Both the position numbers and the translations under genes were made by a program. The notes beneath the pieces are model-generated. The model was not told the origin of the DNA, made no database searches, and saw only the letters and a list, made by a program, of their open reading frames with translations. From Salinispira sp. (GTDB lineage: Bacteria > Spirochaetota > Spirochaetia > DSM-27196 > Salinispiraceae), in assembly GCA_965226555.1 (NCBI GenBank), contig CBDDDG010000010.1:384001-448000 (forward strand): a stretch of DNA of 64,000 nucleotides, written 5' to 3'. Shown one piece after another: positions 1 to 64,000 of the stretch; the stretch's first letter is position 1; each line of letters starts with the position of its first letter.

Positions 1-170
1 TCATTGGGTCGGGCAGCGCCGCGCTGAATCTGGGAAAGAAGATCCTGAAAATTCAATCTTCCCCGCTTGAATCCGGTGGTATTAACATTGGAAATGTTAT
101 TACCAATGACATCCATCCTCGTTTGATGATTCTGAAGCCCCGAGACTCCCGAATACAGTGACCTCATCAT
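1..170 (-). CDS. flgE: Flagellar hook protein FlgE (5' part; runs off window)
   Basis: Reverse strand from 170 reads [29 protein letters not shown], the rod/hook N-terminal motif; directly follows flgD. Confidence 0.9.
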
Positions 171-739
171 ACATCGGCCTCCTCATTTTCTGTTGCATCC
201 TGCGACTGACTACTCTCACGGATTCGTGAGACATCGCTCAGATCAAAATATGATCCATTTACCCGCACCTGGGGATATTCTCCGCGGGTAATCTCCTGAA
301 CCCTGCCTGTTATGACATTTCCATTCATAATGACCTCAACGTCTTTGCCGAGCATGGAAGTTGCCTGACCTGCCGAGAGAATTGCCGCAAGGTTCTGAAA
401 ACCGGCGCTCAAATTGGTCATTTGCTCAAGGCTTGAAAATTGCGCCATTTGGGCAATGAACTCACGGTCTTCCATAGGATTGGTCGGGTCCTGGTTCTGA
501 AGTTGGGTAATGAGAAGCCTGAGATAGTCATCCTTACCCAAATTCTGGCTGATCTCCCGACCCTCCACCTGAATTTCCCGGTTAATACTGCGAACTTCAT
601 CCGCAATTCCGGCCTGCTCGGCTTCGCTCAGGAGGTTCTCAAAATTCTGCGCATTTTGCGAATCGCCCAGTTGAACAGATGAGCGGTCAATGCCATTCAG
701 AGTTCTGAATGATGCATCCGCTGATGTAATACCTTCCAT
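167..739 (-). CDS. flgD: Flagellar hook capping protein FlgD
   Basis: [41 protein letters not shown] motif. Confidence 0.95.
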
Positions 740-784
740 AATTTTCTCCCGGAAAATTTCTCTCCGGCAAACACAGGAGCTCTT

Positions 785-2389
785 TCAAGCAAGAATGTTC
801 ACCGAATCAAATTCCCTTATGTATGCCTGCGCCGCTTCAAGTTCCCTCTCATGAGACTCATGGGAGGCCTGAAATTGGCTGTTCGGACTGCTCGTATTTT
901 CGGCAAGCAGATTTTCTCCAAACGATTCATCCTCAAGGTTGATATCCACATTCAGATCGTCAAAGCCCTGCTCGGCAAAGGCCTGTTTCAAATCGTCAAG
1001 AACTTCAACAAAGGCTTCTTTCACATATTTATTTTCGACAAAAATTTTCCCGCCTATACTCTTATCTTCAAGCTGCATACGAATTCGCACCCGCCCAAAC
1101 TTTTCAGGCTTAAGAACAAGGCTGATTTCTCCCGCATTCTGCCCCCGCAATATGTAACGGGCATGACGAACAATGTCGGAACCCAATTGCTGCCGAAACT
1201 GAGCTCTGAACTGATCCATAAATTCCGCAGGGCTCATGGTTCGCGCAGGAGCCTCTCCTCCGATTCCATCCGGCGAAGCGCCCGCTGCGCCCTGCGCGCC
1301 CTGCGCATCGGGAACAAGAAATACCTGAATTTCAGCCGTATTGTTCCGCGGGTTTGCATTGTTCTCCGTATTTTGAAACATGATATTGGAGAAGGTGCCG
1401 TATTCCTTGTTTCCCTGTTGATTTTCATTGCCGGAGAATGCGAGCGCAGGGAGCGGGGAATCTTCTGCGTTCCCGGAGGAATGCTCAATGTCGCTGGCGC
1501 CCTCTGAATTATGTTCCAAACGATTAGCCTGATGGGCAGAAACCTGACCTGAAACGGGGCGGCGGGTAGAAGACTGACGCGTAGCTGCATGGCGGGACTT
1601 TGCCTGACCTGAAGCAGGCTCTTTCTGCTGTTTCAGAAACGAAATTTTCCGATCTTCGGTTTTGTGATCGAAAAAGTGCTTTTCGCCTTCTCCATTTTCT
1701 TTCGAAAAAGATTCATTGCCCATGGTATTCTGCGGATCGGATTGATTTTTTTCCAAAACGGAATTTTTATCGGCACTGGCGGTTGCATCAACAATTTTTT
1801 CAGAATTGGCGGTTCCGACGGTTCCTGCCGCGCTGGCGGTTGCATCAACAATTTTTTCAGAATTGGCGGTTCCGACGGTTCCTGCCGCGCTGGCGGTTGC
1901 ATTGGCTGCTGCCGCGCTGAGCGGCGCTGCGGTTTCGTTGGCTGCTGCGGCGCTGAGCGGCGCTGGGGGTTCGTTGGCTGCTGCCGCGCTGAGCGGCGCT
2001 GGGTTTTCGTTGGCTGCTGCGGCGCTGAGCGGCGCTGGGTTTTCGTTGGCGGTTTCATTGGCGGAATTGCTTTTCGCGGTAAAGGTTTTTACTGCTGCGG
2101 CCGACCCAGGTTCTTCGCCATCCGCTTTGATCGGGATATCGGTTTTGTCATGCGGTGTTGTTTTTTCAGCGCCATACTGCTGCGCTTCCTTAAATTCCCT
2201 ATCATCCTCGGGTGCGGGAATCGCTGGTTCAGAAAGCGGGGGCTGGGGAAGATTTTGCAGCGTGTTCAGATAATCGGCGAAGCTGTACGCGGACTCGGGC
2301 GCCAGATCGGGATAGGTATGCGGAGTGAAATAGGAACGATCTGCGGCAAAATAATTGAGACTATTATTGAGATTGGCGAGGTACTGCAT
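785..2389 (-). CDS. fliK: Flagellar hook-length control protein FliK
   Basis: C-terminal GEISLVLKPEKFGRVRIRM domain, low-complexity N-terminus, position before flgD. Confidence 0.85.
   Translation of the reverse strand: MQYLANLNNSLNYFAADRSYFTPHTYPDLAPESAYSFADYLNTLQNLPQPPLSEPAIPAPEDDREFKEAQQYGAEKTTPHDKTDIPIKADGEEPGSAAAVKTFTAKSNSANETANENPAPLSAAAANENPAPLSAAAANEPPAPLSAAAANETAAPLSAAAANATASAAGTVGTANSEKIVDATASAAGTVGTANSEKIVDATASADKNSVLEKNQSDPQNTMGNESFSKENGEGEKHFFDHKTEDRKISFLKQQKEPASGQAKSRHAATRQSSTRRPVSGQVSAHQANRLEHNSEGASDIEHSSGNAEDSPLPALAFSGNENQQGNKEYGTFSNIMFQNTENNANPRNNTAEIQVFLVPDAQGAQGAAGASPDGIGGEAPARTMSPAEFMDQFRAQFRQQLGSDIVRHARYILRGQNAGEISLVLKPEKFGRVRIRMQLEDKSIGGKIFVENKYVKEAFVEVLDDLKQAFAEQGFDDLNVDINLEDESFGENLLAENTSSPNSQFQASHESHERELEAAQAYIREFDSVNILA
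1776..2050. repeat. In-frame tandem repeats in fliK: 57 bp x2 plus 36 bp x4
   Basis: DATASAAGTVGTANSEKIV x2 and NENPAPLSAAAA-type x4 in the translation. Confidence 0.9.
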
Positions 2390-2430
2390 TAATCCTCCTG
2401 CAGACCTGCGTCCTGTTTTATGGCCCTGTT

Positions 2431-3078
2431 TTATGAATCGCTCTGTAACGGCGGTTTTTCGGTCATCTTACGTTGAACCGCAGCCGCGCGGTCTTCAGGA
2501 AGCAGCGACAGATAGGTCGCAACCAGCGAGAACATTCCCGCCTCCTCGGCAAGTTCCTGAATCGTGCGAAGAGTATCGATCAATAATTGATCATCATACT
2601 CATTCAAAATTGCCACAGCGTCATTCGGACGCATATTGGTCAGATCTATTGCATTCTGAACCAAGCCTGCCTTTCTATCATCGTACCGATTGCGGGTTTG
2701 ATTAAATGATTTTTCACTTTCGGAGAGAATTTCTTCCCGTTCTTCGAGTTGCGACAGGCGTTCCCCGTAGGTCTGAATATCACGGGCAAGGAATTCCCGC
2801 GCAAGCCCAAGCTCCTGCAGCCGCAATTCTATGGCTAATTCACGTTTCTGCAGTTCCATGGAATCAAGCAGTTCAAAATCGGAATAGTCCACCCTCACCG
2901 ATTCCTCGGGAATAATTCCCACCGACTGCATAAAAGATCGAAATAGCGAACCTGCGTTAACAATGCCCAGAACGTCAAACCATATCAGCCCGCCGATAAC
3001 AAGCACAACAATCAACATGACCAGCATAAGTATAATGGGAACATTCTGCCAAGGAACCCATATTCTGCCCCTATTCAC
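2431..3078 (-). CDS. Spirochaete flagellar membrane-anchored coiled-coil protein (FlbB/MotE-like)
   Basis: N-terminal TM helix, coiled coil, MRPNDAVAIL motif; lies between fliJ and fliK. Confidence 0.7.
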   Translation of the reverse strand: MNRGRIWVPWQNVPIILMLVMLIVVLVIGGLIWFDVLGIVNAGSLFRSFMQSVGIIPEESVRVDYSDFELLDSMELQKRELAIELRLQELGLAREFLARDIQTYGERLSQLEEREEILSESEKSFNQTRNRYDDRKAGLVQNAIDLTNMRPNDAVAILNEYDDQLLIDTLRTIQELAEEAGMFSLVATYLSLLPEDRAAAVQRKMTEKPPLQSDS

Positions 3079-3520
3079 TCATTCCTCCCGATCCCGCTGC
3101 CTGAGATGTAACAATATCATCAATTTCTCTATCGTCCGCCTTCATGCGGAGCTTCTGATATTCCTTCCACTGTCTGTCCCGAATTGTCTCCACAGCGCGA
3201 CATTCCTGCAAAGCCTTTCGGTACCCGGCGCGGATGCGCTCTCGTTCATCATCCGCTAAGCTGTATTCTTCTTCACATGCCTGAATGGTGCTTCTGATTC
3301 TCTGTGCATAGCGCTCACGGGCATGATAATAATTCATATCCAGCGATTCCATCGTGGTCGCCGCAACGGTATGCAGTTGTAGTTCTTCATGAAAATTCTG
3401 TATGCGCGTTCTAATGCGATTACAGCGTCTGCTTACTTCACCAAGCTTCATACGCCACTGCTCCTCTTTATGCTTATTCAGGCTGAGCAGCGATTCAAGA
3501 CGAAATGAAAATTTTTTCAT
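3071..3520 (-). CDS. fliJ: Flagellar export protein FliJ
   Basis: MKKFSFRLESLL N-terminus, 149 aa coiled coil, follows fliI. Confidence 0.9.
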   Translation of the reverse strand: MKKFSFRLESLLSLNKHKEEQWRMKLGEVSRRCNRIRTRIQNFHEELQLHTVAATTMESLDMNYYHARERYAQRIRSTIQACEEEYSLADDERERIRAGYRKALQECRAVETIRDRQWKEYQKLRMKADDREIDDIVTSQAAGSGGMSE

Positions 3521-3542
3521 CGTTCCTATTCATCTCCTTTCA

Positions 3543-4955
3543 TCAATTATAGGTCAGCGGAACATTGTGCGGAGCTGATTTTCGCAGAGATTCCTGTGCC
3601 AAGGCCGAAGTTCGCAGGGCATCATGTGTCGGCGCAGGCTCTCCAACCATCATTTCAGAAAGAGCCCGATATGTTTCTTCCAGAGTAGAACATTCGGCAA
3701 TTTCCTGTTTGAGAAAATCGTTAAACTCCCCGTTTCGCCGTATCGCCTCATCAAGAGTGGGATTCGTTCCTGCCGTATAGGCGCCGATATTGATGAGGTC
3801 CTCATTGTCCCGATAGAGCGATATCAATCCTCTCACATACCGAGCCGCGCGCTGAATTTCAGGAGTAGTTATCTTCGTTGCGAGACGGGAAACCGATTGC
3901 AAAATATCAACAGCCGGATAGTGATTGGACTGAGCAAGATGTCGGCTCAATACCACGTGTCCATCGAGAATTCCCCGAATGGTGTCGGATATCGGCTCAT
4001 CCAGATCATCTCCTTCAACGAGCACCGAATAAAAGCCGGTAATTGTCCCCTTCTCCGAGGTACCGCAGCGCTCCAGTAGCGCAGGGAGCACGCTAAAGGT
4101 GGATGGGGGAAACCCGCGGGTCGCGGGAGCCTCGCCGGTAGCCAGACCAATTTCCCGCTGGGCTCGCGCAAAGCGCGTAATCGAATCGAAAAGCAGCATG
4201 ACATCTTTACCCTGATCCCGAAAATACTCGGCAATGGCGGTTGCGGCATAGGCTCCTTTCAGGCGGGCAGCCGGGGGAGTATCGCCCGATGAAACAACAA
4301 TAACCGAACGCCTGAGTCCTTCCTCGCCCAAATCCTGCTCAATAAATTCCCGAACCTCACGCCCCCGCTCTCCTATGAGCGCGATAACATTAACATCGGC
4401 CGATGTATTCCGCGCAATCATACCCAAAATAGTCGACTTACCTACTCCCGAACCGGAAAAAATACCCATACGCTGACCCTTGCCCGTCGGTATAAATCCA
4501 TCTATTGCGCGAATACCCGTCGCAACCTGCTCACTGATGTTCTTCCTGTTAAGAATGTCGGGCGAATGAGCCATTAGCGGATAAAAATCATCCGCATACA
4601 GTGGTCCCTTATCATCCATGGGCTCTCCAAGCGCATTAAGAATCCTGCCGAGCATGCGCCCGGACACGCCGACATGCAACGATTCATTCGTTGCCCTCAC
4701 CAGCGCCCCCACCTCCACGCCTTCACAGGCAGAAAACGGCATGAGCTGAACTGTTTTGCCGCAGAGTCCAACAGCCTCCGCAAAAATTCTGCCATGCGGG
4801 AGTTCTATTTCGCACATTTCTCCAATAACAACCGGAGGCCCCACACTCTCAATGAGGAGGGCCTGTACCTTTTCCACCCGCCCGATGAACTGAATTGTTT
4901 CAAGATTTTTCACTTTTTCAATGTATCTGGCAAAGTGCTCCATTGCTTCTCCCAT
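3543..4955 (-). CDS. fliI: Flagellar export ATPase FliI
   Basis: GIFSGSGVGKS Walker A, GERGREV, DSITRFARA motifs. Confidence 0.97.
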   Translation of the reverse strand: MGEAMEHFARYIEKVKNLETIQFIGRVEKVQALLIESVGPPVVIGEMCEIELPHGRIFAEAVGLCGKTVQLMPFSACEGVEVGALVRATNESLHVGVSGRMLGRILNALGEPMDDKGPLYADDFYPLMAHSPDILNRKNISEQVATGIRAIDGFIPTGKGQRMGIFSGSGVGKSTILGMIARNTSADVNVIALIGERGREVREFIEQDLGEEGLRRSVIVVSSGDTPPAARLKGAYAATAIAEYFRDQGKDVMLLFDSITRFARAQREIGLATGEAPATRGFPPSTFSVLPALLERCGTSEKGTITGFYSVLVEGDDLDEPISDTIRGILDGHVVLSRHLAQSNHYPAVDILQSVSRLATKITTPEIQRAARYVRGLISLYRDNEDLINIGAYTAGTNPTLDEAIRRNGEFNDFLKQEIAECSTLEETYRALSEMMVGEPAPTHDALRTSALAQESLRKSAPHNVPLTYN

Positions 4956-4984
4956 ACGGCTACGCTGATCGAAGGCGGCGCATC

Positions 4985-5040
4985 CTAGGCTGGTCGCGCT
5001 TCAGCGCTGCTCGCCCAAGCATCCTGCCCGCCATGCGTTG
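4985..5040. repeat. GC-rich dispersed repeat (family 2) copy between fliH and fliI
   Basis: GGCTGGTCGCGC...GCTCGCCCAAGCATCC...CGCCATGCG also at about 20.1, 24.5, 26.3, 29.6, 45.2 and 48.4 kb. Confidence 0.7.
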
Positions 5041-5967
5041 TCATCTTTTTTTCAATTTTGATGACTGAGTAATCGGCGCAATTTTTTTTATTGAATCTTC
5101 AATCTTCTTAAGCTGCGAATGAATTCGGGCATCGATGTTGCCGAAATCCGTTTCAATAATTGCCCCCCCGGGGTCCACAGTGGAATCTTCCATAACAGTA
5201 ACATTGTTCACCCGCTCAATGCGTTCAATGAACTTTTCGGCATACGCGCTTGTTATCTTCAAATCTTTAAAATTTACCCGAATGACCACATCGGCTCGCG
5301 CTTTTAACTTTTTGAGCGCCTGTTGTATGGTATTAATAACAACATTCCGCTGACTATCGCTGGTTGTTTTTATTATCTTGCGCGCAATCTGAAAAACGAG
5401 GTCGATGAGCTGGGACTCGCTTTCTTCAAGAATTTCCTTTCTGCGTTCAATGGTTTTGTTGATAATGGTATGCAGATGATTTGTGAGCCGTTCGACTTCC
5501 TCTTTTCCCGATTCATACCCGGCCGCGCGTCCAGCTTCATCGCCCCTCTGCCGAGCCGCTTCCTCCAACTTATCCACTTCCTTACGGGCATCGGCGAGAA
5601 TTTTTTCGGCTTCCGCTCGGGCATTTTCCCGCATTTCTCTCCATTCACTTTCCGCTTTTTCCCGTTCCATCTGCATGGACTCTGTCTGACGACGCGCTTT
5701 CTCCACGGCGGTGATCTCGGCTTCCTGAATAATGCGCTCAGCCTGAGCGCGGGAACTCCTTTCCATTCGCGCCCGTTCTTCTTCCCACTGAGCCTTGAAC
5801 AGTTCGGCCTCTCTGCGGAGATCATCGGCAGTGGGACCTGTGTACTGCTCGGCAGCATCCTCATTTTTTTCAATTTCCTCAACCGGCGCAAGTTCACGAG
5901 TGGAGGCAATGTTCACTACATCTTCTGAAACCCGGAATTCACCATGATGCAGAATGTTTTTTGTCAT
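5041..5967 (-). CDS. fliH: Flagellar assembly protein FliH
   Basis: Coiled coil with GxxxG repeats, EDSTVDPGGAIIETDFGNIDARI; start chosen at MTKN after GAGGAG. Confidence 0.93.
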   Translation of the reverse strand: MTKNILHHGEFRVSEDVVNIASTRELAPVEEIEKNEDAAEQYTGPTADDLRREAELFKAQWEEERARMERSSRAQAERIIQEAEITAVEKARRQTESMQMEREKAESEWREMRENARAEAEKILADARKEVDKLEEAARQRGDEAGRAAGYESGKEEVERLTNHLHTIINKTIERRKEILEESESQLIDLVFQIARKIIKTTSDSQRNVVINTIQQALKKLKARADVVIRVNFKDLKITSAYAEKFIERIERVNNVTVMEDSTVDPGGAIIETDFGNIDARIHSQLKKIEDSIKKIAPITQSSKLKKR

Positions 5968-6009
5968 TGATACTCCTCTGCCGTATGCATGCCGCATACG
6001 TGCGCATGC

Positions 6010-7095
6010 CTACACAACCAATTCATCATCACCCGCGCGGGCAACAACAATTTCTCCCTGATCTTCCAACTTGCGGATAATCGCAACAATTTTTTGCTGC
6101 GATTCTTCAACATCCTTCATGCGCACAGGACCCATATATTCCATATCCTCACGCAGAAGCTGGCTGGCGCGCTTCGACATATTACGGAAAATCTTATCCT
6201 GCACCTCGGTATCAACAGCCTTCAGCGCTCGGGCAAGTTCCGCTGTATCTACTTCCCGCATAACCTTTTGAATTGCGCGGTCATCAAGCATGACAATATC
6301 TTCAAACACAAACATGCGCTTTTTAATTTCTTCGGCAAGCTCGGGGTCTTCTTCTTCAAGATTCTCAATAATAACCTTTTCTGTTGATCGATCCACAAGG
6401 TTGAGAATCTCAACAATACTTTCCACACCGCCCGCCGACGTATAATCTTCGGAACTGAGGGTAGACAGTTTCTTTTCGAGCACCCGCTCAACTTCCCGCA
6501 AAACCTCCGGCAATGTCCTGTCCATGGTCGCGATGCGCCGCGCCACATCCGACTGAATTTCATTTGGAAGGCTGCCTATAATAATAGATGCCTTGTTTGG
6601 TTCAAGATAGGCAAGGATGAGGGCAATGGTCTGCGGGTGCTCCTGTTGAATAAAATTTAGCAGGTGGGTCGGATCGGTACGGCGGATAAAGTCGAAGGGA
6701 CGCACCTTTAAGCTGGAGGTGAGCCGATTGATGATCTCCACCGCCTTCTGCGACCCAAGGCTTCGTTCAATCAATTCCCGAGCATAATTGATACCGCCGC
6801 TCGTTATAAAATCCTGCGCCATCATGAGTTCATGGAATTCCGCAAGCACCATATCTTTTTCTTCCGATGTAATGGCTTCCAAACGGGCAACTTCAAATGT
6901 TATTTTTTCAATTTCGTCTTCTCTGAGATGCTTGAAAATTTCCGCAGAAAGTTCACTTCCGAGGGATACGAGAAATACCGCAGCCTTCTTCCGTCCGTTC
7001 AGTTCGCGTTTAACACTGCTCCGCCTGACGCCGATGCTCGCGGGAGCTGCGCTCTGATGCGGACGCGATTGTTGATGAGATTGCTGTTTGGCCAT
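6010..7095 (-). CDS. fliG: Flagellar motor switch protein FliG
   Basis: EHPQTIALILAYL, MFVFEDI motifs. Confidence 0.97.
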   Translation of the reverse strand: MAKQQSHQQSRPHQSAAPASIGVRRSSVKRELNGRKKAAVFLVSLGSELSAEIFKHLREDEIEKITFEVARLEAITSEEKDMVLAEFHELMMAQDFITSGGINYARELIERSLGSQKAVEIINRLTSSLKVRPFDFIRRTDPTHLLNFIQQEHPQTIALILAYLEPNKASIIIGSLPNEIQSDVARRIATMDRTLPEVLREVERVLEKKLSTLSSEDYTSAGGVESIVEILNLVDRSTEKVIIENLEEEDPELAEEIKKRMFVFEDIVMLDDRAIQKVMREVDTAELARALKAVDTEVQDKIFRNMSKRASQLLREDMEYMGPVRMKDVEESQQKIVAIIRKLEDQGEIVVARAGDDELVV

Positions 7096-7098
7096 AGA

Positions 7099-8805
7099 TC
7101 ACTCCTCTGAAAGCCAGGTGCGGATAAGGTGGGCGACTTCTTCCGGCTGTTCTCTTACCATATTGATGATGGCTTCCTGCAACTCAATACGGGATCGCTC
7201 ATCGACCGACATTTCTACTTCCATGCCGGTTTCATCGGCTCTTCTGAGAGCCTCCTCACGCATGGACTGATGCTGCCGCGCGAGCTCTTCCTCTCTCAGC
7301 CGTCTTCGGCGTTCAAGTTCTTTGACCACAATACGGAATAGTATGAACAGTACTATTACTACGATGATGATAATGATAACAACTGGTATTATCTGCTGTG
7401 TTTGAAACTGACGGAGGACTATCTGATCTTCGTTTTGATGTTCGGAGGTCCTGTCGAAGGCAATGGTTCTCACAGTAACCACATCGCCTCTGCTCTGACT
7501 ATAACCAACCGCGCCCTGAATGAGCTCAGTCGCCCGTGAAAGTTCTTCATTACTCACTGAAATATATTCCCGATCAATACGATTATCCGGCAGGAAGATA
7601 ACTTCCCCTTGTTCATTGTACTTCCAGCGCCAAATTCCATCGATGGCAACACCGACCGAAATCCGCTTAATTTCCGGGGTTCCCGTTTCACGGGTAACCT
7701 GACGATTCAGTTCATAGTTTGTTGAATTTTCATTTCTATTATAGGTTCCTACCAGTCCTTCAAGGTCCTGATAACTGGGGGGCGTTTGCCCCTCTACTCC
7801 CGGGGGACCCTGGGGATTAAAACCGCTGCCGGTATATGCCTCATCGAACTCACTCGCGGAGCGGAGGGCATTCAATACCACTTCCCGTTCGCTGAAGGGC
7901 GTTGCCGGATCATCCGGTGTTACAACAATGGGAAAAAACTCTTCGGTTTCAATCTCCTTGTTGCCGTAATCGAGATCAACCTCAATGTTGAGAATTTCAA
8001 TTCTCTCTGTCGTGAAAATTCCGGCAAGCGCCGATGTAATGGCCTTAATATATTGATTTTCGAGGTCCCGCTTGAGATCAAGTTCTCTCCGACTCTGTTC
8101 CAGACGATCCAGACCGGAGAGGTCTTCAAAGTCGTTAAGCGTACGGCCGCTGGCGTCGGCAATGGTGGTATATTCGGCAGTGAGCCCGGGCACGGCAAAC
8201 TGCACGAGTTCCTGAATGCCTTCAAGCTTTGCCCTGTTCCCGGTTATGTCGCTCCCGGGTTTCGGGATAAGTATGATGGATGCGGTAACCGGATCCTGAT
8301 CTTCGGAGAAGAGGGTTTTTTCCGGTATGACAATGGTTACACTCGCATCATCAATATCATCGAGGGCCTCAATGTGCTGAATAAGCTGATTGGTTATGGA
8401 ACGCAGTAAGTTAACATCACGCTCGTAGTCGGTTATCATCCACCGATCCATGTCGAACAGCTCCCAGGCATCGGTATCGCCGGGCAGAAGGCCTTCTGTT
8501 GCAAGAATCGCCCGCGCTCTGAGAGCGGTGGGCCTGTCGTCAACCATAAAAACAAAATTGGAGGTTAATGTATAGGTAATTCCCTCGGCATCCAGACGCG
8601 CTCCGATCTGCTGACGAAGGGTTTCATTCGTAATGCCCTGAGTGAGAACAGGCTCCATGCTGGGGGCAGCGCTGAAACCAATAATTGCTGTAAGTGCTAT
8701 AACGGCGGCAAGTAATACACTGACAAAAATAACACGTTGTATGCTCGACCAGTCTGACCAAACATTCCTGATCGAATCAAACAACTTCTTAAAAAAGTCG
8801 CCCAT
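7099..8805 (-). CDS. fliF: Flagellar MS-ring protein FliF
   Basis: Two TM segments, ASVTIVIPEKTLF...TASIIL, C-terminal LIRTWLSEE. Confidence 0.95.
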   Translation of the reverse strand: MGDFFKKLFDSIRNVWSDWSSIQRVIFVSVLLAAVIALTAIIGFSAAPSMEPVLTQGITNETLRQQIGARLDAEGITYTLTSNFVFMVDDRPTALRARAILATEGLLPGDTDAWELFDMDRWMITDYERDVNLLRSITNQLIQHIEALDDIDDASVTIVIPEKTLFSEDQDPVTASIILIPKPGSDITGNRAKLEGIQELVQFAVPGLTAEYTTIADASGRTLNDFEDLSGLDRLEQSRRELDLKRDLENQYIKAITSALAGIFTTERIEILNIEVDLDYGNKEIETEEFFPIVVTPDDPATPFSEREVVLNALRSASEFDEAYTGSGFNPQGPPGVEGQTPPSYQDLEGLVGTYNRNENSTNYELNRQVTRETGTPEIKRISVGVAIDGIWRWKYNEQGEVIFLPDNRIDREYISVSNEELSRATELIQGAVGYSQSRGDVVTVRTIAFDRTSEHQNEDQIVLRQFQTQQIIPVVIIIIIVVIVLFILFRIVVKELERRRRLREEELARQHQSMREEALRRADETGMEVEMSVDERSRIELQEAIINMVREQPEEVAHLIRTWLSEE

Positions 8806-8874
8806 ATCCCCTCCCAAGAATTGAACACGAAGTCGTATCTCACTATATTACACGGAAAAACAAAAAATGCAAAG

Positions 8875-8975
8875 GAAAAGTTTTGCATTTTGCAAAATTT
8901 TTTATACCTTGAGAGAATCAAGAATAGAAACTTTTGCATTGGAATATAAAGATGAGAGAATTTTCATGGAGAAAC
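8875..8975. repeat. AT-rich palindromic mini-element (family 1), degenerate composite copy
   Basis: AAAGTTTTGCATTTTGCAAAATTT hairpin + TATACCTTGAGAGAATCAAGAATAG spacer + GAAACTTTTGCATTGG. Confidence 0.75.
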
Positions 8976-9785
8976 TTAACTTCCGCAGCTTCTATTGGTC
9001 TGCGCTCTCTCCAGCGCCCGTTCAATGCTCTGTTCAAAAACGGCATATGGTTGAGCGCCGACAATAAGTTCTCCATTTATAACAAAGCTTGGGGTGCCGT
9101 CAATACCGGCTCTGCTTCCTTCGCTCCGGTCGGCAAGAATTTCATCTTCCATGGATGGATCGGCAATACAGGCGTTTATCTGCTCATCGGAAAGGCCTGC
9201 TTCCCGCGCCCAGTTGATAATGCTGCTTTCGGAAAGCTCAGATTGTTGGAAGAATAGACGGTCATGGTATGCAAAGAAGGCAGCATCGCCCAATTCCTGC
9301 GCCACACAGTTCGCCGCTACCGCAGCCGGTATTGCAAGAGGATGATAATTATCGAGCGGAAAATCCTTGAAAACAATGCGGGCTATGCCGGAATCGATGT
9401 ATGTACTCTTTATTTGAGAATAGGCGCCGATCACAAACTGCGCGCAAAAGGAACATTCAAAATCGGAGTATTCAACAATTACCACCGGCGCATCGGGATC
9501 GCCAATGGATGGATCGGACATTGTATCGATGTCGGTGTTCACACAATTGAGCGTATCCGAAGGCGCATTGCCGGGTAATGGGGCTGCAATTGGGGAAGTT
9601 GGGACATTCGGCTCCGCATTGCCGAGCGTACGGTATTCAGCCGAAAAGGTATTATAAAAACGATGCAGCCTGTTAACTCTGGCATTGGTTACCACGGCAA
9701 ATGCAAGATTTGCAATGAGCGCAGCAGCAAAGAGCCAAAGAATAACAGTATTTCTGCTTGATGATGTTTTTTTTGATGTACTCAT
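8976..9785 (-). CDS. DsbA/BdbD-like thioredoxin-fold disulfide oxidoreductase
   Basis: VEYSDFECSFC (CxxC) and GTPSFVING motifs, N-terminal TM. Confidence 0.9.
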   Translation of the reverse strand: MSTSKKTSSSRNTVILWLFAAALIANLAFAVVTNARVNRLHRFYNTFSAEYRTLGNAEPNVPTSPIAAPLPGNAPSDTLNCVNTDIDTMSDPSIGDPDAPVVIVEYSDFECSFCAQFVIGAYSQIKSTYIDSGIARIVFKDFPLDNYHPLAIPAAVAANCVAQELGDAAFFAYHDRLFFQQSELSESSIINWAREAGLSDEQINACIADPSMEDEILADRSEGSRAGIDGTPSFVINGELIVGAQPYAVFEQSIERALERAQTNRSCGS

Positions 9786-10045
9786 GTCTCTACTATAGCA
9801 TATGATTTTTTATGTTACAACAAAGTTTTGCAAAAAGCATGGGATATAAACCCCGAAATTTTTTTCTTGCACATGTTTTCTAAAACTGATAGTATGCCGC
9901 AACCGCAAAAATAATGGCGGGAGACCTCAGAATTTTTCTGAGGATGGATTTTGTGGTTGACAGATTTTGTGAGCGCAAGTATACTGCACTATATTCACGA
10001 GACCGTTGCCGCGCAACTATCTCTATTACTGTGAGGAGTGAAAGT

Positions 10046-12272
10046 ATGAGAATCAAATTTATGGGGGGGGGGGGGGGTAACTCTCCTCGCATTCTGCTCA
10101 ATGTTTATTGCATTGATGGCGGGATGTCCAATGCCGGAACCGGTGGTGGAACCACCCCCGCCGGGCACAATGGATGCCCCAAATCTTGAAGCGGGAGATG
10201 AGCAACTCATTGCAACATGGACTGCGCCAACAAACACCGGCGGCAGCGAAATTACCGGCTATGAGCTGCAATATAGCTCAGACGGCGGAACCACATGGTC
10301 GGATCCTCCTATTGAAGTCGCCGTGCCCGCCACAAAGACCATCATCACCGGCCTAATCAACGGCAGCAGTTATGAAGTACAGGTACGCGCACGGAACAGC
10401 GCGGGCGCAGGCGGCTGGTCGGACAGCGCATTAGCAAGCCCTGTTGCCGTTCCCCATGCTCCCGACTTGCCAACTCTTGAACCGGGAGATGGGCAACTCA
10501 TTGCGACATGGACTGCGCCGAGCAACGGCGGAAGCGCCATTACCGGCTATGAGCTGCAATATAGACAATATAGCGCAGACGGCGGAACCACATGGTCGGA
10601 TCCTCCTATTGAAGTCGCCGCGCCAGCCGCAAAGACCATCATCACCGGCCTAATCAACGGCAGCAGTTATGAAGTACAGGTACGCGCCGTCAACGCGCAG
10701 GGCGCAGGCGGCTGGTCGGACAGCGCATTAGCAAGCCCTGTTGCCGTTCCCCATGCTCCCGACTTGCCAAGCCTTACCGTGGAAAATGAGCAACTTCGCA
10801 TTTCATGGGCAGCGCCGACCAACACCGGCGGCAGCGACATTACCGGCTATGACCTGCGCTACGCACTAAACAATTCACCCCTGCCGGACGATCCGCAAAT
10901 TAGCAACACAAGCAATACCTCTCATACCATTATGCAACTGGAAATTGGCAGCCGCTACACCGTACAGGTGCGCGGCATCAACGCGCAGGGCAGGGGTTCG
11001 TGGTCAGAATCCGCAGCGAAAACATTCCCGCTCATTGCGACACAGGTGCCGGAGGGTACGGAGGTCTTTGTCATTCTTTCGACTGTTGACAACGCAATTG
11101 CCAATGCCGCAAACCCAAACATTACTGTGGTTCCGGTTACTTCCCCGGCATTAACGGTCGTCTTGCCGACAATTGATGCGGCTACCGGAATTATTATGGT
11201 TACCGCAAGCACAAGTCCCGGAACATATACGGTATCGGGCGCAGACGGAGGAAGCGAACTGTTCACCCCCGAAAAGTTCTCTGTTACCCTGAGTCCTCCT
11301 ACTAACGTTGCACTGAAAACAGCGGTAACTAATGGAATATCAAACTGGGGACAAACTGCCGACCTCAACTACATTCTTACTACGGCAATAACGGACATGT
11401 CCGAAGTGTTCAAAGATAAAACCGCATTCAATGGAAATATCTCGGGTTGGAATGTCAGCGCTGTAACAGATATGTCGGGGATGTTCCGTGGCGCAGGCGT
11501 ATTCAATGGAAATATCTCGGGCTGGACTGTCAGCGCGGTAACAGATATGTCGAGAATGTTCTACAACGCAGACGCATTTAATGGCGATATCTCGGGCTGG
11601 ACTGTCAGCGCGGTAACGGATATGTCCTATATGTTCAGTGGCGCAGTCGCATTCAATCGTGATCTTAATAATTGGACTGTCAGCGCTGTAACGGACATGT
11701 CGGGGATGTTCTACAACGCAGACGCATTCAATGGAAATATCTCGGGATGGACTGTCAGCGCGGTAACGGATATGTCGGGGATGTTTACTAACACATATGT
11801 ATTCAGTGGTAACATTTCCGGATGGGATGTCAGTTCGGTAACGGATATGTCGGGGATGTTCACTGCCGCAGGCGCATTCAATGGCGACATCTCCGGTTGG
11901 GATGTCAGTAAGGTAACGAATATGAGCAATATGTTCAATAACGCAGCATTCAATGGCAACATTTCCGGTTGGGATGTTAGTTCGGTAACGACTATGTATT
12001 CTATGTTCTTTTTTGCAAGCGCATTCAATGGCAACATCTCTAGCTGGGATGTCAGCTCGGTAACGAATATGTCCAGTATGTTCTTGTTTGCAAGCGCATT
12101 CAATCAGAATCTTACTGCATGGGGCGGGACAGATGCAGGGAGCTTACGGCGTGATCCTAATGATAATAGCAAATATGGAGTAACGGTAACGAATATGTTT
12201 ACGAGTTCCGGCGTTGTGGATACCGGGGGCGTGGGTGTTCCCAATTGGTATACTGAGATTATTGCCTATTAA
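10046..12272 (+). CDS. FN3 x3 + DUF285/BspA-like repeat surface lipoprotein; frameshifted at a G15 tract in the signal peptide
   Basis: GAGGAG RBS, ATG 10046, G15 at 10063-10077; with G14 the frame reads MRIKFMGGGGVTLLAFCSMFIALMAGC (lipobox); about 10 WxVSxVTDMSxMF repeats. Confidence 0.85.
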
Positions 12273-12348
12273 CGAGTTGCACCTACTGCCCGCCCAGCTC
12301 CCGCGATTGTGTTCTGCAAAATTTTCCAAACTTCAGCTCATTTAATTG

Positions 12349-12377
12349 TTGACACAACAGACTCAGCCTGATATGAT
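12349..12377 (+). promoter_or_regulatory. Sigma70-type promoter of rpsD
   Basis: TTGACA-17 bp-TATGAT with an upstream TG. Confidence 0.7.
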
Positions 12378-12391
12378 GACGGAGATACTAC

Positions 12392-12445
12392 CAAAGTTTT
12401 GCTACTGGAAATTGTGCAAGCACAATTTTCCAATGCAAAACTTTC
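12392..12445. repeat. Family 1 single-hairpin copy in the rpsD leader
   Basis: CAAAGTTTTGCTACTGGAAATTGTGCAAGCACAATTTTCCAATGCAAAACTTTC. Confidence 0.9.
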
Positions 12446-12471
12446 TACGCAATAGGTTGAGGAGCATTACA

Positions 12472-13086
12472 GTGGCAAGAAATAATACGGCAAGAGGTAA
12501 AATTGTTCGCCGTTTTGGGTTAAATATATTCGGAAATGTAAAATATGACAGACTCCTTCAAAGAAAGCCTGCTCCTCCCGGGGAACCGAAAAAAGGCCGC
12601 ATCCGACAATCGGAATATGGAAGGCAACTTGCCGAAAAGCAGAAAATGAAATTTTCCTATGGTCTTTCAGAACGCCAATTCCGCAATATTTTTAAAAAGG
12701 CAAAGCGTATGAAGGGCGTTACCGGACATAACATGCTCATCCTTCTTGAACGGCGCCTCGATAATGTTATTTTCCGGCTTACTATGGCTGGGAGCAGGGC
12801 GCAGGCGCGGCAGCTTGTCGGACATGGGCATGTATATGTAAATGATCGGAGACTCAACATTCCATCTGCCCTCCTGAGATCGGGAGATGTTATTTCCATT
12901 AAAGACCGCAACAGCTCAAGAGAAATGCTCCGTAAAAACCTTTCCGACAACAACGGCACCTCAATACCTCCATGGCTTGAACTGGAAGCGGATAACCTGA
13001 AGGCGCATATTAAAATGCTCCCAACACGGGATATGATCCCGACAATAGCGGAAGAACAGCTTATTGTTGAGTTTTACTCAAAATAA
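12472..13086 (+). CDS. rpsD: 30S ribosomal protein S4
   Basis: GTG start after GAGGAG; SEYGRQLAEKQK, LERRLDNVIFR, EQLIVEFYSK. Confidence 0.97.
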   Translation: MARNNTARGKIVRRFGLNIFGNVKYDRLLQRKPAPPGEPKKGRIRQSEYGRQLAEKQKMKFSYGLSERQFRNIFKKAKRMKGVTGHNMLILLERRLDNVIFRLTMAGSRAQARQLVGHGHVYVNDRRLNIPSALLRSGDVISIKDRNSSREMLRKNLSDNNGTSIPPWLELEADNLKAHIKMLPTRDMIPTIAEEQLIVEFYSK

Positions 13087-13139
13087 TCGGTATTCAGCGC
13101 CCTTTCAGGGGCGCCGGAGCACTGTCGGCGTGTTGGGTT

Positions 13140-13430
13140 TTACTCAAAAGTTTCTGTATCAATAACTGCTGAATAGCCAATCTTATCTACCAACTGAATA
13201 ATACTGTCAATTGTCTCCCGCCGTCCATCATACTCAAGCTGAATTTGCGATGTATTTCTATCTACATAGCATTCTCGAACGCCCGAAAACTTTCGTCCGA
13301 CATGTTCAATGGTATATACACAACTTGTGCAGTTTGCTCCGGTGATATTAATGAGCGCCTTTTTTATTTCTCCACTGAGTACAGCCCTTTCTGTCTTTTT
13401 CTTCCATAGCATACCTATGCCTCCCCACAA
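13140..13430 (-). CDS. Heavy-metal-associated (HMA/CopZ-like) domain protein
   Basis: ITGANCTSCVYTIE CxxC motif, GYSA at the C-terminus. Confidence 0.75.
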   Translation of the reverse strand: MWGGIGMLWKKKTERAVLSGEIKKALINITGANCTSCVYTIEHVGRKFSGVRECYVDRNTSQIQLEYDGRRETIDSIIQLVDKIGYSAVIDTETFE

Positions 13431-13528
13431 GAAAATTTCTATCCGAAAAATAGCATGAAACCGCCCGTTTCGGCAATAGACCCTTCATTTATCTGAAAAT
13501 ATGCCGACATTTGAACCGGAGGGTTACA

Positions 13529-14044
13529 ATGAAAATGCCTGTTACTCTCGGTATATGTTTTATGGTTCTCGTTCAACTATCGGCACATACCGTAATGGTT
13601 ACCTACGATGTAACAATTAATGATGAATCGGCAGAAGTACTATATGCAGTACGCGCCAGCGCCGAACTGGAGAGCAGTATCATGGGAGAATTGTTTGACC
13701 TTGGGCATATTGTTTTCAATCATCCGGGAACCATATACCTCGGGGCAGCCGCAGAAACAGGGGCAGCCGCAGAAAAACAAAACTTCAGAAATACGGTTTT
13801 ACAGCGGAGCATTGTTGCTGCCAGAGGCGGCGCAGACCTTTTTATGTATCTTAATCTTCATTTTGAAGGAAAGCAGGAAGATGATATGTATTTGAGCCGT
13901 CTCGAATATGAAATTTCCCGAATTGGAATTGGACAGCCGGTACTTGATAATGCCCACATTCAGTATGCATCTTCACCACGGATAGATCCCGCAGATGCTT
14001 CACGGATGTTTTTTAATTTTATTGAGGAAAAAAGTATTTTCTAA
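13529..14044 (+). CDS. Hypothetical exported protein
   Basis: GGAGG RBS, signal-peptide-like N-terminus. Confidence 0.6.
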   Translation: MKMPVTLGICFMVLVQLSAHTVMVTYDVTINDESAEVLYAVRASAELESSIMGELFDLGHIVFNHPGTIYLGAAAETGAAAEKQNFRNTVLQRSIVAARGGADLFMYLNLHFEGKQEDDMYLSRLEYEISRIGIGQPVLDNAHIQYASSPRIDPADASRMFFNFIEEKSIF

Positions 14045-14056
14045 CAATTAAGGATT

Positions 14057-15799
14057 ATGGATATGAACAAAAAAATTTTGACGGTTCTTATAACAATTTT
14101 TATGGGCGCAGCTCTCAGCGCGCAATACATTCATATGGTAATAGCTGCCACAGGAGATGAAGACGAATTTCCAACTGAAGGATATTATGCGGCGAGTAAC
14201 ACATTTTCCCGAAACAGCCTCGTTGAATTGAAGGATCCGGAAGATGGAAAAAGCATACATGTTATTATCGCAAAACGTCTTAACAGCTCGGGGAATGTCA
14301 TTGTGCTGTCTCAGCAGGCTGCCGATTTTTTCGGAATAAACCGGCAAAACCCCGTTTCTCTGCTCGCATCGCTCATTAGTATACCCGATGTAACAAATAT
14401 CAGCCCCGGCAGCGATCGCCCATACAGCATTGATCCAGAAATAAATCCCGGCGCTGCATTCGATGATCCACATGTGTTCACTTTTTCTTCTGATATTTCT
14501 GATGTTCCTGATATCACCCTGACTCCGACTGATCCCCCAACTGCCGATCCGCTCTCCGCAGAACTTCCAGCCCCGATACCCCCCGCCCCTGTCTCTGCTC
14601 CGGCGCCAGCAGAAGCCTCAACCCCAATCTCCGCAACCATTGTCGATGCCGGCGTTGAACCCCCCAATGCTCCCTCTGCACAGGAACCGCTCGGAAACAG
14701 GGCATTCCCCCTTCCGGAAACTGCCGGTCAGGAAGAAATTGTCGATGTCGGTGTTGAGCCCCCCAATGCCCCCCCGACACCGGAACCACTCGGAAACAGG
14801 GCATTCCCCCTTCCAGAAACTGCCGGTCAGGAAAAAATTGATGCCGGCATTGAGCCCCCCGATGCTCCCCCGACACCGGAACCATTCAGAAATAGGGCAT
14901 TTCCCATTCCGGAAACTGCCGCTCAGGAAAAAATTGATGCCGGCATTGAGCCCCCCAATGCTCCTCCCCTACGGGAAATTGATCGCAGCTCCTTTGCTAT
15001 TGCGCACATTGAAGAACCCATCCCCGAACGTGAAAAGCCAACGGAACGTGAAAAGCCAATGGAAGATGAAATAATTGTTTCTCCTGAGGCAACAGATACT
15101 GACCCAATTGATGAAACTGATCCGGTGGAACAGGAAAAAATTGAAGCGAGCATTCCTCTTCCTGATGCTCCTCCAGCGCAGGAAGTTGACCCCAGTTCCT
15201 TTACCATTGCGCAAAGCACTTCGCTCATTGATACTGAGGACATTGAAGAACCGCTCCCTGAATTTGAAAGACCCATGGAAGATGAAATAATTGTTTCTCT
15301 CGAAGCGGCAGAATTCCGAAGCCCTCCCGCCGATCCGGTGGAGGATCTTACTATTGATAGTTCACATCTCCTCACATCTCTTGAAGAAACTCCCGAAAAA
15401 ATAGCTGCCGTCCCCGAAAATCTCCCTAAAAATCTCCCTAAAACTGATGGAGAACCTGAACCTATTGATCCTCTTCCCGTAGAAGAACCTCCGCAAACAG
15501 CAGCAGCCGACTCCATGCCCGATATGGAATGGGCAGAAAACAATCTTCCCCTAGTTTACACTCTCCAGTCCAACAAGTATTATCTCCAAGTAGGCGCTTT
15601 TACGAACCCGCGGGGGGCGAAAGATTTCCTCGAAACGGTTTCTCCCGGGTATCCGCTCATTGTTCTCCCTATTACGCAGGGCGAAAACAAGCTGTACGGC
15701 GTGCTCGTGGGGCCGCTCAGTAACGATGAAAAGGGAATTGCGCTATATTGGTTTAAAACCCGAGGGTATCAGGATGCCTTTCTGCGCGAAGGAGCCTGA
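14057..15799 (+). CDS. SPOR-domain protein with Pro/Glu-rich repeat linker
   Basis: Signal peptide; C-terminal YYLQVGAF...YGVLVGPL SPOR motif; about 33-aa repeats at 14639-14970. Confidence 0.8.
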   Translation: MDMNKKILTVLITIFMGAALSAQYIHMVIAATGDEDEFPTEGYYAASNTFSRNSLVELKDPEDGKSIHVIIAKRLNSSGNVIVLSQQAADFFGINRQNPVSLLASLISIPDVTNISPGSDRPYSIDPEINPGAAFDDPHVFTFSSDISDVPDITLTPTDPPTADPLSAELPAPIPPAPVSAPAPAEASTPISATIVDAGVEPPNAPSAQEPLGNRAFPLPETAGQEEIVDVGVEPPNAPPTPEPLGNRAFPLPETAGQEKIDAGIEPPDAPPTPEPFRNRAFPIPETAAQEKIDAGIEPPNAPPLREIDRSSFAIAHIEEPIPEREKPTEREKPMEDEIIVSPEATDTDPIDETDPVEQEKIEASIPLPDAPPAQEVDPSSFTIAQSTSLIDTEDIEEPLPEFERPMEDEIIVSLEAAEFRSPPADPVEDLTIDSSHLLTSLEETPEKIAAVPENLPKNLPKTDGEPEPIDPLPVEEPPQTAAADSMPDMEWAENNLPLVYTLQSNKYYLQVGAFTNPRGAKDFLETVSPGYPLIVLPITQGENKLYGVLVGPLSNDEKGIALYWFKTRGYQDAFLREGA

Positions 15800-15829
15800 T
15801 ATCGGCATGGGAATGGGAGCAGCACATCA

Positions 15830-17938
15830 ATGTCCGTCAATCAAAATCAGAATCAGACTCACATCCGAATGTCTGACCGAATATCCGAACTGGCAGAAAA
15901 AATCCGGCAGTACGATTATGAATACTATGTGCGTTCGGCTCCCTCAATAGGCGACAGAGAATATGATCATCTTTTTGATGAACTGCAACGTCTTGAAGAA
16001 CAATTTCCTGAGCTGATCCGCACCGATAGCCCCAGTCAACGGATCGGTTCCGATCTCACAAATACCTTCCCTGAGATCGCTCATACCATTCCTGTTCTCA
16101 GTCTCGATAAGGCATATTCAATGGAAGAAATACAGGTGTGGATTACCCGATGCAGCCGGGGAATGACCGAAGTCTTTCACCTGACAATTGAGGAAAAAAT
16201 GGACGGCTCAAGTCTGGTGCTCTACTATGAAAAGGGCATCCTCGTTCGGGCGCTCACCCGGGGAAACGGAGAGCAGGGAAACGACATTACCCAAAATGTC
16301 AGAACCATTCATTCAATACCGCTCAGGCTGAATACTTCCGAAAATGTCGCCATACGCGGCGAGGTGTACATCGGCATAAGCGATTTCGAAAAGATTCGTT
16401 CCACACGCGCAGGCGATTATGCGAACCCGAGAAATTTTGCAAGCGGCAGCCTCCGACGCATAAAGAGCTCCGAACTCGGCCGCATTCCCCTTCGCTTTTT
16501 TGCCTATGACCTGCACGGACAGAATTTCACCCGCTCTCATACCGAAAACATGCGCATTCTCGCCTCACTGGGAATGCCGGTAAACCCTCATCAGAAAACC
16601 ATAGCTATTCAGCCCGGCGATACCGCGAAACTATCGGAGAGCCTTAAACACATAGAAAATTTTATTACCGGCAGAGCCGAAGTCCGCGCGAAGCTCAATT
16701 ACGAAATTGACGGAATGGTTATAAAAATTGATGAAATGCCCCTCCGCGACCGCCTTGGGAGCACCGGACACCACCCCCGCTGGGCAATTGCGTACAAGTT
16801 TGAAAGCCCTCAGGGAATTACCATTGTTCAGGGTATTGATATTCAGGTTGGACGTACCGGACGGGTAACACCGGTTGCGCGGGTTAAGCCTGTGTTTGTC
16901 GGCGGCACTACTATCCGCAATGTTACCCTGCATAATCAGGACTATATACATGCCCTTGGTCTTGCGGTTGGCGATACCGTGAGTGTCTCCCGCCGCGGGG
17001 ATGTTATTCCTGCTGTCGAATGCGTGCTGGAGAAGGGAAATGAGATATCTTGGGACATGCCGCCCGCCTGCCCCTTCTGTTCAGGCATTCTCCGCAAAGA
17101 TGGTGCTCATCATTTTTGCCCGAATTTTGACTGCCCTGCCCGTAAGAAGGGGCGGATTATCTTTTTTACCGGCAGGAATCAGATGGACATTGAGAATCTT
17201 GGCTCTGAAACCGTTGCCGCGCTCATTGATGAAGGAATTATACAGGATATTCCCGATATTTTTTGTCTCGATTATGATCGGATACGCGCCCTCCCCGGCT
17301 TCGGAGAAAAAAAGGTACAGCTCATTCGGGAAGGTGTTGAAAAGGCGCTCACGCAGCCCTATCGGCGTATTATGATCAGCCTCGGCATTTCAGACTTTGG
17401 CCCGAAACTTGCCGAACTGCTGGAAGAGCATTCGTATAGGAGCATAGCTTCCCTGTTCACCCTTCTCGATGCACATGATGAGCGCAGCCTCACCGACATA
17501 AAGGGAATTGGCGAAAAAACCGTTCAGACCATATCACAGGAAATGCGGGAACCGCGATTCAGGGATATGATAGATAGGCTTACGGAGCTCGGGTTGGTGT
17601 TCACGGCAGATGATGGGCGCGCGGGCGCGGAAGATACGCAGATTGGGGGCGGCGCAGATCGAGGCGCGCAGATCGGGGCGGCGCAGATTGGGGCGGCGCA
17701 GATTTTTTCTTCTCAGCGATGGTGCGTGACCGGCAGCTTTGAAGCATTCAAACCTCGTTCGCTGGCAATTGAAGAAATAAAAAAGAGGGGCGGAGACGTA
17801 ACCTCGGACGTAACGGGAAAAACCACCCACCTCCTTGCCGGAAATTCGGCGGGCAGTAAGCTTGCGAAGGCGCAAAAACTCGGGATCGCAATTGTGCATG
17901 AGAATGAATTTATTACTGCGCTGAAGGAAGAAAAGTAA
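15830..17938 (+). CDS. ligA: NAD-dependent DNA ligase
   Basis: EEKMDG active-site motif, GRTGRVTP, Zn finger, C-terminal BRCT. Confidence 0.97.
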   Translation: MSVNQNQNQTHIRMSDRISELAEKIRQYDYEYYVRSAPSIGDREYDHLFDELQRLEEQFPELIRTDSPSQRIGSDLTNTFPEIAHTIPVLSLDKAYSMEEIQVWITRCSRGMTEVFHLTIEEKMDGSSLVLYYEKGILVRALTRGNGEQGNDITQNVRTIHSIPLRLNTSENVAIRGEVYIGISDFEKIRSTRAGDYANPRNFASGSLRRIKSSELGRIPLRFFAYDLHGQNFTRSHTENMRILASLGMPVNPHQKTIAIQPGDTAKLSESLKHIENFITGRAEVRAKLNYEIDGMVIKIDEMPLRDRLGSTGHHPRWAIAYKFESPQGITIVQGIDIQVGRTGRVTPVARVKPVFVGGTTIRNVTLHNQDYIHALGLAVGDTVSVSRRGDVIPAVECVLEKGNEISWDMPPACPFCSGILRKDGAHHFCPNFDCPARKKGRIIFFTGRNQMDIENLGSETVAALIDEGIIQDIPDIFCLDYDRIRALPGFGEKKVQLIREGVEKALTQPYRRIMISLGISDFGPKLAELLEEHSYRSIASLFTLLDAHDERSLTDIKGIGEKTVQTISQEMREPRFRDMIDRLTELGLVFTADDGRAGAEDTQIGGGADRGAQIGAAQIGAAQIFSSQRWCVTGSFEAFKPRSLAIEEIKKRGGDVTSDVTGKTTHLLAGNSAGSKLAKAQKLGIAIVHENEFITALKEEK

Positions 17939-17940
17939 TA

Positions 17941-18091
17941 GAAACTTTTGCATAAAGCAAAAGTTTCCGATCTGGAATGCTTTCTTTGTGCTTAGCATTC
18001 TCCAATTTTATAGAAAGTTTTGCATTTTGCAAAACTTTGTAATAGGAACAAAGTTTTGCTACTGGAAATTGTGCAAGCACAATTTTCCAAT
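17941..18091. repeat. Family 1 composite palindromic element
   Basis: Three hairpins plus the GAATGCTTTCTTTGTGCTTAGCATTC spacer. Confidence 0.9.
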
Positions 18092-18137
18092 GGTCTGAAA
18101 AAATTTGTTGGGGAAATTCTGGGGGATTCACATGGGA

Positions 18138-18166
18138 TTGACTGCCGTAAAAATATTGAGTATGCT
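18138..18166 (+). promoter_or_regulatory. Putative sigma70 promoter of the lipoprotein gene at 18258
   Basis: TTGACT-17 bp-TATGCT. Confidence 0.5.
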
Positions 18167-18176
18167 AAGTGCATAA

Positions 18177-18230
18177 CAAACTTTGGCTACTGGAAATTGC
18201 GCAAGCGCAATTTTCCAATGCAAAAGTTTC
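18177..18230. repeat. Family 1 single-hairpin copy
   Basis: GCTACTGGAAATTGCGCAAGCGCAATTTTCCAATGCAAAAGTTTC. Confidence 0.9.
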
Positions 18231-18257
18231 TGTCATGAACTTTCAGGAGGAATTATC

Positions 18258-20031
18258 ATGAAAATTAATTTTGATTTTATCCGTTTACCAAAAATTGTTT
18301 TTGCGTTTACGGTTTGTTCTGTGTTTATTGCGCTGCTTGCCGGATGTCCGATGCCGGATTCGCCCCCTGCCATGTTCGCGCCGACCCTCGAAGCGGGGGA
18401 ATGGACAACTGACTGCCACATGGGTCGAGCTGGCAGCTATATGGAATGCGGTAGACGACAAGGATGGCAAAAACGTCATTACCTCGTATAATCTGCGTTA
18501 CAGTGAAGTTGGTAGTGGAAGCTGGACGGAGATCACCTCCGGTATTACCGGCGCAAGCCATACCATTAGCGAGCTGATAAACGGCGTCAGTTACTCCGTG
18601 CAGGTGCGCGCCGTCAACGCGGGAGGTGCGGGCACGTGGTCAGCATCGTCCACGGCAACACCTATTGCTTCCCTTCCTGCCGCGTTGGCTGCTCCCACCC
18701 TTGTTGCGGGAGACGGTCAACTGACCGTTACATGGACAGCGCCGACTGATACCGGCGGCAGCGACATTAGCGCATACCACCTGCGTTATAGGGAAGACGG
18801 CAGCGGAAGCTGGGAAATTATTACCGAAGGCATTGACGGTACAAGCCACGTCATTAGCGACCTGACAAACGGCACTGTCTATGAGGTACAGGCGCGAGCG
18901 ATCAACGCGGACGGAGGAATTGGCGCATGGTCGGAATCTGCCGTTTCAACTCTCCCTGCCCTTGCCACTGTTCCTGACGCGCCGGTTGCCCCAACCCTTT
19001 ATGCGGGCACTGGGCGGATCGTTGCGAGATGGTCTGCGCCGGAAGACAACGGCAGCGCCATTACCGGGTATGAATTGCAGTATCGCATAGGCGGCGGAGC
19101 ATGGACGGAAATTACCGAAGGCATCACCGACACAGACCACACCATGACAAACCTGACAAACGGCATTGTTTACGGAGTACAGGTGCGTGCTGTCAATGCA
19201 GTCGGCACTGGCCCATGGTCTGCGCCCGTAGCGGGAACGCCACTATTTTCTCCGACACAGACTCCCTCGGGTGAGGGAAAATCTATAAGCCTTTCGGTTG
19301 CCCAGAATGCCCTTACTAATGCCATTATTGCCAATGAGAACCTCAGCGTTTCTTTGACGACGGGCACTTACACGGTCAATGGAGGAGACCTTATGGTAAC
19401 CACCGTAACTCCGCCCGGAACGGTCACCATTCCGACAGTTAATGCGAGTACCGGAATTGTTACGGTTACCGCGAGTACAACGGCAGGAACATATGTAGTA
19501 TATGGTGAAACCGAAAGCGGAGACATACTCTTTGCCGAATATCTCTATGTTACCGTGAGTCCTACTACTAACGCTCAACTGAAAACAGCGGTAACTACCT
19601 GGGGCGATACTGCCGATTTCAACTACATTATTACCACTGCGGTAACGGATATGTCCACTGTTTTCAAGGGTAAGACCGCATTCAATGGCGATATCTCGCT
19701 CTGGGATACTACAGCGGTAACGACTATGTACGAAATGTTCCGTGCTACAAACGCATTCAATGGCGATGTCTCAAGATGGGATGTCAGTTCGGTAACGAAT
19801 ATGGGCTATATGTTCTATGGAACAGGTGTGTTCAATGGCGATATCTCCGGCTGGGATGTCAGTTCGGTAACAGATATGCCCTCTATGTTCCATTTCGCAA
19901 TCACATTCAATCAGAATCTTGAGGCGTGGAAGGAACATTTGACGCTTGATGGCAATGGCAAATATACTGGAGATAAAACGATTATGTTTTGGGGTTCCGG
20001 CTTGGACGGTAATGAGCCGTCATGGTATTAG
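18258..20031 (+). pseudogene. FN3 x3 + DUF285/BspA-like lipoprotein, +1 frameshift at G5 (18395-18399)
   Basis: 5' part near-identical to the gene at 22658, which has G4 at this site; LLAGC lipobox. Confidence 0.8.
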
Positions 20032-20032
20032 T

Positions 20033-20190
20033 TTCATAACCCATAGCCCGTAGCGGCTATTGAAACGCGGCAATTCAACTCAGGCAGGCGCGGGGCTGGT
20101 CGCGCCTGCCTTTTTTCGATCAAGTGACGGCGTTGCGCGCCTGCACGCCCAAGCATCCGGCTCGCCATGCGGCGGGATCAGGTTAATATC
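20033..20190. repeat. GC-rich family 2 repeat downstream of lipoprotein gene
   Basis: AGCGGCTATTGAAA...CAATTCAACTCAGGCAGGC...GCCTGCCTTTTTTCGAT; includes a hairpin + T-run (terminator-like). Confidence 0.8.
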
Positions 20191-20475
20191 CCAAAATAAT
20201 AAAACTTTTTACAAAAATTTCCCATTTTGTCATACACTATTCATATTTTACCCGTCTATATGGTATGGGGAAAAAATATATCGGTATGGTACATGACAAA
20301 AGCTGGAAATATGTTTTCGGGAATGCTCAGATATTCAGGGATTTCATATATTCATACTTCAACAAAGACCTCGCGCTGAGCATTGTTCCCGGGAGTATGC
20401 TGAGCATCAACCCTGAATTTATCCACAAAGGCGAACTCAGGCATTCCATCTCCGATGTCATTTACAAAACTACGT

Positions 20476-21815
20476 GAAACCTTTGAATAACTCCATTATA
20501 TCTGCCGGTAGTCTTTTTTCCACGCAGAAAAAATTATTCATCGTTTTTCACGTTATTCTCTTCAGCATCCTCCGTCTTTTTTCGGCGCGATACGCGCTAT
20601 ATTCGTTCTTTTTTTCATCTTTTTTCAGTATTTCCCTCATTTCCGGCAGCAGTACCGCCATAAGGGCACAGCTATCCTGTTGTTATGCCGCAACCGCAGA
20701 GTTTTCCGGCGCCATGTTCCCCATTCGCCGTTTCATGCCGATCATCTGTTTCAGATTATACATAATCGCCATACACATAAACCGACTCTGATTCCTCTGA
20801 ACTCCCATATACCGCGCCTTTCTTGCGCCGCAATGGAGTTTGCTCAGACCAAAAAACCGCTCCACCGTATTCCTTACGCGCGACCGCCCGTAATTCGCCT
20901 GCTTCTGTTCATCGGTTAACGGTGTGTTCCGATACGCCCGCTCATGTATTTGATTCTCTATGCCCATCTCCTCAAGCATCGCAGCAATCGCTTTACTCCG
21001 GTACGCGGCATCCGCGTACACCACCGTCTCATTTCCCATAATCAATTCGCCAAATAGTTTGCTGTCATGAATATTGGCCGCAGTCACCAGCAGTTTCTTC
21101 GCCCGTCCCTTCTCATTTACCGTCACGTGTATCTTGAAACCGTAGGTTGTTCGTACCGTTCCATCGCCTCCCTTCTTACTCGCGTAGGCCGCTTCAGGAT
21201 CCTGTGTCGATTCTCCTGCGTCATTTTTTTTCTTCCGATGCCGCGAAGCCTGTATCACACTCGCATCAATTATGCTGACTGTGCCCCGGTGCACTTCACA
21301 ATCCTGCGTGTCCAACTGCGCATTCACCGTGTCCAAGAGCGCGCTGAGAATATTCTTACGGGTCAGTTGTTCCCGAAACCGCCATATCGTGGAATGATCG
21401 GGAGTTTCGTCGAGAACATTGAGCCCCACAAAACGCTTGTATGCCAAGTCGCAGGCAAGCGCATTTTCCATGCCTTCATCGCTGAGATTCTGCCACGATT
21501 GCAGCAACAGCACTTTGAACATCATAACCGGATGATATCCTTTCGCGCCCATCGATTTGTTGTTGATAGCACAGAGCATCTCCCCAATTTCCTTCCAATT
21601 GATCAGTTCATACAGGCTATCGAAGCGTTTCAGCGCTTTACTTTCCTGAATACCCTGATTGATCAGCGATCCATGATGTTCTTTCCAATTATTTCCCATT
21701 GTGTTCTCCTGTTTCAGCGCCGGACAGCGCGCAATACAACCCGATTGCTCATTCCCAGCTCTCTGTGTGAATTTTCTTCAAAATACCATTATTCCCGATG
21801 ATGTGCAAAGGTTTC
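20476..21815 (-). mobile_element. IS5-family insertion sequence, 1340 bp
   Basis: Terminal IRs GAAACCTTTG...CAAAGGTTTC, flanking TACGT duplication (20471-75 and 21816-20). Confidence 0.9.
20683..21699 (-). CDS. IS5-family DDE transposase
   Basis: PDHSTIWRFR, IIDASVI, YADAAY, RNTVERFFG motifs. Confidence 0.93.
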   Translation of the reverse strand: MGNNWKEHHGSLINQGIQESKALKRFDSLYELINWKEIGEMLCAINNKSMGAKGYHPVMMFKVLLLQSWQNLSDEGMENALACDLAYKRFVGLNVLDETPDHSTIWRFREQLTRKNILSALLDTVNAQLDTQDCEVHRGTVSIIDASVIQASRHRKKKNDAGESTQDPEAAYASKKGGDGTVRTTYGFKIHVTVNEKGRAKKLLVTAANIHDSKLFGELIMGNETVVYADAAYRSKAIAAMLEEMGIENQIHERAYRNTPLTDEQKQANYGRSRVRNTVERFFGLSKLHCGARKARYMGVQRNQSRFMCMAIMYNLKQMIGMKRRMGNMAPENSAVAA

Positions 21816-21873
21816 TACGTGCCGTTTCAAAGATAGCGCGCGGAAACCGAAACCGCTCGATGTCTACTTTATC

Positions 21874-22002
21874 ACCAAAGTTTTGCCACAGGCAAAACTT
21901 TCTAAAAATAGGAGAATGCTAAGCACAAAGAAAGCATTTCGAATCTGAAACTTTTGCTACTGGAAATTGCGCACGCGCAATTTTCCAATGCAAAAGTTTT
22001 GT
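21874..22002. repeat. Family 1 element inserted in Rpn pseudogene
   Basis: Splits codons ...VYFI / IEFQS... Confidence 0.9.
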
Positions 22003-22109
22003 ATTGAATTTCAGTCGACAGTGGATAACACCATGCCAGGGAGAATATACACATACGCCCAGCGCTTATCCGAACGCATTTCCTCATCGGGAAAGAAGAA
22101 AACCGATAA

Positions 22110-22208
22110 TAAAGTTTTGCCTCAGGCAAAACTTTCTATACCTTGAGAGAATCAAGAGTATAGATGAGAGAATCCTTATTTGAAAATTTTGCAGAGCAAA
22201 ATTTTCAG
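22110..22208. repeat. Family 1 element inserted in Rpn pseudogene
   Basis: AAAGTTTTGCCTCAGGCAAAACTTT + GAGAGAATC-type spacer + GAAAATTTTGCAGAGCAAAATTTTC. Confidence 0.9.
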
Positions 22209-22505
22209 TTACCGGATAATCACCCTTGTGATATACACCTGCTCGGGAGCGCCAATGATCAATTCTGACCCGCGCACGATCGATTTTCTGTCATTACCAT
22301 ACACAAGCAGTCTGATATCAGAATATTTTCAGATCAATGTTGAGAATTTCAGCAACGAGGAACTAATTTCCGTCGGCGGAGTCATTTCAGCGATAATGTA
22401 TATTGAGAATCTTGGAACAATAGAAGAATACACAGAAGAAACAATCGTCATCCTCAACAATATGATACAGAATAAGATGTCCGAAGATAAAGATGTATTA
22501 TATGA

Positions 22506-22630
22506 CAAAGTTTTGCCTCAGGCAAAACTTTCTATAAAGTGCGAGAATGCTCCGCACATAAAAGTATTCCAAATGAGAAACTTTTGCTACTGGAAATTGT
22601 GCAAGCACAATTTTCCAATGCAAAAGTTTC
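22506..22630. repeat. Family 1 element truncating the Rpn pseudogene and abutting the next lipoprotein gene
   Basis: Two hairpins plus spacer; 3' hairpin and downstream sequence shared with 18177 onward. Confidence 0.9.
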
Positions 22631-22657
22631 TGTCATGAACTTTCAGGAGGAATTATC

Positions 22658-24409
22658 ATGAAAATTAATTTTGATTTTATCCGTTTACCAAAAATTGTTT
22701 TTGCGTTTACGGTTTGTTCTGTGTTTATTGCGCTGCTTGCCGGATGTCCGATGCCGGATTCGCCCCCTGCCATGTTCGCGCCGACCCTCGAAGCGGGGAA
22801 TGGACAACTGACTGCCACATGGGTCGAGCTGGCAGCTATATGGAATGCGGTAGACGACAAGGATGGCAAAAACGTCATTACCTCGTATAATCTGCGTTAC
22901 AGTGAAGTTGGTAGTGGAAGCTGGACGGAGATCACCTCCGGTATTACCGGCGCAAGCCATACCATTACCGAGCTGATAAACGGCGTCAGTTACTCCGTGC
23001 AGGTGCGCGCCGTCAACGCTGGGGGCAGGGGTGCGTGGTCAGCATCGTCCAAGGAAACGCCTCTTGCTTCCCTTCCTGCCGCGCTGGCTGCTCCCACCCT
23101 TGTTGCGGGAGACGGTCAACTGACCGTTACATGGACAGCGCCGACTGATACCGGCGGCAGCGACATTAGCGCATACCACCTGCGCTATAGGGAATATGGC
23201 AGCGGAAGCTGGGAAATTATTACCGAAGGCATTGACGGTACAAGCCATGTCATTAGCGACCTGACAAACGGCACTGTCTATGAGGTACAGGCGCGAGCGA
23301 TCAACGCGGACGGAGGAATTGGCGCATGGTCGGAATCTGCCGTTTCAACTCTCCCTGCCCTTGCCACTGTTCCTGACGCGCCGGCTGCCCCAACCCTTTA
23401 TGCGGGCACTGGGCGGATCGTTGCGAGATGGTCTGCACCGGAAAATAACGGCAGCACCATTACCGGGTATGAGCTGCGATATCGCATAGGCGGCGGAGCA
23501 TGGACGGAAATTACCGAAGGCATCACCGGTACATACCACAGCATTACCGGGCTCACAAACGGCTCCCCCTACGGAGTACAGGCGCGTGCCGTCAATGCAG
23601 TCGGCGCTGGACCATGGTCTCCATTTACAATAGGAAGGCCGCTACTACTAAGGACACAGACTCCTGCGGGTACGGCAAGGGTTGTAAGCCTTTCGGATGC
23701 CGTTAATGTTATTATTGCCAGTGAGAACCTCAGCGTTTCTTTGACGACGGGCACTCACGCGGTCAATGGAGGAGACCTTATGGTAACCACCGTAACTCCG
23801 CCCGGAACAGTCACCCCGCCGATAGTTGATGCGAGTACCGGACTTGTTACGGTTACCGCAAGTACAACGGCAGGAACATATCTGGTATATGGCACTACTG
23901 GAACCGGAGATACACTCCTGTTTGCCGAATATTTCTACGTTACTGTGACTCCTCACGATGGCGATGGTAGTGCTGGTGTTGCTAATACTGATGGCGGTAA
24001 CGATGAACTGGACGCCGCGGTAGCTACGGGGATATCAACATGGGGCAATACTGGCGATTTCAACTACATTATTACCACGGCAGTAACGGATATGACCGAG
24101 GTTTTCTCAGGTAAATCCACATTCAATGGCGATATTTCCGGCTGGGATGTCAGCTCGGTAACGACTATGAACAGTATGTTCCAGTTTGCATCCGTTTTCA
24201 ATATCGATATCTCCGACTGGGATGTCAGTTCGGTAACGAATATGACCGGTATGTTCAATTTAGCAACTGCATTCAATCAAGATCTTGAGGAGTGGAAGGA
24301 TCATTGGACACTTGATGTCAATGGCAAATATACCGGAGTCAAAACCAATATGTTTAAGGATTCCCGCGTAATAGCTACCGGGGGTGTTGGTATGCCGTCA
24401 TGGTATTAG
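22658..24409 (+). CDS. FN3 x3 + DUF285/BspA-like surface lipoprotein (intact)
   Basis: LLAGC lipobox, three FN3 domains (YxVQVRAVN), WDVSSVTxM repeats, PSWY end. Confidence 0.9.
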   Translation: MKINFDFIRLPKIVFAFTVCSVFIALLAGCPMPDSPPAMFAPTLEAGNGQLTATWVELAAIWNAVDDKDGKNVITSYNLRYSEVGSGSWTEITSGITGASHTITELINGVSYSVQVRAVNAGGRGAWSASSKETPLASLPAALAAPTLVAGDGQLTVTWTAPTDTGGSDISAYHLRYREYGSGSWEIITEGIDGTSHVISDLTNGTVYEVQARAINADGGIGAWSESAVSTLPALATVPDAPAAPTLYAGTGRIVARWSAPENNGSTITGYELRYRIGGGAWTEITEGITGTYHSITGLTNGSPYGVQARAVNAVGAGPWSPFTIGRPLLLRTQTPAGTARVVSLSDAVNVIIASENLSVSLTTGTHAVNGGDLMVTTVTPPGTVTPPIVDASTGLVTVTASTTAGTYLVYGTTGTGDTLLFAEYFYVTVTPHDGDGSAGVANTDGGNDELDAAVATGISTWGNTGDFNYIITTAVTDMTEVFSGKSTFNGDISGWDVSSVTTMNSMFQFASVFNIDISDWDVSSVTNMTGMFNLATAFNQDLEEWKDHWTLDVNGKYTGVKTNMFKDSRVIATGGVGMPSWY

Positions 24410-24650
24410 TTTCATAGCCCCCAGCGGCTATTGAAAAATGGCAATTCAACTCAGGCAGGCAGCGGATTGTTCCGCCACCTGCCTTTTTTCGATAAGACGG
24501 CTGGTCGGCGTTCCGCGCCTTCTGCTCGCCCAAGCATGAGGCTCGCCATGCGTCCGGGCTGATCGGAGGCTTACGCCTCCTGGGCTGGTCGGCGTTGCAC
24601 GCCTGCTCGCCCAAGCGTCCGGCTCGCCATGCGTCTGGATCAGGTTAATA
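24410..24650. repeat. GC-rich family 2 repeat (expanded copy)
   Basis: Two tandem GCTGGTCGGCGTT...CTGCTCGCCCAAGC...GCTCGCCATGCGTC units. Confidence 0.8.
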
Positions 24651-25802
24651 TCTCAAAATAATAAAAATAATTACAAAAATTTCTCATATTCACCGTTCAT
24701 ATTTTACCCGTCTATATAGTATGAGCAAAAAGTATATCGGCATGGTACACGCTGGAAATATGCTTTTGAAAATCCCCTGATATTCAGGGACTTCATATAC
24801 TCATATTTCAACAAGGACCTCGCGCGGAGCATTGTTCCCGGGAGCGTGCGTCAATACACCCTATAATACAGGGCGAATTCAACCATACGCTCACCCCGCA
24901 TTCCCGAGCCCTCTCCCTCCGAAAAAAATTCACACATTTTGCAAATTTTTTCCAAAAACACAATAAAAAATGACAGTTTACCCGTCACAGATATAGAGGA
25001 GAGAATTCACCATGGGACCATGTCGCCATGGGAGCTCCCCTATTCAGAAAGAAACGTTCAGGAGGATTGTATGATCGATTTCAAAGAAAAACCCACCCCC
25101 GTTCCCTACGACCAAGGATACCGCTCCCTGCTGTTCCAACCCGCAATAATGCTCCAATTTCTTCAACGCTTTGTCGGAGGCGCATGGACGAAAAAACTGC
25201 GAACCGAGGACATAACCATTGAAAACGGTACCTTTTTCATCGACCATGCGAAAACACGGATGGCCGACATCGTCTGCAAAATCAGAACTCGGGATCACAC
25301 GGGAGATGTTGTCATTTATGTGCTCCTTGAGCATCAGTCTGGAGTGGACAAAGACATGCCCCTCCGCATGTCGGAGTACACGAATCTGCTCTATCGGAAC
25401 ATTCATCGCTCCGGAGCAATTCCCGATGACTGCGAGTTGATATTTCTGCCCATTGTGTTCTATAATGGTACACGAAAATGGAAGGTGCCCGGGAATGTCA
25501 GAGAGCAACGGAAGCGGGAATTCCCGCAGTATCTTGCCCCCTTTCCCTACGATCTGATAAGTGAGAACGATTATTCTGCGGAGCAGTTGCAGCAGCGGGG
25601 AAGAATGTTTGCGGCTGTTATGTACCTTGATCTGTACTCGAAAAATCTGCTGAATACGGATTGGGACATTCAGAAGACGGAGAAAGCGATAGCAGAAATG
25701 CTGAATGAGGAATCGCTGGAGCTGATAGAGGAATTTGTCGGCGTGGTAGATTCTATGTTCGGAATTGTTATAGATTTAGATACGTTAATGAACCGATTAG
25801 AA

Positions 25803-25929
25803 GCAAAGTTTTGCCAGAGGCAAAACTTTCTATAAAATTGGAGAATGCTAAGCACAAAGAAAGCATTCCGAATTTGAAACTTTTGCTACTGGAAATTGTG
25901 CTTGCACAATTTTCCAATGCAAAAGTTTC
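25803..25929. mobile_element. Family 1 element, 127 bp, flanked by AGAA duplication
   Basis: Absent from the paralogue at about 29110; AGAA at 25799-802 and 25930-33. Confidence 0.9.
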
Positions 25930-25969
25930 AGAAAGAACAAAAGAACCGAGAGGTAAGGAGGTAGCAAAA

Positions 25970-26170
25970 ATGTTCAGAATGAATGCGGAAACATTCAGAG
26001 CGCGCATTGCGGAGATGGGTCGGCAGGAAGGCCGCGCTGAGGGGCATATTGAGGAGCGGAGAAAAAACGCCCGCAGTATGTTTTTGGAAGGGTTGTCGAC
26101 CGAGGCTGTTCAGAGAATTACCGGGCTGAGCGATGAGGAAATGCGGACATTGCGGAACGGATCGCATTAA
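25970..26170 (+). CDS. Putative RpnS-like small C-terminal protein (66 aa), intact
   Basis: AAGGAGGT SD 7 nt before ATG; GRQEG repeat and ITGLS..E helix-turn-helix-like tail. Confidence 0.65.
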   Translation: MFRMNAETFRARIAEMGRQEGRAEGHIEERRKNARSMFLEGLSTEAVQRITGLSDEEMRTLRNGSH

Positions 26171-26502
26171 TTGACGTTGCTCGGCCTGCGCGCTAAAACT
26201 TTTGAGGAAGCGGAATACCGATGTGGATAGTGGTATTCTCCGTCGCGGATGCTTCAGGGACTGTACGTTTATTCTGTCAAAACCCCGTCAAAAAGTTTCT
26301 ATTGTTTTGGGATATTACTATTTGATCAGCCCGGACGCATGGGCGAGCAATCGAAAAAAGGCAGGCACGGGGGCTGGTCGGCGCCCCGCGCCTGCCTGAA
26401 TTGCCATTTTCCAATAGCCGCTGGGGGCTATGAAACTACTACTCATACCATGATGGATACGCTGTCGTCTTGCCAGGTCCCACATCGGAAAAACTAAACA
26501 TA

Positions 26503-27497
26503 AGCCCGTGTGAGGGTTTTTTGTGTAGTGGCTTGAAAAAAGAGCACCTATTCCCGTAAAGTATTAAAAAAACCTTACACCAAACGGGAGGGAAAGGTGC
26601 TCAGAGAGGATTTTATCATAGAAATGTTCTGTATGATAAGTGATTGGATGAAAATGAATAAAAATAGTATGGAACGGTTGCGATCACGCGGGCCGAAACC
26701 AAAACTTGGCGATGATGAGGTGTTAACCATGGGAATTGTTGGTGAGTTTTTCGGTATTGATACCGACAAAGGTATTCATCGGTATTTTGTCGAGCATTGG
26801 AGAACTCTCTTTCCACATATTGGACATCGGACGGCCTATGTCCGTCAATCAGCGCATCTCTGGCGGATTAAACAGGAACTTCACAAATACATCACGCAAA
26901 CATTGATCTCACAGAGTGCTCCGGTCTATTGCGTTGACGGATTTCCTCTGCCCCTGTGTAATTTCCGCAGAGCGAATCGTTGCAGACTATTCAAAAGTCA
27001 GGCATCGTATGGATTTTGCGCGGCAAAAAACATGCATTATTATGGGTTTAAGGGACATATTCTGATAACCGCCGATGGGCTGATTATCGACTATACTCTT
27101 ACCCCCGCGAATGTCGATGAGAGAGAAGCGGCGGAAGATTTCTGTAACAGTATGCAGGGAATGCTTTTAGGCGATAAGGGATACATTGGCAAAGCGCCGT
27201 TCTTTGCGGAACACAATATCGCACTTGAAACACCCGTGAGAAAAAATATGAAACAGATACACAGCCCTGAGCAGATGAGCTGGATGATGAATACCCGAAG
27301 AATAATTGAAACGGTTATCAGCCAGTTATCAGAACGATTTCATATTCAAAAAATACGGGCGCGGGATATATGGCATTTCACATCCCGATTATGGAGAAAA
27401 CTCCTCGCTCACACTATGGCAGTGTATTTGTGTAAAAAGCATTGCAATTCATGGTTAGAATTTAGACATTTATGCGGTTAAAACCCTCACACGGGCT
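26503..27497 (+). mobile_element. IS982-family insertion sequence, 995 bp
   Basis: IRs AGCCCGTGTGAGGGTTTT / AAAACCCTCACACGGGCT; 7-bp AAACATA duplication. Confidence 0.9.
26597..27481 (+). CDS. IS982-family transposase
   Basis: VDGFPLPLC, YYGFKGH, LLGDKGY, RRIIETVISQL motifs. Confidence 0.92.
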   Translation: MLREDFIIEMFCMISDWMKMNKNSMERLRSRGPKPKLGDDEVLTMGIVGEFFGIDTDKGIHRYFVEHWRTLFPHIGHRTAYVRQSAHLWRIKQELHKYITQTLISQSAPVYCVDGFPLPLCNFRRANRCRLFKSQASYGFCAAKNMHYYGFKGHILITADGLIIDYTLTPANVDEREAAEDFCNSMQGMLLGDKGYIGKAPFFAEHNIALETPVRKNMKQIHSPEQMSWMMNTRRIIETVISQLSERFHIQKIRARDIWHFTSRLWRKLLAHTMAVYLCKKHCNSWLEFRHLCG

Positions 27498-27532
27498 AAA
27501 CATATCTGCTTTGCTTCCGGTATATGGCACTA

Positions 27533-27760
27533 TTATCCTTGTCCGTTTTTCTGAAATGCCTGAATCTCATCTTCACTGAGATCGGTGTACTTATGAATAC
27601 GGTCTATCGACAGACCATCCTTAAGCATTTTAAGTACCTGCTCACGTTGGGTTCGATCATGTTCACGCTGGAGCTCAGCACGCCCCTGCTCAAGACCCTC
27701 AATCCGGCCCTTCGCAATGCCTTCCCTGACAAAGGCGTTGGTAATATTATATGTCCGCAT
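27533..27760 (-). CDS. Orphan RpnS-like small protein (75 aa)
   Basis: AAGGAG SD + MRTYNITNAFVREG as in the type B Rpn C-terminus; upstream nuclease replaced by a family 1 element. Confidence 0.6.
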   Translation of the reverse strand: MRTYNITNAFVREGIAKGRIEGLEQGRAELQREHDRTQREQVLKMLKDGLSIDRIHKYTDLSEDEIQAFQKNGQG

Positions 27761-27852
27761 ACTGTTTTCTCCTTCAGGATATAATTCCCTGTCAATTTTC
27801 TCAAACTGTTCATACAGTCTGTTCATACAGTTTTGGATCTAGATCTTTGATA

Positions 27853-27980
27853 CCGAAAATTGTGCTCCGCACAATTTTCTAATCTGGATTCTCTCATCTC
27901 TATTCGTGATTCTCTCAAGATATAGAAAGTTTTGCTACTGAAAAATTGTGCAGAGCAAAATTTTCAGTAGCAAAACTCTG
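27853..27980. repeat. Family 1 element at the same junction as 45562
   Basis: Same flank and first ~80 bp as 45562-45645. Confidence 0.9.
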
Positions 27981-28383
27981 TAATAAAACTTTCTCATATT
28001 CACCATTCATATTTTACCCGTCTATATAGTATGAGCGGAAAATATATCGGAATGGTACACGCTGGAAATATGCTTTCGAAAATCCCCGGATATTCCGGAA
28101 CTTCATATACTCCTACTTCAACAAGGACCTCGCGCGGAGCATTGTTCCCGGGAGCGTGCGTCAATACACCCTATAATACAGGGCGAATTCAACCATACGC
28201 TCACCCCGCATTCCCGAGCCCTCTCCCTCCGAAAAAAATTCACACATTTTGCAAATTATTTCCAAAAACACAATAAAAAATGACAGTTTACCCGTCACAG
28301 ATATAGAGGAGAGAATTCACCATGGGACCATGTCGCCATGGGAGCTCCTCCCCTATTCAGAAAGAAACGTTCAGGAGGATTGT

Positions 28384-29412
28384 ATGATCGATTTCAAAGA
28401 AAAACCCGCCCCCATTCCCTACGACCAGGGATACCGCTCCCTGCTGTTCCAACCCGCAATAATGCTTCAATTTCTTCAACGCTTTGTCGGAGGCGCATGG
28501 ACGAAAAAATTGCGAATCGAGGACATAACCATCGAAAACGGTACCTTTTTCATCGATCATGCGAAAACACGGATGGCCGACATTGTCTGCAAAATCAGAA
28601 GTCGGGATCACACGGGAGATGTTGCTATCTATGTGCTCCTTGAGCATCAGTCCGGCGTGGACAAAGACATGCCCCTCCGCATGTCGGAGTATACGAATCT
28701 GCTCTATCGGAACATTCACCGCTCTGGAGCAATTCCCGATGACTGTGAATTGGTATTTCTTCCCATTGTGTTCTATAATGGAACTCGAAAATGGAAGGTG
28801 CCGGGGAATGTCAGAGAGCAACGGAAGCGGGAATTCCCGCAGTATCTTGCCCCCTTTCCCTACGATCTGATAAGTGAGAACGATTATTCTGCGGAGCAGT
28901 TGCAGCAGCGGGGAAGAATGTTTGCGGCTGTTATGTACCTTGATCTGTACTCGAAAAATCTGCTGAATACGGATTGGGACATTCAGAAGACGGAGAAAGC
29001 GATAGCAGAAATGCTGAATGAGGAATCGCTGGAGCTGATAGAGGAATTTATCGGCGTGGTAGATTCGATGTTCGGAATTGTTATAGATTTAGATACGTTA
29101 ATGAACCAGTTACAAAGAACAAAAGAACCGAGAGGTAAGGAGGTAGCGAAAATGTTCAGAATGAATGCGGAAACATTCAAAGCGCGCATTGCGGAAATGG
29201 GTCGGCAGGAAGGATTGCAGACAGGACTGCGAACAGGTCGTGAAGAAGGACTTCAAAAGGGGCTACAGGCAGGCCGCGCTGAGGGGCATATTGAGGAGCG
29301 GAGAAAAAACGCCCGCAGTATGTTTTTGGAAGGGTTGTCGACCGAGGCTGTTCAGAGAATTACCGGGCTGAGCGATGAGGAAATGCGGACAGTGCGGAAC
29401 GGATCGCATTAA
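28384..29412 (+). CDS. Rpn-family PD-(D/E)XK nuclease (type A), intact
   Basis: CAGGAGG RBS + MIDFKEK; RMADIV, LLEHQSGVD, PIVFYNG, C-terminal GxxEG repeats. Confidence 0.9.
   Translation: MIDFKEKPAPIPYDQGYRSLLFQPAIMLQFLQRFVGGAWTKKLRIEDITIENGTFFIDHAKTRMADIVCKIRSRDHTGDVAIYVLLEHQSGVDKDMPLRMSEYTNLLYRNIHRSGAIPDDCELVFLPIVFYNGTRKWKVPGNVREQRKREFPQYLAPFPYDLISENDYSAEQLQQRGRMFAAVMYLDLYSKNLLNTDWDIQKTEKAIAEMLNEESLELIEEFIGVVDSMFGIVIDLDTLMNQLQRTKEPRGKEVAKMFRMNAETFKARIAEMGRQEGLQTGLRTGREEGLQKGLQAGRAEGHIEERRKNARSMFLEGLSTEAVQRITGLSDEEMRTVRNGSH
29152..29412 (+). CDS. Internal in-frame RpnS-like ORF (86 aa)
   Basis: AAGGAGGT at 29137-44, ATG 29152. Confidence 0.65.
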   Translation: MFRMNAETFKARIAEMGRQEGLQTGLRTGREEGLQKGLQAGRAEGHIEERRKNARSMFLEGLSTEAVQRITGLSDEEMRTVRNGSH

Positions 29413-29564
29413 TTGACGTTGCTCGGCCTGCGCGCTAAAACTTTTGAGGAAGCGGAATACCGATGTGGATAGTGGTATTCTCCGTCGCGGATGCTTCAGG
29501 GACTGTACGTTTATTCTGTCAAAACCCCGTCAAAAAGTTTCTATTATTTTGAGATATTACTATT

Positions 29565-29680
29565 TGATCAGCCCGGACGCATGGGCGAGCAATCGAAAAA
29601 AAGGCAGGCACGGGGGCTGGTCGGCGCCCCGCGCCTGCCTGAGTTGAATTGCAATGTTTCAATAGCCGCTGGGGGCTATG
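29565..29680. repeat. GC-rich family 2 repeat between convergent Rpn and lipoprotein genes
   Basis: AAAAAAGGCAGGCACGGGG...CCCCGCGCCTGCC hairpin; near-identical to 26325-26437. Confidence 0.8.
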
Positions 29681-31986
29681 GAGCTTCCCACCAGCTCGGC
29701 TCACTACCCGACAAGCCGGAATTGATGAACATACCTGCCCTCGATCCTTTATATTTGCCATCATTACCCCAGTTAGCATTACCCCATGGCATCGTCGTAT
29801 CCGGATTTGTTGCCCATGCGTCAATATTTTTATTGAATGCGGCTGCGTAACTGAACATATATGCCATATTCGCTACCGAACTGACATTCCAGCCAGAGAT
29901 ATCTTGATTGAATACGGCTGCGTAACTGAACATAGTGGACATATTCATTACCGAACTAACATCCCAGCTTGAGATATCGTGATTGAATATGATTGCATTA
30001 CGAAACATATGGCTCATATCCTCTACCGCGTCAGTACTCCAACCGGAGATATTGGCATTGAATACGTCTGCGCTATTGAACATAGCGGACATATTCATTA
30101 CCGAACTGACATCCCAGCCGGAGATATCGCTACTGAATGTGTCTGCGTTACTGAACATAGTGGACATATTCATTACCGAACTGACATCCCAGCCGGAGAT
30201 ATCCCCATTGAATGAACTTTTATTCTTGAACACCTCGGACATATCCGTTACTGCCGTGGTAACAATGTAGTTGAGATCGGCAGTTTGTCCCCAATTACTT
30301 ATTCCCGCAGCTACCGCGGCATCCAGTTCATCATTACCGCCATCATCATTAGCATTACCGCCAGCAGCAGTAGCATCGTTAGGACTCACGGTAACATAAA
30401 AATACTCGGCAAACAGTAGCGCATCTCCGGTTCCAATGCCATATACCACATATGTTCCTGCCGTTGTATCCGCAGCAACGGTAATAACTCCGGTACTCGC
30501 ATCAACTGTCGGCAAGGTGGCTCCTGCGGGCGCAGTTGCGGGGGGAGTGACCGCCGTAATGTCTCCTGATCCATCGACCGTGAGCGTGTTCGATTCTATT
30601 GTGGTCAATGAAACGGTTGGATTCTGATTGGCAATAATGGTATCAATATCAGCTGAAAGAATTGCGGAGGCTGCCGTACCCGCGGGAACCTGCGTTGCAA
30701 TAATCGGCACCATTGCTGTTGCGGGTTCAGACCACGGCCCATCGCCCTGCATGTTGACAGCGCGCACCTGTACTTCGTACGAAGTGCCGTTTGTCAGGCC
30801 TGTGATGGTGTGGCTTGTGCCAGTGACGCCGGAGCTTTCCGTCCATGTGGTTCCGCCGTCTGAGCGATATTGCACCTTATACCCGGTAATGGCACTGTCT
30901 CCAACATCGACTGGCGCTGTCCATGAGGCGTTAAGCTGGGTGTTTCCGGCTGTGAGTATGAGACCTGTCGGCGCATCGGGAACGGCAATTGGGGTTGCTG
31001 TGGTACTGTCCGACCAGTCGCCTGCGCCCGCGCTGTTCACGGCGCGCACCTGTACGACGTACGCGGTGCTGTTTGTGAGGGCTGTGATGGTGTGGTTTGT
31101 GCCGGTGATTTCGGATGCTTCAATTAATGTCCATGAGGTTCCGCCGTCCGAGCTATATTGCAGCTCATACCCGGTAATGGCCGTGCCTCCGTTATCAGTC
31201 GGTGGCGCAGCCCAGTTAACGACAAGCTGCGCATTTCCTACGTCAATAGTGGGAGCAGCGGGCGCGGCGGGAGCAACATCGGGAGTTGCTGTTCCCACTA
31301 TTGGGTTTCCATTTCCCTGCTCATTGACAGCGTATACCTGTACTTCGTACGAAGTGCCGTTTGTTAGTCCGGTAATTTCGAGAGTCAGAGTAGCGCCATT
31401 GGGGGTTGCAATGGGGTTTGGCGTCCACGCGTCGTGTGTTCCTGCTATGCGATGCTGTGCTTCATAACGAAGGATAGAGCTGCCGCCAATGTCGGTCGGC
31501 GCAGTCCATGCTGCGGTAAGTTGGTCATCTCCCACTGTGAGAACGAGATTAGTCGGCGCCATGGGAACAGTAACAGGGGTTGCGGAGGTAGATGATGGCG
31601 ACCATGCGCCCGCTCCCACATCGTTGACAGCGCGCGCCTGTACTGTGTACGGGGTACCGTTGTCCAGCCCCATAATGTCGTGGCTTGCGGCTGAAGCGGC
31701 GATTACATCGGTAACCTCCGTCCAGTTGGTACCGCCGTCCGTGCTATGACGCAGGTTGTACGCGGTAATGGCGCTGCCGCCATTGCTGGTCGGCGCAACC
31801 CATGTAACAGTTACTTGCCCGTTCCCTGCTGTGAGGGTTGGAGCAAGCATTTCACCCGGGGATGTTGCAGTATCACCCGGTACTGGTGTTGGTTCCGGCA
31901 TTGGACATCCAGAAATCAACATAATAAACATTGAGCAGAGAATGAAAAGGGTTACCCCCCCCCCAACTGTATGTCGTAATTTTCAT
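29676..31986 (-). CDS. FN3 x4 + DUF285/BspA-like lipoprotein; frameshifted at a G10 tract in the signal peptide
   Basis: AGGAGG RBS, ATG 31986, C10 at 31955-64 on the + strand; G9 gives MKITTYSWGGVTLFILCSMFIMLISGC. Confidence 0.85.
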
Positions 31987-32090
31987 ATATGTTACCTCCT
32001 TCTAAGGTACTATAATATCAAATATCATCCAAAAATAAGTATATGTCAAGCACTTCTGCCATTTTGCCAGAACTTCCCCAACAAATTTTT

Positions 32091-33446
32091 TCAGACCATT
32101 GGAAGCCCTGCCAGCGCCATTGCCACTTCCTGTTCAGGGTAGGAGTACGATTGAAGCTTTCCCGCATTATAATCGAGGTAGGCCTGCATATCAAAATGTC
32201 CGTGACCGCAGAGATTAAAGCAGATCGTTTCCTTCCTGCCTTCCACCTTGCAGCGTTCTGCTTCAATAATTGCCTGAGCAACGGCGTGGTTTGCCTCAGG
32301 CGCGGGGAGAATTCCCTCTGCGCGGGCGAATTTGATTCCGGCGGCAAAGGCAGTAAGCTGATCAAGCGACTTCGGGTCAACAAGACCCAGATCGACAACA
32401 TGGCTCACCAGCGGAGCCATGCCGTGATAGCGTAATCCTCCCGAATGAAGCGGCGGCGGCACAAAGGTGCTGCCCAATGTGTGCATTTTCACAAGAGGGG
32501 TAAGGTGAGAAGTATCGCCAAAGTCATAGGCAAATTTTCCCTTCGTGAGCGATGGACAGGCAGATGGCTCCACAGCCACAAAGCGTGTTTTTCCGCCTTC
32601 ACGAAGCTGCTTGCCGAGAAAGGGAAAGACAAATCCGGCAAAGTTTGATCCCCCGCCGGTACAGCCGATCATTACATCCGGCCAATCATCGGCAATTTCA
32701 AACTGCTTTATTGCCTCAATTCCAATTACTGTCTGATGCAGCAGCACATGGTTAAGAACACTTCCGAGGGCATAATTGGCATCGTCACGTTGAACCGCCT
32801 CTTCGCAGGCCTCAGATATGGCCATGCCGAGGGAACCGGGAGAATTCGGGTCTTCGGCAAGAATAGCGCGTCCGGAGTTTGTTTCGTTGCTCGGGCTGGG
32901 TATAACAGCCGCACCGAAGCTCTCCATGAGACCACGGCGGTACGGTTTTTGATCGTAACTTACCCGAACCATAAAAACCCGGCACTCCAGACCAAGAAAG
33001 GCACTGGCCATTGCCAGAGATGAGCCCCACTGTCCGGCTCCGGTTTCGGTAATGAGAGCCTTTTTACCTTCTTCGCGATTATAGAAAGCCTGAGGAACCG
33101 CTGTGTTCGGCTTATGACTGCCTGCGGGACTAACCCCCTCATATTTGTAGTAGATGTGTGCCGGCGTATCAAGCATCTTTTCCAGACGCCGCGCGCGAAA
33201 AAGCGGTGTTGTACGCCATTGCCGGTAAATATCGCGTACCGGCCTGGGAATTTCAATTTCACGCTCATGGCTTACCTCCTGCATAATCAGGGCCATGGGA
33301 AAAAGCGGTGCCAGATCGTCAGGACCGACAGGCTGTTTTGTACCCGGATGAAGTACCGGATCAAGTGGTTTGGGTAAATCCGCCTGAATGTTGTACCATG
33401 AACGCGGAATGTCTTCGTCTGATAATAAATATTGAACAGTATCCAT
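32091..33446 (-). CDS. trpB2: TrpB2-type tryptophan synthase beta-like PLP enzyme (stand-alone)
   Basis: GSHKPNTA, TETGAGQWG, GCTGGGSNF, FNLCGHG. Confidence 0.9.
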   Translation of the reverse strand: MDTVQYLLSDEDIPRSWYNIQADLPKPLDPVLHPGTKQPVGPDDLAPLFPMALIMQEVSHEREIEIPRPVRDIYRQWRTTPLFRARRLEKMLDTPAHIYYKYEGVSPAGSHKPNTAVPQAFYNREEGKKALITETGAGQWGSSLAMASAFLGLECRVFMVRVSYDQKPYRRGLMESFGAAVIPSPSNETNSGRAILAEDPNSPGSLGMAISEACEEAVQRDDANYALGSVLNHVLLHQTVIGIEAIKQFEIADDWPDVMIGCTGGGSNFAGFVFPFLGKQLREGGKTRFVAVEPSACPSLTKGKFAYDFGDTSHLTPLVKMHTLGSTFVPPPLHSGGLRYHGMAPLVSHVVDLGLVDPKSLDQLTAFAAGIKFARAEGILPAPEANHAVAQAIIEAERCKVEGRKETICFNLCGHGHFDMQAYLDYNAGKLQSYSYPEQEVAMALAGLPMV

Positions 33447-33618
33447 GCCGTATTATATATCAGAAAAAAAATATAATGGCAATACAAAATTGTGCATTTT
33501 GCAAAACTTTGTTCAGGACTATTAAGGGCAGACAGATAGTTCGCTGTGCGTTATACACGACGAAAGATGGAGATGTGGAGATTTATGTGAAGGAGACTGA
33601 AGTTGGGGGTTGCGGCTA

Positions 33619-36248
33619 CTAATGTGAGTTCACTATCTCTTTCACTTCCTGTACGCAACGCTTCAAGTCATTTTGGAGCTCATATACCCAAAATCGTTTG
33701 ACCCGCCAGCCGTGCATGGTTAGATGGTGGTCGCGTTTCAAATCCGAGGACATACGCCCGCCATCAATGTCGCGATGCCACATCTCGCCATCAACCTCAA
33801 TATTAATCGGGATTTCAGAATCAAACACGGCAAGGTCAAGGCGGTATTGGTAAATCGGATATTGAGGGATGGGTTTAATTCCTTCCTTTACGAGAGCATC
33901 GTATAAAATTTCCTCCCATGGCGACTCAAACTTTCCGCCATTTTTTTCTTGTTCAATCCCCTGTTCAATCTCCTCGACATATTTTACGAATTCGGAAAGA
34001 TAAGATATGCCGGAGTTTGCACAAGCTTCCCTATCGCCAACAATGTGCAATTCCGCCCTCGCACGTGTGATAGAAACATTGAACAAGTTGGCATTACTGC
34101 CCAAGAACCGGAGCGAAGAACGTTGCTGGATTCCACGTGATACGACTGGAGAGAAAATCATGACATCACGCTCATCACCTTGATACTTGTGTGCGGTATC
34201 AACAATAAAGTCCATGCCTCGTAGTTGTGCAGCGCCTATTTTTTTCTCCGCCAAAATCCTCATTTTGTTCGCCTGCTCTCTAAATGGTGTAACAACGCCG
34301 AGCGAAACATCGTTGCCGCCCTCCTCAATTTTTTTGATAATATCCTCAATTAATTCAACAACCGCTTTCGCTTCATTCAGGTTGTATGCGCTTCCGGCAC
34401 TTGGGCGAACGGTCTCGCCAACGACATTGTGCCAAACAAGAGCGCTTGTGTTCCCCGCGCCGCGCAATTTCCGATAGTCTGTCCAAACACTCAATTCGCC
34501 ACCGTAAAACTTCCTGTTTGAAAAACCGATGATTTCGGCACGACTTCGGTAATGTTCAATGAGGTAAACAAACTTTGCTCCGGTTGCGATAACGCTCCGC
34601 GCCAATTCAAAAATAGAGTTTGTGCTGTAGGAAAAACGCAAGTCGTCAGCAGAGATCAAGCCAACCTGCTCTTGCAGTTGATAATCGTCCGATTGATTCA
34701 AAGAAGAGATATGAGTGAGCTGATGCGGGTCGCCTATGATGACGGCGCGTTTTGCGCGATAGAGAAGCGGAAGCGCGGAAGCAATATCGCATTGAGAAGC
34801 TTCATCAATAATCGCAATATGAACGGCATCCGCACACAAAGGAAGTGTGTTATGGACGGACAAGTTCGTTACCGCCATCGCCGGAAACGCCTTTGCAACG
34901 CTTTTGAACATGTGCTTGCTCTCATTTATTAAACGCTGGTTAATTCCACCCCTTTCATAGCCCTGCAACCGACGCACAGCCTGTACATAATCCGCTATAT
35001 CACTCCGCTCTTTAGAACCGAGTGATTTTAGGCGACGCTTCATAAGTACATCAATGTACTTGACGCTGATGTCTATCATGAGCTCCGTGCACTCTGTAAT
35101 TCTTTCCCGCAAAACCTCTACTCGCGCCTCATTGTCGTTTTCTCTGACTGTTCCCAGCAGTTTTGATTGATTATCAATCCATTCCTTCAAGGCTTGGCAT
35201 GTCGTCAGGAGGTCGCGGCAGTTACGAATAGAATCAAGAGAGAACGTAAACCCCTCAACGGGAATGACTGCAAGCAAAGGTATTGCGGCTTTCAAGACGG
35301 CTAATACAATTACGGCGATCCAAAATGCGGGACAATGTTTGCTGTGCTTTCTTTTCTTCCGAGCACAAATATTCAATCTCTTTTTTGTATGCGTCTATTT
35401 CCCGTTCCAGTGTTTGTCTGTCACAGGTTGATGCTCGTTCTACCGCAGCTAAAAGTTCTTCCGCGAATGCAAGACCGCGCTGTGTCTGACCGTACTTGAG
35501 AATTACCGGCTCGCCTTGAAGCCGCCGTAACCGCTCAACAACAACATCAACCGCCTTGTCGGTTTTTGCTTCCAAACAAGACGGTCTCGTTGTGAAGTAG
35601 CGCGTTAGCAATAATGTTGAGAATGATTTGCGACTTTCCGCTTCCGGGCGGCCCGGTAACAACCGTAACGGTATTATTGAAAGCACTTTTGACCGCGCCC
35701 CGTTGTTCATTGTTCAAACCTGTTACCTCAATCAATCCGACATCTTTGCCTTCTTTGACTTTATCTTTTCTATCCAGAATCACGCGCCAGACATCGTTTG
35801 GTACGGCAGATTTACGCAATTCTCCCAATTCCTGTTCCAATCCACGCGTATATTGTGAGCCTGTGCTTTTGAAGATGACACCAACGGGCAAAATCCCAGT
35901 TTCAACATTCAATTCGGTTGTTTTGCCACTCAAAATATCCTTTGAAAATGACACCTCTTCGGGCAGTATCTTGGCGAACACTCCCAAAATCATTTTCAAG
36001 TTCTCTCCTCTGCTTCTCTCTTCTTTCCACGACTCTAATACCTTTTCGGCAATGCGTTTTCGCTCCTCAAACTCCAATTTCTCCTTGCCGGAAACAACCC
36101 ACTCTTGTTCCATCGCCCGAACCTGCAAAAAATCAGTTCCTTCTTTAGACGAATGAAGAATTATGTTCCCGGTGTTCTCAACGGAAATGCAGGAACCGTA
36201 GTATCCGAGAAGTTTTTGCCAGCGTGAGGATGTTGGATTGGTTTGCAT
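33619..36248 (-). pseudogene. Superfamily-1 helicase (AAA_11/AAA_12) fused to DUF559/Vsr-like nuclease, in three frameshifted pieces
   Basis: GPPGSGKS, IIDEASQ, GDPHQL, HKYQGDE, NVSITRAR, IEVDGEMWH...GWRVKRFW. Confidence 0.8.
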
Positions 36249-36302
36249 CAGGCTGAGGGTATAGGAAAATCGGGGAAAAAGTCAACGGGGTGGATTTGTG
36301 AA

Positions 36303-37913
36303 TTAAGGTATTACCGATTCAATTGCGGCCTGTTCAATTCTGAGACCTGCCTGATATCGACGGAAAAAGTTCAGGAATCCATCCATATCCTTCGGCTCGG
36401 GGGCTACTTTTGTTTCAGAATCGCCCACAACTGAATTGAGAAAGTTCCTGAGTTCGGGAAATTCAGATTTCCGGTCAAGATATGCCGCAAGTAAGGCCAT
36501 ACCCCATGCCCCTCCCTCACCGGCAGAGGCAGCAACGCTCACCGGCACAGCCGCAGCCGCAGCAAGCATCTTCTGCCCTACATCCGCTGTGCGGAAAATA
36601 CCGCCATGCCCCTTAAGACTGTCAATAACAACCCCTTCTTTTTTCCTGAGAATATCGAGACCAATCCGCAGAGCGCAGAAGGAACTAAGCACAAGAGAGC
36701 GCAAAAAATTCGGCAGGGTAAAATTACTTTCCGGGGCGCGGACTACCAGCGGGCGGCCTTCAGTGAAACCGGTGATATGTTCACCCGAAACATAGCCAAT
36801 GCTCAGAAGTCCGCCGGCATCGGCATCGCTTTGCAGAATAAGCGGCATGAGCGTTCGGTAAAAATCGTCTGTCGGAACCTGAACACCCATGGCAGTACAG
36901 GCCTGTGAAAAAACATTCATCCAGGCATCGAAATCGGATGTACCGTTGTTCGAATGTACCATAGCTACCGGATTACCATCGGGGGTAGCAACAATATCAA
37001 TTTCTTCATGAACACTGCGGAGGTTTTCTTCGAGAACGACCATGGCGAATACCGATGTTCCGACCGATACATTGCCCCCCCGCGGTTCAATGCTGTTCGT
37101 GGCAACCATTCCTGTTCCCGCATCACCTTCAGGAGGACAGAGGGGAATGCCCGCCTCCAATTCTCCCGAGGGGTCGAGGAGGGCGGCGCCATCACCGTGA
37201 ATTGAACCGGCGGCTTCGCCTGCGCTGAGAACGCGGGGGAGAATGTCCCGAATGCTCCATGAGTAGCCCCTGTTTGCGATATGTTTGCCGTAGGCATTGA
37301 GCATGCGGCTGTCGAAGTCGGCCGTCTTCGGATCAACGGGGAACATTCCTGAAGCATCGCCAATACCCAGAACCTTTTTTCCACTGAGCTGCCAATGCAC
37401 ATAGCCCGACAGGGTAGTAATGAAGGAAATGTTCCCGACATGTTCTTCGCCGTTCAGAATGGACTGATGAAGATGGGCAATGCTCCAGCGCTGAGGTATG
37501 GCAAAATGAAACAATTGTGTTAATTCTTCAGAAGCGGTGCCGGTAATGTTGTTCCGCCAAGTTCTGAAGGGAACGAGAAGCTTTCCTTCACTGTCACATA
37601 CCACATAGCCATGCATCATGGCACTGAACCCGGCGGCGGCAACGCGGGAGAATGATACTTCATAATTACGGATTACATTCTTCCGCAGATCAGCAAAGCA
37701 GGAGGCCATTCCCTGCCAGACACTCCCAAGATCGTAGGTCCACATTCCATCTACCATCGTATTTTCCCAGGCATGCGTACCGAATGCCAGCGGCACTCCT
37801 TCCGGCGATACGAGGGTTGCCTTAATTCTCGTGGAACCGCATTCAAGTCCCAAGTAACATGCGCCTAATTCAATGTATTCCCGAATTTTTGTTTTTTCTG
37901 CAGTAGTTATCAT
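36303..37913 (-). CDS. FGGY-family sugar kinase (L-ribulokinase/xylulokinase-like)
   Basis: LGLECGSTRIKA, PPEGDAGTGMVAT, EGGAWGMA. Confidence 0.88.
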   Translation of the reverse strand: MITTAEKTKIREYIELGACYLGLECGSTRIKATLVSPEGVPLAFGTHAWENTMVDGMWTYDLGSVWQGMASCFADLRKNVIRNYEVSFSRVAAAGFSAMMHGYVVCDSEGKLLVPFRTWRNNITGTASEELTQLFHFAIPQRWSIAHLHQSILNGEEHVGNISFITTLSGYVHWQLSGKKVLGIGDASGMFPVDPKTADFDSRMLNAYGKHIANRGYSWSIRDILPRVLSAGEAAGSIHGDGAALLDPSGELEAGIPLCPPEGDAGTGMVATNSIEPRGGNVSVGTSVFAMVVLEENLRSVHEEIDIVATPDGNPVAMVHSNNGTSDFDAWMNVFSQACTAMGVQVPTDDFYRTLMPLILQSDADAGGLLSIGYVSGEHITGFTEGRPLVVRAPESNFTLPNFLRSLVLSSFCALRIGLDILRKKEGVVIDSLKGHGGIFRTADVGQKMLAAAAAVPVSVAASAGEGGAWGMALLAAYLDRKSEFPELRNFLNSVVGDSETKVAPEPKDMDGFLNFFRRYQAGLRIEQAAIESVIP

Positions 37914-37995
37914 AATGTGTGAAACTATAACAAAATTTTTCCTAAAACGCTAATGGGGTGTAATTATGTCTGGGATATAAATAATTACTTTTGTA

Positions 37996-39090
37996 TTATT
38001 CCAGTACGGCAGAAACTGCGCCAATGAGTATATCCGGCGAAAGAGGCAGCGCTTCAATGAACAGCAGATTTTCATCGGTTTTTATGTTGATGTCCTGCCG
38101 ATACTCTGCCGCTGAACGGCCCGGAAACATGATCTCCAGTTGTCTGCGCAAAACGAGCCGCAGAGTTGCAGTGAGCGCGCGGGCAGCGGATATATCTGCC
38201 GTTAATACACGCGCCGATAGACGCAGTTCCTCAGTAATAATAACAAAGGCATGTTGTATGCGGCTAAACTCAGGCTGGAATCTATTCGGAAGATTCAAAC
38301 CGGCAGCCCCTTCCCCGAGCGGATTCGCGGTAACATCGGCACGTCCATACAGCAGCGGCACTATACCTTTTTCATCAAGCGAAGCCAGAACAATGACCGC
38401 TCCTTCGTCAATAGGATTGAAAAAATCATCGGCAGCGGAATTCAAGGATGATGTCAAGGATGATGTCAAGGATGATGTCAAGGAGGCGGCGGAATGCGCA
38501 GGAGCGATGTCGGACGGCGCTGGTCTGCCTGCTTCGGGAAGGAAAATAATATCGTCAATAAGCGCGGGAGATTCAGCATCGTCCTTTCCGTACATGAGGA
38601 GCAGGGACGGCACAGGATTCTTCCATGCAATACCTCCCCGAGAACTGAAAAATGGTTCAAAAATTTCCATAATTTCCTTCCGAAAAAGCGTATTCCGCAG
38701 CAGAACAGCGCCCCCCCCTGCGCCCGCGCCGCTTCCAGTATCCCCGGCAGCCCCAGCGTCAGGGGCGCCCCCTTCCCCGGAGCCCTTCTCCGCACTGCCC
38801 GTACTCCCTTCCGCGGCATTTTCTGCGGGAGCAAAGAAAAATTCAGGGCGCGTAATAAGCACCTCGCCCAACTGACTGCGGAGCAGCCGCAGCTCTGGTT
38901 CACTGAGGAGGGTTTGGAGGAGAGATGACGGCATATCCTCAACGGAAACCTGAATGAAATTCACTTCCCGTTCATACAAACGGGTGAGATGCGGCGGCAG
39001 CTGTCCGCCGGAAATACTCTGAAACGACAGGGTTCGGCAGGAGGCAAGAAATACTGCGGAGAGTATCCCGAAAAGAAGTCGCCCCCGCAC
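37996..39090 (-). CDS. Hypothetical lipoprotein
   Basis: FLASC lipobox; 12-bp repeat (LTSS) x3; downstream of ileS. Confidence 0.65.
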   Translation of the reverse strand: MRGRLLFGILSAVFLASCRTLSFQSISGGQLPPHLTRLYEREVNFIQVSVEDMPSSLLQTLLSEPELRLLRSQLGEVLITRPEFFFAPAENAAEGSTGSAEKGSGEGGAPDAGAAGDTGSGAGAGGGAVLLRNTLFRKEIMEIFEPFFSSRGGIAWKNPVPSLLLMYGKDDAESPALIDDIIFLPEAGRPAPSDIAPAHSAASLTSSLTSSLTSSLNSAADDFFNPIDEGAVIVLASLDEKGIVPLLYGRADVTANPLGEGAAGLNLPNRFQPEFSRIQHAFVIITEELRLSARVLTADISAARALTATLRLVLRRQLEIMFPGRSAAEYRQDINIKTDENLLFIEALPLSPDILIGAVSAVLE

Positions 39091-39185
39091 TCAGTATGCT
39101 CCGCCTGCGGGCAACGGGATAGGGGGCAGAGTCGGGATGCAGGACGCATCAGCAAAAACACGGCGCGCATCCGCCAAAACGAGAG

Positions 39186-42100
39186 TCATACGCGCTCCAC
39201 GGTAACACTGCACTCTCCGGAGAGCAGCGGTGTTTCCTGAGCAACATCGCGTATCATAAGCTTCCGGCAGAGAACTTCCTGCTCAAAATACTTTTTGTGC
39301 TGTGTCAGCGCCTCAATTACTTCTTCGCTGCCCTTAATGGCAAGCGATATACGGTCACTCACCCGATAGTCCCGTTCCTTTCTCAGGTTCTGAACTGCAC
39401 GGACAAGATCACGGACTAATCCCTCCTGCCGGAGCTCTTCGGTAATGTTCGGATCAAGGGCAACCGTCAGACTGTCTTCATTAAGAACCTTGAGCCCTTC
39501 CTTTTCATGGCGGCGGATAATGACCTCGTTAACAGTAATGTCAAAATGCTGATCTCCCAGCTCAAGACTCAGGGTATTGCCGTCCAGCAGGCTCTGAATT
39601 TCACGGGTGCTCAACTGCTCAACCTTCACGGAAACATCCTTCATCTTACTGCCGAGCTTTTTCCCCAGCTCACGAAAATTGGCCTTGGCGCTGTAGCTGA
39701 CCAGATCGCTCTCATTGTCTCTCAGAATAACTTCCTTAACATTGAGTTCTTCGCGAATAATATCTTCCATCTCAATGAGAATGTTTCGCTCTTCACGGTT
39801 GCGGGTAACAAGATGAATGGCGTTGAGCGGCTGCCGGATTTTAATGCTCCGCATACTTCTGAGCGCGCGCCCCATGCTCACTGCCTGCTGTACAAGCGAC
39901 ATTTTGCGCTCAAGTTCCGCGTCGCGGCGCTTCTGCCCGGTCTGGGGAAAATTGCAGAGGTGCACCGATTCCGGCATGTCCGCGCTGCGCAGGTTGCGGT
40001 ATATGCTCTCGGTAATGAATGGGATGATGGGAGCCGCCGTTTTTATGAGTTTCACGAGAACTTCATGGAGGGTGGCATATGCCTCCATTTTATCGGCATC
40101 GTTTGCGCTCCGCCAGAAACGGCGGCGGCTGCGTCTGATATACCAGTTATTCAACTGATCAATGAAGCGCACAATGGGGGCGACAGCTTTTTGGAGGTCG
40201 TAGTTGTCGAGATGAGTGCTGACCTGCTCAATGAGGGTTTCGAGAGCCGAAAGCACCCAACGGTCAAGCGGGTTTGCCGGGTTTTCAGGCGCTGCCTGCG
40301 GTTCTACCTTATCAATGTTTGCATAGGTTACAAAGAAGCTGTAGGCGCTCCAGAGGGGAATAATTACCGATTTGAGTACATCCTTTACCCCGTTATCCGA
40401 ATATTTCAGGTCCTCACCCTTTACCAGCGATGAATTTGTGAGAAAGAGCCGAATGGCATCGGCGCCGTAGGTATTGATAACATCCTCAGGATCGGAGTAA
40501 TTTCTCAGGCTCTTCGACATTTTCCGCCCGTCTTCCGAAAGTACCAGCCCGCTGACAATAACATTCCGAAATGCCGGTTTTTCAAAGAGGGCGGCAGCCA
40601 ACACAGTGAGTGTGTAAAACCACCCCCTGGTCTGATCAAGCCCCTCTGCGATAAAGTGCGCCGGATAATTCATGTCAAAATTGTCTTTATTCTCAAAGGG
40701 ATAGTGCTTCTGCGCATAGGGCATGGCTCCCGATTCAAACCAGCAGTCGAGCACCTCGGGAACACGGGACATCGCGCCCTCTCCGCAGGAACAGGGCCAG
40801 TGGAGGTCATCGACAATGTGCTTATGCAGATCCTGAACCTCCCTGCCGCTTTTCTGCTTCAGTTCCGTCAGACTTCCCACACATTCAACACGATCGCATG
40901 TGTCGCACTTCCATATCGGAATGGGATTACCCCAGAAGCGGTTCCTGCTTATTGCCCAATCGCGGGCATTTTCCAGCCACTTACCGAAACGGCCCTGCTG
41001 AAGATGCTCGGGCATCCAGTGTACTCGGTTATTTGCCTGAATCATGGTGGATTTCAGCTGAGCGATATCAACAAACCAAGACGAAATAGCGCGGTAAATA
41101 AGCGGCCCGCCGGTACGGTAGCAGTGGGGGTAACTGTGCAGGTAATTTTCCCGGCGCAGGAGCTTATCCCGTTCCTTCAGATCCTTGATAATATGCCGGT
41201 CGGCATCTTTTACAAACATGCCCGCAAACTCAGGAATTTCTGCGGTGAATTTCGCCTCCGCATCCAGAGGGACGGGAACAGGCAGTCCGCTGTTTTTGAG
41301 CGCCTGATAATCATCTTCACCAAAGCCCGGCGCAAGATGCACAATGCCGCTGCCCTCATTCGTGGTAACAAAGCCGCCTGCGCGGGTGCGGAAGGCGCCC
41401 TGCGCGCTCAACTCCGCATAGTAGGGAAACAGAGGTTCATAACGCCAGTTCAGCAGGTCCGAACCGGGCAGCCGTTCCAGAATTTCATACTCATCGGCAT
41501 TCGCATAAAAATGCTCCAAGCGGTTCTCAGCCAGAATGTACTCTTCATCGCCAACTGCAATACGGACATAACCGATATCTTCTCCAAGCGCAAGCGCAAG
41601 ATTTGACGGAAGGGTCCAGGGCGTTGTCGTCCACGCGAGAAAGGAAAGCTTCCCGGATGGCCGTGAACCATCACCCTGTTCAAGAACCCTGAACTTGACA
41701 GTTATGGCCGGATCGGTAACATCCTTATATCCGCCAAGATTCACCTCAAAGTTAGAAAGCGGGGTTGCAAGCTGGGGACTGTAGGGGAGGATGTATGCGC
41801 CTTCGTAAATGAGTCCCTTTTCCCAGAGCTGCCGGAAGACCCACCATATCGTTTCCATATAGTCCAGGTCCATGGTCTTATAATCATTTTCAAGATCGAC
41901 CCAACGCCCCATCCGGGTAACCACCCTGTTCCACTCAGCCGTATACCGGAGAACAATGCTCCGGCAGGCCTCATTGAACCGGGCAACACCGTATTCTTCA
42001 ATCTGGCTGTGCCCGGATATGCCGAGTTCTTTTTCCATTTCATATTCAACCGGTAAACCATGGCAGTCCCAACCGAAACGGCGTTCAACCCTCAGCCCCT

Positions 42101-42323
42101 TCATGGTCTGGTAGCGGGGTATAATGTCTTTAATTGTTCCCTGAACAATGTGCCCGAAATGCGGAAGTCCTGTAGCAAAGGGAGGGCCATCGTAGAAGAG
42201 AAATTCCTCATTATTTTCACGCTGATCAATGGATCGCTGAAAAACATTCTCCCTCTTCCAGAAATCCAGCACATCTTCTTCCATGCGGGGAAAATCAACT
42301 CTAACATCTACCGGTTTATACAA
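39186..42323 (-). CDS. ileS: Isoleucine--tRNA ligase (type 2)
   Basis: DGPPFATGLPHFGH, GWDCHGLP, WTTTPWTLP, KMSKS. Confidence 0.98.
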   Translation of the reverse strand: MYKPVDVRVDFPRMEEDVLDFWKRENVFQRSIDQRENNEEFLFYDGPPFATGLPHFGHIVQGTIKDIIPRYQTMKGLRVERRFGWDCHGLPVEYEMEKELGISGHSQIEEYGVARFNEACRSIVLRYTAEWNRVVTRMGRWVDLENDYKTMDLDYMETIWWVFRQLWEKGLIYEGAYILPYSPQLATPLSNFEVNLGGYKDVTDPAITVKFRVLEQGDGSRPSGKLSFLAWTTTPWTLPSNLALALGEDIGYVRIAVGDEEYILAENRLEHFYANADEYEILERLPGSDLLNWRYEPLFPYYAELSAQGAFRTRAGGFVTTNEGSGIVHLAPGFGEDDYQALKNSGLPVPVPLDAEAKFTAEIPEFAGMFVKDADRHIIKDLKERDKLLRRENYLHSYPHCYRTGGPLIYRAISSWFVDIAQLKSTMIQANNRVHWMPEHLQQGRFGKWLENARDWAISRNRFWGNPIPIWKCDTCDRVECVGSLTELKQKSGREVQDLHKHIVDDLHWPCSCGEGAMSRVPEVLDCWFESGAMPYAQKHYPFENKDNFDMNYPAHFIAEGLDQTRGWFYTLTVLAAALFEKPAFRNVIVSGLVLSEDGRKMSKSLRNYSDPEDVINTYGADAIRLFLTNSSLVKGEDLKYSDNGVKDVLKSVIIPLWSAYSFFVTYANIDKVEPQAAPENPANPLDRWVLSALETLIEQVSTHLDNYDLQKAVAPIVRFIDQLNNWYIRRSRRRFWRSANDADKMEAYATLHEVLVKLIKTAAPIIPFITESIYRNLRSADMPESVHLCNFPQTGQKRRDAELERKMSLVQQAVSMGRALRSMRSIKIRQPLNAIHLVTRNREERNILIEMEDIIREELNVKEVILRDNESDLVSYSAKANFRELGKKLGSKMKDVSVKVEQLSTREIQSLLDGNTLSLELGDQHFDITVNEVIIRRHEKEGLKVLNEDSLTVALDPNITEELRQEGLVRDLVRAVQNLRKERDYRVSDRISLAIKGSEEVIEALTQHKKYFEQEVLCRKLMIRDVAQETPLLSGECSVTVERV

Positions 42324-42386
42324 AATATCTCCTCAGAACCATGAACAGAAACGATTCCTCGCACAGCAGCGTAATTCTTGGATTTG

Positions 42387-43559
42387 TCATGGAAGCATTT
42401 CCAGAGACCACAGTTTGGATATGGTCAGTTCGCTGTCATTGCGTACATCTTGTTGTCTGGTATAACTGGAAGGATCTCGGTCAAGCCATACCATGTTTTT
42501 AAGAGATATGGAATCCATTGCTTCAGGGTGATGCGATATGACTATGGACTGAGGCAGCTCGCTACCGGCCGCATCTTCCAACTCAAGAAACAGAGGTTTT
42601 ATTTCCTGGAGCATGAGAAAATTATCGGGTTCATCGAGCAACAGTAATCGCTCATTACTGTCGCCAAAAACGATATTAAACAGGACAATAACAAAGTTTT
42701 GCATTGGAAAATTGTGCTTGCACAATTTCCATGAGCAAAACTTTCTATAAAATAGGAGAATACTAAGCACAAAGAAAGCATTCCAGATCGGAAACTTTTG
42801 CTTTATGCAAAAGTTTCTAATTATGATTTGCCCGATCGATAGTTGATCACAATGAAATAAGAATGAGAATTCTTCATTTTTTTCTGAGCGAAATGAGGCT
42901 TTTAATTCACGATATTTTTCCCCGCCTGTTCCATGAAAATGAAGACCATTATACCCGGGAAGAATTTCTTGAATTCTTGTATCAACTTTTTCGTTTATAT
43001 TCTGGTAATTTGCAAGGAGGTTATTTCTATACCACGACGCAAAATTTTCTGCATGAGAATGTAAAAAAACAGATTCAGAAATGGAGCTGGGCACTATCTG
43101 CCATGGATCAGGACTGAGCGCAACTATTCCCTGCACCCACTTCCGAAAGAGTAAAAGAGATCTGTTGAATTCTTCTTTAAACTCCAAGGTAAAACCTGAA
43201 ATAGTCCAATTAAAGGGAAATGTGGGACCTTCCCTATATTCATGATTAGGTGTTTCTTCGGAAAACATATGCGCCTCGCCCATTTCTATTTTCAATATGG
43301 GCCGATCATTCAAAAGAAGTTCTTCCTTTTTTACGCGCGCTTTTTCAGTGCCGCGCTCATGTTCAATAATGAGCTTATACACATACCGAAATTCTTCAGC
43401 ATCATCTAACACTTCCAGTTCAAATGTTTGATCGCTGTGAGTCATGAACTTACTCATACATTTGTAGTTATCAATGTGAATTCGCCGTAACAAAAGGCGA
43501 GGCTTATCCGACTGCGCTACCATAGAGAAAAACATATCATAAAGTTTTGCAAAATGCAA
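42387..43559 (-). pseudogene. AAA_21/ABC-type ATPase lacking Walker A, with an in-frame family 1 insertion
   Basis: RRIHIDNYKC start motif, LSIGQ signature, LLLLDEPDN Walker B, SHHP; no GxxGxGKS visible. Confidence 0.7.
42692..42817. mobile_element. Family 1 element, 126 bp + TAA duplication, in frame
   Basis: TAA at 42689-91 and 42818-20; adds 43 codons. Confidence 0.9.
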
Positions 43560-43685
43560 AAGTTTCTATTACAAAGTTTTGCCTGTGGCAAAACTTTCTA
43601 TACCTTGAGAGAATCAAGAATAGAGATGAGAGAATCCTCATTGGAAAATTTTGCAAAGCAAAAGTTTCTATTACAAAGTTTTTTC
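43540..43685. repeat. Family 1 composite element between divergent genes
   Basis: Three hairpins + GAGAGAATC-type spacer. Confidence 0.88.
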
Positions 43686-43845
43686 TTTGACACAGAAATT
43701 CAGCGCCTCCGCGGCGACCGTCTTCTCATTCCGGCTTCCCATTCCGGCAATTACCGACAGGCGCCATGCGCGCGCCGCCGCGGCGGCGATCGACTTCCCA
43801 TTCCGGCTTCCCAGAAGCTCTGCGCTATGGTATTGTGGGAATCTC

Positions 43846-45027
43846 ATGAATCGGGCAAAAGAACGCATTCTTTTTTTATACCTCGCAACGGGCGGCGGTC
43901 ATATTTCCACAGCGCGGGCTCTGGCTGCCGAATTCAACCGGCGCTATTCTCCTGAAGAAGTCGAAACCCATCTCCTCGACGGTATACCCCCGGGGGCAGC
44001 GCTATGGCGGGTACTCATTGAGGGCGGCTATCGTTTTTCCACGCTTGTTATTCCCGTATTCTGGAAAATTCTGTACCGAATAGGAACCATACCCATTTTC
44101 ATGCACGGTAATTCCCAGTCCATGATCCTCATTTCCTGCGCGCATATCCGGCGCTATATCCGAAAGCACAGAATAACCCGTATTGTGAACCTTCACTTTC
44201 TCATGAACACGCCTCTGTACCGGGCGCTGAGACAATTGGGCAGGCTCGATATGCCCGCGGTTACCGTTGTTTCAGATCCCTTTACCTGCCATCCCATCTG
44301 GTTTTTCCGCCAGTTTACCTCCCTCATTGTATTTTCAAAACGAATATGGAAACAGGCACTGGAATATCTGCCATGGTTTGGCGTTCCTTCCCGGCTTCTC
44401 CCGAGAGAGCGGGAGGTGCGAATTTTTCCTCCGGTTATCAATTCACAGTTTGATAAGCGCCTCAGCAGAGAAGATTGCCTGAAACTGAAACTGAAGCACG
44501 GATTTTCCCCGGAAAAACCCCTCATTCTCATCATCGGCGGGGGAGAAGGCCTTCCCGGAGGAGAGAGATGCCTGCGGGCAATACTCGCAGCAGCAGAAAC
44601 ACACATCCACGTTGCCTTCATCTGCGGAAGGAATGTCAGCCAGTATAAGCGGATACAGCACATTGCCGAAAATTACCCGCAAACAACTATAAAGGCATAC
44701 GGCTTTATCAATTTTGTATATGAACTTATGAACATGGCCGACATCATCCTCGCAAAGGCAGGCCCTGCAACCATTTTTGAAGCTCTCATGCTCGGCAAAC
44801 CCCTCATTATCACCAAGCGAATTTACGGTCAGGAACAAGGCAATGTGAATTTTGTCATCAACAGGGGCTACGGGTGGTATATCATCCGCCCGGGAAATCT
44901 CATGACGAAAATCCGTGAAATACTGACGAATCCTGAAATTACTCATCAGATTGTCTCACACATTACCGAGGGCAGTATCACTAACGGAACCTCGCGCATT
45001 GTCGACTATATAATCACATTATCCTGA
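43846..45027 (+). CDS. MGDG synthase/UgtP-like glycosyltransferase (GT28)
   Basis: TGGGHISTA, GGGEG, KAGPATIFEA, GQEQGN. Confidence 0.88.
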   Translation: MNRAKERILFLYLATGGGHISTARALAAEFNRRYSPEEVETHLLDGIPPGAALWRVLIEGGYRFSTLVIPVFWKILYRIGTIPIFMHGNSQSMILISCAHIRRYIRKHRITRIVNLHFLMNTPLYRALRQLGRLDMPAVTVVSDPFTCHPIWFFRQFTSLIVFSKRIWKQALEYLPWFGVPSRLLPREREVRIFPPVINSQFDKRLSREDCLKLKLKHGFSPEKPLILIIGGGEGLPGGERCLRAILAAAETHIHVAFICGRNVSQYKRIQHIAENYPQTTIKAYGFINFVYELMNMADIILAKAGPATIFEALMLGKPLIITKRIYGQEQGNVNFVINRGYGWYIIRPGNLMTKIREILTNPEITHQIVSHITEGSITNGTSRIVDYIITLS

Positions 45028-45248
45028 AATTGGGATGGGAGAGACACGGATACAATAACCGATATCTGATTGTCTTCAGACAGGGTTATTCAATCTATTT
45101 TATGGTGTTTGATGTGAAATGCAGGACTGCATTCACGTGTACATCAAATGAGAAAGTTTTGTAATTATTTTTGTTATTTTGAGATAGTGACCTGATCCCG
45201 CAGCATGGGTGAGCCGGATGCGTGGTCGAGCAGGCCGAGCAACGCCAA

Positions 45249-45488
45249 TTAATGCGATCCGTTCCGCACTGTCCGCATTTCCTCATCGCTCAGCCCGGTA
45301 ATTCTCTGAACAGCCTCTGTCGACAACCCTTCCAAAAACATACTGCGGGCGTTTTTTCTCCGCTCCTCAATATGCCCCTCCGCGCGACCTTTCAGAATAC
45401 CTTTCTCCATACCCTGTTCAAGTCCCTCAATCCGGCCCTTCGCAATGCCTTCCCTGACAAAGGCGTTGGTTATGTTATATGTCCGCAT
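45249..45488 (-). CDS. RpnS-like small protein (79 aa), intact
   Basis: GGAGGAG SD + MRTYNITNAF. Confidence 0.62.
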   Translation of the reverse strand: MRTYNITNAFVREGIAKGRIEGLEQGMEKGILKGRAEGHIEERRKNARSMFLEGLSTEAVQRITGLSDEEMRTVRNGSH

Positions 45489-45860
45489 ACTGTTTTCTCC
45501 TCCAGGGAACAGTTCCCTGTTAATTTTCTCAAACTGTTCATACAGTCCCAGATCTTTTATACCGAAAATTGTGCTCCGCACAATTTTCTAATCTGGATTC
45601 TCTCATCTCTATTCGTGATTCTCTCAAGATATAGAAAGTTTTGCCTTGGAAAATTGTGCTCTGCACAATTTTTCAATGAGGATTCTCTCATCTATACTCT
45701 TGATTCTCTCACGGTATAGAAAGTTTTGCCTCAGGCAAAACTTTGTTGTGGCAAAACTTTGGTATAACCCAGCACACTTTCTGCCAGATCAGTAAAGTCT
45801 TGTGAAGACAGACCGTTCAGGAGCTGCGCAATCTCTTTCAGCCCCTCAGCATCCATCTCA

Positions 45861-45960
45861 CTGAAAATTGTGCTCTGCACAATTTTCAAATGAGGATTCT
45901 CTCATCTATACTCTTGATTCTCTCACGGTATAGAAAGTTTTTCCTAAAGGAAAAACTTTG
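45861..45960. mobile_element. Family 1 element, 100 bp, flanked by TCA duplication
   Basis: TCA at 45858-60 and 45961-63; empty site in paralogue at about 47510. Confidence 0.92.
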
Positions 45961-47079
45961 TCATTATCTCGCATTATATACCACAACGCAGTTGATGTAT
46001 ATCGGTTTCCATCGGAGCGCAATGCCAACTGCTTCTTTGTCATTCTCCTCAGATCGCGCACAATGTACGACACTTTCACCTTGACATCTACCGTGCCTTC
46101 GATCATGGATTCGGAAGCAGCATTTCCATGAGAACTGTAAAATGTGAGGGGGAGGTTCCATTCCTTTTTTCCATGGTAGAGCAGCAGTATATAGATAGCA
46201 TCATTTTCATTGTACACATTGCTGTTTCTGAGGGCATGCTACAGAAACTTTTGCATTGGAAAATTGTGCAAGCACAATTTCCAGTAGCAAAAGTTTCAAA
46301 TTCGGAATGCTTTCTTTGTGCTTAGCATTCTCCTATTTCATAGAAAGTTTTGCCTGTGGCAAAACTTTGTGATAATTATCAATCTGTGTGAGAGCATGTT
46401 TATTCAGGTAGCTTTTATGCTCAATACAAAAGTTTTGCTACTGGAAATTGTGCTTGCACAATTTTCCAAGGCAAAACTTTCTATACCGTGAGAGAATCAA
46501 GAATAGAGATGAGAGAATCCTCATTTGAAAATTTTGCGGAGCAAAATTTTCAGTAATGAATAGAGCCTTCCGCTTGGGGTCTGACAGGAAGGGGGCGCTG
46601 ACAACGAGATCGCAGAGAAGGTTCTTTTTTCCCGCAATGTAGCTGGGGGTTTCAATGCGGATTTTGCCCAGATCCAGCTTGGCAAGCGTTGTATCCTCAC
46701 AGAACAGCCGCAGCAGGTCGAGAATCATCCGGGGGGTTCTGTAGTAGGCGATCTTGAAGGCTATGTCGTGGATGTGGCCTGTGCTGTGGGATGATTTTTT
46801 CATACATTTTCCTCCTACATCTGTGACGGGTAAAATGTCATTCTCGACTATGTATTTTGAAAGAATGTTGTGATTTTTTTCGGGGAGTCGGGAATGGGGG
46901 CTGGTATGCTCTGAGTCGATACTCTCCACGATCCCCGGAACAATGCTCCGCGCGAGGTTTTTGTTGAAGTATGAATATATGAAGTCCCAGAATATCTGAG
47001 CATTCCTGAAGGAACTGGTATGTGAGGTTGATCTGGATGTTGATGTTATCCGCTCTGCGCGCAGGCCGAGCAGCGATAA

Positions 47080-48093
47080 TTAATGCGATCCGTTCCGCAC
47101 TGTCCGCATTTCCTCATCGCTCAGCCCGGTAACATCCTGAATGTCATGAGCTAAAAATCCTTTGGAAAACATACTGCGAGCGTTTTTTCTCCGCTCCTTA
47201 ATATGCCCCTCAGCGCGACCTGCCTGAAGTCCTTCCTGTCGGCCCTTTGTGATACCCTGCTCAAGACCTTCAACACGGCCTTTCAGAATACCCTTCTCCA
47301 TACCTTCCCTGACGAAGGCGTTGGTTATGTTATATGTCCGCATACTGTTTTCTCCTCCAGGGAACAGTTCCCTGTCAATTTTCTCAAACTGTTCATACAG
47401 TCCCAAATCTTTTAGATAGCCTAGCACACTCTCTGCCAGATCAGTAAAGTCTTGTGATGACAGACCGTTCAGGAGCTGCGCAATTTCTTTCAGCCCCTCA
47501 GTGTCCATTTCATTATCTCGCATTATATACCATAACGCAGTCGATGTATATCGTTTTCCATCGAAACGCCATGCCAACTGCTCCTTTTTCATTCTACAAA
47601 GATCGCGCACAATGTACGACACTCTCGCCCTGACATCTACCGTGCCTTCAGTCATAGATTCGGAAGCTGGATTTCCATGCGAACTGTAAAATGTGAGTGG
47701 GAGGTTCCATTCCTTTTTTCCATGGTAGAGCAGCAGTATATAGATAGCATCATTTTCATTGTACACATTGCTGTTTCTGAGGGCATGCTGATAGTTATCA
47801 ATCTGTGTGAGAGCATGTTTATGCTGGTAGCTTTTGTGTTCAATAATGAATAGGGATTTCCGCTCGGGGTCTGACAGGAAGGGGGCGCTGACAACGAGAT
47901 CGCAGTGAAGGTTCTTTTTTCCTGCAATGTAGCTGGGGGTTTCAATGCGGATTTTGTCCATGTCCAGCTTGGCAAGCGTTGTATCCTCACAGAACAGGCG
48001 CAGCAGGTCGGGAATCAGCCGGGGGGTTCTGTAGTAGGCGATCTTGAAGGCTATGTCGTGGATGTGGCCTGTGCTGTGGGATGATTTTTTCAT
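47080..48093 (-). CDS. Rpn-family PD-(D/E)XK nuclease (type B), intact; internal RpnS-like start at 47343
   Basis: AGGAGG RBS + MKKSSHSTGHIHDIAFK; CDLVV, IIEHKS, LLLYHG; GxxEG repeats. Confidence 0.88.
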   Translation of the reverse strand: MKKSSHSTGHIHDIAFKIAYYRTPRLIPDLLRLFCEDTTLAKLDMDKIRIETPSYIAGKKNLHCDLVVSAPFLSDPERKSLFIIEHKSYQHKHALTQIDNYQHALRNSNVYNENDAIYILLLYHGKKEWNLPLTFYSSHGNPASESMTEGTVDVRARVSYIVRDLCRMKKEQLAWRFDGKRYTSTALWYIMRDNEMDTEGLKEIAQLLNGLSSQDFTDLAESVLGYLKDLGLYEQFEKIDRELFPGGENSMRTYNITNAFVREGMEKGILKGRVEGLEQGITKGRQEGLQAGRAEGHIKERRKNARSMFSKGFLAHDIQDVTGLSDEEMRTVRNGSH

Positions 48094-48304
48094 ACATTTT
48101 CCTCCTACATCTGTGACGGGTAAAATGTCATTTTTGACTATGTTTTTTGAAAGAATGTTGTGATTTTTTTCGGGGAGTCGGGAATGGGGGCTGGTATGCT
48201 CTGTGTTGATATACTTTTTGCTCATACTATATAGACGGGTAAAATATGAACGGTGAATATGAAAAATTTTTGTAATTATTTTTATTATTTTGAGATATTA
48301 CTAT

Positions 48305-48528
48305 TGACCTGATCCGGACGCATAGGAGAGCAGGAGGCGCAAACCTCCGACCAGCCCCCGTCTCAGCAACAGTCGCATGGGCGAGCAGGCGCGGAGCGCG
48401 CCGACCAGCCTAGGAGACTCCGCTGCCGACCAGCCGTCTTATCGAAAAAAGGCAGGCACGGGAAAATCCGCGCCTACCTGAGTTGAATTGCAACGTTTCA
48501 TTAGCCGCTGCGGGCTATGGGCTATGAA
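48305..48528. repeat. GC-rich family 2 repeat
   Basis: Reverse-complement match to 24410-24650. Confidence 0.8.
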
Positions 48529-48529
48529 A

Positions 48530-50062
48530 CTAATACCATGACGGCACCAGACTACCTGTCACGCCGGAACCACCAAACACATTTTGTTTGCTTCCGGTAT
48601 ATTTGCCATTGGCATCAAGCGTCCAATGATCCTTCCACTCCTCAAGATTCTGATTGAATGCGAGTGCGATACGGAACATCTCGTCCATATTCGTTACCGA
48701 ACTGACATCCCAGCCGGAGATATCGCCATTGAACACACTTATTCCATAGAACATATAGCCCATATTCATTACCGAACTGACATCCCATCTTGAGACATCG
48801 CCATTGAATGCGTTTGTAGCACGGAACATTTCGTACATATTCGCTACCGAACTGACATCCCAGCCGGAGATATCGCCATTGAATGCGGTCTTACTCTTGA
48901 AAACAGTGGACATATCCGTTACCGCAGTGGTAATAATGTAGTTGAAATTGCCAGTATTTCCCCATGTTGATATCCCGTCAGTTACCGCTGTTTTCAGTAG
49001 AGCGTTAGTTGTTGGACTCACGGTAACATATAAATACTCGGCAAAGACTATGTCTCCGCTTCCGGTTTCACCATATACCACATATGTTCCTGCCGTTGTA
49101 CTCGCGGTAACCGTAACAATTCCGGTAGTCGTATCAACTGTCGGAATGGTGACCGTTCCGGGCGGAGTTGCGGGGGTTACCTTCAGGTCTCCTCCTTCAA
49201 TCGTGAGAGTGCCCGGTTCTACCGTGGTCAAAGAAACACTGAGGTTCTCATTGGCAATAATGGCAGTAACAATGGCATTGAAGGCATACGAAAGGGTAAT
49301 AGTCACTTCCTCCCCAGGAGTCTGTGTCACAGAATCTGTTGGTGTTTTCATTGCGATTTCCGACCAGTCGCCAGCGCCAACTGCATTGACGGCGCGTGTC
49401 TGTACTTGGTAGATGGCGCCGTTTATCAGGTCGCTAATGACGTGGCTTGTACTTGTACCGTCAATGCCTTCGGTAATAATTTCCCAGCTTCCGCTACCGT
49501 CTTCCCTATGGCGCAGGTGGTATGCGGTAATTTCGCTGCCGCCGTTATCGGTTGGCACAGTCCATGTGGCAACGAGCTGCTCAGGGCCCGCATAAAGGGT
49601 TGGAGTAGCCATTGTACCCGGCGCAGCGGGGGGCACCACAGTTGGTGGCGCAATAGGTGTTGCAGTGGAAGACGCTGACCAGCCACCGGTGCCCTGCGCG
49701 TTGACGGCGCGCACCTGCACAGCATAATTGACGCCGTTTGTTAGTCCGGTAATGGTATGACTTGCGCCGGTAATACCGGAGGTAATTTCCGTCCAGTTCT
49801 CGCTGCCGACTTCACCATAGCGCAGATTGTACGCGGTAATATCGTTTCCTGCGTTGTTCTCCCCCCAATTCCATGTAGTCGGATCGATCCACGATGCAGT
49901 AAGCTGTTCGCTCCCTTCTATGAGAGTTGGAGCATACATGGCAGGCGGCGCAGTCAGCATGGGGCATGCAGCGACGAGCACTGTCAGGATGACGATAAAA
50001 CCGCTCAGCACATAGGCGCTGACAGGCTTCTTGTTTTTTCGGTTAATGCGTAAAATTTGCAT
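48530..50062 (-). CDS. FN3 x2 + DUF285/BspA-like surface lipoprotein (intact)
   Basis: LVAAC lipobox, two FN3 domains, WDVSSV repeats, PSWY end. Confidence 0.9.
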   Translation of the reverse strand: MQILRINRKNKKPVSAYVLSGFIVILTVLVAACPMLTAPPAMYAPTLIEGSEQLTASWIDPTTWNWGENNAGNDITAYNLRYGEVGSENWTEITSGITGASHTITGLTNGVNYAVQVRAVNAQGTGGWSASSTATPIAPPTVVPPAAPGTMATPTLYAGPEQLVATWTVPTDNGGSEITAYHLRHREDGSGSWEIITEGIDGTSTSHVISDLINGAIYQVQTRAVNAVGAGDWSEIAMKTPTDSVTQTPGEEVTITLSYAFNAIVTAIIANENLSVSLTTVEPGTLTIEGGDLKVTPATPPGTVTIPTVDTTTGIVTVTASTTAGTYVVYGETGSGDIVFAEYLYVTVSPTTNALLKTAVTDGISTWGNTGNFNYIITTAVTDMSTVFKSKTAFNGDISGWDVSSVANMYEMFRATNAFNGDVSRWDVSSVMNMGYMFYGISVFNGDISGWDVSSVTNMDEMFRIALAFNQNLEEWKDHWTLDANGKYTGSKQNVFGGSGVTGSLVPSWY

Positions 50063-50753
50063 ATCTTACCTCCGTAAAGTTTTATTCACAGAAACTTTTG
50101 CATTGGAAAATTAATGCTTGAGCTGACCCTCCTCCCAGTGTGAAACGAAAGGTATTCGTATACACTGGGGCGAGGCGGATGACTCATGAAAATTGCCGGA
50201 CTTCTCACTGAGCCTGACTCACCGACCGCCCGGGCAGTATGAAAGCGGGGAGCGGAAGCTCGGCGTTGCTGTTCTTGCTACCTGCGGGCGCGGGCATTCG
50301 GCTCATCTGATATGGCGCGCGGTATTTCCCGAGAGAACCGTGTGCGCTCATCTTCTCTACAACGAATTTTCTTCAACAGAGGCGATAAGGGACGGAGCGC
50401 CCGCCTCCTCCTAGGAGAAACCGATGTTCACCAGCTCACCGATGCCCTAGTCGATGCCCTCTCATCAGCGCATCCCCCAGCAAAAACCACATCAAAAAAC
50501 GCAAAGACGGCAACATCGGATCATGCAATAGTAACTGCCAATTTTGAATATGCGTGGGCTTAGCGGGGCTGACGATTATACATTAGGGCAGAACTTCCCG
50601 GAACCAAAAACAATATGTTTGAAATTTTTGCATTTTGCAGAAATTTTTTGCATTTTGCAAAACTTTCGAGTATACTTTTATATCTGGTAAACATTTTTGC
50701 ATAAATAAAATTTTGCAAAGCTTTACGGTAAAAAAAATATGGAGGTGAGTACC

Positions 50754-52403
50754 ATGAAAAATACAGTGCTTACTACCCCGCTTATTACGTATGTTATTCT
50801 CGTTGCCGCAGTTCTGGTATTGACAGGATGCCCGGAAATTATCGAACCGACTTCGGAAATACGAACATTTTCGGTAATGTCTCAACGAAATAATAATAAC
50901 AGCTCGTATACTATCACTGCGAGTTTACGGGCGCAAAACAATGATGCGATCATTTATGTTGATAAGACAGAGACTGTCGATGATGAAACTCTCAACAGTA
51001 TTCTCGATGAATTTTCTTCCAACATTCTTCCTCTGGTGGAAAATACATTCAACTCCCGCATCACGGATCTTGATGATAATGGAAAAATCATACTGCTCCT
51101 TTTCGACATAGATGATGGATATGAGCAGTCAGATGATGAAGATGATTCCTACATTGCAGGGTATTTCGATCCAAACGATTTCTTCCGCACAAATACAGAT
51201 TCCTCAAACTACGGTGAAATACTGTACATCGACACCGATCCCGGCCTCACAATCGGCGACTTCCATTCGACCATATATTCGACCATAGTACATGAATTAC
51301 AGCATATGATTCAGTTTTCTTCCCGATTGGCAGCCAAACCCACCCTTCCGCTTCAGGAAACATGGATACTTGAAGGCAGCGCAGTTCTTACCGAACATCT
51401 GTACAGAGGCGCGCCCATTACTGAACGTATTCTCTATTATTATCTTAATCCTGATGTTCATCCGGTAGATGGAGGAGGCGGAGGAGATGAAATAGCCAAG
51501 GGCAATAATTTTCTTGTGTGGGGAGACGGTCCGAAACTGCTTGTTGATTATGCATCTGCCTACCTATTCTTCTGGTGGCTCAGTCTCCACGGAGGCGAGG
51601 AGATTCTGCCTGCAATTTCCGCTTCAGATCATGCCGATTATAAGGCCGTTATTGATGCACTACCGGCATCCTCCGGTTTTTCAGGAACTGTCGGCTCATC
51701 AAGACCTTCACAGGATATCTGGGAGCTGTTGCTTGCCCAGTGGTTTACGGCAACCATTGTTCAGAACCCAACAGGACTCCTCGGGTTTAAGGGCTGGCCG
51801 GGTATTCCCTCCGACAACTTGGTAGAATGCACCAACCCGAAAGACCCCACTAATGTCCGTTACTTCTACCCCATAAACGGAATTCTGTCCAGCTCGATCA
51901 CCCTCTACGTTGATAGCATGGGCCAACAGAGATTCTCCGGCGATCCTAACTTGACCAACTTCAATAATTATAAGCTACTGCCCGGCAATCGCCTTGCTGT
52001 TCTGAGCTATATCACCCATAGCGGCGGTACCGGCAGTCCTGCCGTCTATGGTATTGATATTTCTCTGGCATGTACAAATAAGTATGGCAGAGTACTCGGT
52101 ATTGATACGGGCACTAACACACTCGAGGCATCTGAAACCGCAAAAAATCTTCTCATTGTTTTCAATTCTTCCACCAATCCTGACGATAAAACCCCCACCA
52201 GAACCGGAACCTTTACCATACCACAACCGCCGCCTGCTGCAAGCGTGCAGGCGAGCCGATCTGCAGGATCGCAGGGCTTCTCTACCGCGCCGGATTTCTC
52301 TACCGTACAGGGTTTCTCCGTTAGGCAGGTGCCGATCCCGCAGATGCCCGATGACATACCCCCGCTGCCGCGCGGCATATACATTCGGCCACCCAATGAA
52401 TAA
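50754..52403 (+). CDS. Zinc metallopeptidase lipoprotein (HEXXH, M30-like)
   Basis: LTGC lipobox, IAGYF, VHELQH, WILEG. Confidence 0.75.
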   Translation: MKNTVLTTPLITYVILVAAVLVLTGCPEIIEPTSEIRTFSVMSQRNNNNSSYTITASLRAQNNDAIIYVDKTETVDDETLNSILDEFSSNILPLVENTFNSRITDLDDNGKIILLLFDIDDGYEQSDDEDDSYIAGYFDPNDFFRTNTDSSNYGEILYIDTDPGLTIGDFHSTIYSTIVHELQHMIQFSSRLAAKPTLPLQETWILEGSAVLTEHLYRGAPITERILYYYLNPDVHPVDGGGGGDEIAKGNNFLVWGDGPKLLVDYASAYLFFWWLSLHGGEEILPAISASDHADYKAVIDALPASSGFSGTVGSSRPSQDIWELLLAQWFTATIVQNPTGLLGFKGWPGIPSDNLVECTNPKDPTNVRYFYPINGILSSSITLYVDSMGQQRFSGDPNLTNFNNYKLLPGNRLAVLSYITHSGGTGSPAVYGIDISLACTNKYGRVLGIDTGTNTLEASETAKNLLIVFNSSTNPDDKTPTRTGTFTIPQPPPAASVQASRSAGSQGFSTAPDFSTVQGFSVRQVPIPQMPDDIPPLPRGIYIRPPNE

Positions 52404-52830
52404 AAGTACGCATGGCGGAGCGTTGCCCGTTGCCCGTTGCCCGGCGCGCGCGGCGCTCATTCCGGCGGCGTTGCTGCTGTTTCTGTCCATGGGCGGGCGG
52501 GAAATGACCACAGAATATGTATACGGGCAGGCCTTTCCAGCCGCAATACAGCCCAATGAAGCAGTCCCCGAGGCTGTGGAATATGGACTGGTAACCGTGG
52601 AGGGTCACCTAGCTTCTGTTGGGCATGAACCCTTCACGCAGTTGGCTCTGAAGATGGAACGGGAGGAAGATCTCGTGTATTACATTCTCAACGATGGCAT
52701 TGAGCACCTTCGCGGAGAACAGCGCATGATCACCCTTCAGGGAATGCTTTCAATTACCCCGATCTATTTCATCGATAACCGTCTCGCCTTTATTGAATAC
52801 CATCTCAGCGATGTACAAAAACTCCCCTAA
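52396..52830 (+). CDS. Hypothetical exported protein
   Basis: Overlaps the stop of the upstream gene, hydrophobic N-terminal stretch. Confidence 0.5.
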   Translation: MNKSTHGGALPVARCPARAALIPAALLLFLSMGGREMTTEYVYGQAFPAAIQPNEAVPEAVEYGLVTVEGHLASVGHEPFTQLALKMEREEDLVYYILNDGIEHLRGEQRMITLQGMLSITPIYFIDNRLAFIEYHLSDVQKLP

Positions 52831-52837
52831 GGTTTCT

Positions 52838-54628
52838 ATGATGAAAACACCATTATTTACGGCAGCCCATATTATCGGACTGCTTCTTATTGTTCTGGTA
52901 CTGACGGGTTGTCCCGAGGTAATACCTATGGACGATCCTGAGCCCGATCCCAATCCAATTCCGGCGATTCCCGCAGACACGCGGGAATTCATGGTCTACT
53001 CTTTCGCGAATAAGGAATGGCATTCTATTAACACCATTCTCAGGGCAGAGAGCGATGCCTCCCTCATCTATGTGGAAGAATCGAAGGACATTCCTCAGGA
53101 TATTATTGATGAGATTCTCGATGAATTTTCCGACAACATTCTTCCGCTGGTGGAAGGTATTTTCGGCGCGAGCAGCGATCTTGATAAAAATGGAAAAATC
53201 ATACTGCTCCTTTTCGACATTGATAATGAGTACAACAGTTCTTCCTACATTGCAGGGTATTTTCATCCGAACGATCTCCGCATAATGGAAAATTCAAACC
53301 ACGGCGAAATACTGTATCTCGATACTAACCCGGGACTCAGCCTTCGTTCATTGGAAGACTTCTACTCAACCATTACACATGAACTCCAGCATCTCATCAA
53401 TTTTGCTTCACGAAAGGCATCGAATAAGCCGACACAGGAAACTTGGATAATAGAGGGCAGCGCGGTGCTCACCGAGCATGTGTATCGCAAAGAACCGGTA
53501 ACCCGACGCATTGAATATTATTACCTCTGGGGAGGAGAAGAAATTGCCCGAGGCAACAGTTTTCTCACATGGGGAGACGGTGAACAACCGGTTGTCGATT
53601 ATTCATCATCATATCTCTTTTTTCTGTGGCTCTGGCTTCATGGAGGCGAGAAGATTCTGCCTGCAATTGTTTCTTCGGTGTATAGGGGGTATGAAGCTGT
53701 TATTGATGTAATACCCCGTTCTTCCGGCAGTACCTTCTTTAAGAACCTTGTCGACCCGAAGCAGACCAACGCGAAGAACTGGGAACAGATACTCGCGCAC
53801 TGGTTTGCGGCAACCATTGCCCAGAACCCAGCGGCAGAAAATGATGAGGCAACTGCCGCCGAACTGCTGGGCTTTAAGGGCTGGCCGGGGATCGGCGAGG
53901 AATGGGGAATAGCGTATTTCGGAGGCGGCTCTGCTGATCCCGACAAGTCCGACGACTCCACCGGCATTATCCGCTACCGAATAGACAGAATCCTCATCGA
54001 CCCGAGCGGCCCACCCGCCCCGGACACAGACACAGACAGCATGGATGAGACGAACGAAGAAATGCCCGACTGTCCCGACCCAGAATTTGAAATTGCGCTG
54101 CAGCCCGGGGGGCGCTATGCCGTTATGGCGCAGACAAGCATAGATGAGGACGATACCGATTTTACAACAATTAGCCATACCGACTCGCCCGCAGAGCTTG
54201 CGACCTACGGCATACATGTCGACTGGCCCCCGTACTACTTTTCCGACCCTACCGCCGGTAATTTTCACATTGTCGGCGTTGACACCGGCGATAACCCATT
54301 AATTGAATCACCGACCGCAGCCGACATTCTCATTGTATTCAACAAAGCACCAAGCAGCCTCGTGGTGGGAGCCGTGCCAGCCTGCGCGGGCACCTTCGCC
54401 GCCGCGCAGCCCCCGACGCCCCCGGCGCCAGTGGCGTCAGCGGTGCCGCATCAGCTCATGGAACAACCCGGACACTTCAGAAAAACAGAGCGCTTCGGAC
54501 GGGCAGCAGAGAGCCCGCGCATTCCCTTAGAAGAACTCCCAACCTTCATTGACTTCGCCGGCTTCATTGAACCGGAACCGCCGTTACTGCCGGTTAATCC
54601 ATTCATTGATCTTAGAAATGAGAATTGA
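52838..54628 (+). CDS. Zinc metallopeptidase lipoprotein (HEXXH, M30-like), paralogue
   Basis: LTGC lipobox, THELQH, WIIEG. Confidence 0.75.
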   Translation: MMKTPLFTAAHIIGLLLIVLVLTGCPEVIPMDDPEPDPNPIPAIPADTREFMVYSFANKEWHSINTILRAESDASLIYVEESKDIPQDIIDEILDEFSDNILPLVEGIFGASSDLDKNGKIILLLFDIDNEYNSSSYIAGYFHPNDLRIMENSNHGEILYLDTNPGLSLRSLEDFYSTITHELQHLINFASRKASNKPTQETWIIEGSAVLTEHVYRKEPVTRRIEYYYLWGGEEIARGNSFLTWGDGEQPVVDYSSSYLFFLWLWLHGGEKILPAIVSSVYRGYEAVIDVIPRSSGSTFFKNLVDPKQTNAKNWEQILAHWFAATIAQNPAAENDEATAAELLGFKGWPGIGEEWGIAYFGGGSADPDKSDDSTGIIRYRIDRILIDPSGPPAPDTDTDSMDETNEEMPDCPDPEFEIALQPGGRYAVMAQTSIDEDDTDFTTISHTDSPAELATYGIHVDWPPYYFSDPTAGNFHIVGVDTGDNPLIESPTAADILIVFNKAPSSLVVGAVPACAGTFAAAQPPTPPAPVASAVPHQLMEQPGHFRKTERFGRAAESPRIPLEELPTFIDFAGFIEPEPPLLPVNPFIDLRNEN

Positions 54629-54700
54629 AAGGGACGGGGATCGGCGAGGAATGAGGGCGCGCAGCGGGCATGCGTATGCGAGAGGGCATGAATAGCCCGA

Positions 54701-57484
54701 TTATGTCTGAAGGTCTTCGATATAGGCGCGCATTTTTTCAATTCTGCGGCTGAGGTCTTTGTGCTTTCTCCGCTCCTGTTCAATAATTTCTGCCGATGCT
54801 CCCGAAAGAAAGCCCTTATTGCGCAGTTTCCCTTCGGTCTGTTCAAGCGCAGCAGATTCCTTACGGATAGTCTTTCTGAAACGCTTCAGAACTTCATCCA
54901 CATCTATCATGGAACGAATGTAGACAAATGCTTCATACCCCTTTCCAACAACGGCAACAGCGCCGGCTCTGTCCAGCCCCGCATTGCCCCTTCTCCACTC
55001 AAGATCGGCAGTGCAGAATGTACTAACAACATTCTCTTCACTCTGTATACAGTCCGCCCAGGGGTAATTTTCCTCAAAACACACCGCCACGCGAATTCGG
55101 GAGCGGGAAGAAATGTTGAACTCAGAACGCAGGGTACGTACTGAACGAACAAGCTCCATGAGGTCTTCAAAGCCCTCTTCCGTGAATTCACGCCATTCTT
55201 CCACCACCGGATAGGGCTCTGCCATAAGTACCCGCTGCCCGCTGCCGCCATCGCCTGCGCCGGGCGCTTTCGCAGGGCTGGCTGCTCCATCGCCATCTCT
55301 GGGCGCTACTCCGCCATCGCTGGGTGTTTTGCCGTTACCGCCGCCGGGTAATTTCTGAAATATCTCTTCGGTAATATAGGGAAGAAAGGGGTGCAGGAGT
55401 TTCAGCCCCTCTTCGAGAACATATATGAGCAGGGTATAAATGCGTCTTCGCTCCGAGGCATCCTCGGAATAGAGGCTGAGTTTTGAAATTTCAATGTACC
55501 AGTCGCAGTATTCACTCCAGAAAAATTCATATACGGCCGCAGCAGCAGCATCGAATCGGTACAGGCCAAGGGCGCGGCCGACCTTTTCGGCAACTCTGTT
55601 GAGCCGTTTAAGTATCCAGCGGTCTGCCGCCCGGAGGGCATTGTTCTTCCTGACATTCTCAATGGGCATGGTTTCTTCCGGGTTCATAAGCAGATACCGC
55701 GCCGCATTCCATATCTTGTTGGCAAAGCGGCTGCCCATGGAAAATTTCTCCTTATCGAGAAGAATATCCTGCCCCTGAGTACAGAGATAGGCCAGCGTGA
55801 AGCGCAGGGCATCGGCGCCGTATTCATCCACAATCTCCAGAGGATCGAAACCATTCCCAAGACTCTTGGACATCTTTCGTCCCTTCTTATCTCTCACAAG
55901 ACCGGTAATATAAATATCTCTGAAGGGCGCCTTCCCCGTAAACTCCATGCTCGCCATAACCATGCGGGCAATCCAGAAAAAGATAATATCGTACCCGCTC
56001 ACGAGGGCAGTGGTTGGAAAAAAATCTTTCATGTCATTGGTATCTTCCGGCCAGCCCATAACCGAAAAGGGCCACAACCAGCTCGAAAACCATGTGTCCA
56101 ATACATCTTCGTCCTGAACAAAGGAACGCCCGGCATACTCGCTTTGCTGGGAGGGGTCCGACTCGGACACAAGCATTTCACCGCTCTCCCTGTCGTACCA
56201 GGCAGGAATACGGTGCCCCCACCACAGCTGACGGCTTATACACCAATCTCGAATGTTCTCAAGCCATGCCCGGTAGGTATTTTCCCATTTTCGGGGAAAA
56301 AAGCGAATGTCGCCATGCTCCAGCGCGCGCAGTGCCTTTTCGGCAAGGGGTTTCATTTTCACAAACCACTGCGTGCTCAAATAGGGTTCAATAACGGTAT
56401 TACTCCGGTAACAATGCCCCACGGGGTGCCTATGCGCAGCCTTTTCCACGAGAAGTCCCCGTTCTTCAAGGTCATTCACCACCGCAGTACGGGCGGCGCG
56501 CATGGTCAGTCCCCGATACTTTTCGGGCACATGCTCATTCAGGGTGCCATCGGGGTTCATAATATTAATTTCCGCAAGCTCATGCCGCTTACCCATATGA
56601 TAATCGTTGAGATCATGAGCGGGAGTAATTTTCACGCAGCCCGTTCCAAATTCAGGATCAACATATTCATCGGCAACAATCGGAACAATGCGGCCGGAGA
56701 GCGGCAGCTGTATTGTTTTCCCAATGAATTCGGTATAGCGCGCATCCGTGGGGTGTACGGCAACTGCGGTATCTCCCAGCATGGTTTCGGGGCGGGTTGT
56801 CGCAATTTCCAGCATTCCGCTCCCATCTTCCAGAGGATAATTGATGTGGTACAGAAAGCCATTGACGTCTTTGAATTCAACCTCGTCATCGCTTACGGCC
56901 GACTGCACGCCAACGCTCCAGTTTACGAGATAACTCCCCTTGTACACGAGCCCCCGGCGATAGAGCTCAATAAACACCTTCCGCACCGCAGCGCTCAGTC
57001 CCTCATCAAGAGTAAAGCGCTCACGGGTCCAGTCGCAGGATGCGCCGATTTTCCTGAGCTGGTCAGTAATGACCGCATGGTGCTCCTCCTTGACCTTCCA
57101 AACCCGTTTAACAAAGGACTCCCTTCCCATCGATTCTTTCCTGAGCCCCTCTTCCCGCAATTTTTTTTCAACAAGATGTTGGGTAGCAATGCCTGCATGG
57201 TCGGTTCCGGGAACCCACAGGGTTGGAACTCCCGTCATACGATGATAGCGGATGAGAATATCCTGAAGGCTGTTGTTCAGACCATGACCAATGTGGAGCA
57301 CTCCTGTAACATTGGGCGGAGGAATAACAATAACAAAGGGAAGCTCGCCGGCGCGGGCGTCCTTGCCCATCCTCTTGCGGGGCGCGCTGGACGCGCGGGG
57401 AGAGAAATGGCCGCTGTTCAGCCAGAGCTCATACATTGCGTCTTCGAATTCTTTTGGATTATAGGATCTGCTTAAGGTCGTCAT
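54701..57484 (-). CDS. valS: Valine--tRNA ligase
   Basis: PPPNVTGVLHIGH, GTDHAGIATQ, TTRPET, KMSKS. Confidence 0.98.
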   Translation of the reverse strand: MTTLSRSYNPKEFEDAMYELWLNSGHFSPRASSAPRKRMGKDARAGELPFVIVIPPPNVTGVLHIGHGLNNSLQDILIRYHRMTGVPTLWVPGTDHAGIATQHLVEKKLREEGLRKESMGRESFVKRVWKVKEEHHAVITDQLRKIGASCDWTRERFTLDEGLSAAVRKVFIELYRRGLVYKGSYLVNWSVGVQSAVSDDEVEFKDVNGFLYHINYPLEDGSGMLEIATTRPETMLGDTAVAVHPTDARYTEFIGKTIQLPLSGRIVPIVADEYVDPEFGTGCVKITPAHDLNDYHMGKRHELAEINIMNPDGTLNEHVPEKYRGLTMRAARTAVVNDLEERGLLVEKAAHRHPVGHCYRSNTVIEPYLSTQWFVKMKPLAEKALRALEHGDIRFFPRKWENTYRAWLENIRDWCISRQLWWGHRIPAWYDRESGEMLVSESDPSQQSEYAGRSFVQDEDVLDTWFSSWLWPFSVMGWPEDTNDMKDFFPTTALVSGYDIIFFWIARMVMASMEFTGKAPFRDIYITGLVRDKKGRKMSKSLGNGFDPLEIVDEYGADALRFTLAYLCTQGQDILLDKEKFSMGSRFANKIWNAARYLLMNPEETMPIENVRKNNALRAADRWILKRLNRVAEKVGRALGLYRFDAAAAAVYEFFWSEYCDWYIEISKLSLYSEDASERRRIYTLLIYVLEEGLKLLHPFLPYITEEIFQKLPGGGNGKTPSDGGVAPRDGDGAASPAKAPGAGDGGSGQRVLMAEPYPVVEEWREFTEEGFEDLMELVRSVRTLRSEFNISSRSRIRVAVCFEENYPWADCIQSEENVVSTFCTADLEWRRGNAGLDRAGAVAVVGKGYEAFVYIRSMIDVDEVLKRFRKTIRKESAALEQTEGKLRNKGFLSGASAEIIEQERRKHKDLSRRIEKMRAYIEDLQT

Positions 57485-57498
57485 TGTACTTATTGGCG

Positions 57499-58731
57499 CT
57501 AATTCCCTGCCCGCTCCCTGTTACGGGAAATACGCTGCATTTTACGATAGTATTCTGCCTGCTTCTGTATTTCATCAACATCCGAGCAGGATAGTTTATT
57601 GTCCATGACCTGCAGGCACTTATTGGAAAGCATTTCCGAAATAGCCTGATGGCCTTCCTGCTGACTGAGTCCAACCATCTGAATAAGTTCCTGAGTTCCA
57701 AAATTAAAGGTATACCCTTCTTTACGGGATATATTCACCCTGTTTTTCTCAAGCTGTATAAGAAGGGCATCGTAGAGTTTTCCCACAGGATTATCGAGGA
57801 GGGTATTTGCCAGCTGCTTGTAGATAAACCACATGCGTTCCGACATAAGGGTTGTTATTCTGCTGATAATTTGGGGTTGGGTCCGAACCATTGTCTGAAA
57901 ATTTCTCCGGTTTACCGCCAGAAGAACGGAATTTTCAAAAGATATGGCAGATGCCGAGCGGGGCTTGTTTTCGAGCAGGCTCATTTCTCCAAAAATATCT
58001 CCCGGCTTGAGCATCGCCAGAAGCACCTCATTATTGTTCATAATCTTTGTAATCTTCACCTGCCCGCTCTGGATAACATACAGCTGGCGTCCGGGCATTG
58101 TTTCTGTGAAGATCATGGTATCCTTGGGATAGGACCGTGTAAACTCTGCGGTTTCTTCATCGAGATAGACAGCCTGCTGGTAGGGCTGTATTTTTCCCAT
58201 GTTTCTTTCGGCATCGGATCGGTTCGCGCCATTGGGACAAAAGCGAAGGTACTGATAATAGGAAAAATAGGCCTGATTATATTCATTCCGCTTTGAGTAA
58301 TACTCTGCCACATAAAAAATATGCTCGGCTCCCGTCTGGCCATCATCGCCGGACTGCTGGGTGAGTCGGGTGAGCGATTCATCTAAGTAGCGCATTCGCC
58401 GGGAAAACGATTCAATTATTTTCATTGCCACAGAGGTATTGTTTTCAATGAGGAGACCATAGTGTTCGCGTTTTATTGATATGAGGGAAACATCGGTTAC
58501 CGCCTGCGCTGTCTCAATGTGGCTGTGCCCGCTCATCGTGGAAACAATACCGAAGAAATCGCCGGCACTGAGTAAGCTTTCTCCTTCCTCGGTTACTACC
58601 TCAATTTCCTTACTCAGCCGAATTTTTCCGGTTCGTATAATAAAAAACTTGTCGGCATGCTGCTTACCTTCAACAGTAATGTATGCGCCCTTCTTAAAGG
58701 ATATTACCGATAACCGAATTGCTGGGGCCAT
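57499..58731 (-). CDS. Crp/Fnr-family protein with two cyclic-nucleotide-binding domains
   Basis: GDFFG and GDIFGEMSLLENKPRSASA cNMP motifs. Confidence 0.85.
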   Translation of the reverse strand: MAPAIRLSVISFKKGAYITVEGKQHADKFFIIRTGKIRLSKEIEVVTEEGESLLSAGDFFGIVSTMSGHSHIETAQAVTDVSLISIKREHYGLLIENNTSVAMKIIESFSRRMRYLDESLTRLTQQSGDDGQTGAEHIFYVAEYYSKRNEYNQAYFSYYQYLRFCPNGANRSDAERNMGKIQPYQQAVYLDEETAEFTRSYPKDTMIFTETMPGRQLYVIQSGQVKITKIMNNNEVLLAMLKPGDIFGEMSLLENKPRSASAISFENSVLLAVNRRNFQTMVRTQPQIISRITTLMSERMWFIYKQLANTLLDNPVGKLYDALLIQLEKNRVNISRKEGYTFNFGTQELIQMVGLSQQEGHQAISEMLSNKCLQVMDNKLSCSDVDEIQKQAEYYRKMQRISRNRERAGN

Positions 58732-60092
58732 TATACGTAAAACTCCCTACTCACTTCATGCCGGGGAAATGATCTCGTGAACTCGTAAACCTCTCCGGCA
58801 ATGCGTGTAATTGTATTCTGATCGTTCCCGTTTCTGAGGGCTCTCACAATAAAATCGGCAATTTGTTTCATATGGGGCTCTTTCATACCGCGGGTTGTTA
58901 CTGCGGGAGTTCCAATGCGGATACCGCTGGTTACGAAGGGGCTCTTGGTATCGTAGGGGATGACATTCTTGTTCACGGTGATATTGGCCTGATCAAGTAT
59001 GGCCTCGGCATTCTTTCCTGTCATATCAAGATCACTCAGGTCCAGAAGCATGAGATGATTATCTGTTCCCCCCGAAACAAGCCGCATTCCATGGTCTTCA
59101 AAACAGGATGCAAGGCAGGAAGCATTTTTGAGAACCTGCTTCTGGTATTGCGCAAATACGGGACTGAGCGCCTCAGCGCATGCCGCAGCCTTTGCCGCAA
59201 TGATGTGCATGAGGGGTCCGCCCTGCAAACCCGGCATTACCGCTGAATCGATAAGTTCGCCCCATTTTTTTGTTTTTCCCCCCACCGTATGCACTCCCAG
59301 GGTATTTTCACCATCGGTTCCGATGAGTATGAGCCCGCCCCGAGGTCCCCTGAGTGTTTTATGGGTGGTTGTGGTAACAAAATGAGCATGCGGAAGCGGA
59401 CTGGGATGAAGACCAACAGCGACAAGCCCTGCAATGTGGGCAATGTCTGCCATAAAAAATGCTCCCACTGAATCGGCTATGTGCCGAAAACGCTCAAAAT
59501 CGATAATCCGCGAATAGGAGGATGCTCCAGCTATAATAAGTTTCGGCTTATGTTCTCTGGCAATTTTCTCCACCGCATCGTAGTCGATGCGCTCACTCTC
59601 CCGGGAAACGCCATAACTCAGCGCATTGTAAAATTTTCCCGAAAAATTGACGCTCAGGCCATGGGTGAGATGCCCGCCCTGCGCAAGATCCATTCCCAAA
59701 ATGGTATCTCCATGATTCAGAAGCGTGAAATACACCGCCATGTTCGCATTACTGCCCGAATGCGGCTGAACATTTACATAATCGGCTTTGAAGAGTTTCT
59801 TTGCACGTTCCCGCGCCAAATTCTCAATCATATCCACATATTCACAGCCGCCGTAATACCGCTTACCGGGATACCCCTCTGCGTACTTATCGGTAAGGAC
59901 AGTGCCGGCTACTTCCAAAACTGTTTCAGAAGCAAAATTTTCACTGGCAATGAGCTCAATTTTTTGCATCTGCCGATTTTCTTCTTTAATAATATAGCCA
60001 TAGAGCTCGGGATCCGATACCCGGACACGAGTATAGGGATCATTTCTCTGTTCTTTTGTACGAGTACTCCGAAAACTTCTCCGATTATACAT
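58731..60092 (-). CDS. glyA: Serine hydroxymethyltransferase
   Basis: [31 protein letters not shown]. Confidence 0.98.
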
Positions 60093-60402
60093 TGACCACC
60101 CTCTGAAGGAATAATAATTCAGAATATATTGATTGTCAATAAAGGGGCTTGTGGATTTATGGGATTTTAACGGCGCACGCGCATGAAGCGCGCAACGCCG
60201 GGCAGCCCCACGGGCTCCCGAAATGCAATATTTTCACAGCTCCCTACTGATTACTCCCTCAGGAGCGGAAGCAGCATTTCCATGCGAACTGTAAAATGAT
60301 CGCTGGAGGTTCCATTCACCCTTATTTTCTCTTACGGCTTGACTCCTCTCTCACATTCCACTACAACTAAAGAAGTTCATTCTTTGCCTCCCGGAGATTA
60401 CC

Positions 60403-62084
60403 GTGATTACCATAACAGACCTGTCTCTTACTTTCGGCAGCAAGCCCTTGTTTAAAGAGGTTAACCTGAAATTCACCCCCGGAAACTGCTACGGCATTAT
60501 CGGAGCAAACGGCGCCGGAAAATCGACCTTCCTGAAAATTCTCAGTGGAGAAATTGATAATTACAGCGGTGAGCTGAGTATCGTGAAACGGGCGCGTATT
60601 TCGGTATTGAAGCAGGATCAATTCGCCTATGATGAACATTCAGTTATGAACACCGTTATCATGGGAATCCTGAACTCTATGAGATAATGATTGAGCGGGA
60701 AAGACTCTACGCGAAAGAGGACATGACCGAAGAAGAAGGCATGCAGGTTGCGGAACTGGAGGGTACCTTCGGAGAGATGGGCGGCTACGAGGCAGAATCG
60801 GAGGCGGGCATTCTCCTTTCCGGTCTGGGTATCGACACCGATGTGCATGAGGTACCGATGGCAGACCTTGAGGGTCCGCAGAAATTTCGGGTGCTTCTCG
60901 CGCAATCGCTCTTCGGAAACCCGGACATCCTCCTGCTTGATGAGCCGACAAATCACCTTGACCTTGAATCGATTAACTGGCTTGAAGAATTTCTCGGTAA
61001 GTTTGAAAACACCGTTATTGTTGTGAGCCATGACCGGCATTTTTTGAACAAGGTCTGTACCCATGTCTGCGACATCGACTTTGCCCGGATACGGATGTAC
61101 CTCGGCAACTACGATTTCTGGTATCAGGCAAGTCAGCTCATTGCGCGGCAGAAAAAAGACGAGAAGCGCCGCGCCGAAGACAAGGCAGCCGAATTACGGG
61201 AATTCATACAGCGGTTCAGCTCCAACGCAAGCAAGGCCCGGCAGGCAACCAGCCGAAAGAAAATTCTGGAAAAACTCAACCTCGATAACCTGCCTTCAAG
61301 CAGCCGGCGCTTCCCCTATGTTGCCTTTCAGCCTGAAAGAACCTGCGGCAAAGAAGTGCTCCACATCAGAAACCTGAGCGCGGACAGCGGCGCTCGCGCG
61401 GGCGCAGCACACGCAGGCGGCGCGAACACAGCCGCGCAGGCACCGGCGCTTTTCAGCGGTCTGAACCTGTCGGTCAACCGCGGCGACAAAATTGCGCTTA
61501 TCGGCCCCCTGAGTCAGCACAAGCAGATACTCTTTTCCCTGCTCTCAGGCGATCTGCCGTCAGACAGCGGCGAAATCGAATGGGGGAGCACCATCAACAC
61601 AGCCTATCTGCCCTCCGACAGCAGCTCCTATTTCACCGGAAAGGAAAGCATTATTGAGTGGCTGCAGCAGTTCAAACCCGAAGAGGACGAGACCGCCCTG
61701 CGGAGTTTCCTCGGACGCATGCTGTTCTCAGGCGAGGATGGCATCAAACCCGTCAATGTTCTCTCGGGGGGTGAACGTGTCCGCTGTATGCTCAGCCGTA
61801 TGATGCTCTCCGGCGCCAACGTTCTGCTGCTCAATGAACCAACCAACCATCTGGATCTTGAGAGTATCACCAGTCTGAATAACGCTCTCATAAAATTCGG
61901 TGAAGTCATTATTTTTAATTCTCATGACCACGAATTTATCTCATCCATTGCTAACCGCATCATCGAATTCACTCCCGCGGGAATCATCGACCGTTCAATG
62001 CCCTTTGAGAATTATCTGGCAGATAAAAATGTCGGCGAACTCCGCGACAGCATGTGGCACGGACATCAGCGGATAAGTATTTAG
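60403..62084 (+). CDS. ABC-F family ATPase (YbiT/YkpA-like), one frameshift near 60663
   Basis: GANGAGKST, LLLDEPTNHL, LSGGE; one extra G in ATGGGAATCC restores MGNPELYEIM. Confidence 0.88.
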
Positions 62085-62104
62085 CATTGGGGTAATATGA
62101 GAAA

Positions 62105-64000
62105 ATGGAACATCGCACAGAATCCCTGCACATAAAAATAAAGGCAGAAGTTACTCAATGGAAACGAAATAACTACGCATCTCATACAGATGAAATAGCG
62201 CAGATATTAAACTTTCAGTTCATTAATGAAGAACGAACAACCCTGCGATACTTACGAAAACCGCAATTTGAAGCAATAGAAACATATCTTTACCTGCGAT
62301 TTGTCAAAAACACCCCGCATATTATTGACATATATAAGGCCTATTATCCCCAGCCTGCTGATGTACTACGAGCACTCAATATGCGCAACCCAGATATTTC
62401 GGATATTGTAATGAATGAGGGTATTGACGGTCTTTTTGAAAAAATAAAGACCGACAGCGCCTTTGTCAAAAAATACCGACTGGAAAATTTACGGGAAAGT
62501 TTATCCCTGTCGTATCCAAGTTACATTTTATCTTTGGTTATGGGCGCCGGTAAAACCATACTCATTGGCGCAATAGTCTTTATTGAATTTGCGCTGTCAT
62601 TGAAAACGCAAAAAAATGAATTTCTGAAAAATGCGCTCATTTTTGCGCCGGGAAAAACCATACTCGGTTCCTTAAAAGAAATTTCTTTTATTGATGTTGC
62701 GTTGATTCTGCCCCCGCACATGGCCAAAATAGTAGAAAGCAATATAAAAACAACCTATACGCACGATAAGCAGAAGAACATTCCTGTTATCAATAGCAGC
62801 AACTACAATATCATTGTTACTAACATAGAAAAAATACGAATACAGTCGAGAAAAAAAACAGCGTTATTTAATTCGAATATAAAGAATGATGAAAGAGAAA
62901 ATATTGTTAACCAGAGATTACAGACACTTTCGAGCCTAGATAATTTGGGGATTTTTTCCGATGAAGCCCATAATACCTACGGTCAGGATTTGGACAAAGG
63001 TATTAAGAAAGTACGGCAGACCATTGACTATCTTGCCGATAAAACCAATCTGAAAATAGTTATTAATACCACGGGAACCCCCTACTTCCGAAAGCAAATT
63101 TTAAAAGATGTTGTCTTCTGGTATGGCCTGTTAGAAGGTATTGAGGAAAATATTTTGAAAGATATTAGAGGCAACAATATCTATTCCTATGCTCAGGTTG
63201 AGGGAGAAAAGTTTATTGCTGAAGTTTTAGACGATTTTTTCAAGACCTATGCGAACATAAAAATTGAAGGCGGGCATAAGTCAAAAATAGCACTGTACTT
63301 TCCCAGAATTGAAGATGTCCGGAATGTTAAGCCATTCATAGAAAAAAAAGTAACAACATACGGCCTTGGACTGAATGCTGTTTTTGAGGTAAATTCACAA
63401 TCAAGCAACAAAGATAAAGATATTTTTATTAATCGTATTAACGATAAGCACCTGCCGTACAGGGTATTTTTATTAGTGGGAATGGGGAAAGAAGGCTGGA
63501 ATTGCCCATCGCTTTTTTCCTGCTGCCTCGCGCGCGACCTTGGCAATAGTAATAATTTTGTCTTGCAGGCAGCAACACGATGTTTACGGCAGGTTACCGG
63601 TAATACTCATCATGCCCGCATTTATTTATCAGAAAAAAACACTCAAATTTTAGACAGGCAACTGCAGGAAAATTATGGGGAAACTCTGACGAACATTAAA
63701 AATCAACACAACAAATTTGTGGAGCAGAAAATTACCCTCATAAAATACGATGATAAACTACCTCAACTGCAAATCAAAAAAAAGGTCAAAAAATATATTA
63801 AGAAAAACGAAACAATTACAAACATTGTAATTAAAAAACCACAGATACAACAGGAAACGGCAAAATTAATTACATACGATTTTTCAGAACTCACAAAAAA
63901 CACAACAGCGCATTTGACTGAGAAAGAAATTACCGATTTGAAGAATGAGAACGAACAGCTCCTTTCTGTTTTTGAAGCCGCTCAAAAAATTGCAGCCCTG
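62105..64000 (+). CDS. Type III restriction enzyme Res subunit-like helicase (partial, runs off window)
   Basis: Translated by eye: YLRKPQFEAIETYLYL, LVMGAGKT, FSDEAH, GMGKEGWNCPSLF; AT-rich. Confidence 0.85.
   Translation, partial: MEHRTESLHIKIKAEVTQWKRNNYASHTDEIAQILNFQFINEERTTLRYLRKPQFEAIETYLYLRFVKNTPHIIDIYKAYYPQPADVLRALNMRNPDISDIVMNEGIDGLFEKIKTDSAFVKKYRLENLRESLSLSYPSYILSLVMGAGKTILIGAIVFIEFALSLKTQKNEFLKNALIFAPGKTILGSLKEISFIDVALILPPHMAKIVESNIKTTYTHDKQKNIPVINSSNYNIIVTNIEKIRIQSRKKTALFNSNIKNDERENIVNQRLQTLSSLDNLGIFSDEAHNTYGQDLDKGIKKVRQTIDYLADKTNLKIVINTTGTPYFRKQILKDVVFWYGLLEGIEENILKDIRGNNIYSYAQVEGEKFIAEVLDDFFKTYANIKIEGGHKSKIALYFPRIEDVRNVKPFIEKKVTTYGLGLNAVFEVNSQSSNKDKDIFINRINDKHLPYRVFLLVGMGKEGWNCPSLFSCCLARDLGNSNNFVLQAATRCLRQVTGNTHHARIYLSEKNTQILDRQLQENYGETLTNIKNQHNKFVEQKITLIKYDDKLPQLQIKKKVKKYIKKNETITNIVIKKPQIQQETAKLITYDFSELTKNTTAHLTEKEITDLKNENEQLLSVFEAAQKIAAL

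Follow-up and report, generated by a model that had tools for sequence, protein, structure and literature searches.

Mini-elements and genes in the window

The 64-kb window, that is, the whole stretch of DNA analyzed here, carries many copies of a gene-less mini-element, an autonomous IS5-family insertion sequence (IS), and a filled and an empty paralogue of an Rpn gene (Table 1). All 18 coordinates listed in the initial annotation bear the arms, cores, or spacers described there, and the window contains 25 AAA[GC]TTTTGC and 23 GCAAAA[CG]TTT motifs. The element at 25804 is flanked by AGAAG and AGAAA, the empty target being AGAAA, and contains a promoter-like TTGCCA-16-TAAAAT sequence (25811-25838).

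Table 1. Mini-elements, IS5-family element, and Rpn genes in the 64-kb window
Feature	Position	Strand	Remarks
Degenerate hairpin, shortened spacer 2, start of second hairpin	8875..8945	+	
Solo long hairpin, 54 bp	12392..12445	.	Upstream of rpsD; without 5-bp duplication
Short hairpin-spacer 1-short hairpin, 99 bp	17941..18039	-	Exact TAATA (17936-17940, 18040-18044)
Long hairpin	18049..18091	+	Cut by end of unrelated IS remnant
Solo long hairpin, 54 bp	18177..18230	.	Before RBS of FN3/DUF285 gene; right flank common to 22506 copy
Autonomous IS5-family insertion sequence, 1340 bp	20476..21815	-	Ends GAAACCTTTGCA / GAAACCTTTGAA; likely mobilizer
IS5-family DDE transposase, 338 aa, intact	20683..21699	-	D/D/E motifs present
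Spacer-1 element, 126 bp	21876..22001	+	Last base worn; end coordinate approximate
Spacer-2 element, 97 bp	22110..22206	+	Ends at inner-type hairpin; net 5-bp duplication, proximal bases altered
Spacer-1 element, 125 bp	22506..22630	+	Before FN3/DUF285 gene
Rpn (PF04754) gene, filled allele	24939..26170	+	Interrupted by 25804 element
Canonical element, 126 bp	25804..25929	+	Splits Rpn gene 40 bp before likely internal start
Spacer-2 element, 126 bp	27855..27980	-	Long left hairpin
Intact Rpn paralogue	28249..29412	+	Homologous site empty
Solo short hairpin, 27 bp	33485..33511	.	Worn
Spacer-1 element, 126 bp	42692..42817	+	Hairpins swapped (long left, short right)
Solo hairpin, 27 bp	43540..43566	.	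Joined to next element via one TATTA
Spacer-2 element, 97 bp	43572..43668	+	Exact TATTA (43567-43571, 43669-43673)
Compound of two spacer-2 units, 198 bp	45564..45761	-	In Rpn pseudogene
Spacer-2 element, 98 bp	45863..45960	-	Flanks TCACT/TCATT; same Rpn pseudogene as preceding compound
Spacer-1 element, 126 bp	46244..46369	-	Net 4-bp duplication
Spacer-2 element, 124 bp	46428..46551	+	Long left hairpin
Half hairpin, truncated	50091..50110	+	
Slipped short hairpin, 47 bp	50621..50667	.	Arm duplicated

Family size and architecture

The modular parts and the two spacers initially described were recovered, and the family extends far beyond the approximately 18 copies first recognized: BLAST identified 599 loci genome-wide, totaling 49.6 kb or 1.7% of the 2.98-Mb spirochaete genome, with the gene-less mini-element itself present in approximately 580 copies. 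The elements occur in 27-, 54-, 98-, 126-, and 153-bp forms; in the 126-bp form, hairpins of 27 and 54 bp are joined by a spacer of 45 bp. In accordance with a MITE, the units are short (25-153 bp) and contain no long ORF of their own, and their 11-12-bp arms point outward as terminal inverted repeats in which bases 1 and 5 are variable. Each end of the element is a hairpin built from two transposon ends.

The hairpins folded more stably than shuffled sequences in all four copies analyzed (z -5.4 to -8.9). Paired changes in the stem (46 GC/GC and 44 TT/AA, compared with 280 GT/AC and 26 half-changed GT/GC or GC/AC pairs) bear out the stem-keeping substitutions noted initially. Selection on an RNA stem need not be their cause, since the cores also lie in both orientations (CACAG 23 versus CTGTG 19; inner AA 76 versus TT 80), as inversion at the DNA level would produce; the cores probably invert between arms.

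The initial description of the family as mobile, modular, and unrecognized is supported: Rfam yielded no match in the window at the gathering score, the family was absent from related genomes (0/60 and 0/98), and PLSDB plasmids provided no match. The long-core pattern was found in neither metagenome contigs nor viral contigs. A comparison of four contig sets over one 20-kb stretch with three elements revealed no bridged empty site.

Target duplication and filled and empty sites

Target duplications were scored at 181 independent sites, with the ends set at the 11-12-bp arm. An exact 5-bp duplication was present at 67 sites, compared with 2.0 in shuffled controls (maximum 9), a 33-fold excess over chance. 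Other lengths contributed little (4 bp, 5 versus 1.1; 6 bp, 2 versus 0.1), and 2, 3, and 7-9 bp showed no enrichment. The 126-bp class carried the exact duplication in 16/25 cases. The filled and empty paralogue pairs cited initially as proof of insertion were substantiated by 131 filled copies in 35 site clusters, 27 of which exhibited a net 5-bp duplication. The accompanying claim of short, inconsistent duplications holds only in part: merely two copies in the window have exact duplications (17941-18039, TAATA; 43572-43668, TATTA), and the flanks differ at two or more of the five bases at 92/181 sites genome-wide, but the fixed length of 5 bp is evident across the genome. Lineages differ in this respect, the exact duplication being found in 23/36 A-core elements, 1/6 C-core spacer-1 elements, and 0/17 spacer-2 elements ending at the inner hairpin, so that this last class departs from the fixed-length pattern. 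Because the C-core and spacer-2 inner-ended classes seldom duplicate exactly, the older lineages may have had another mobilizer or another history.

The target motif is (C)TANTA(G) (symmetrized, n = 134: C 65, T 101, A 67). Palindromic extension of the flanks was observed 4 times, compared with 2.2 expected. Among the exact sites, 31/134 ends start with C rather than G; a C-starting end is odd for a DDE transposon.

These data bear on the possibility that the elements are REP/BIME- or PATE-like palindromes moved by an HUH tyrosine (RAYT/TnpA) transposase. REP/BIME/REPIN and PATE (HUH Y1) insertions occur without target duplication, a property that the present family does not share. The hairpins and linkers do resemble BIMEs, and a matching duplication is missing at over half of the sites; moreover, look-alike hairpins at 58 or more loci in the genome collection (left out of the family count), including same-arm hairpins in Pseudanabaena and Thermococcus, showed a 5-bp duplication in 0/58 of the matches listed. 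However, the excess of exact duplications, a 131-bp insert equal to the 126-bp element plus 5 bp, and the agreement of ends and target with the IS5 element described below all argue against this mechanism, and PF01797 had no match in the genome (0/5 candidates; genome 93.5% complete). The flanks outward of the hairpin are a variable (C)TANTA target and not the fixed GTAG/CGTC tag. Membership in these classes was rejected on the basis of the missing Y1 transposase, the missing tag, and the 5-bp duplication, which largely rules out an HUH mechanism; we consider it very improbable.

The co-resident IS5-family element

The 1340-bp IS5 element is bounded by an exact 5-bp duplication (TACGT, + strand, 20471-20475 and 21816-21820). 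Its 338-aa transposase scored 228.8 bits against NF033581 (cut-off 140), matched PF01609 and PF05598, and was 45.8% identical to the ISAba23 transposase; seven copies without stops are 99-100% identical. The MITE end GAAACTTTTGCA matches either IS end at 11/12 positions, and the odd base is found in 6/13 IS right ends. Of 10 IS end pairs, 7 have the exact 5-bp duplication, and among the three that do not, two belong to interrupted copies (7/8 uninterrupted); the IS targets the same (C)TANTA(G) motif as the MITE (n = 14: C 6, T 13, A 9). The ends, the duplication length, and the target are thus common to the family and an autonomous IS in the same genome. At three junctions in two loci, IS copies abut MITE-like ends through one common 5-mer.

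In a BLAST search of the genome, the 1340-bp IS matched only IS copies and fragments and not the hairpin family, contrary to a type I MITE; the spacers do not resemble the interior of the IS, so the MITE did not arise from it by simple deletion. Eight pairs of MITE ends lying 250-6000 bp apart shared a 5-mer (a count made without a control), and none (0/8) enclosed a cognate transposase; these pairs were given no evidential weight. The 84 ORFs with arms on either side encode, as judged by eye, Rpn, lipoprotein, and housekeeping genes. None of the remaining multi-copy ISs (IS481-like, IS1182, IS3, IS982, IS30, a 395-aa type, and a third IS5 flanked by TATA, 4 bp) has matching ends; proteins were grouped by word clustering, and these labels, IS5 and IS982 excepted, are our own reading of the proteins.

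The mobilizer, at present or for the older lineages, could instead be another IS5, either a lost one or the 377-aa element with GAGA(T/C)CATTGCA ends. The latter exhibits 5-bp duplications in 5/5 end pairs, one copy lies within the duplication of a MITE, and exact duplications are rare in the older C-core and spacer-2 lineages. Nevertheless, its ends match the MITE at only 9/12 positions, compared with 11/12 for the 338-aa IS, and its targets start with T in 1/5 cases, compared with 101/134 for the MITE and 13/14 for the 338-aa IS. We regard a different IS5 driver as unlikely.

The fixed 11-12-bp ends, the 5-bp duplication, and the autonomous partner in the window place the family in a known class, the IS5-type MITEs. 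The initial annotation had not recognized a described family, and by the condition that it named for its own refutation, a known MITE/REP family with fixed ends and TSD, this reading is largely contradicted. These findings strongly suggest that the family is a type II IS5-family MITE that was likely mobilized in trans by the 1340-bp IS5 element and was likely reshuffled later.

Probable collapse and reshuffling after insertion

The form of approximately 126 bp is probably the active form of the MITE. Since each hairpin consists of two ends back to back, the outermost arms would act as the transposon ends. Since the two hairpins also repeat each other in direct orientation, recombination or slippage between arms likely reduces the element at its site to solos of 54 or 27 bp and likely also expands it or swaps its hairpins. 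Of 69 composites, 62 combine a left hairpin bearing G/G arms with a right hairpin bearing C/C arms; among the duplication-bearing solos (n = 37), 21 combine one arm of each type and only 9 have both arms from one hairpin. At one Rpn site, 54-bp (9 copies), 126-bp (3), and 153-bp (1) forms share the same TGAA-type duplication, and the occurrence of three forms at one homologous site points to collapse and exchange after insertion.

Recombination between neighboring copies would likely explain many of the non-matching flanks. The copy at C2:50552 has flanks that stem from two insertion sites, which lie 195 bp from each other. Traceable hybrids between sites numbered only 1-3; the search returned nine rows, from which four self-matches, one tandem-repeat artefact, and one paralogue with a worn element were dropped.

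Altered junctions

Older copies retain the net 5-bp duplication, but they do not match the target at the two bases adjoining the element. Across the 27 filled/empty clusters, deviations from the empty target affected 40/108 of the proximal two bases compared with 15/162 of the distal bases (p = 6e-8, the clusters being not fully independent). For these junctions only, we tentatively propose as a possible, though doubtful, explanation that the transposase brings a few donor-flank bases on the 5' overhang of the element and so generates mosaic duplications at some new sites. Such carry-over is a piggyBac-like chemistry. It agrees with the clustering of mismatches on the two adjacent bases while the length stays at +5, and with the presence of G two bases past the right end in 15/17 spacer-2 inner-ended and 5/6 C-core spacer-1 elements, compared with 4/36 A-core elements. 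However, the autonomous copies are nearly all perfect (7/8 uninterrupted; second IS5, 5/5), and the non-exact sites of the 181-site set exhibit no excess of middle-base matches (38/114 versus approximately 33). Copies of one insertion also differ among themselves at the element-adjacent bases, an indication that these bases changed once the element was in place. Alternatively, copies may have undergone later gene conversion that reached 1-3 bases beyond the end. Through these mosaic junctions, the chemistry at the ends of this IS5 subgroup is open to direct testing.

Comparison with known systems

A published table of IS5-type MITE ends includes two Porphyromonas gingivalis elements with ISPg1/4/9 ends, BrickBuilt and MITEPgRS, and one Neisseria meningitidis element with ISNme1 ends, ATR (PMC4596501). 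As described there, these elements, to which the family is akin, resemble it in being non-coding, in having an IS similarity limited to 12-bp GA(G/A)ACC(T/A)TTGCA-type ends, and in having a partner IS with the same TTGCA/TTGAA left-right asymmetry; variable duplications were also reported for BrickBuilt (PMC4596501). In contrast, they occupy approximately 19 loci (PMC4596501) compared with approximately 580, and the present family has a two-end hairpin at each end and 27- and 54-bp solos. The sequence relation appears to stop at the ends, as judged without direct alignment. MITEPsy1 of Pseudomonas syringae, a 100-nt element with IS5-like ends, was shown to transpose in vivo, which proves that the class moves; the available description gives it 18-nt single ends, a 4-bp CTAG/YTAA duplication, and six copies (PMC3189936).

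Among named elements, ISAba23 (IS5 family) is most closely related to the partner IS, and its left end is identical over 13 bases. Unlike the MITE, ISAba23 is autonomous, and the single copy for which the ends were determined lacked matching 5-bp flanks. BOX elements are modular, with boxA, boxB, and boxC units. According to the accessible text of PMC3184786, bcr1 of Bacillus cereus resembles the present family in its length (approximately 155 bp), cruciform structure, 5-bp direct repeats, and compensatory changes, and BOX of Streptococcus pneumoniae in its variable length (67-637 bp); that text does not present their modules as IS-end pairs, a distinction based on description only. REP/BIMEs with RAYT and TIR repeats with TIRYT likewise comprise hundreds of extragenic palindromes as singles and linker-joined dimers in the part of PMC3733652 available, whereas the present family has a 5-bp duplication and DDE-type ends, and no Y1 transposase was found in its genome.

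As selfish DNA, the family belongs to a known class. It differs from that class in the hairpin of two ends at each terminus and in its likely collapse and reshuffling after landing, and it offers a clear natural record of the way in which paired IS ends can give rise to a MITE family that is rearranged where it lies. Our literature search, which covered few subscription journals, returned no relevant account of minimal MITEs made of double ends or of scars left by collapsed IS5 elements. Similar double-end hairpins of 25-32 bp occur at 40 loci in unrelated metagenomes; therefore, this route may be general and overlooked by MITE finders with a 50-bp floor. Going further, we can only speculate, with little confidence, that IS5 elements with ISPg1/ISNme1/ISAba23-type ends collapse to 25-32-bp two-end hairpins, leaving scars in unrelated organisms that remain usable by the transposase and that pair around short captured DNA into composite MITE families. 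Such hairpins might even move by themselves at about half the size of prokaryotic MITEs (50 bp and up), and the transposase might carry donor-flank bases to new sites in a piggyBac-like manner.

Host genes

Many copies probably multiplied afterward by being carried along with two expanded gene families, Rpn and FN3/DUF285. That the expanded Rpn (PD-(D/E)XK) nucleases themselves make or move the elements might be argued from the 136 matches to the Rpn C-terminal anchor and from the 141/577 loci lying in Rpn-cassette spans, which constitute 7.5% of the genome. However, this enrichment is inflated through passive copying (one insertion in up to 18 copies), the elements lie inside Rpn genes, which they disrupt at many different places, and paralogues without an element are more numerous than those with one. 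In addition, rpn genes do not encode conventional transposases, according to a section heading of a preprint (10.1101/2023.05.02.539157). A causative role of Rpn is, in our assessment, extremely improbable.

Outward promoters showed no polarity bias (12 versus 9 of 42). Besides making up 1.7% of the genome, the family is of local consequence for the host: an element lay within 45 bases of an RBS-start motif at 77/181 sites, compared with 20% of control sites. Rpn toxin-antitoxin genes were struck repeatedly, and some of these insertions separate the nuclease domain from the likely start of the antitoxin.

Extent and anatomy of the MITE family

The initial annotation had proposed a modular palindromic repeat at 18 window positions, and the arms, cores or spacers claimed were found at all 18. 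The genome holding the window (2.98 Mb in 26 contigs; 93.5% complete, 6.7% contaminated) was searched by BLAST with ten window copies as queries, and 599 loci covering 49,577 bp were identified; merging reduced these to 580, of which 577 were tokenised. The flagellar and lipoprotein genes of this genome pointed to a spirochaete. The basic unit was an 11-12-bp arm, [GC]AAA[ACG]TT[TG]TGC, with 1646 exact matches genome-wide. The 27-bp hairpin comprised 5 bases flanked by two back-to-back arms, and the 54-bp hairpin an outer arm pair enclosing an inner one. The most frequent composite, consisting of short hairpin, spacer 1 and long hairpin, measured 126 bp and occupied 55 loci at 25 independent sites. 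Most spacer-2 forms had an inner-type hairpin as an end; this 97-bp version occupied 30 loci, which correspond to 8 sites. Four copies folded into hairpins with z scores of -5.4 to -8.9 relative to shuffles.

A search of the window against Rfam returned no matches, the hairpin pattern was found in none of 60 relatives, and the 126-bp element was found in none of 98 other genomes of the same order. In two samples of a second study, contigs differing from the source genome by dispersed substitutions covered one element at a depth of 457-465 and the adjoining DNA at 3-7, indicating that the family is high-copy in a related population. This IS5-type MITE family is real, confined to one lineage and present in high copy number. 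Two reviews (PMC10969869, PMC11602168) give MITE sizes of 50-500 or 50-800 bp and put the copy number of ERIC at as many as 711. Feature coordinates are presented in the table.

Coordinates of the elements, genes and repeats discussed (G000, whole source genome; C, contig; L087, 20-kb stretch of that genome)
Feature	Location	Remarks
1340-bp IS5-family element	window 20476-21815 (-)	338-aa transposase at 20683..21699
126-bp MITE copy	window 25804..25929 (+)	splits Rpn gene 24939..26170
Rpn (PF04754) genes	window 24939-26170, 28249-29412, 47080-48225	~130 genes or fragments genome-wide; several subfamilies, many tandem
FN3 + DUF285 lipoprotein genes	window 10101-12272, 18271-20031, 22658-24409, 29676-31931, 48530-50062	large family; MITE frequently immediately upstream of RBS
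Conventional deletion derivatives of the 1340-bp IS	G000:C12:84257-84724, C1:328979-329196, C2:84360-84578, C23:24484-24699	C12 derivative is a chimera with the 3' region of a third IS5
IS5 copies abutting a MITE-like end	G000:C14:98462-99955, C10:181971-183310	joined via a single shared 5-mer
IS481-like element	G000:C2:11263-12477 (example)	~20 copies; TGGGAT ends; long target duplications, roughly 15-16 bp by eye
GC-rich second repeat	G000:C10:562300-562345 (example)	short variable units; 3' of many Rpn stop codons; also breaks up some spacer-1 MITE copies
11-kb island	G000:C14:5319-16409 (L087:4319-15409)	absent from related population

Target duplication and the probable partner IS

With ends placed at the outer arms, the first end calls yielded exact 5-bp duplications at 47/237 sites; improved end calls yielded 67 of 181 unique sites versus 2.0 in shuffles, and 89 with at most one mismatch versus 14.6. 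Among the 181 sites, duplications of 4 and 6 bp were mildly enriched (5 versus 1.1 and 2 versus 0.1), and no other length was enriched relative to shuffles. Exact duplications flanked 16/25 of the 126-bp, 17/60 of the 27-bp, 16/54 of the 54-bp and 0/8 of the 97-bp spacer-2 sites. Insertion, earlier deduced from filled and empty paralogues, was confirmed by 131 filled copies with an ungapped empty counterpart in paralogue families; these formed 35 site clusters with a net duplication of 5 bp in 27, 4 bp in three, 6 bp in two, 3 bp in two and 7 bp in one. The description of the duplications as short and inconsistent was borne out in part: the 67 sites had an exact 5-bp duplication, and at 92 of the 181 the flanks differed at two or more of 5 bases.

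Compared among multi-copy ISs, the 1340-bp element ended in GAAACCTTTGCA and GAAAC(C/T)TTTGAA, and the MITE end GAAACTTTTGCA differed by 1 base from either. Its transposase belonged to the IS5 family (NF033581, 228.8 bits versus a cut-off of 140), had seven stop-free copies 99-100% identical, and was 45.8% identical to that of ISAba23, the left ends of the two ISs being identical across 13 bases. Exact 5-bp duplications were found at 7/10 end pairs, two exceptions being interrupted copies, and the target motif (C)TANTA(G) was common to MITE and IS. A second IS5 element of the genome (377 aa) was weighed as the partner; it likewise duplicates 5 bp, but fits the MITE more poorly in both ends and target. 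No Y1 HUH transposase was found in this 93.5% complete genome. Ends of this type are tabulated in PMC4596501 for ISPg1 and ISNme1 and for their MITEs BrickBuilt, MITEPgRS and ATR; the present family belongs to this known class of IS5-type MITEs.

Certain right-end fragments of the 1340-bp IS start at a MITE-type arm. Where IS5 copies abut MITE-like ends, an element end plus its duplication restores the preferred target.

Flanks that do not match

At the mismatched sites the flank of each end still resembled the target, with T at -5 in 110/184 ends and A at -1 in 124/184, which is consistent with hybrid formation between copies or with adjacent deletions. An unambiguous hybrid junction united two known sites 195 bp apart, and two further cases were less certain. 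A separate pattern emerged in the 27 net +5 clusters, in which mismatches to the empty target numbered 40/108 at the two element-proximal bases versus 15/162 at the distal bases of the duplication, and 16/270 in the outer flanks. Exact duplications occurred in 23/36 A-core spacer-1, 1/6 C-core spacer-1 and 0/17 spacer-2 inner-ended sites, and a G two bases beyond the right end in 5/6 C-core spacer-1 and 15/17 spacer-2 inner-ended sites; the altered proximal bases are confined by lineage. Carry-over of donor flanks would fit these bases, but the IS junctions were nearly perfect, the 181-site set had no middle-base excess, and copies of a single insertion varied among themselves. On these three grounds, later conversion is favoured.

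Probable origin of modularity

In 62/69 composites, arm position 5 was G on both left-hairpin arms and C on the right-hairpin arms. Of 37 solo hairpins with exact duplications, 21 had one arm of each kind and 9 both of the same kind; the remaining 7 carried a T variant not assignable to either hairpin. Solo LTRs are an analogous product of deletion between direct repeats, and a composite would collapse to a solo in the same way through its directly repeated arms; as judged from sequence, the mixed-arm solos fit the remnant expected. Solos may also move autonomously. One homologous Rpn site carried the 54-bp form nine times, the 126-bp form three times and a 153-bp form once, besides 29 empty-like matches. 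Core orientation relative to the spacer was mixed (CACAG 23/CTGTG 19; CTGAG 15/CTCAG 9; inner loop AA 76/TT 80), except for the nearly one-way AAAAT 31/ATTTT 3. The paired stem changes noted in the initial annotation were real (46 double versus 26 single at one pair), but the copies are related by descent, and such changes would arise from inversion or from template switching without RNA-level selection.

Host genes and genomic context

An RBS-start motif lay within 45 bases of 77/181 MITE sites; among 3000 control sites in non-coding DNA the share was 20% (p 9e-11). Either a bias in targeting or the persistence of insertions that do no harm could account for the excess. Rpn genes were greatly expanded (136 anchor matches genome-wide, a few spurious). 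Many are disrupted by MITEs or ISs, and several independent insertions lie directly before the start or a likely internal start. Rpn proteins are described in 10.1101/2023.05.02.539157 as toxin-antitoxin genes-within-genes. The 126-bp copy at 25804 severed the long Rpn frame 40 bases upstream of a likely internal start and contained a promoter-like site; loss of the toxin with retention of the antitoxin is predicted.

The 11-kb island was bridged by a single contig and had near-zero depth in two runs; its boundaries had no MITE ends.

Double-end hairpins outside this lineage

Metagenomes were scanned for two canonical IS5-type ends placed back to back, and 40 loci (L100-L139; 25-32 bp) at 28 distinct sites in unrelated metagenomes were identified. 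Exact 5-bp duplications flanked 3/26 testable sites (0.44 expected), and 4-bp duplications two. L129 consisted of a hairpin, a 34-bp spacer and a hairpin, and a similar spacer adjoined seven other loci. These hairpins and the form of L129 indicate that the hairpin-of-two-ends architecture recurs.

Same-arm hairpins of Pseudanabaena and Thermococcus (L006-L063) had a 5-bp duplication in 0/58 among the matches listed and were set apart from the family. Both have 3-base loops, recurring directly 3' of tRNA-like sequences in Thermococcus and in the middle of long palindromes in Pseudanabaena.
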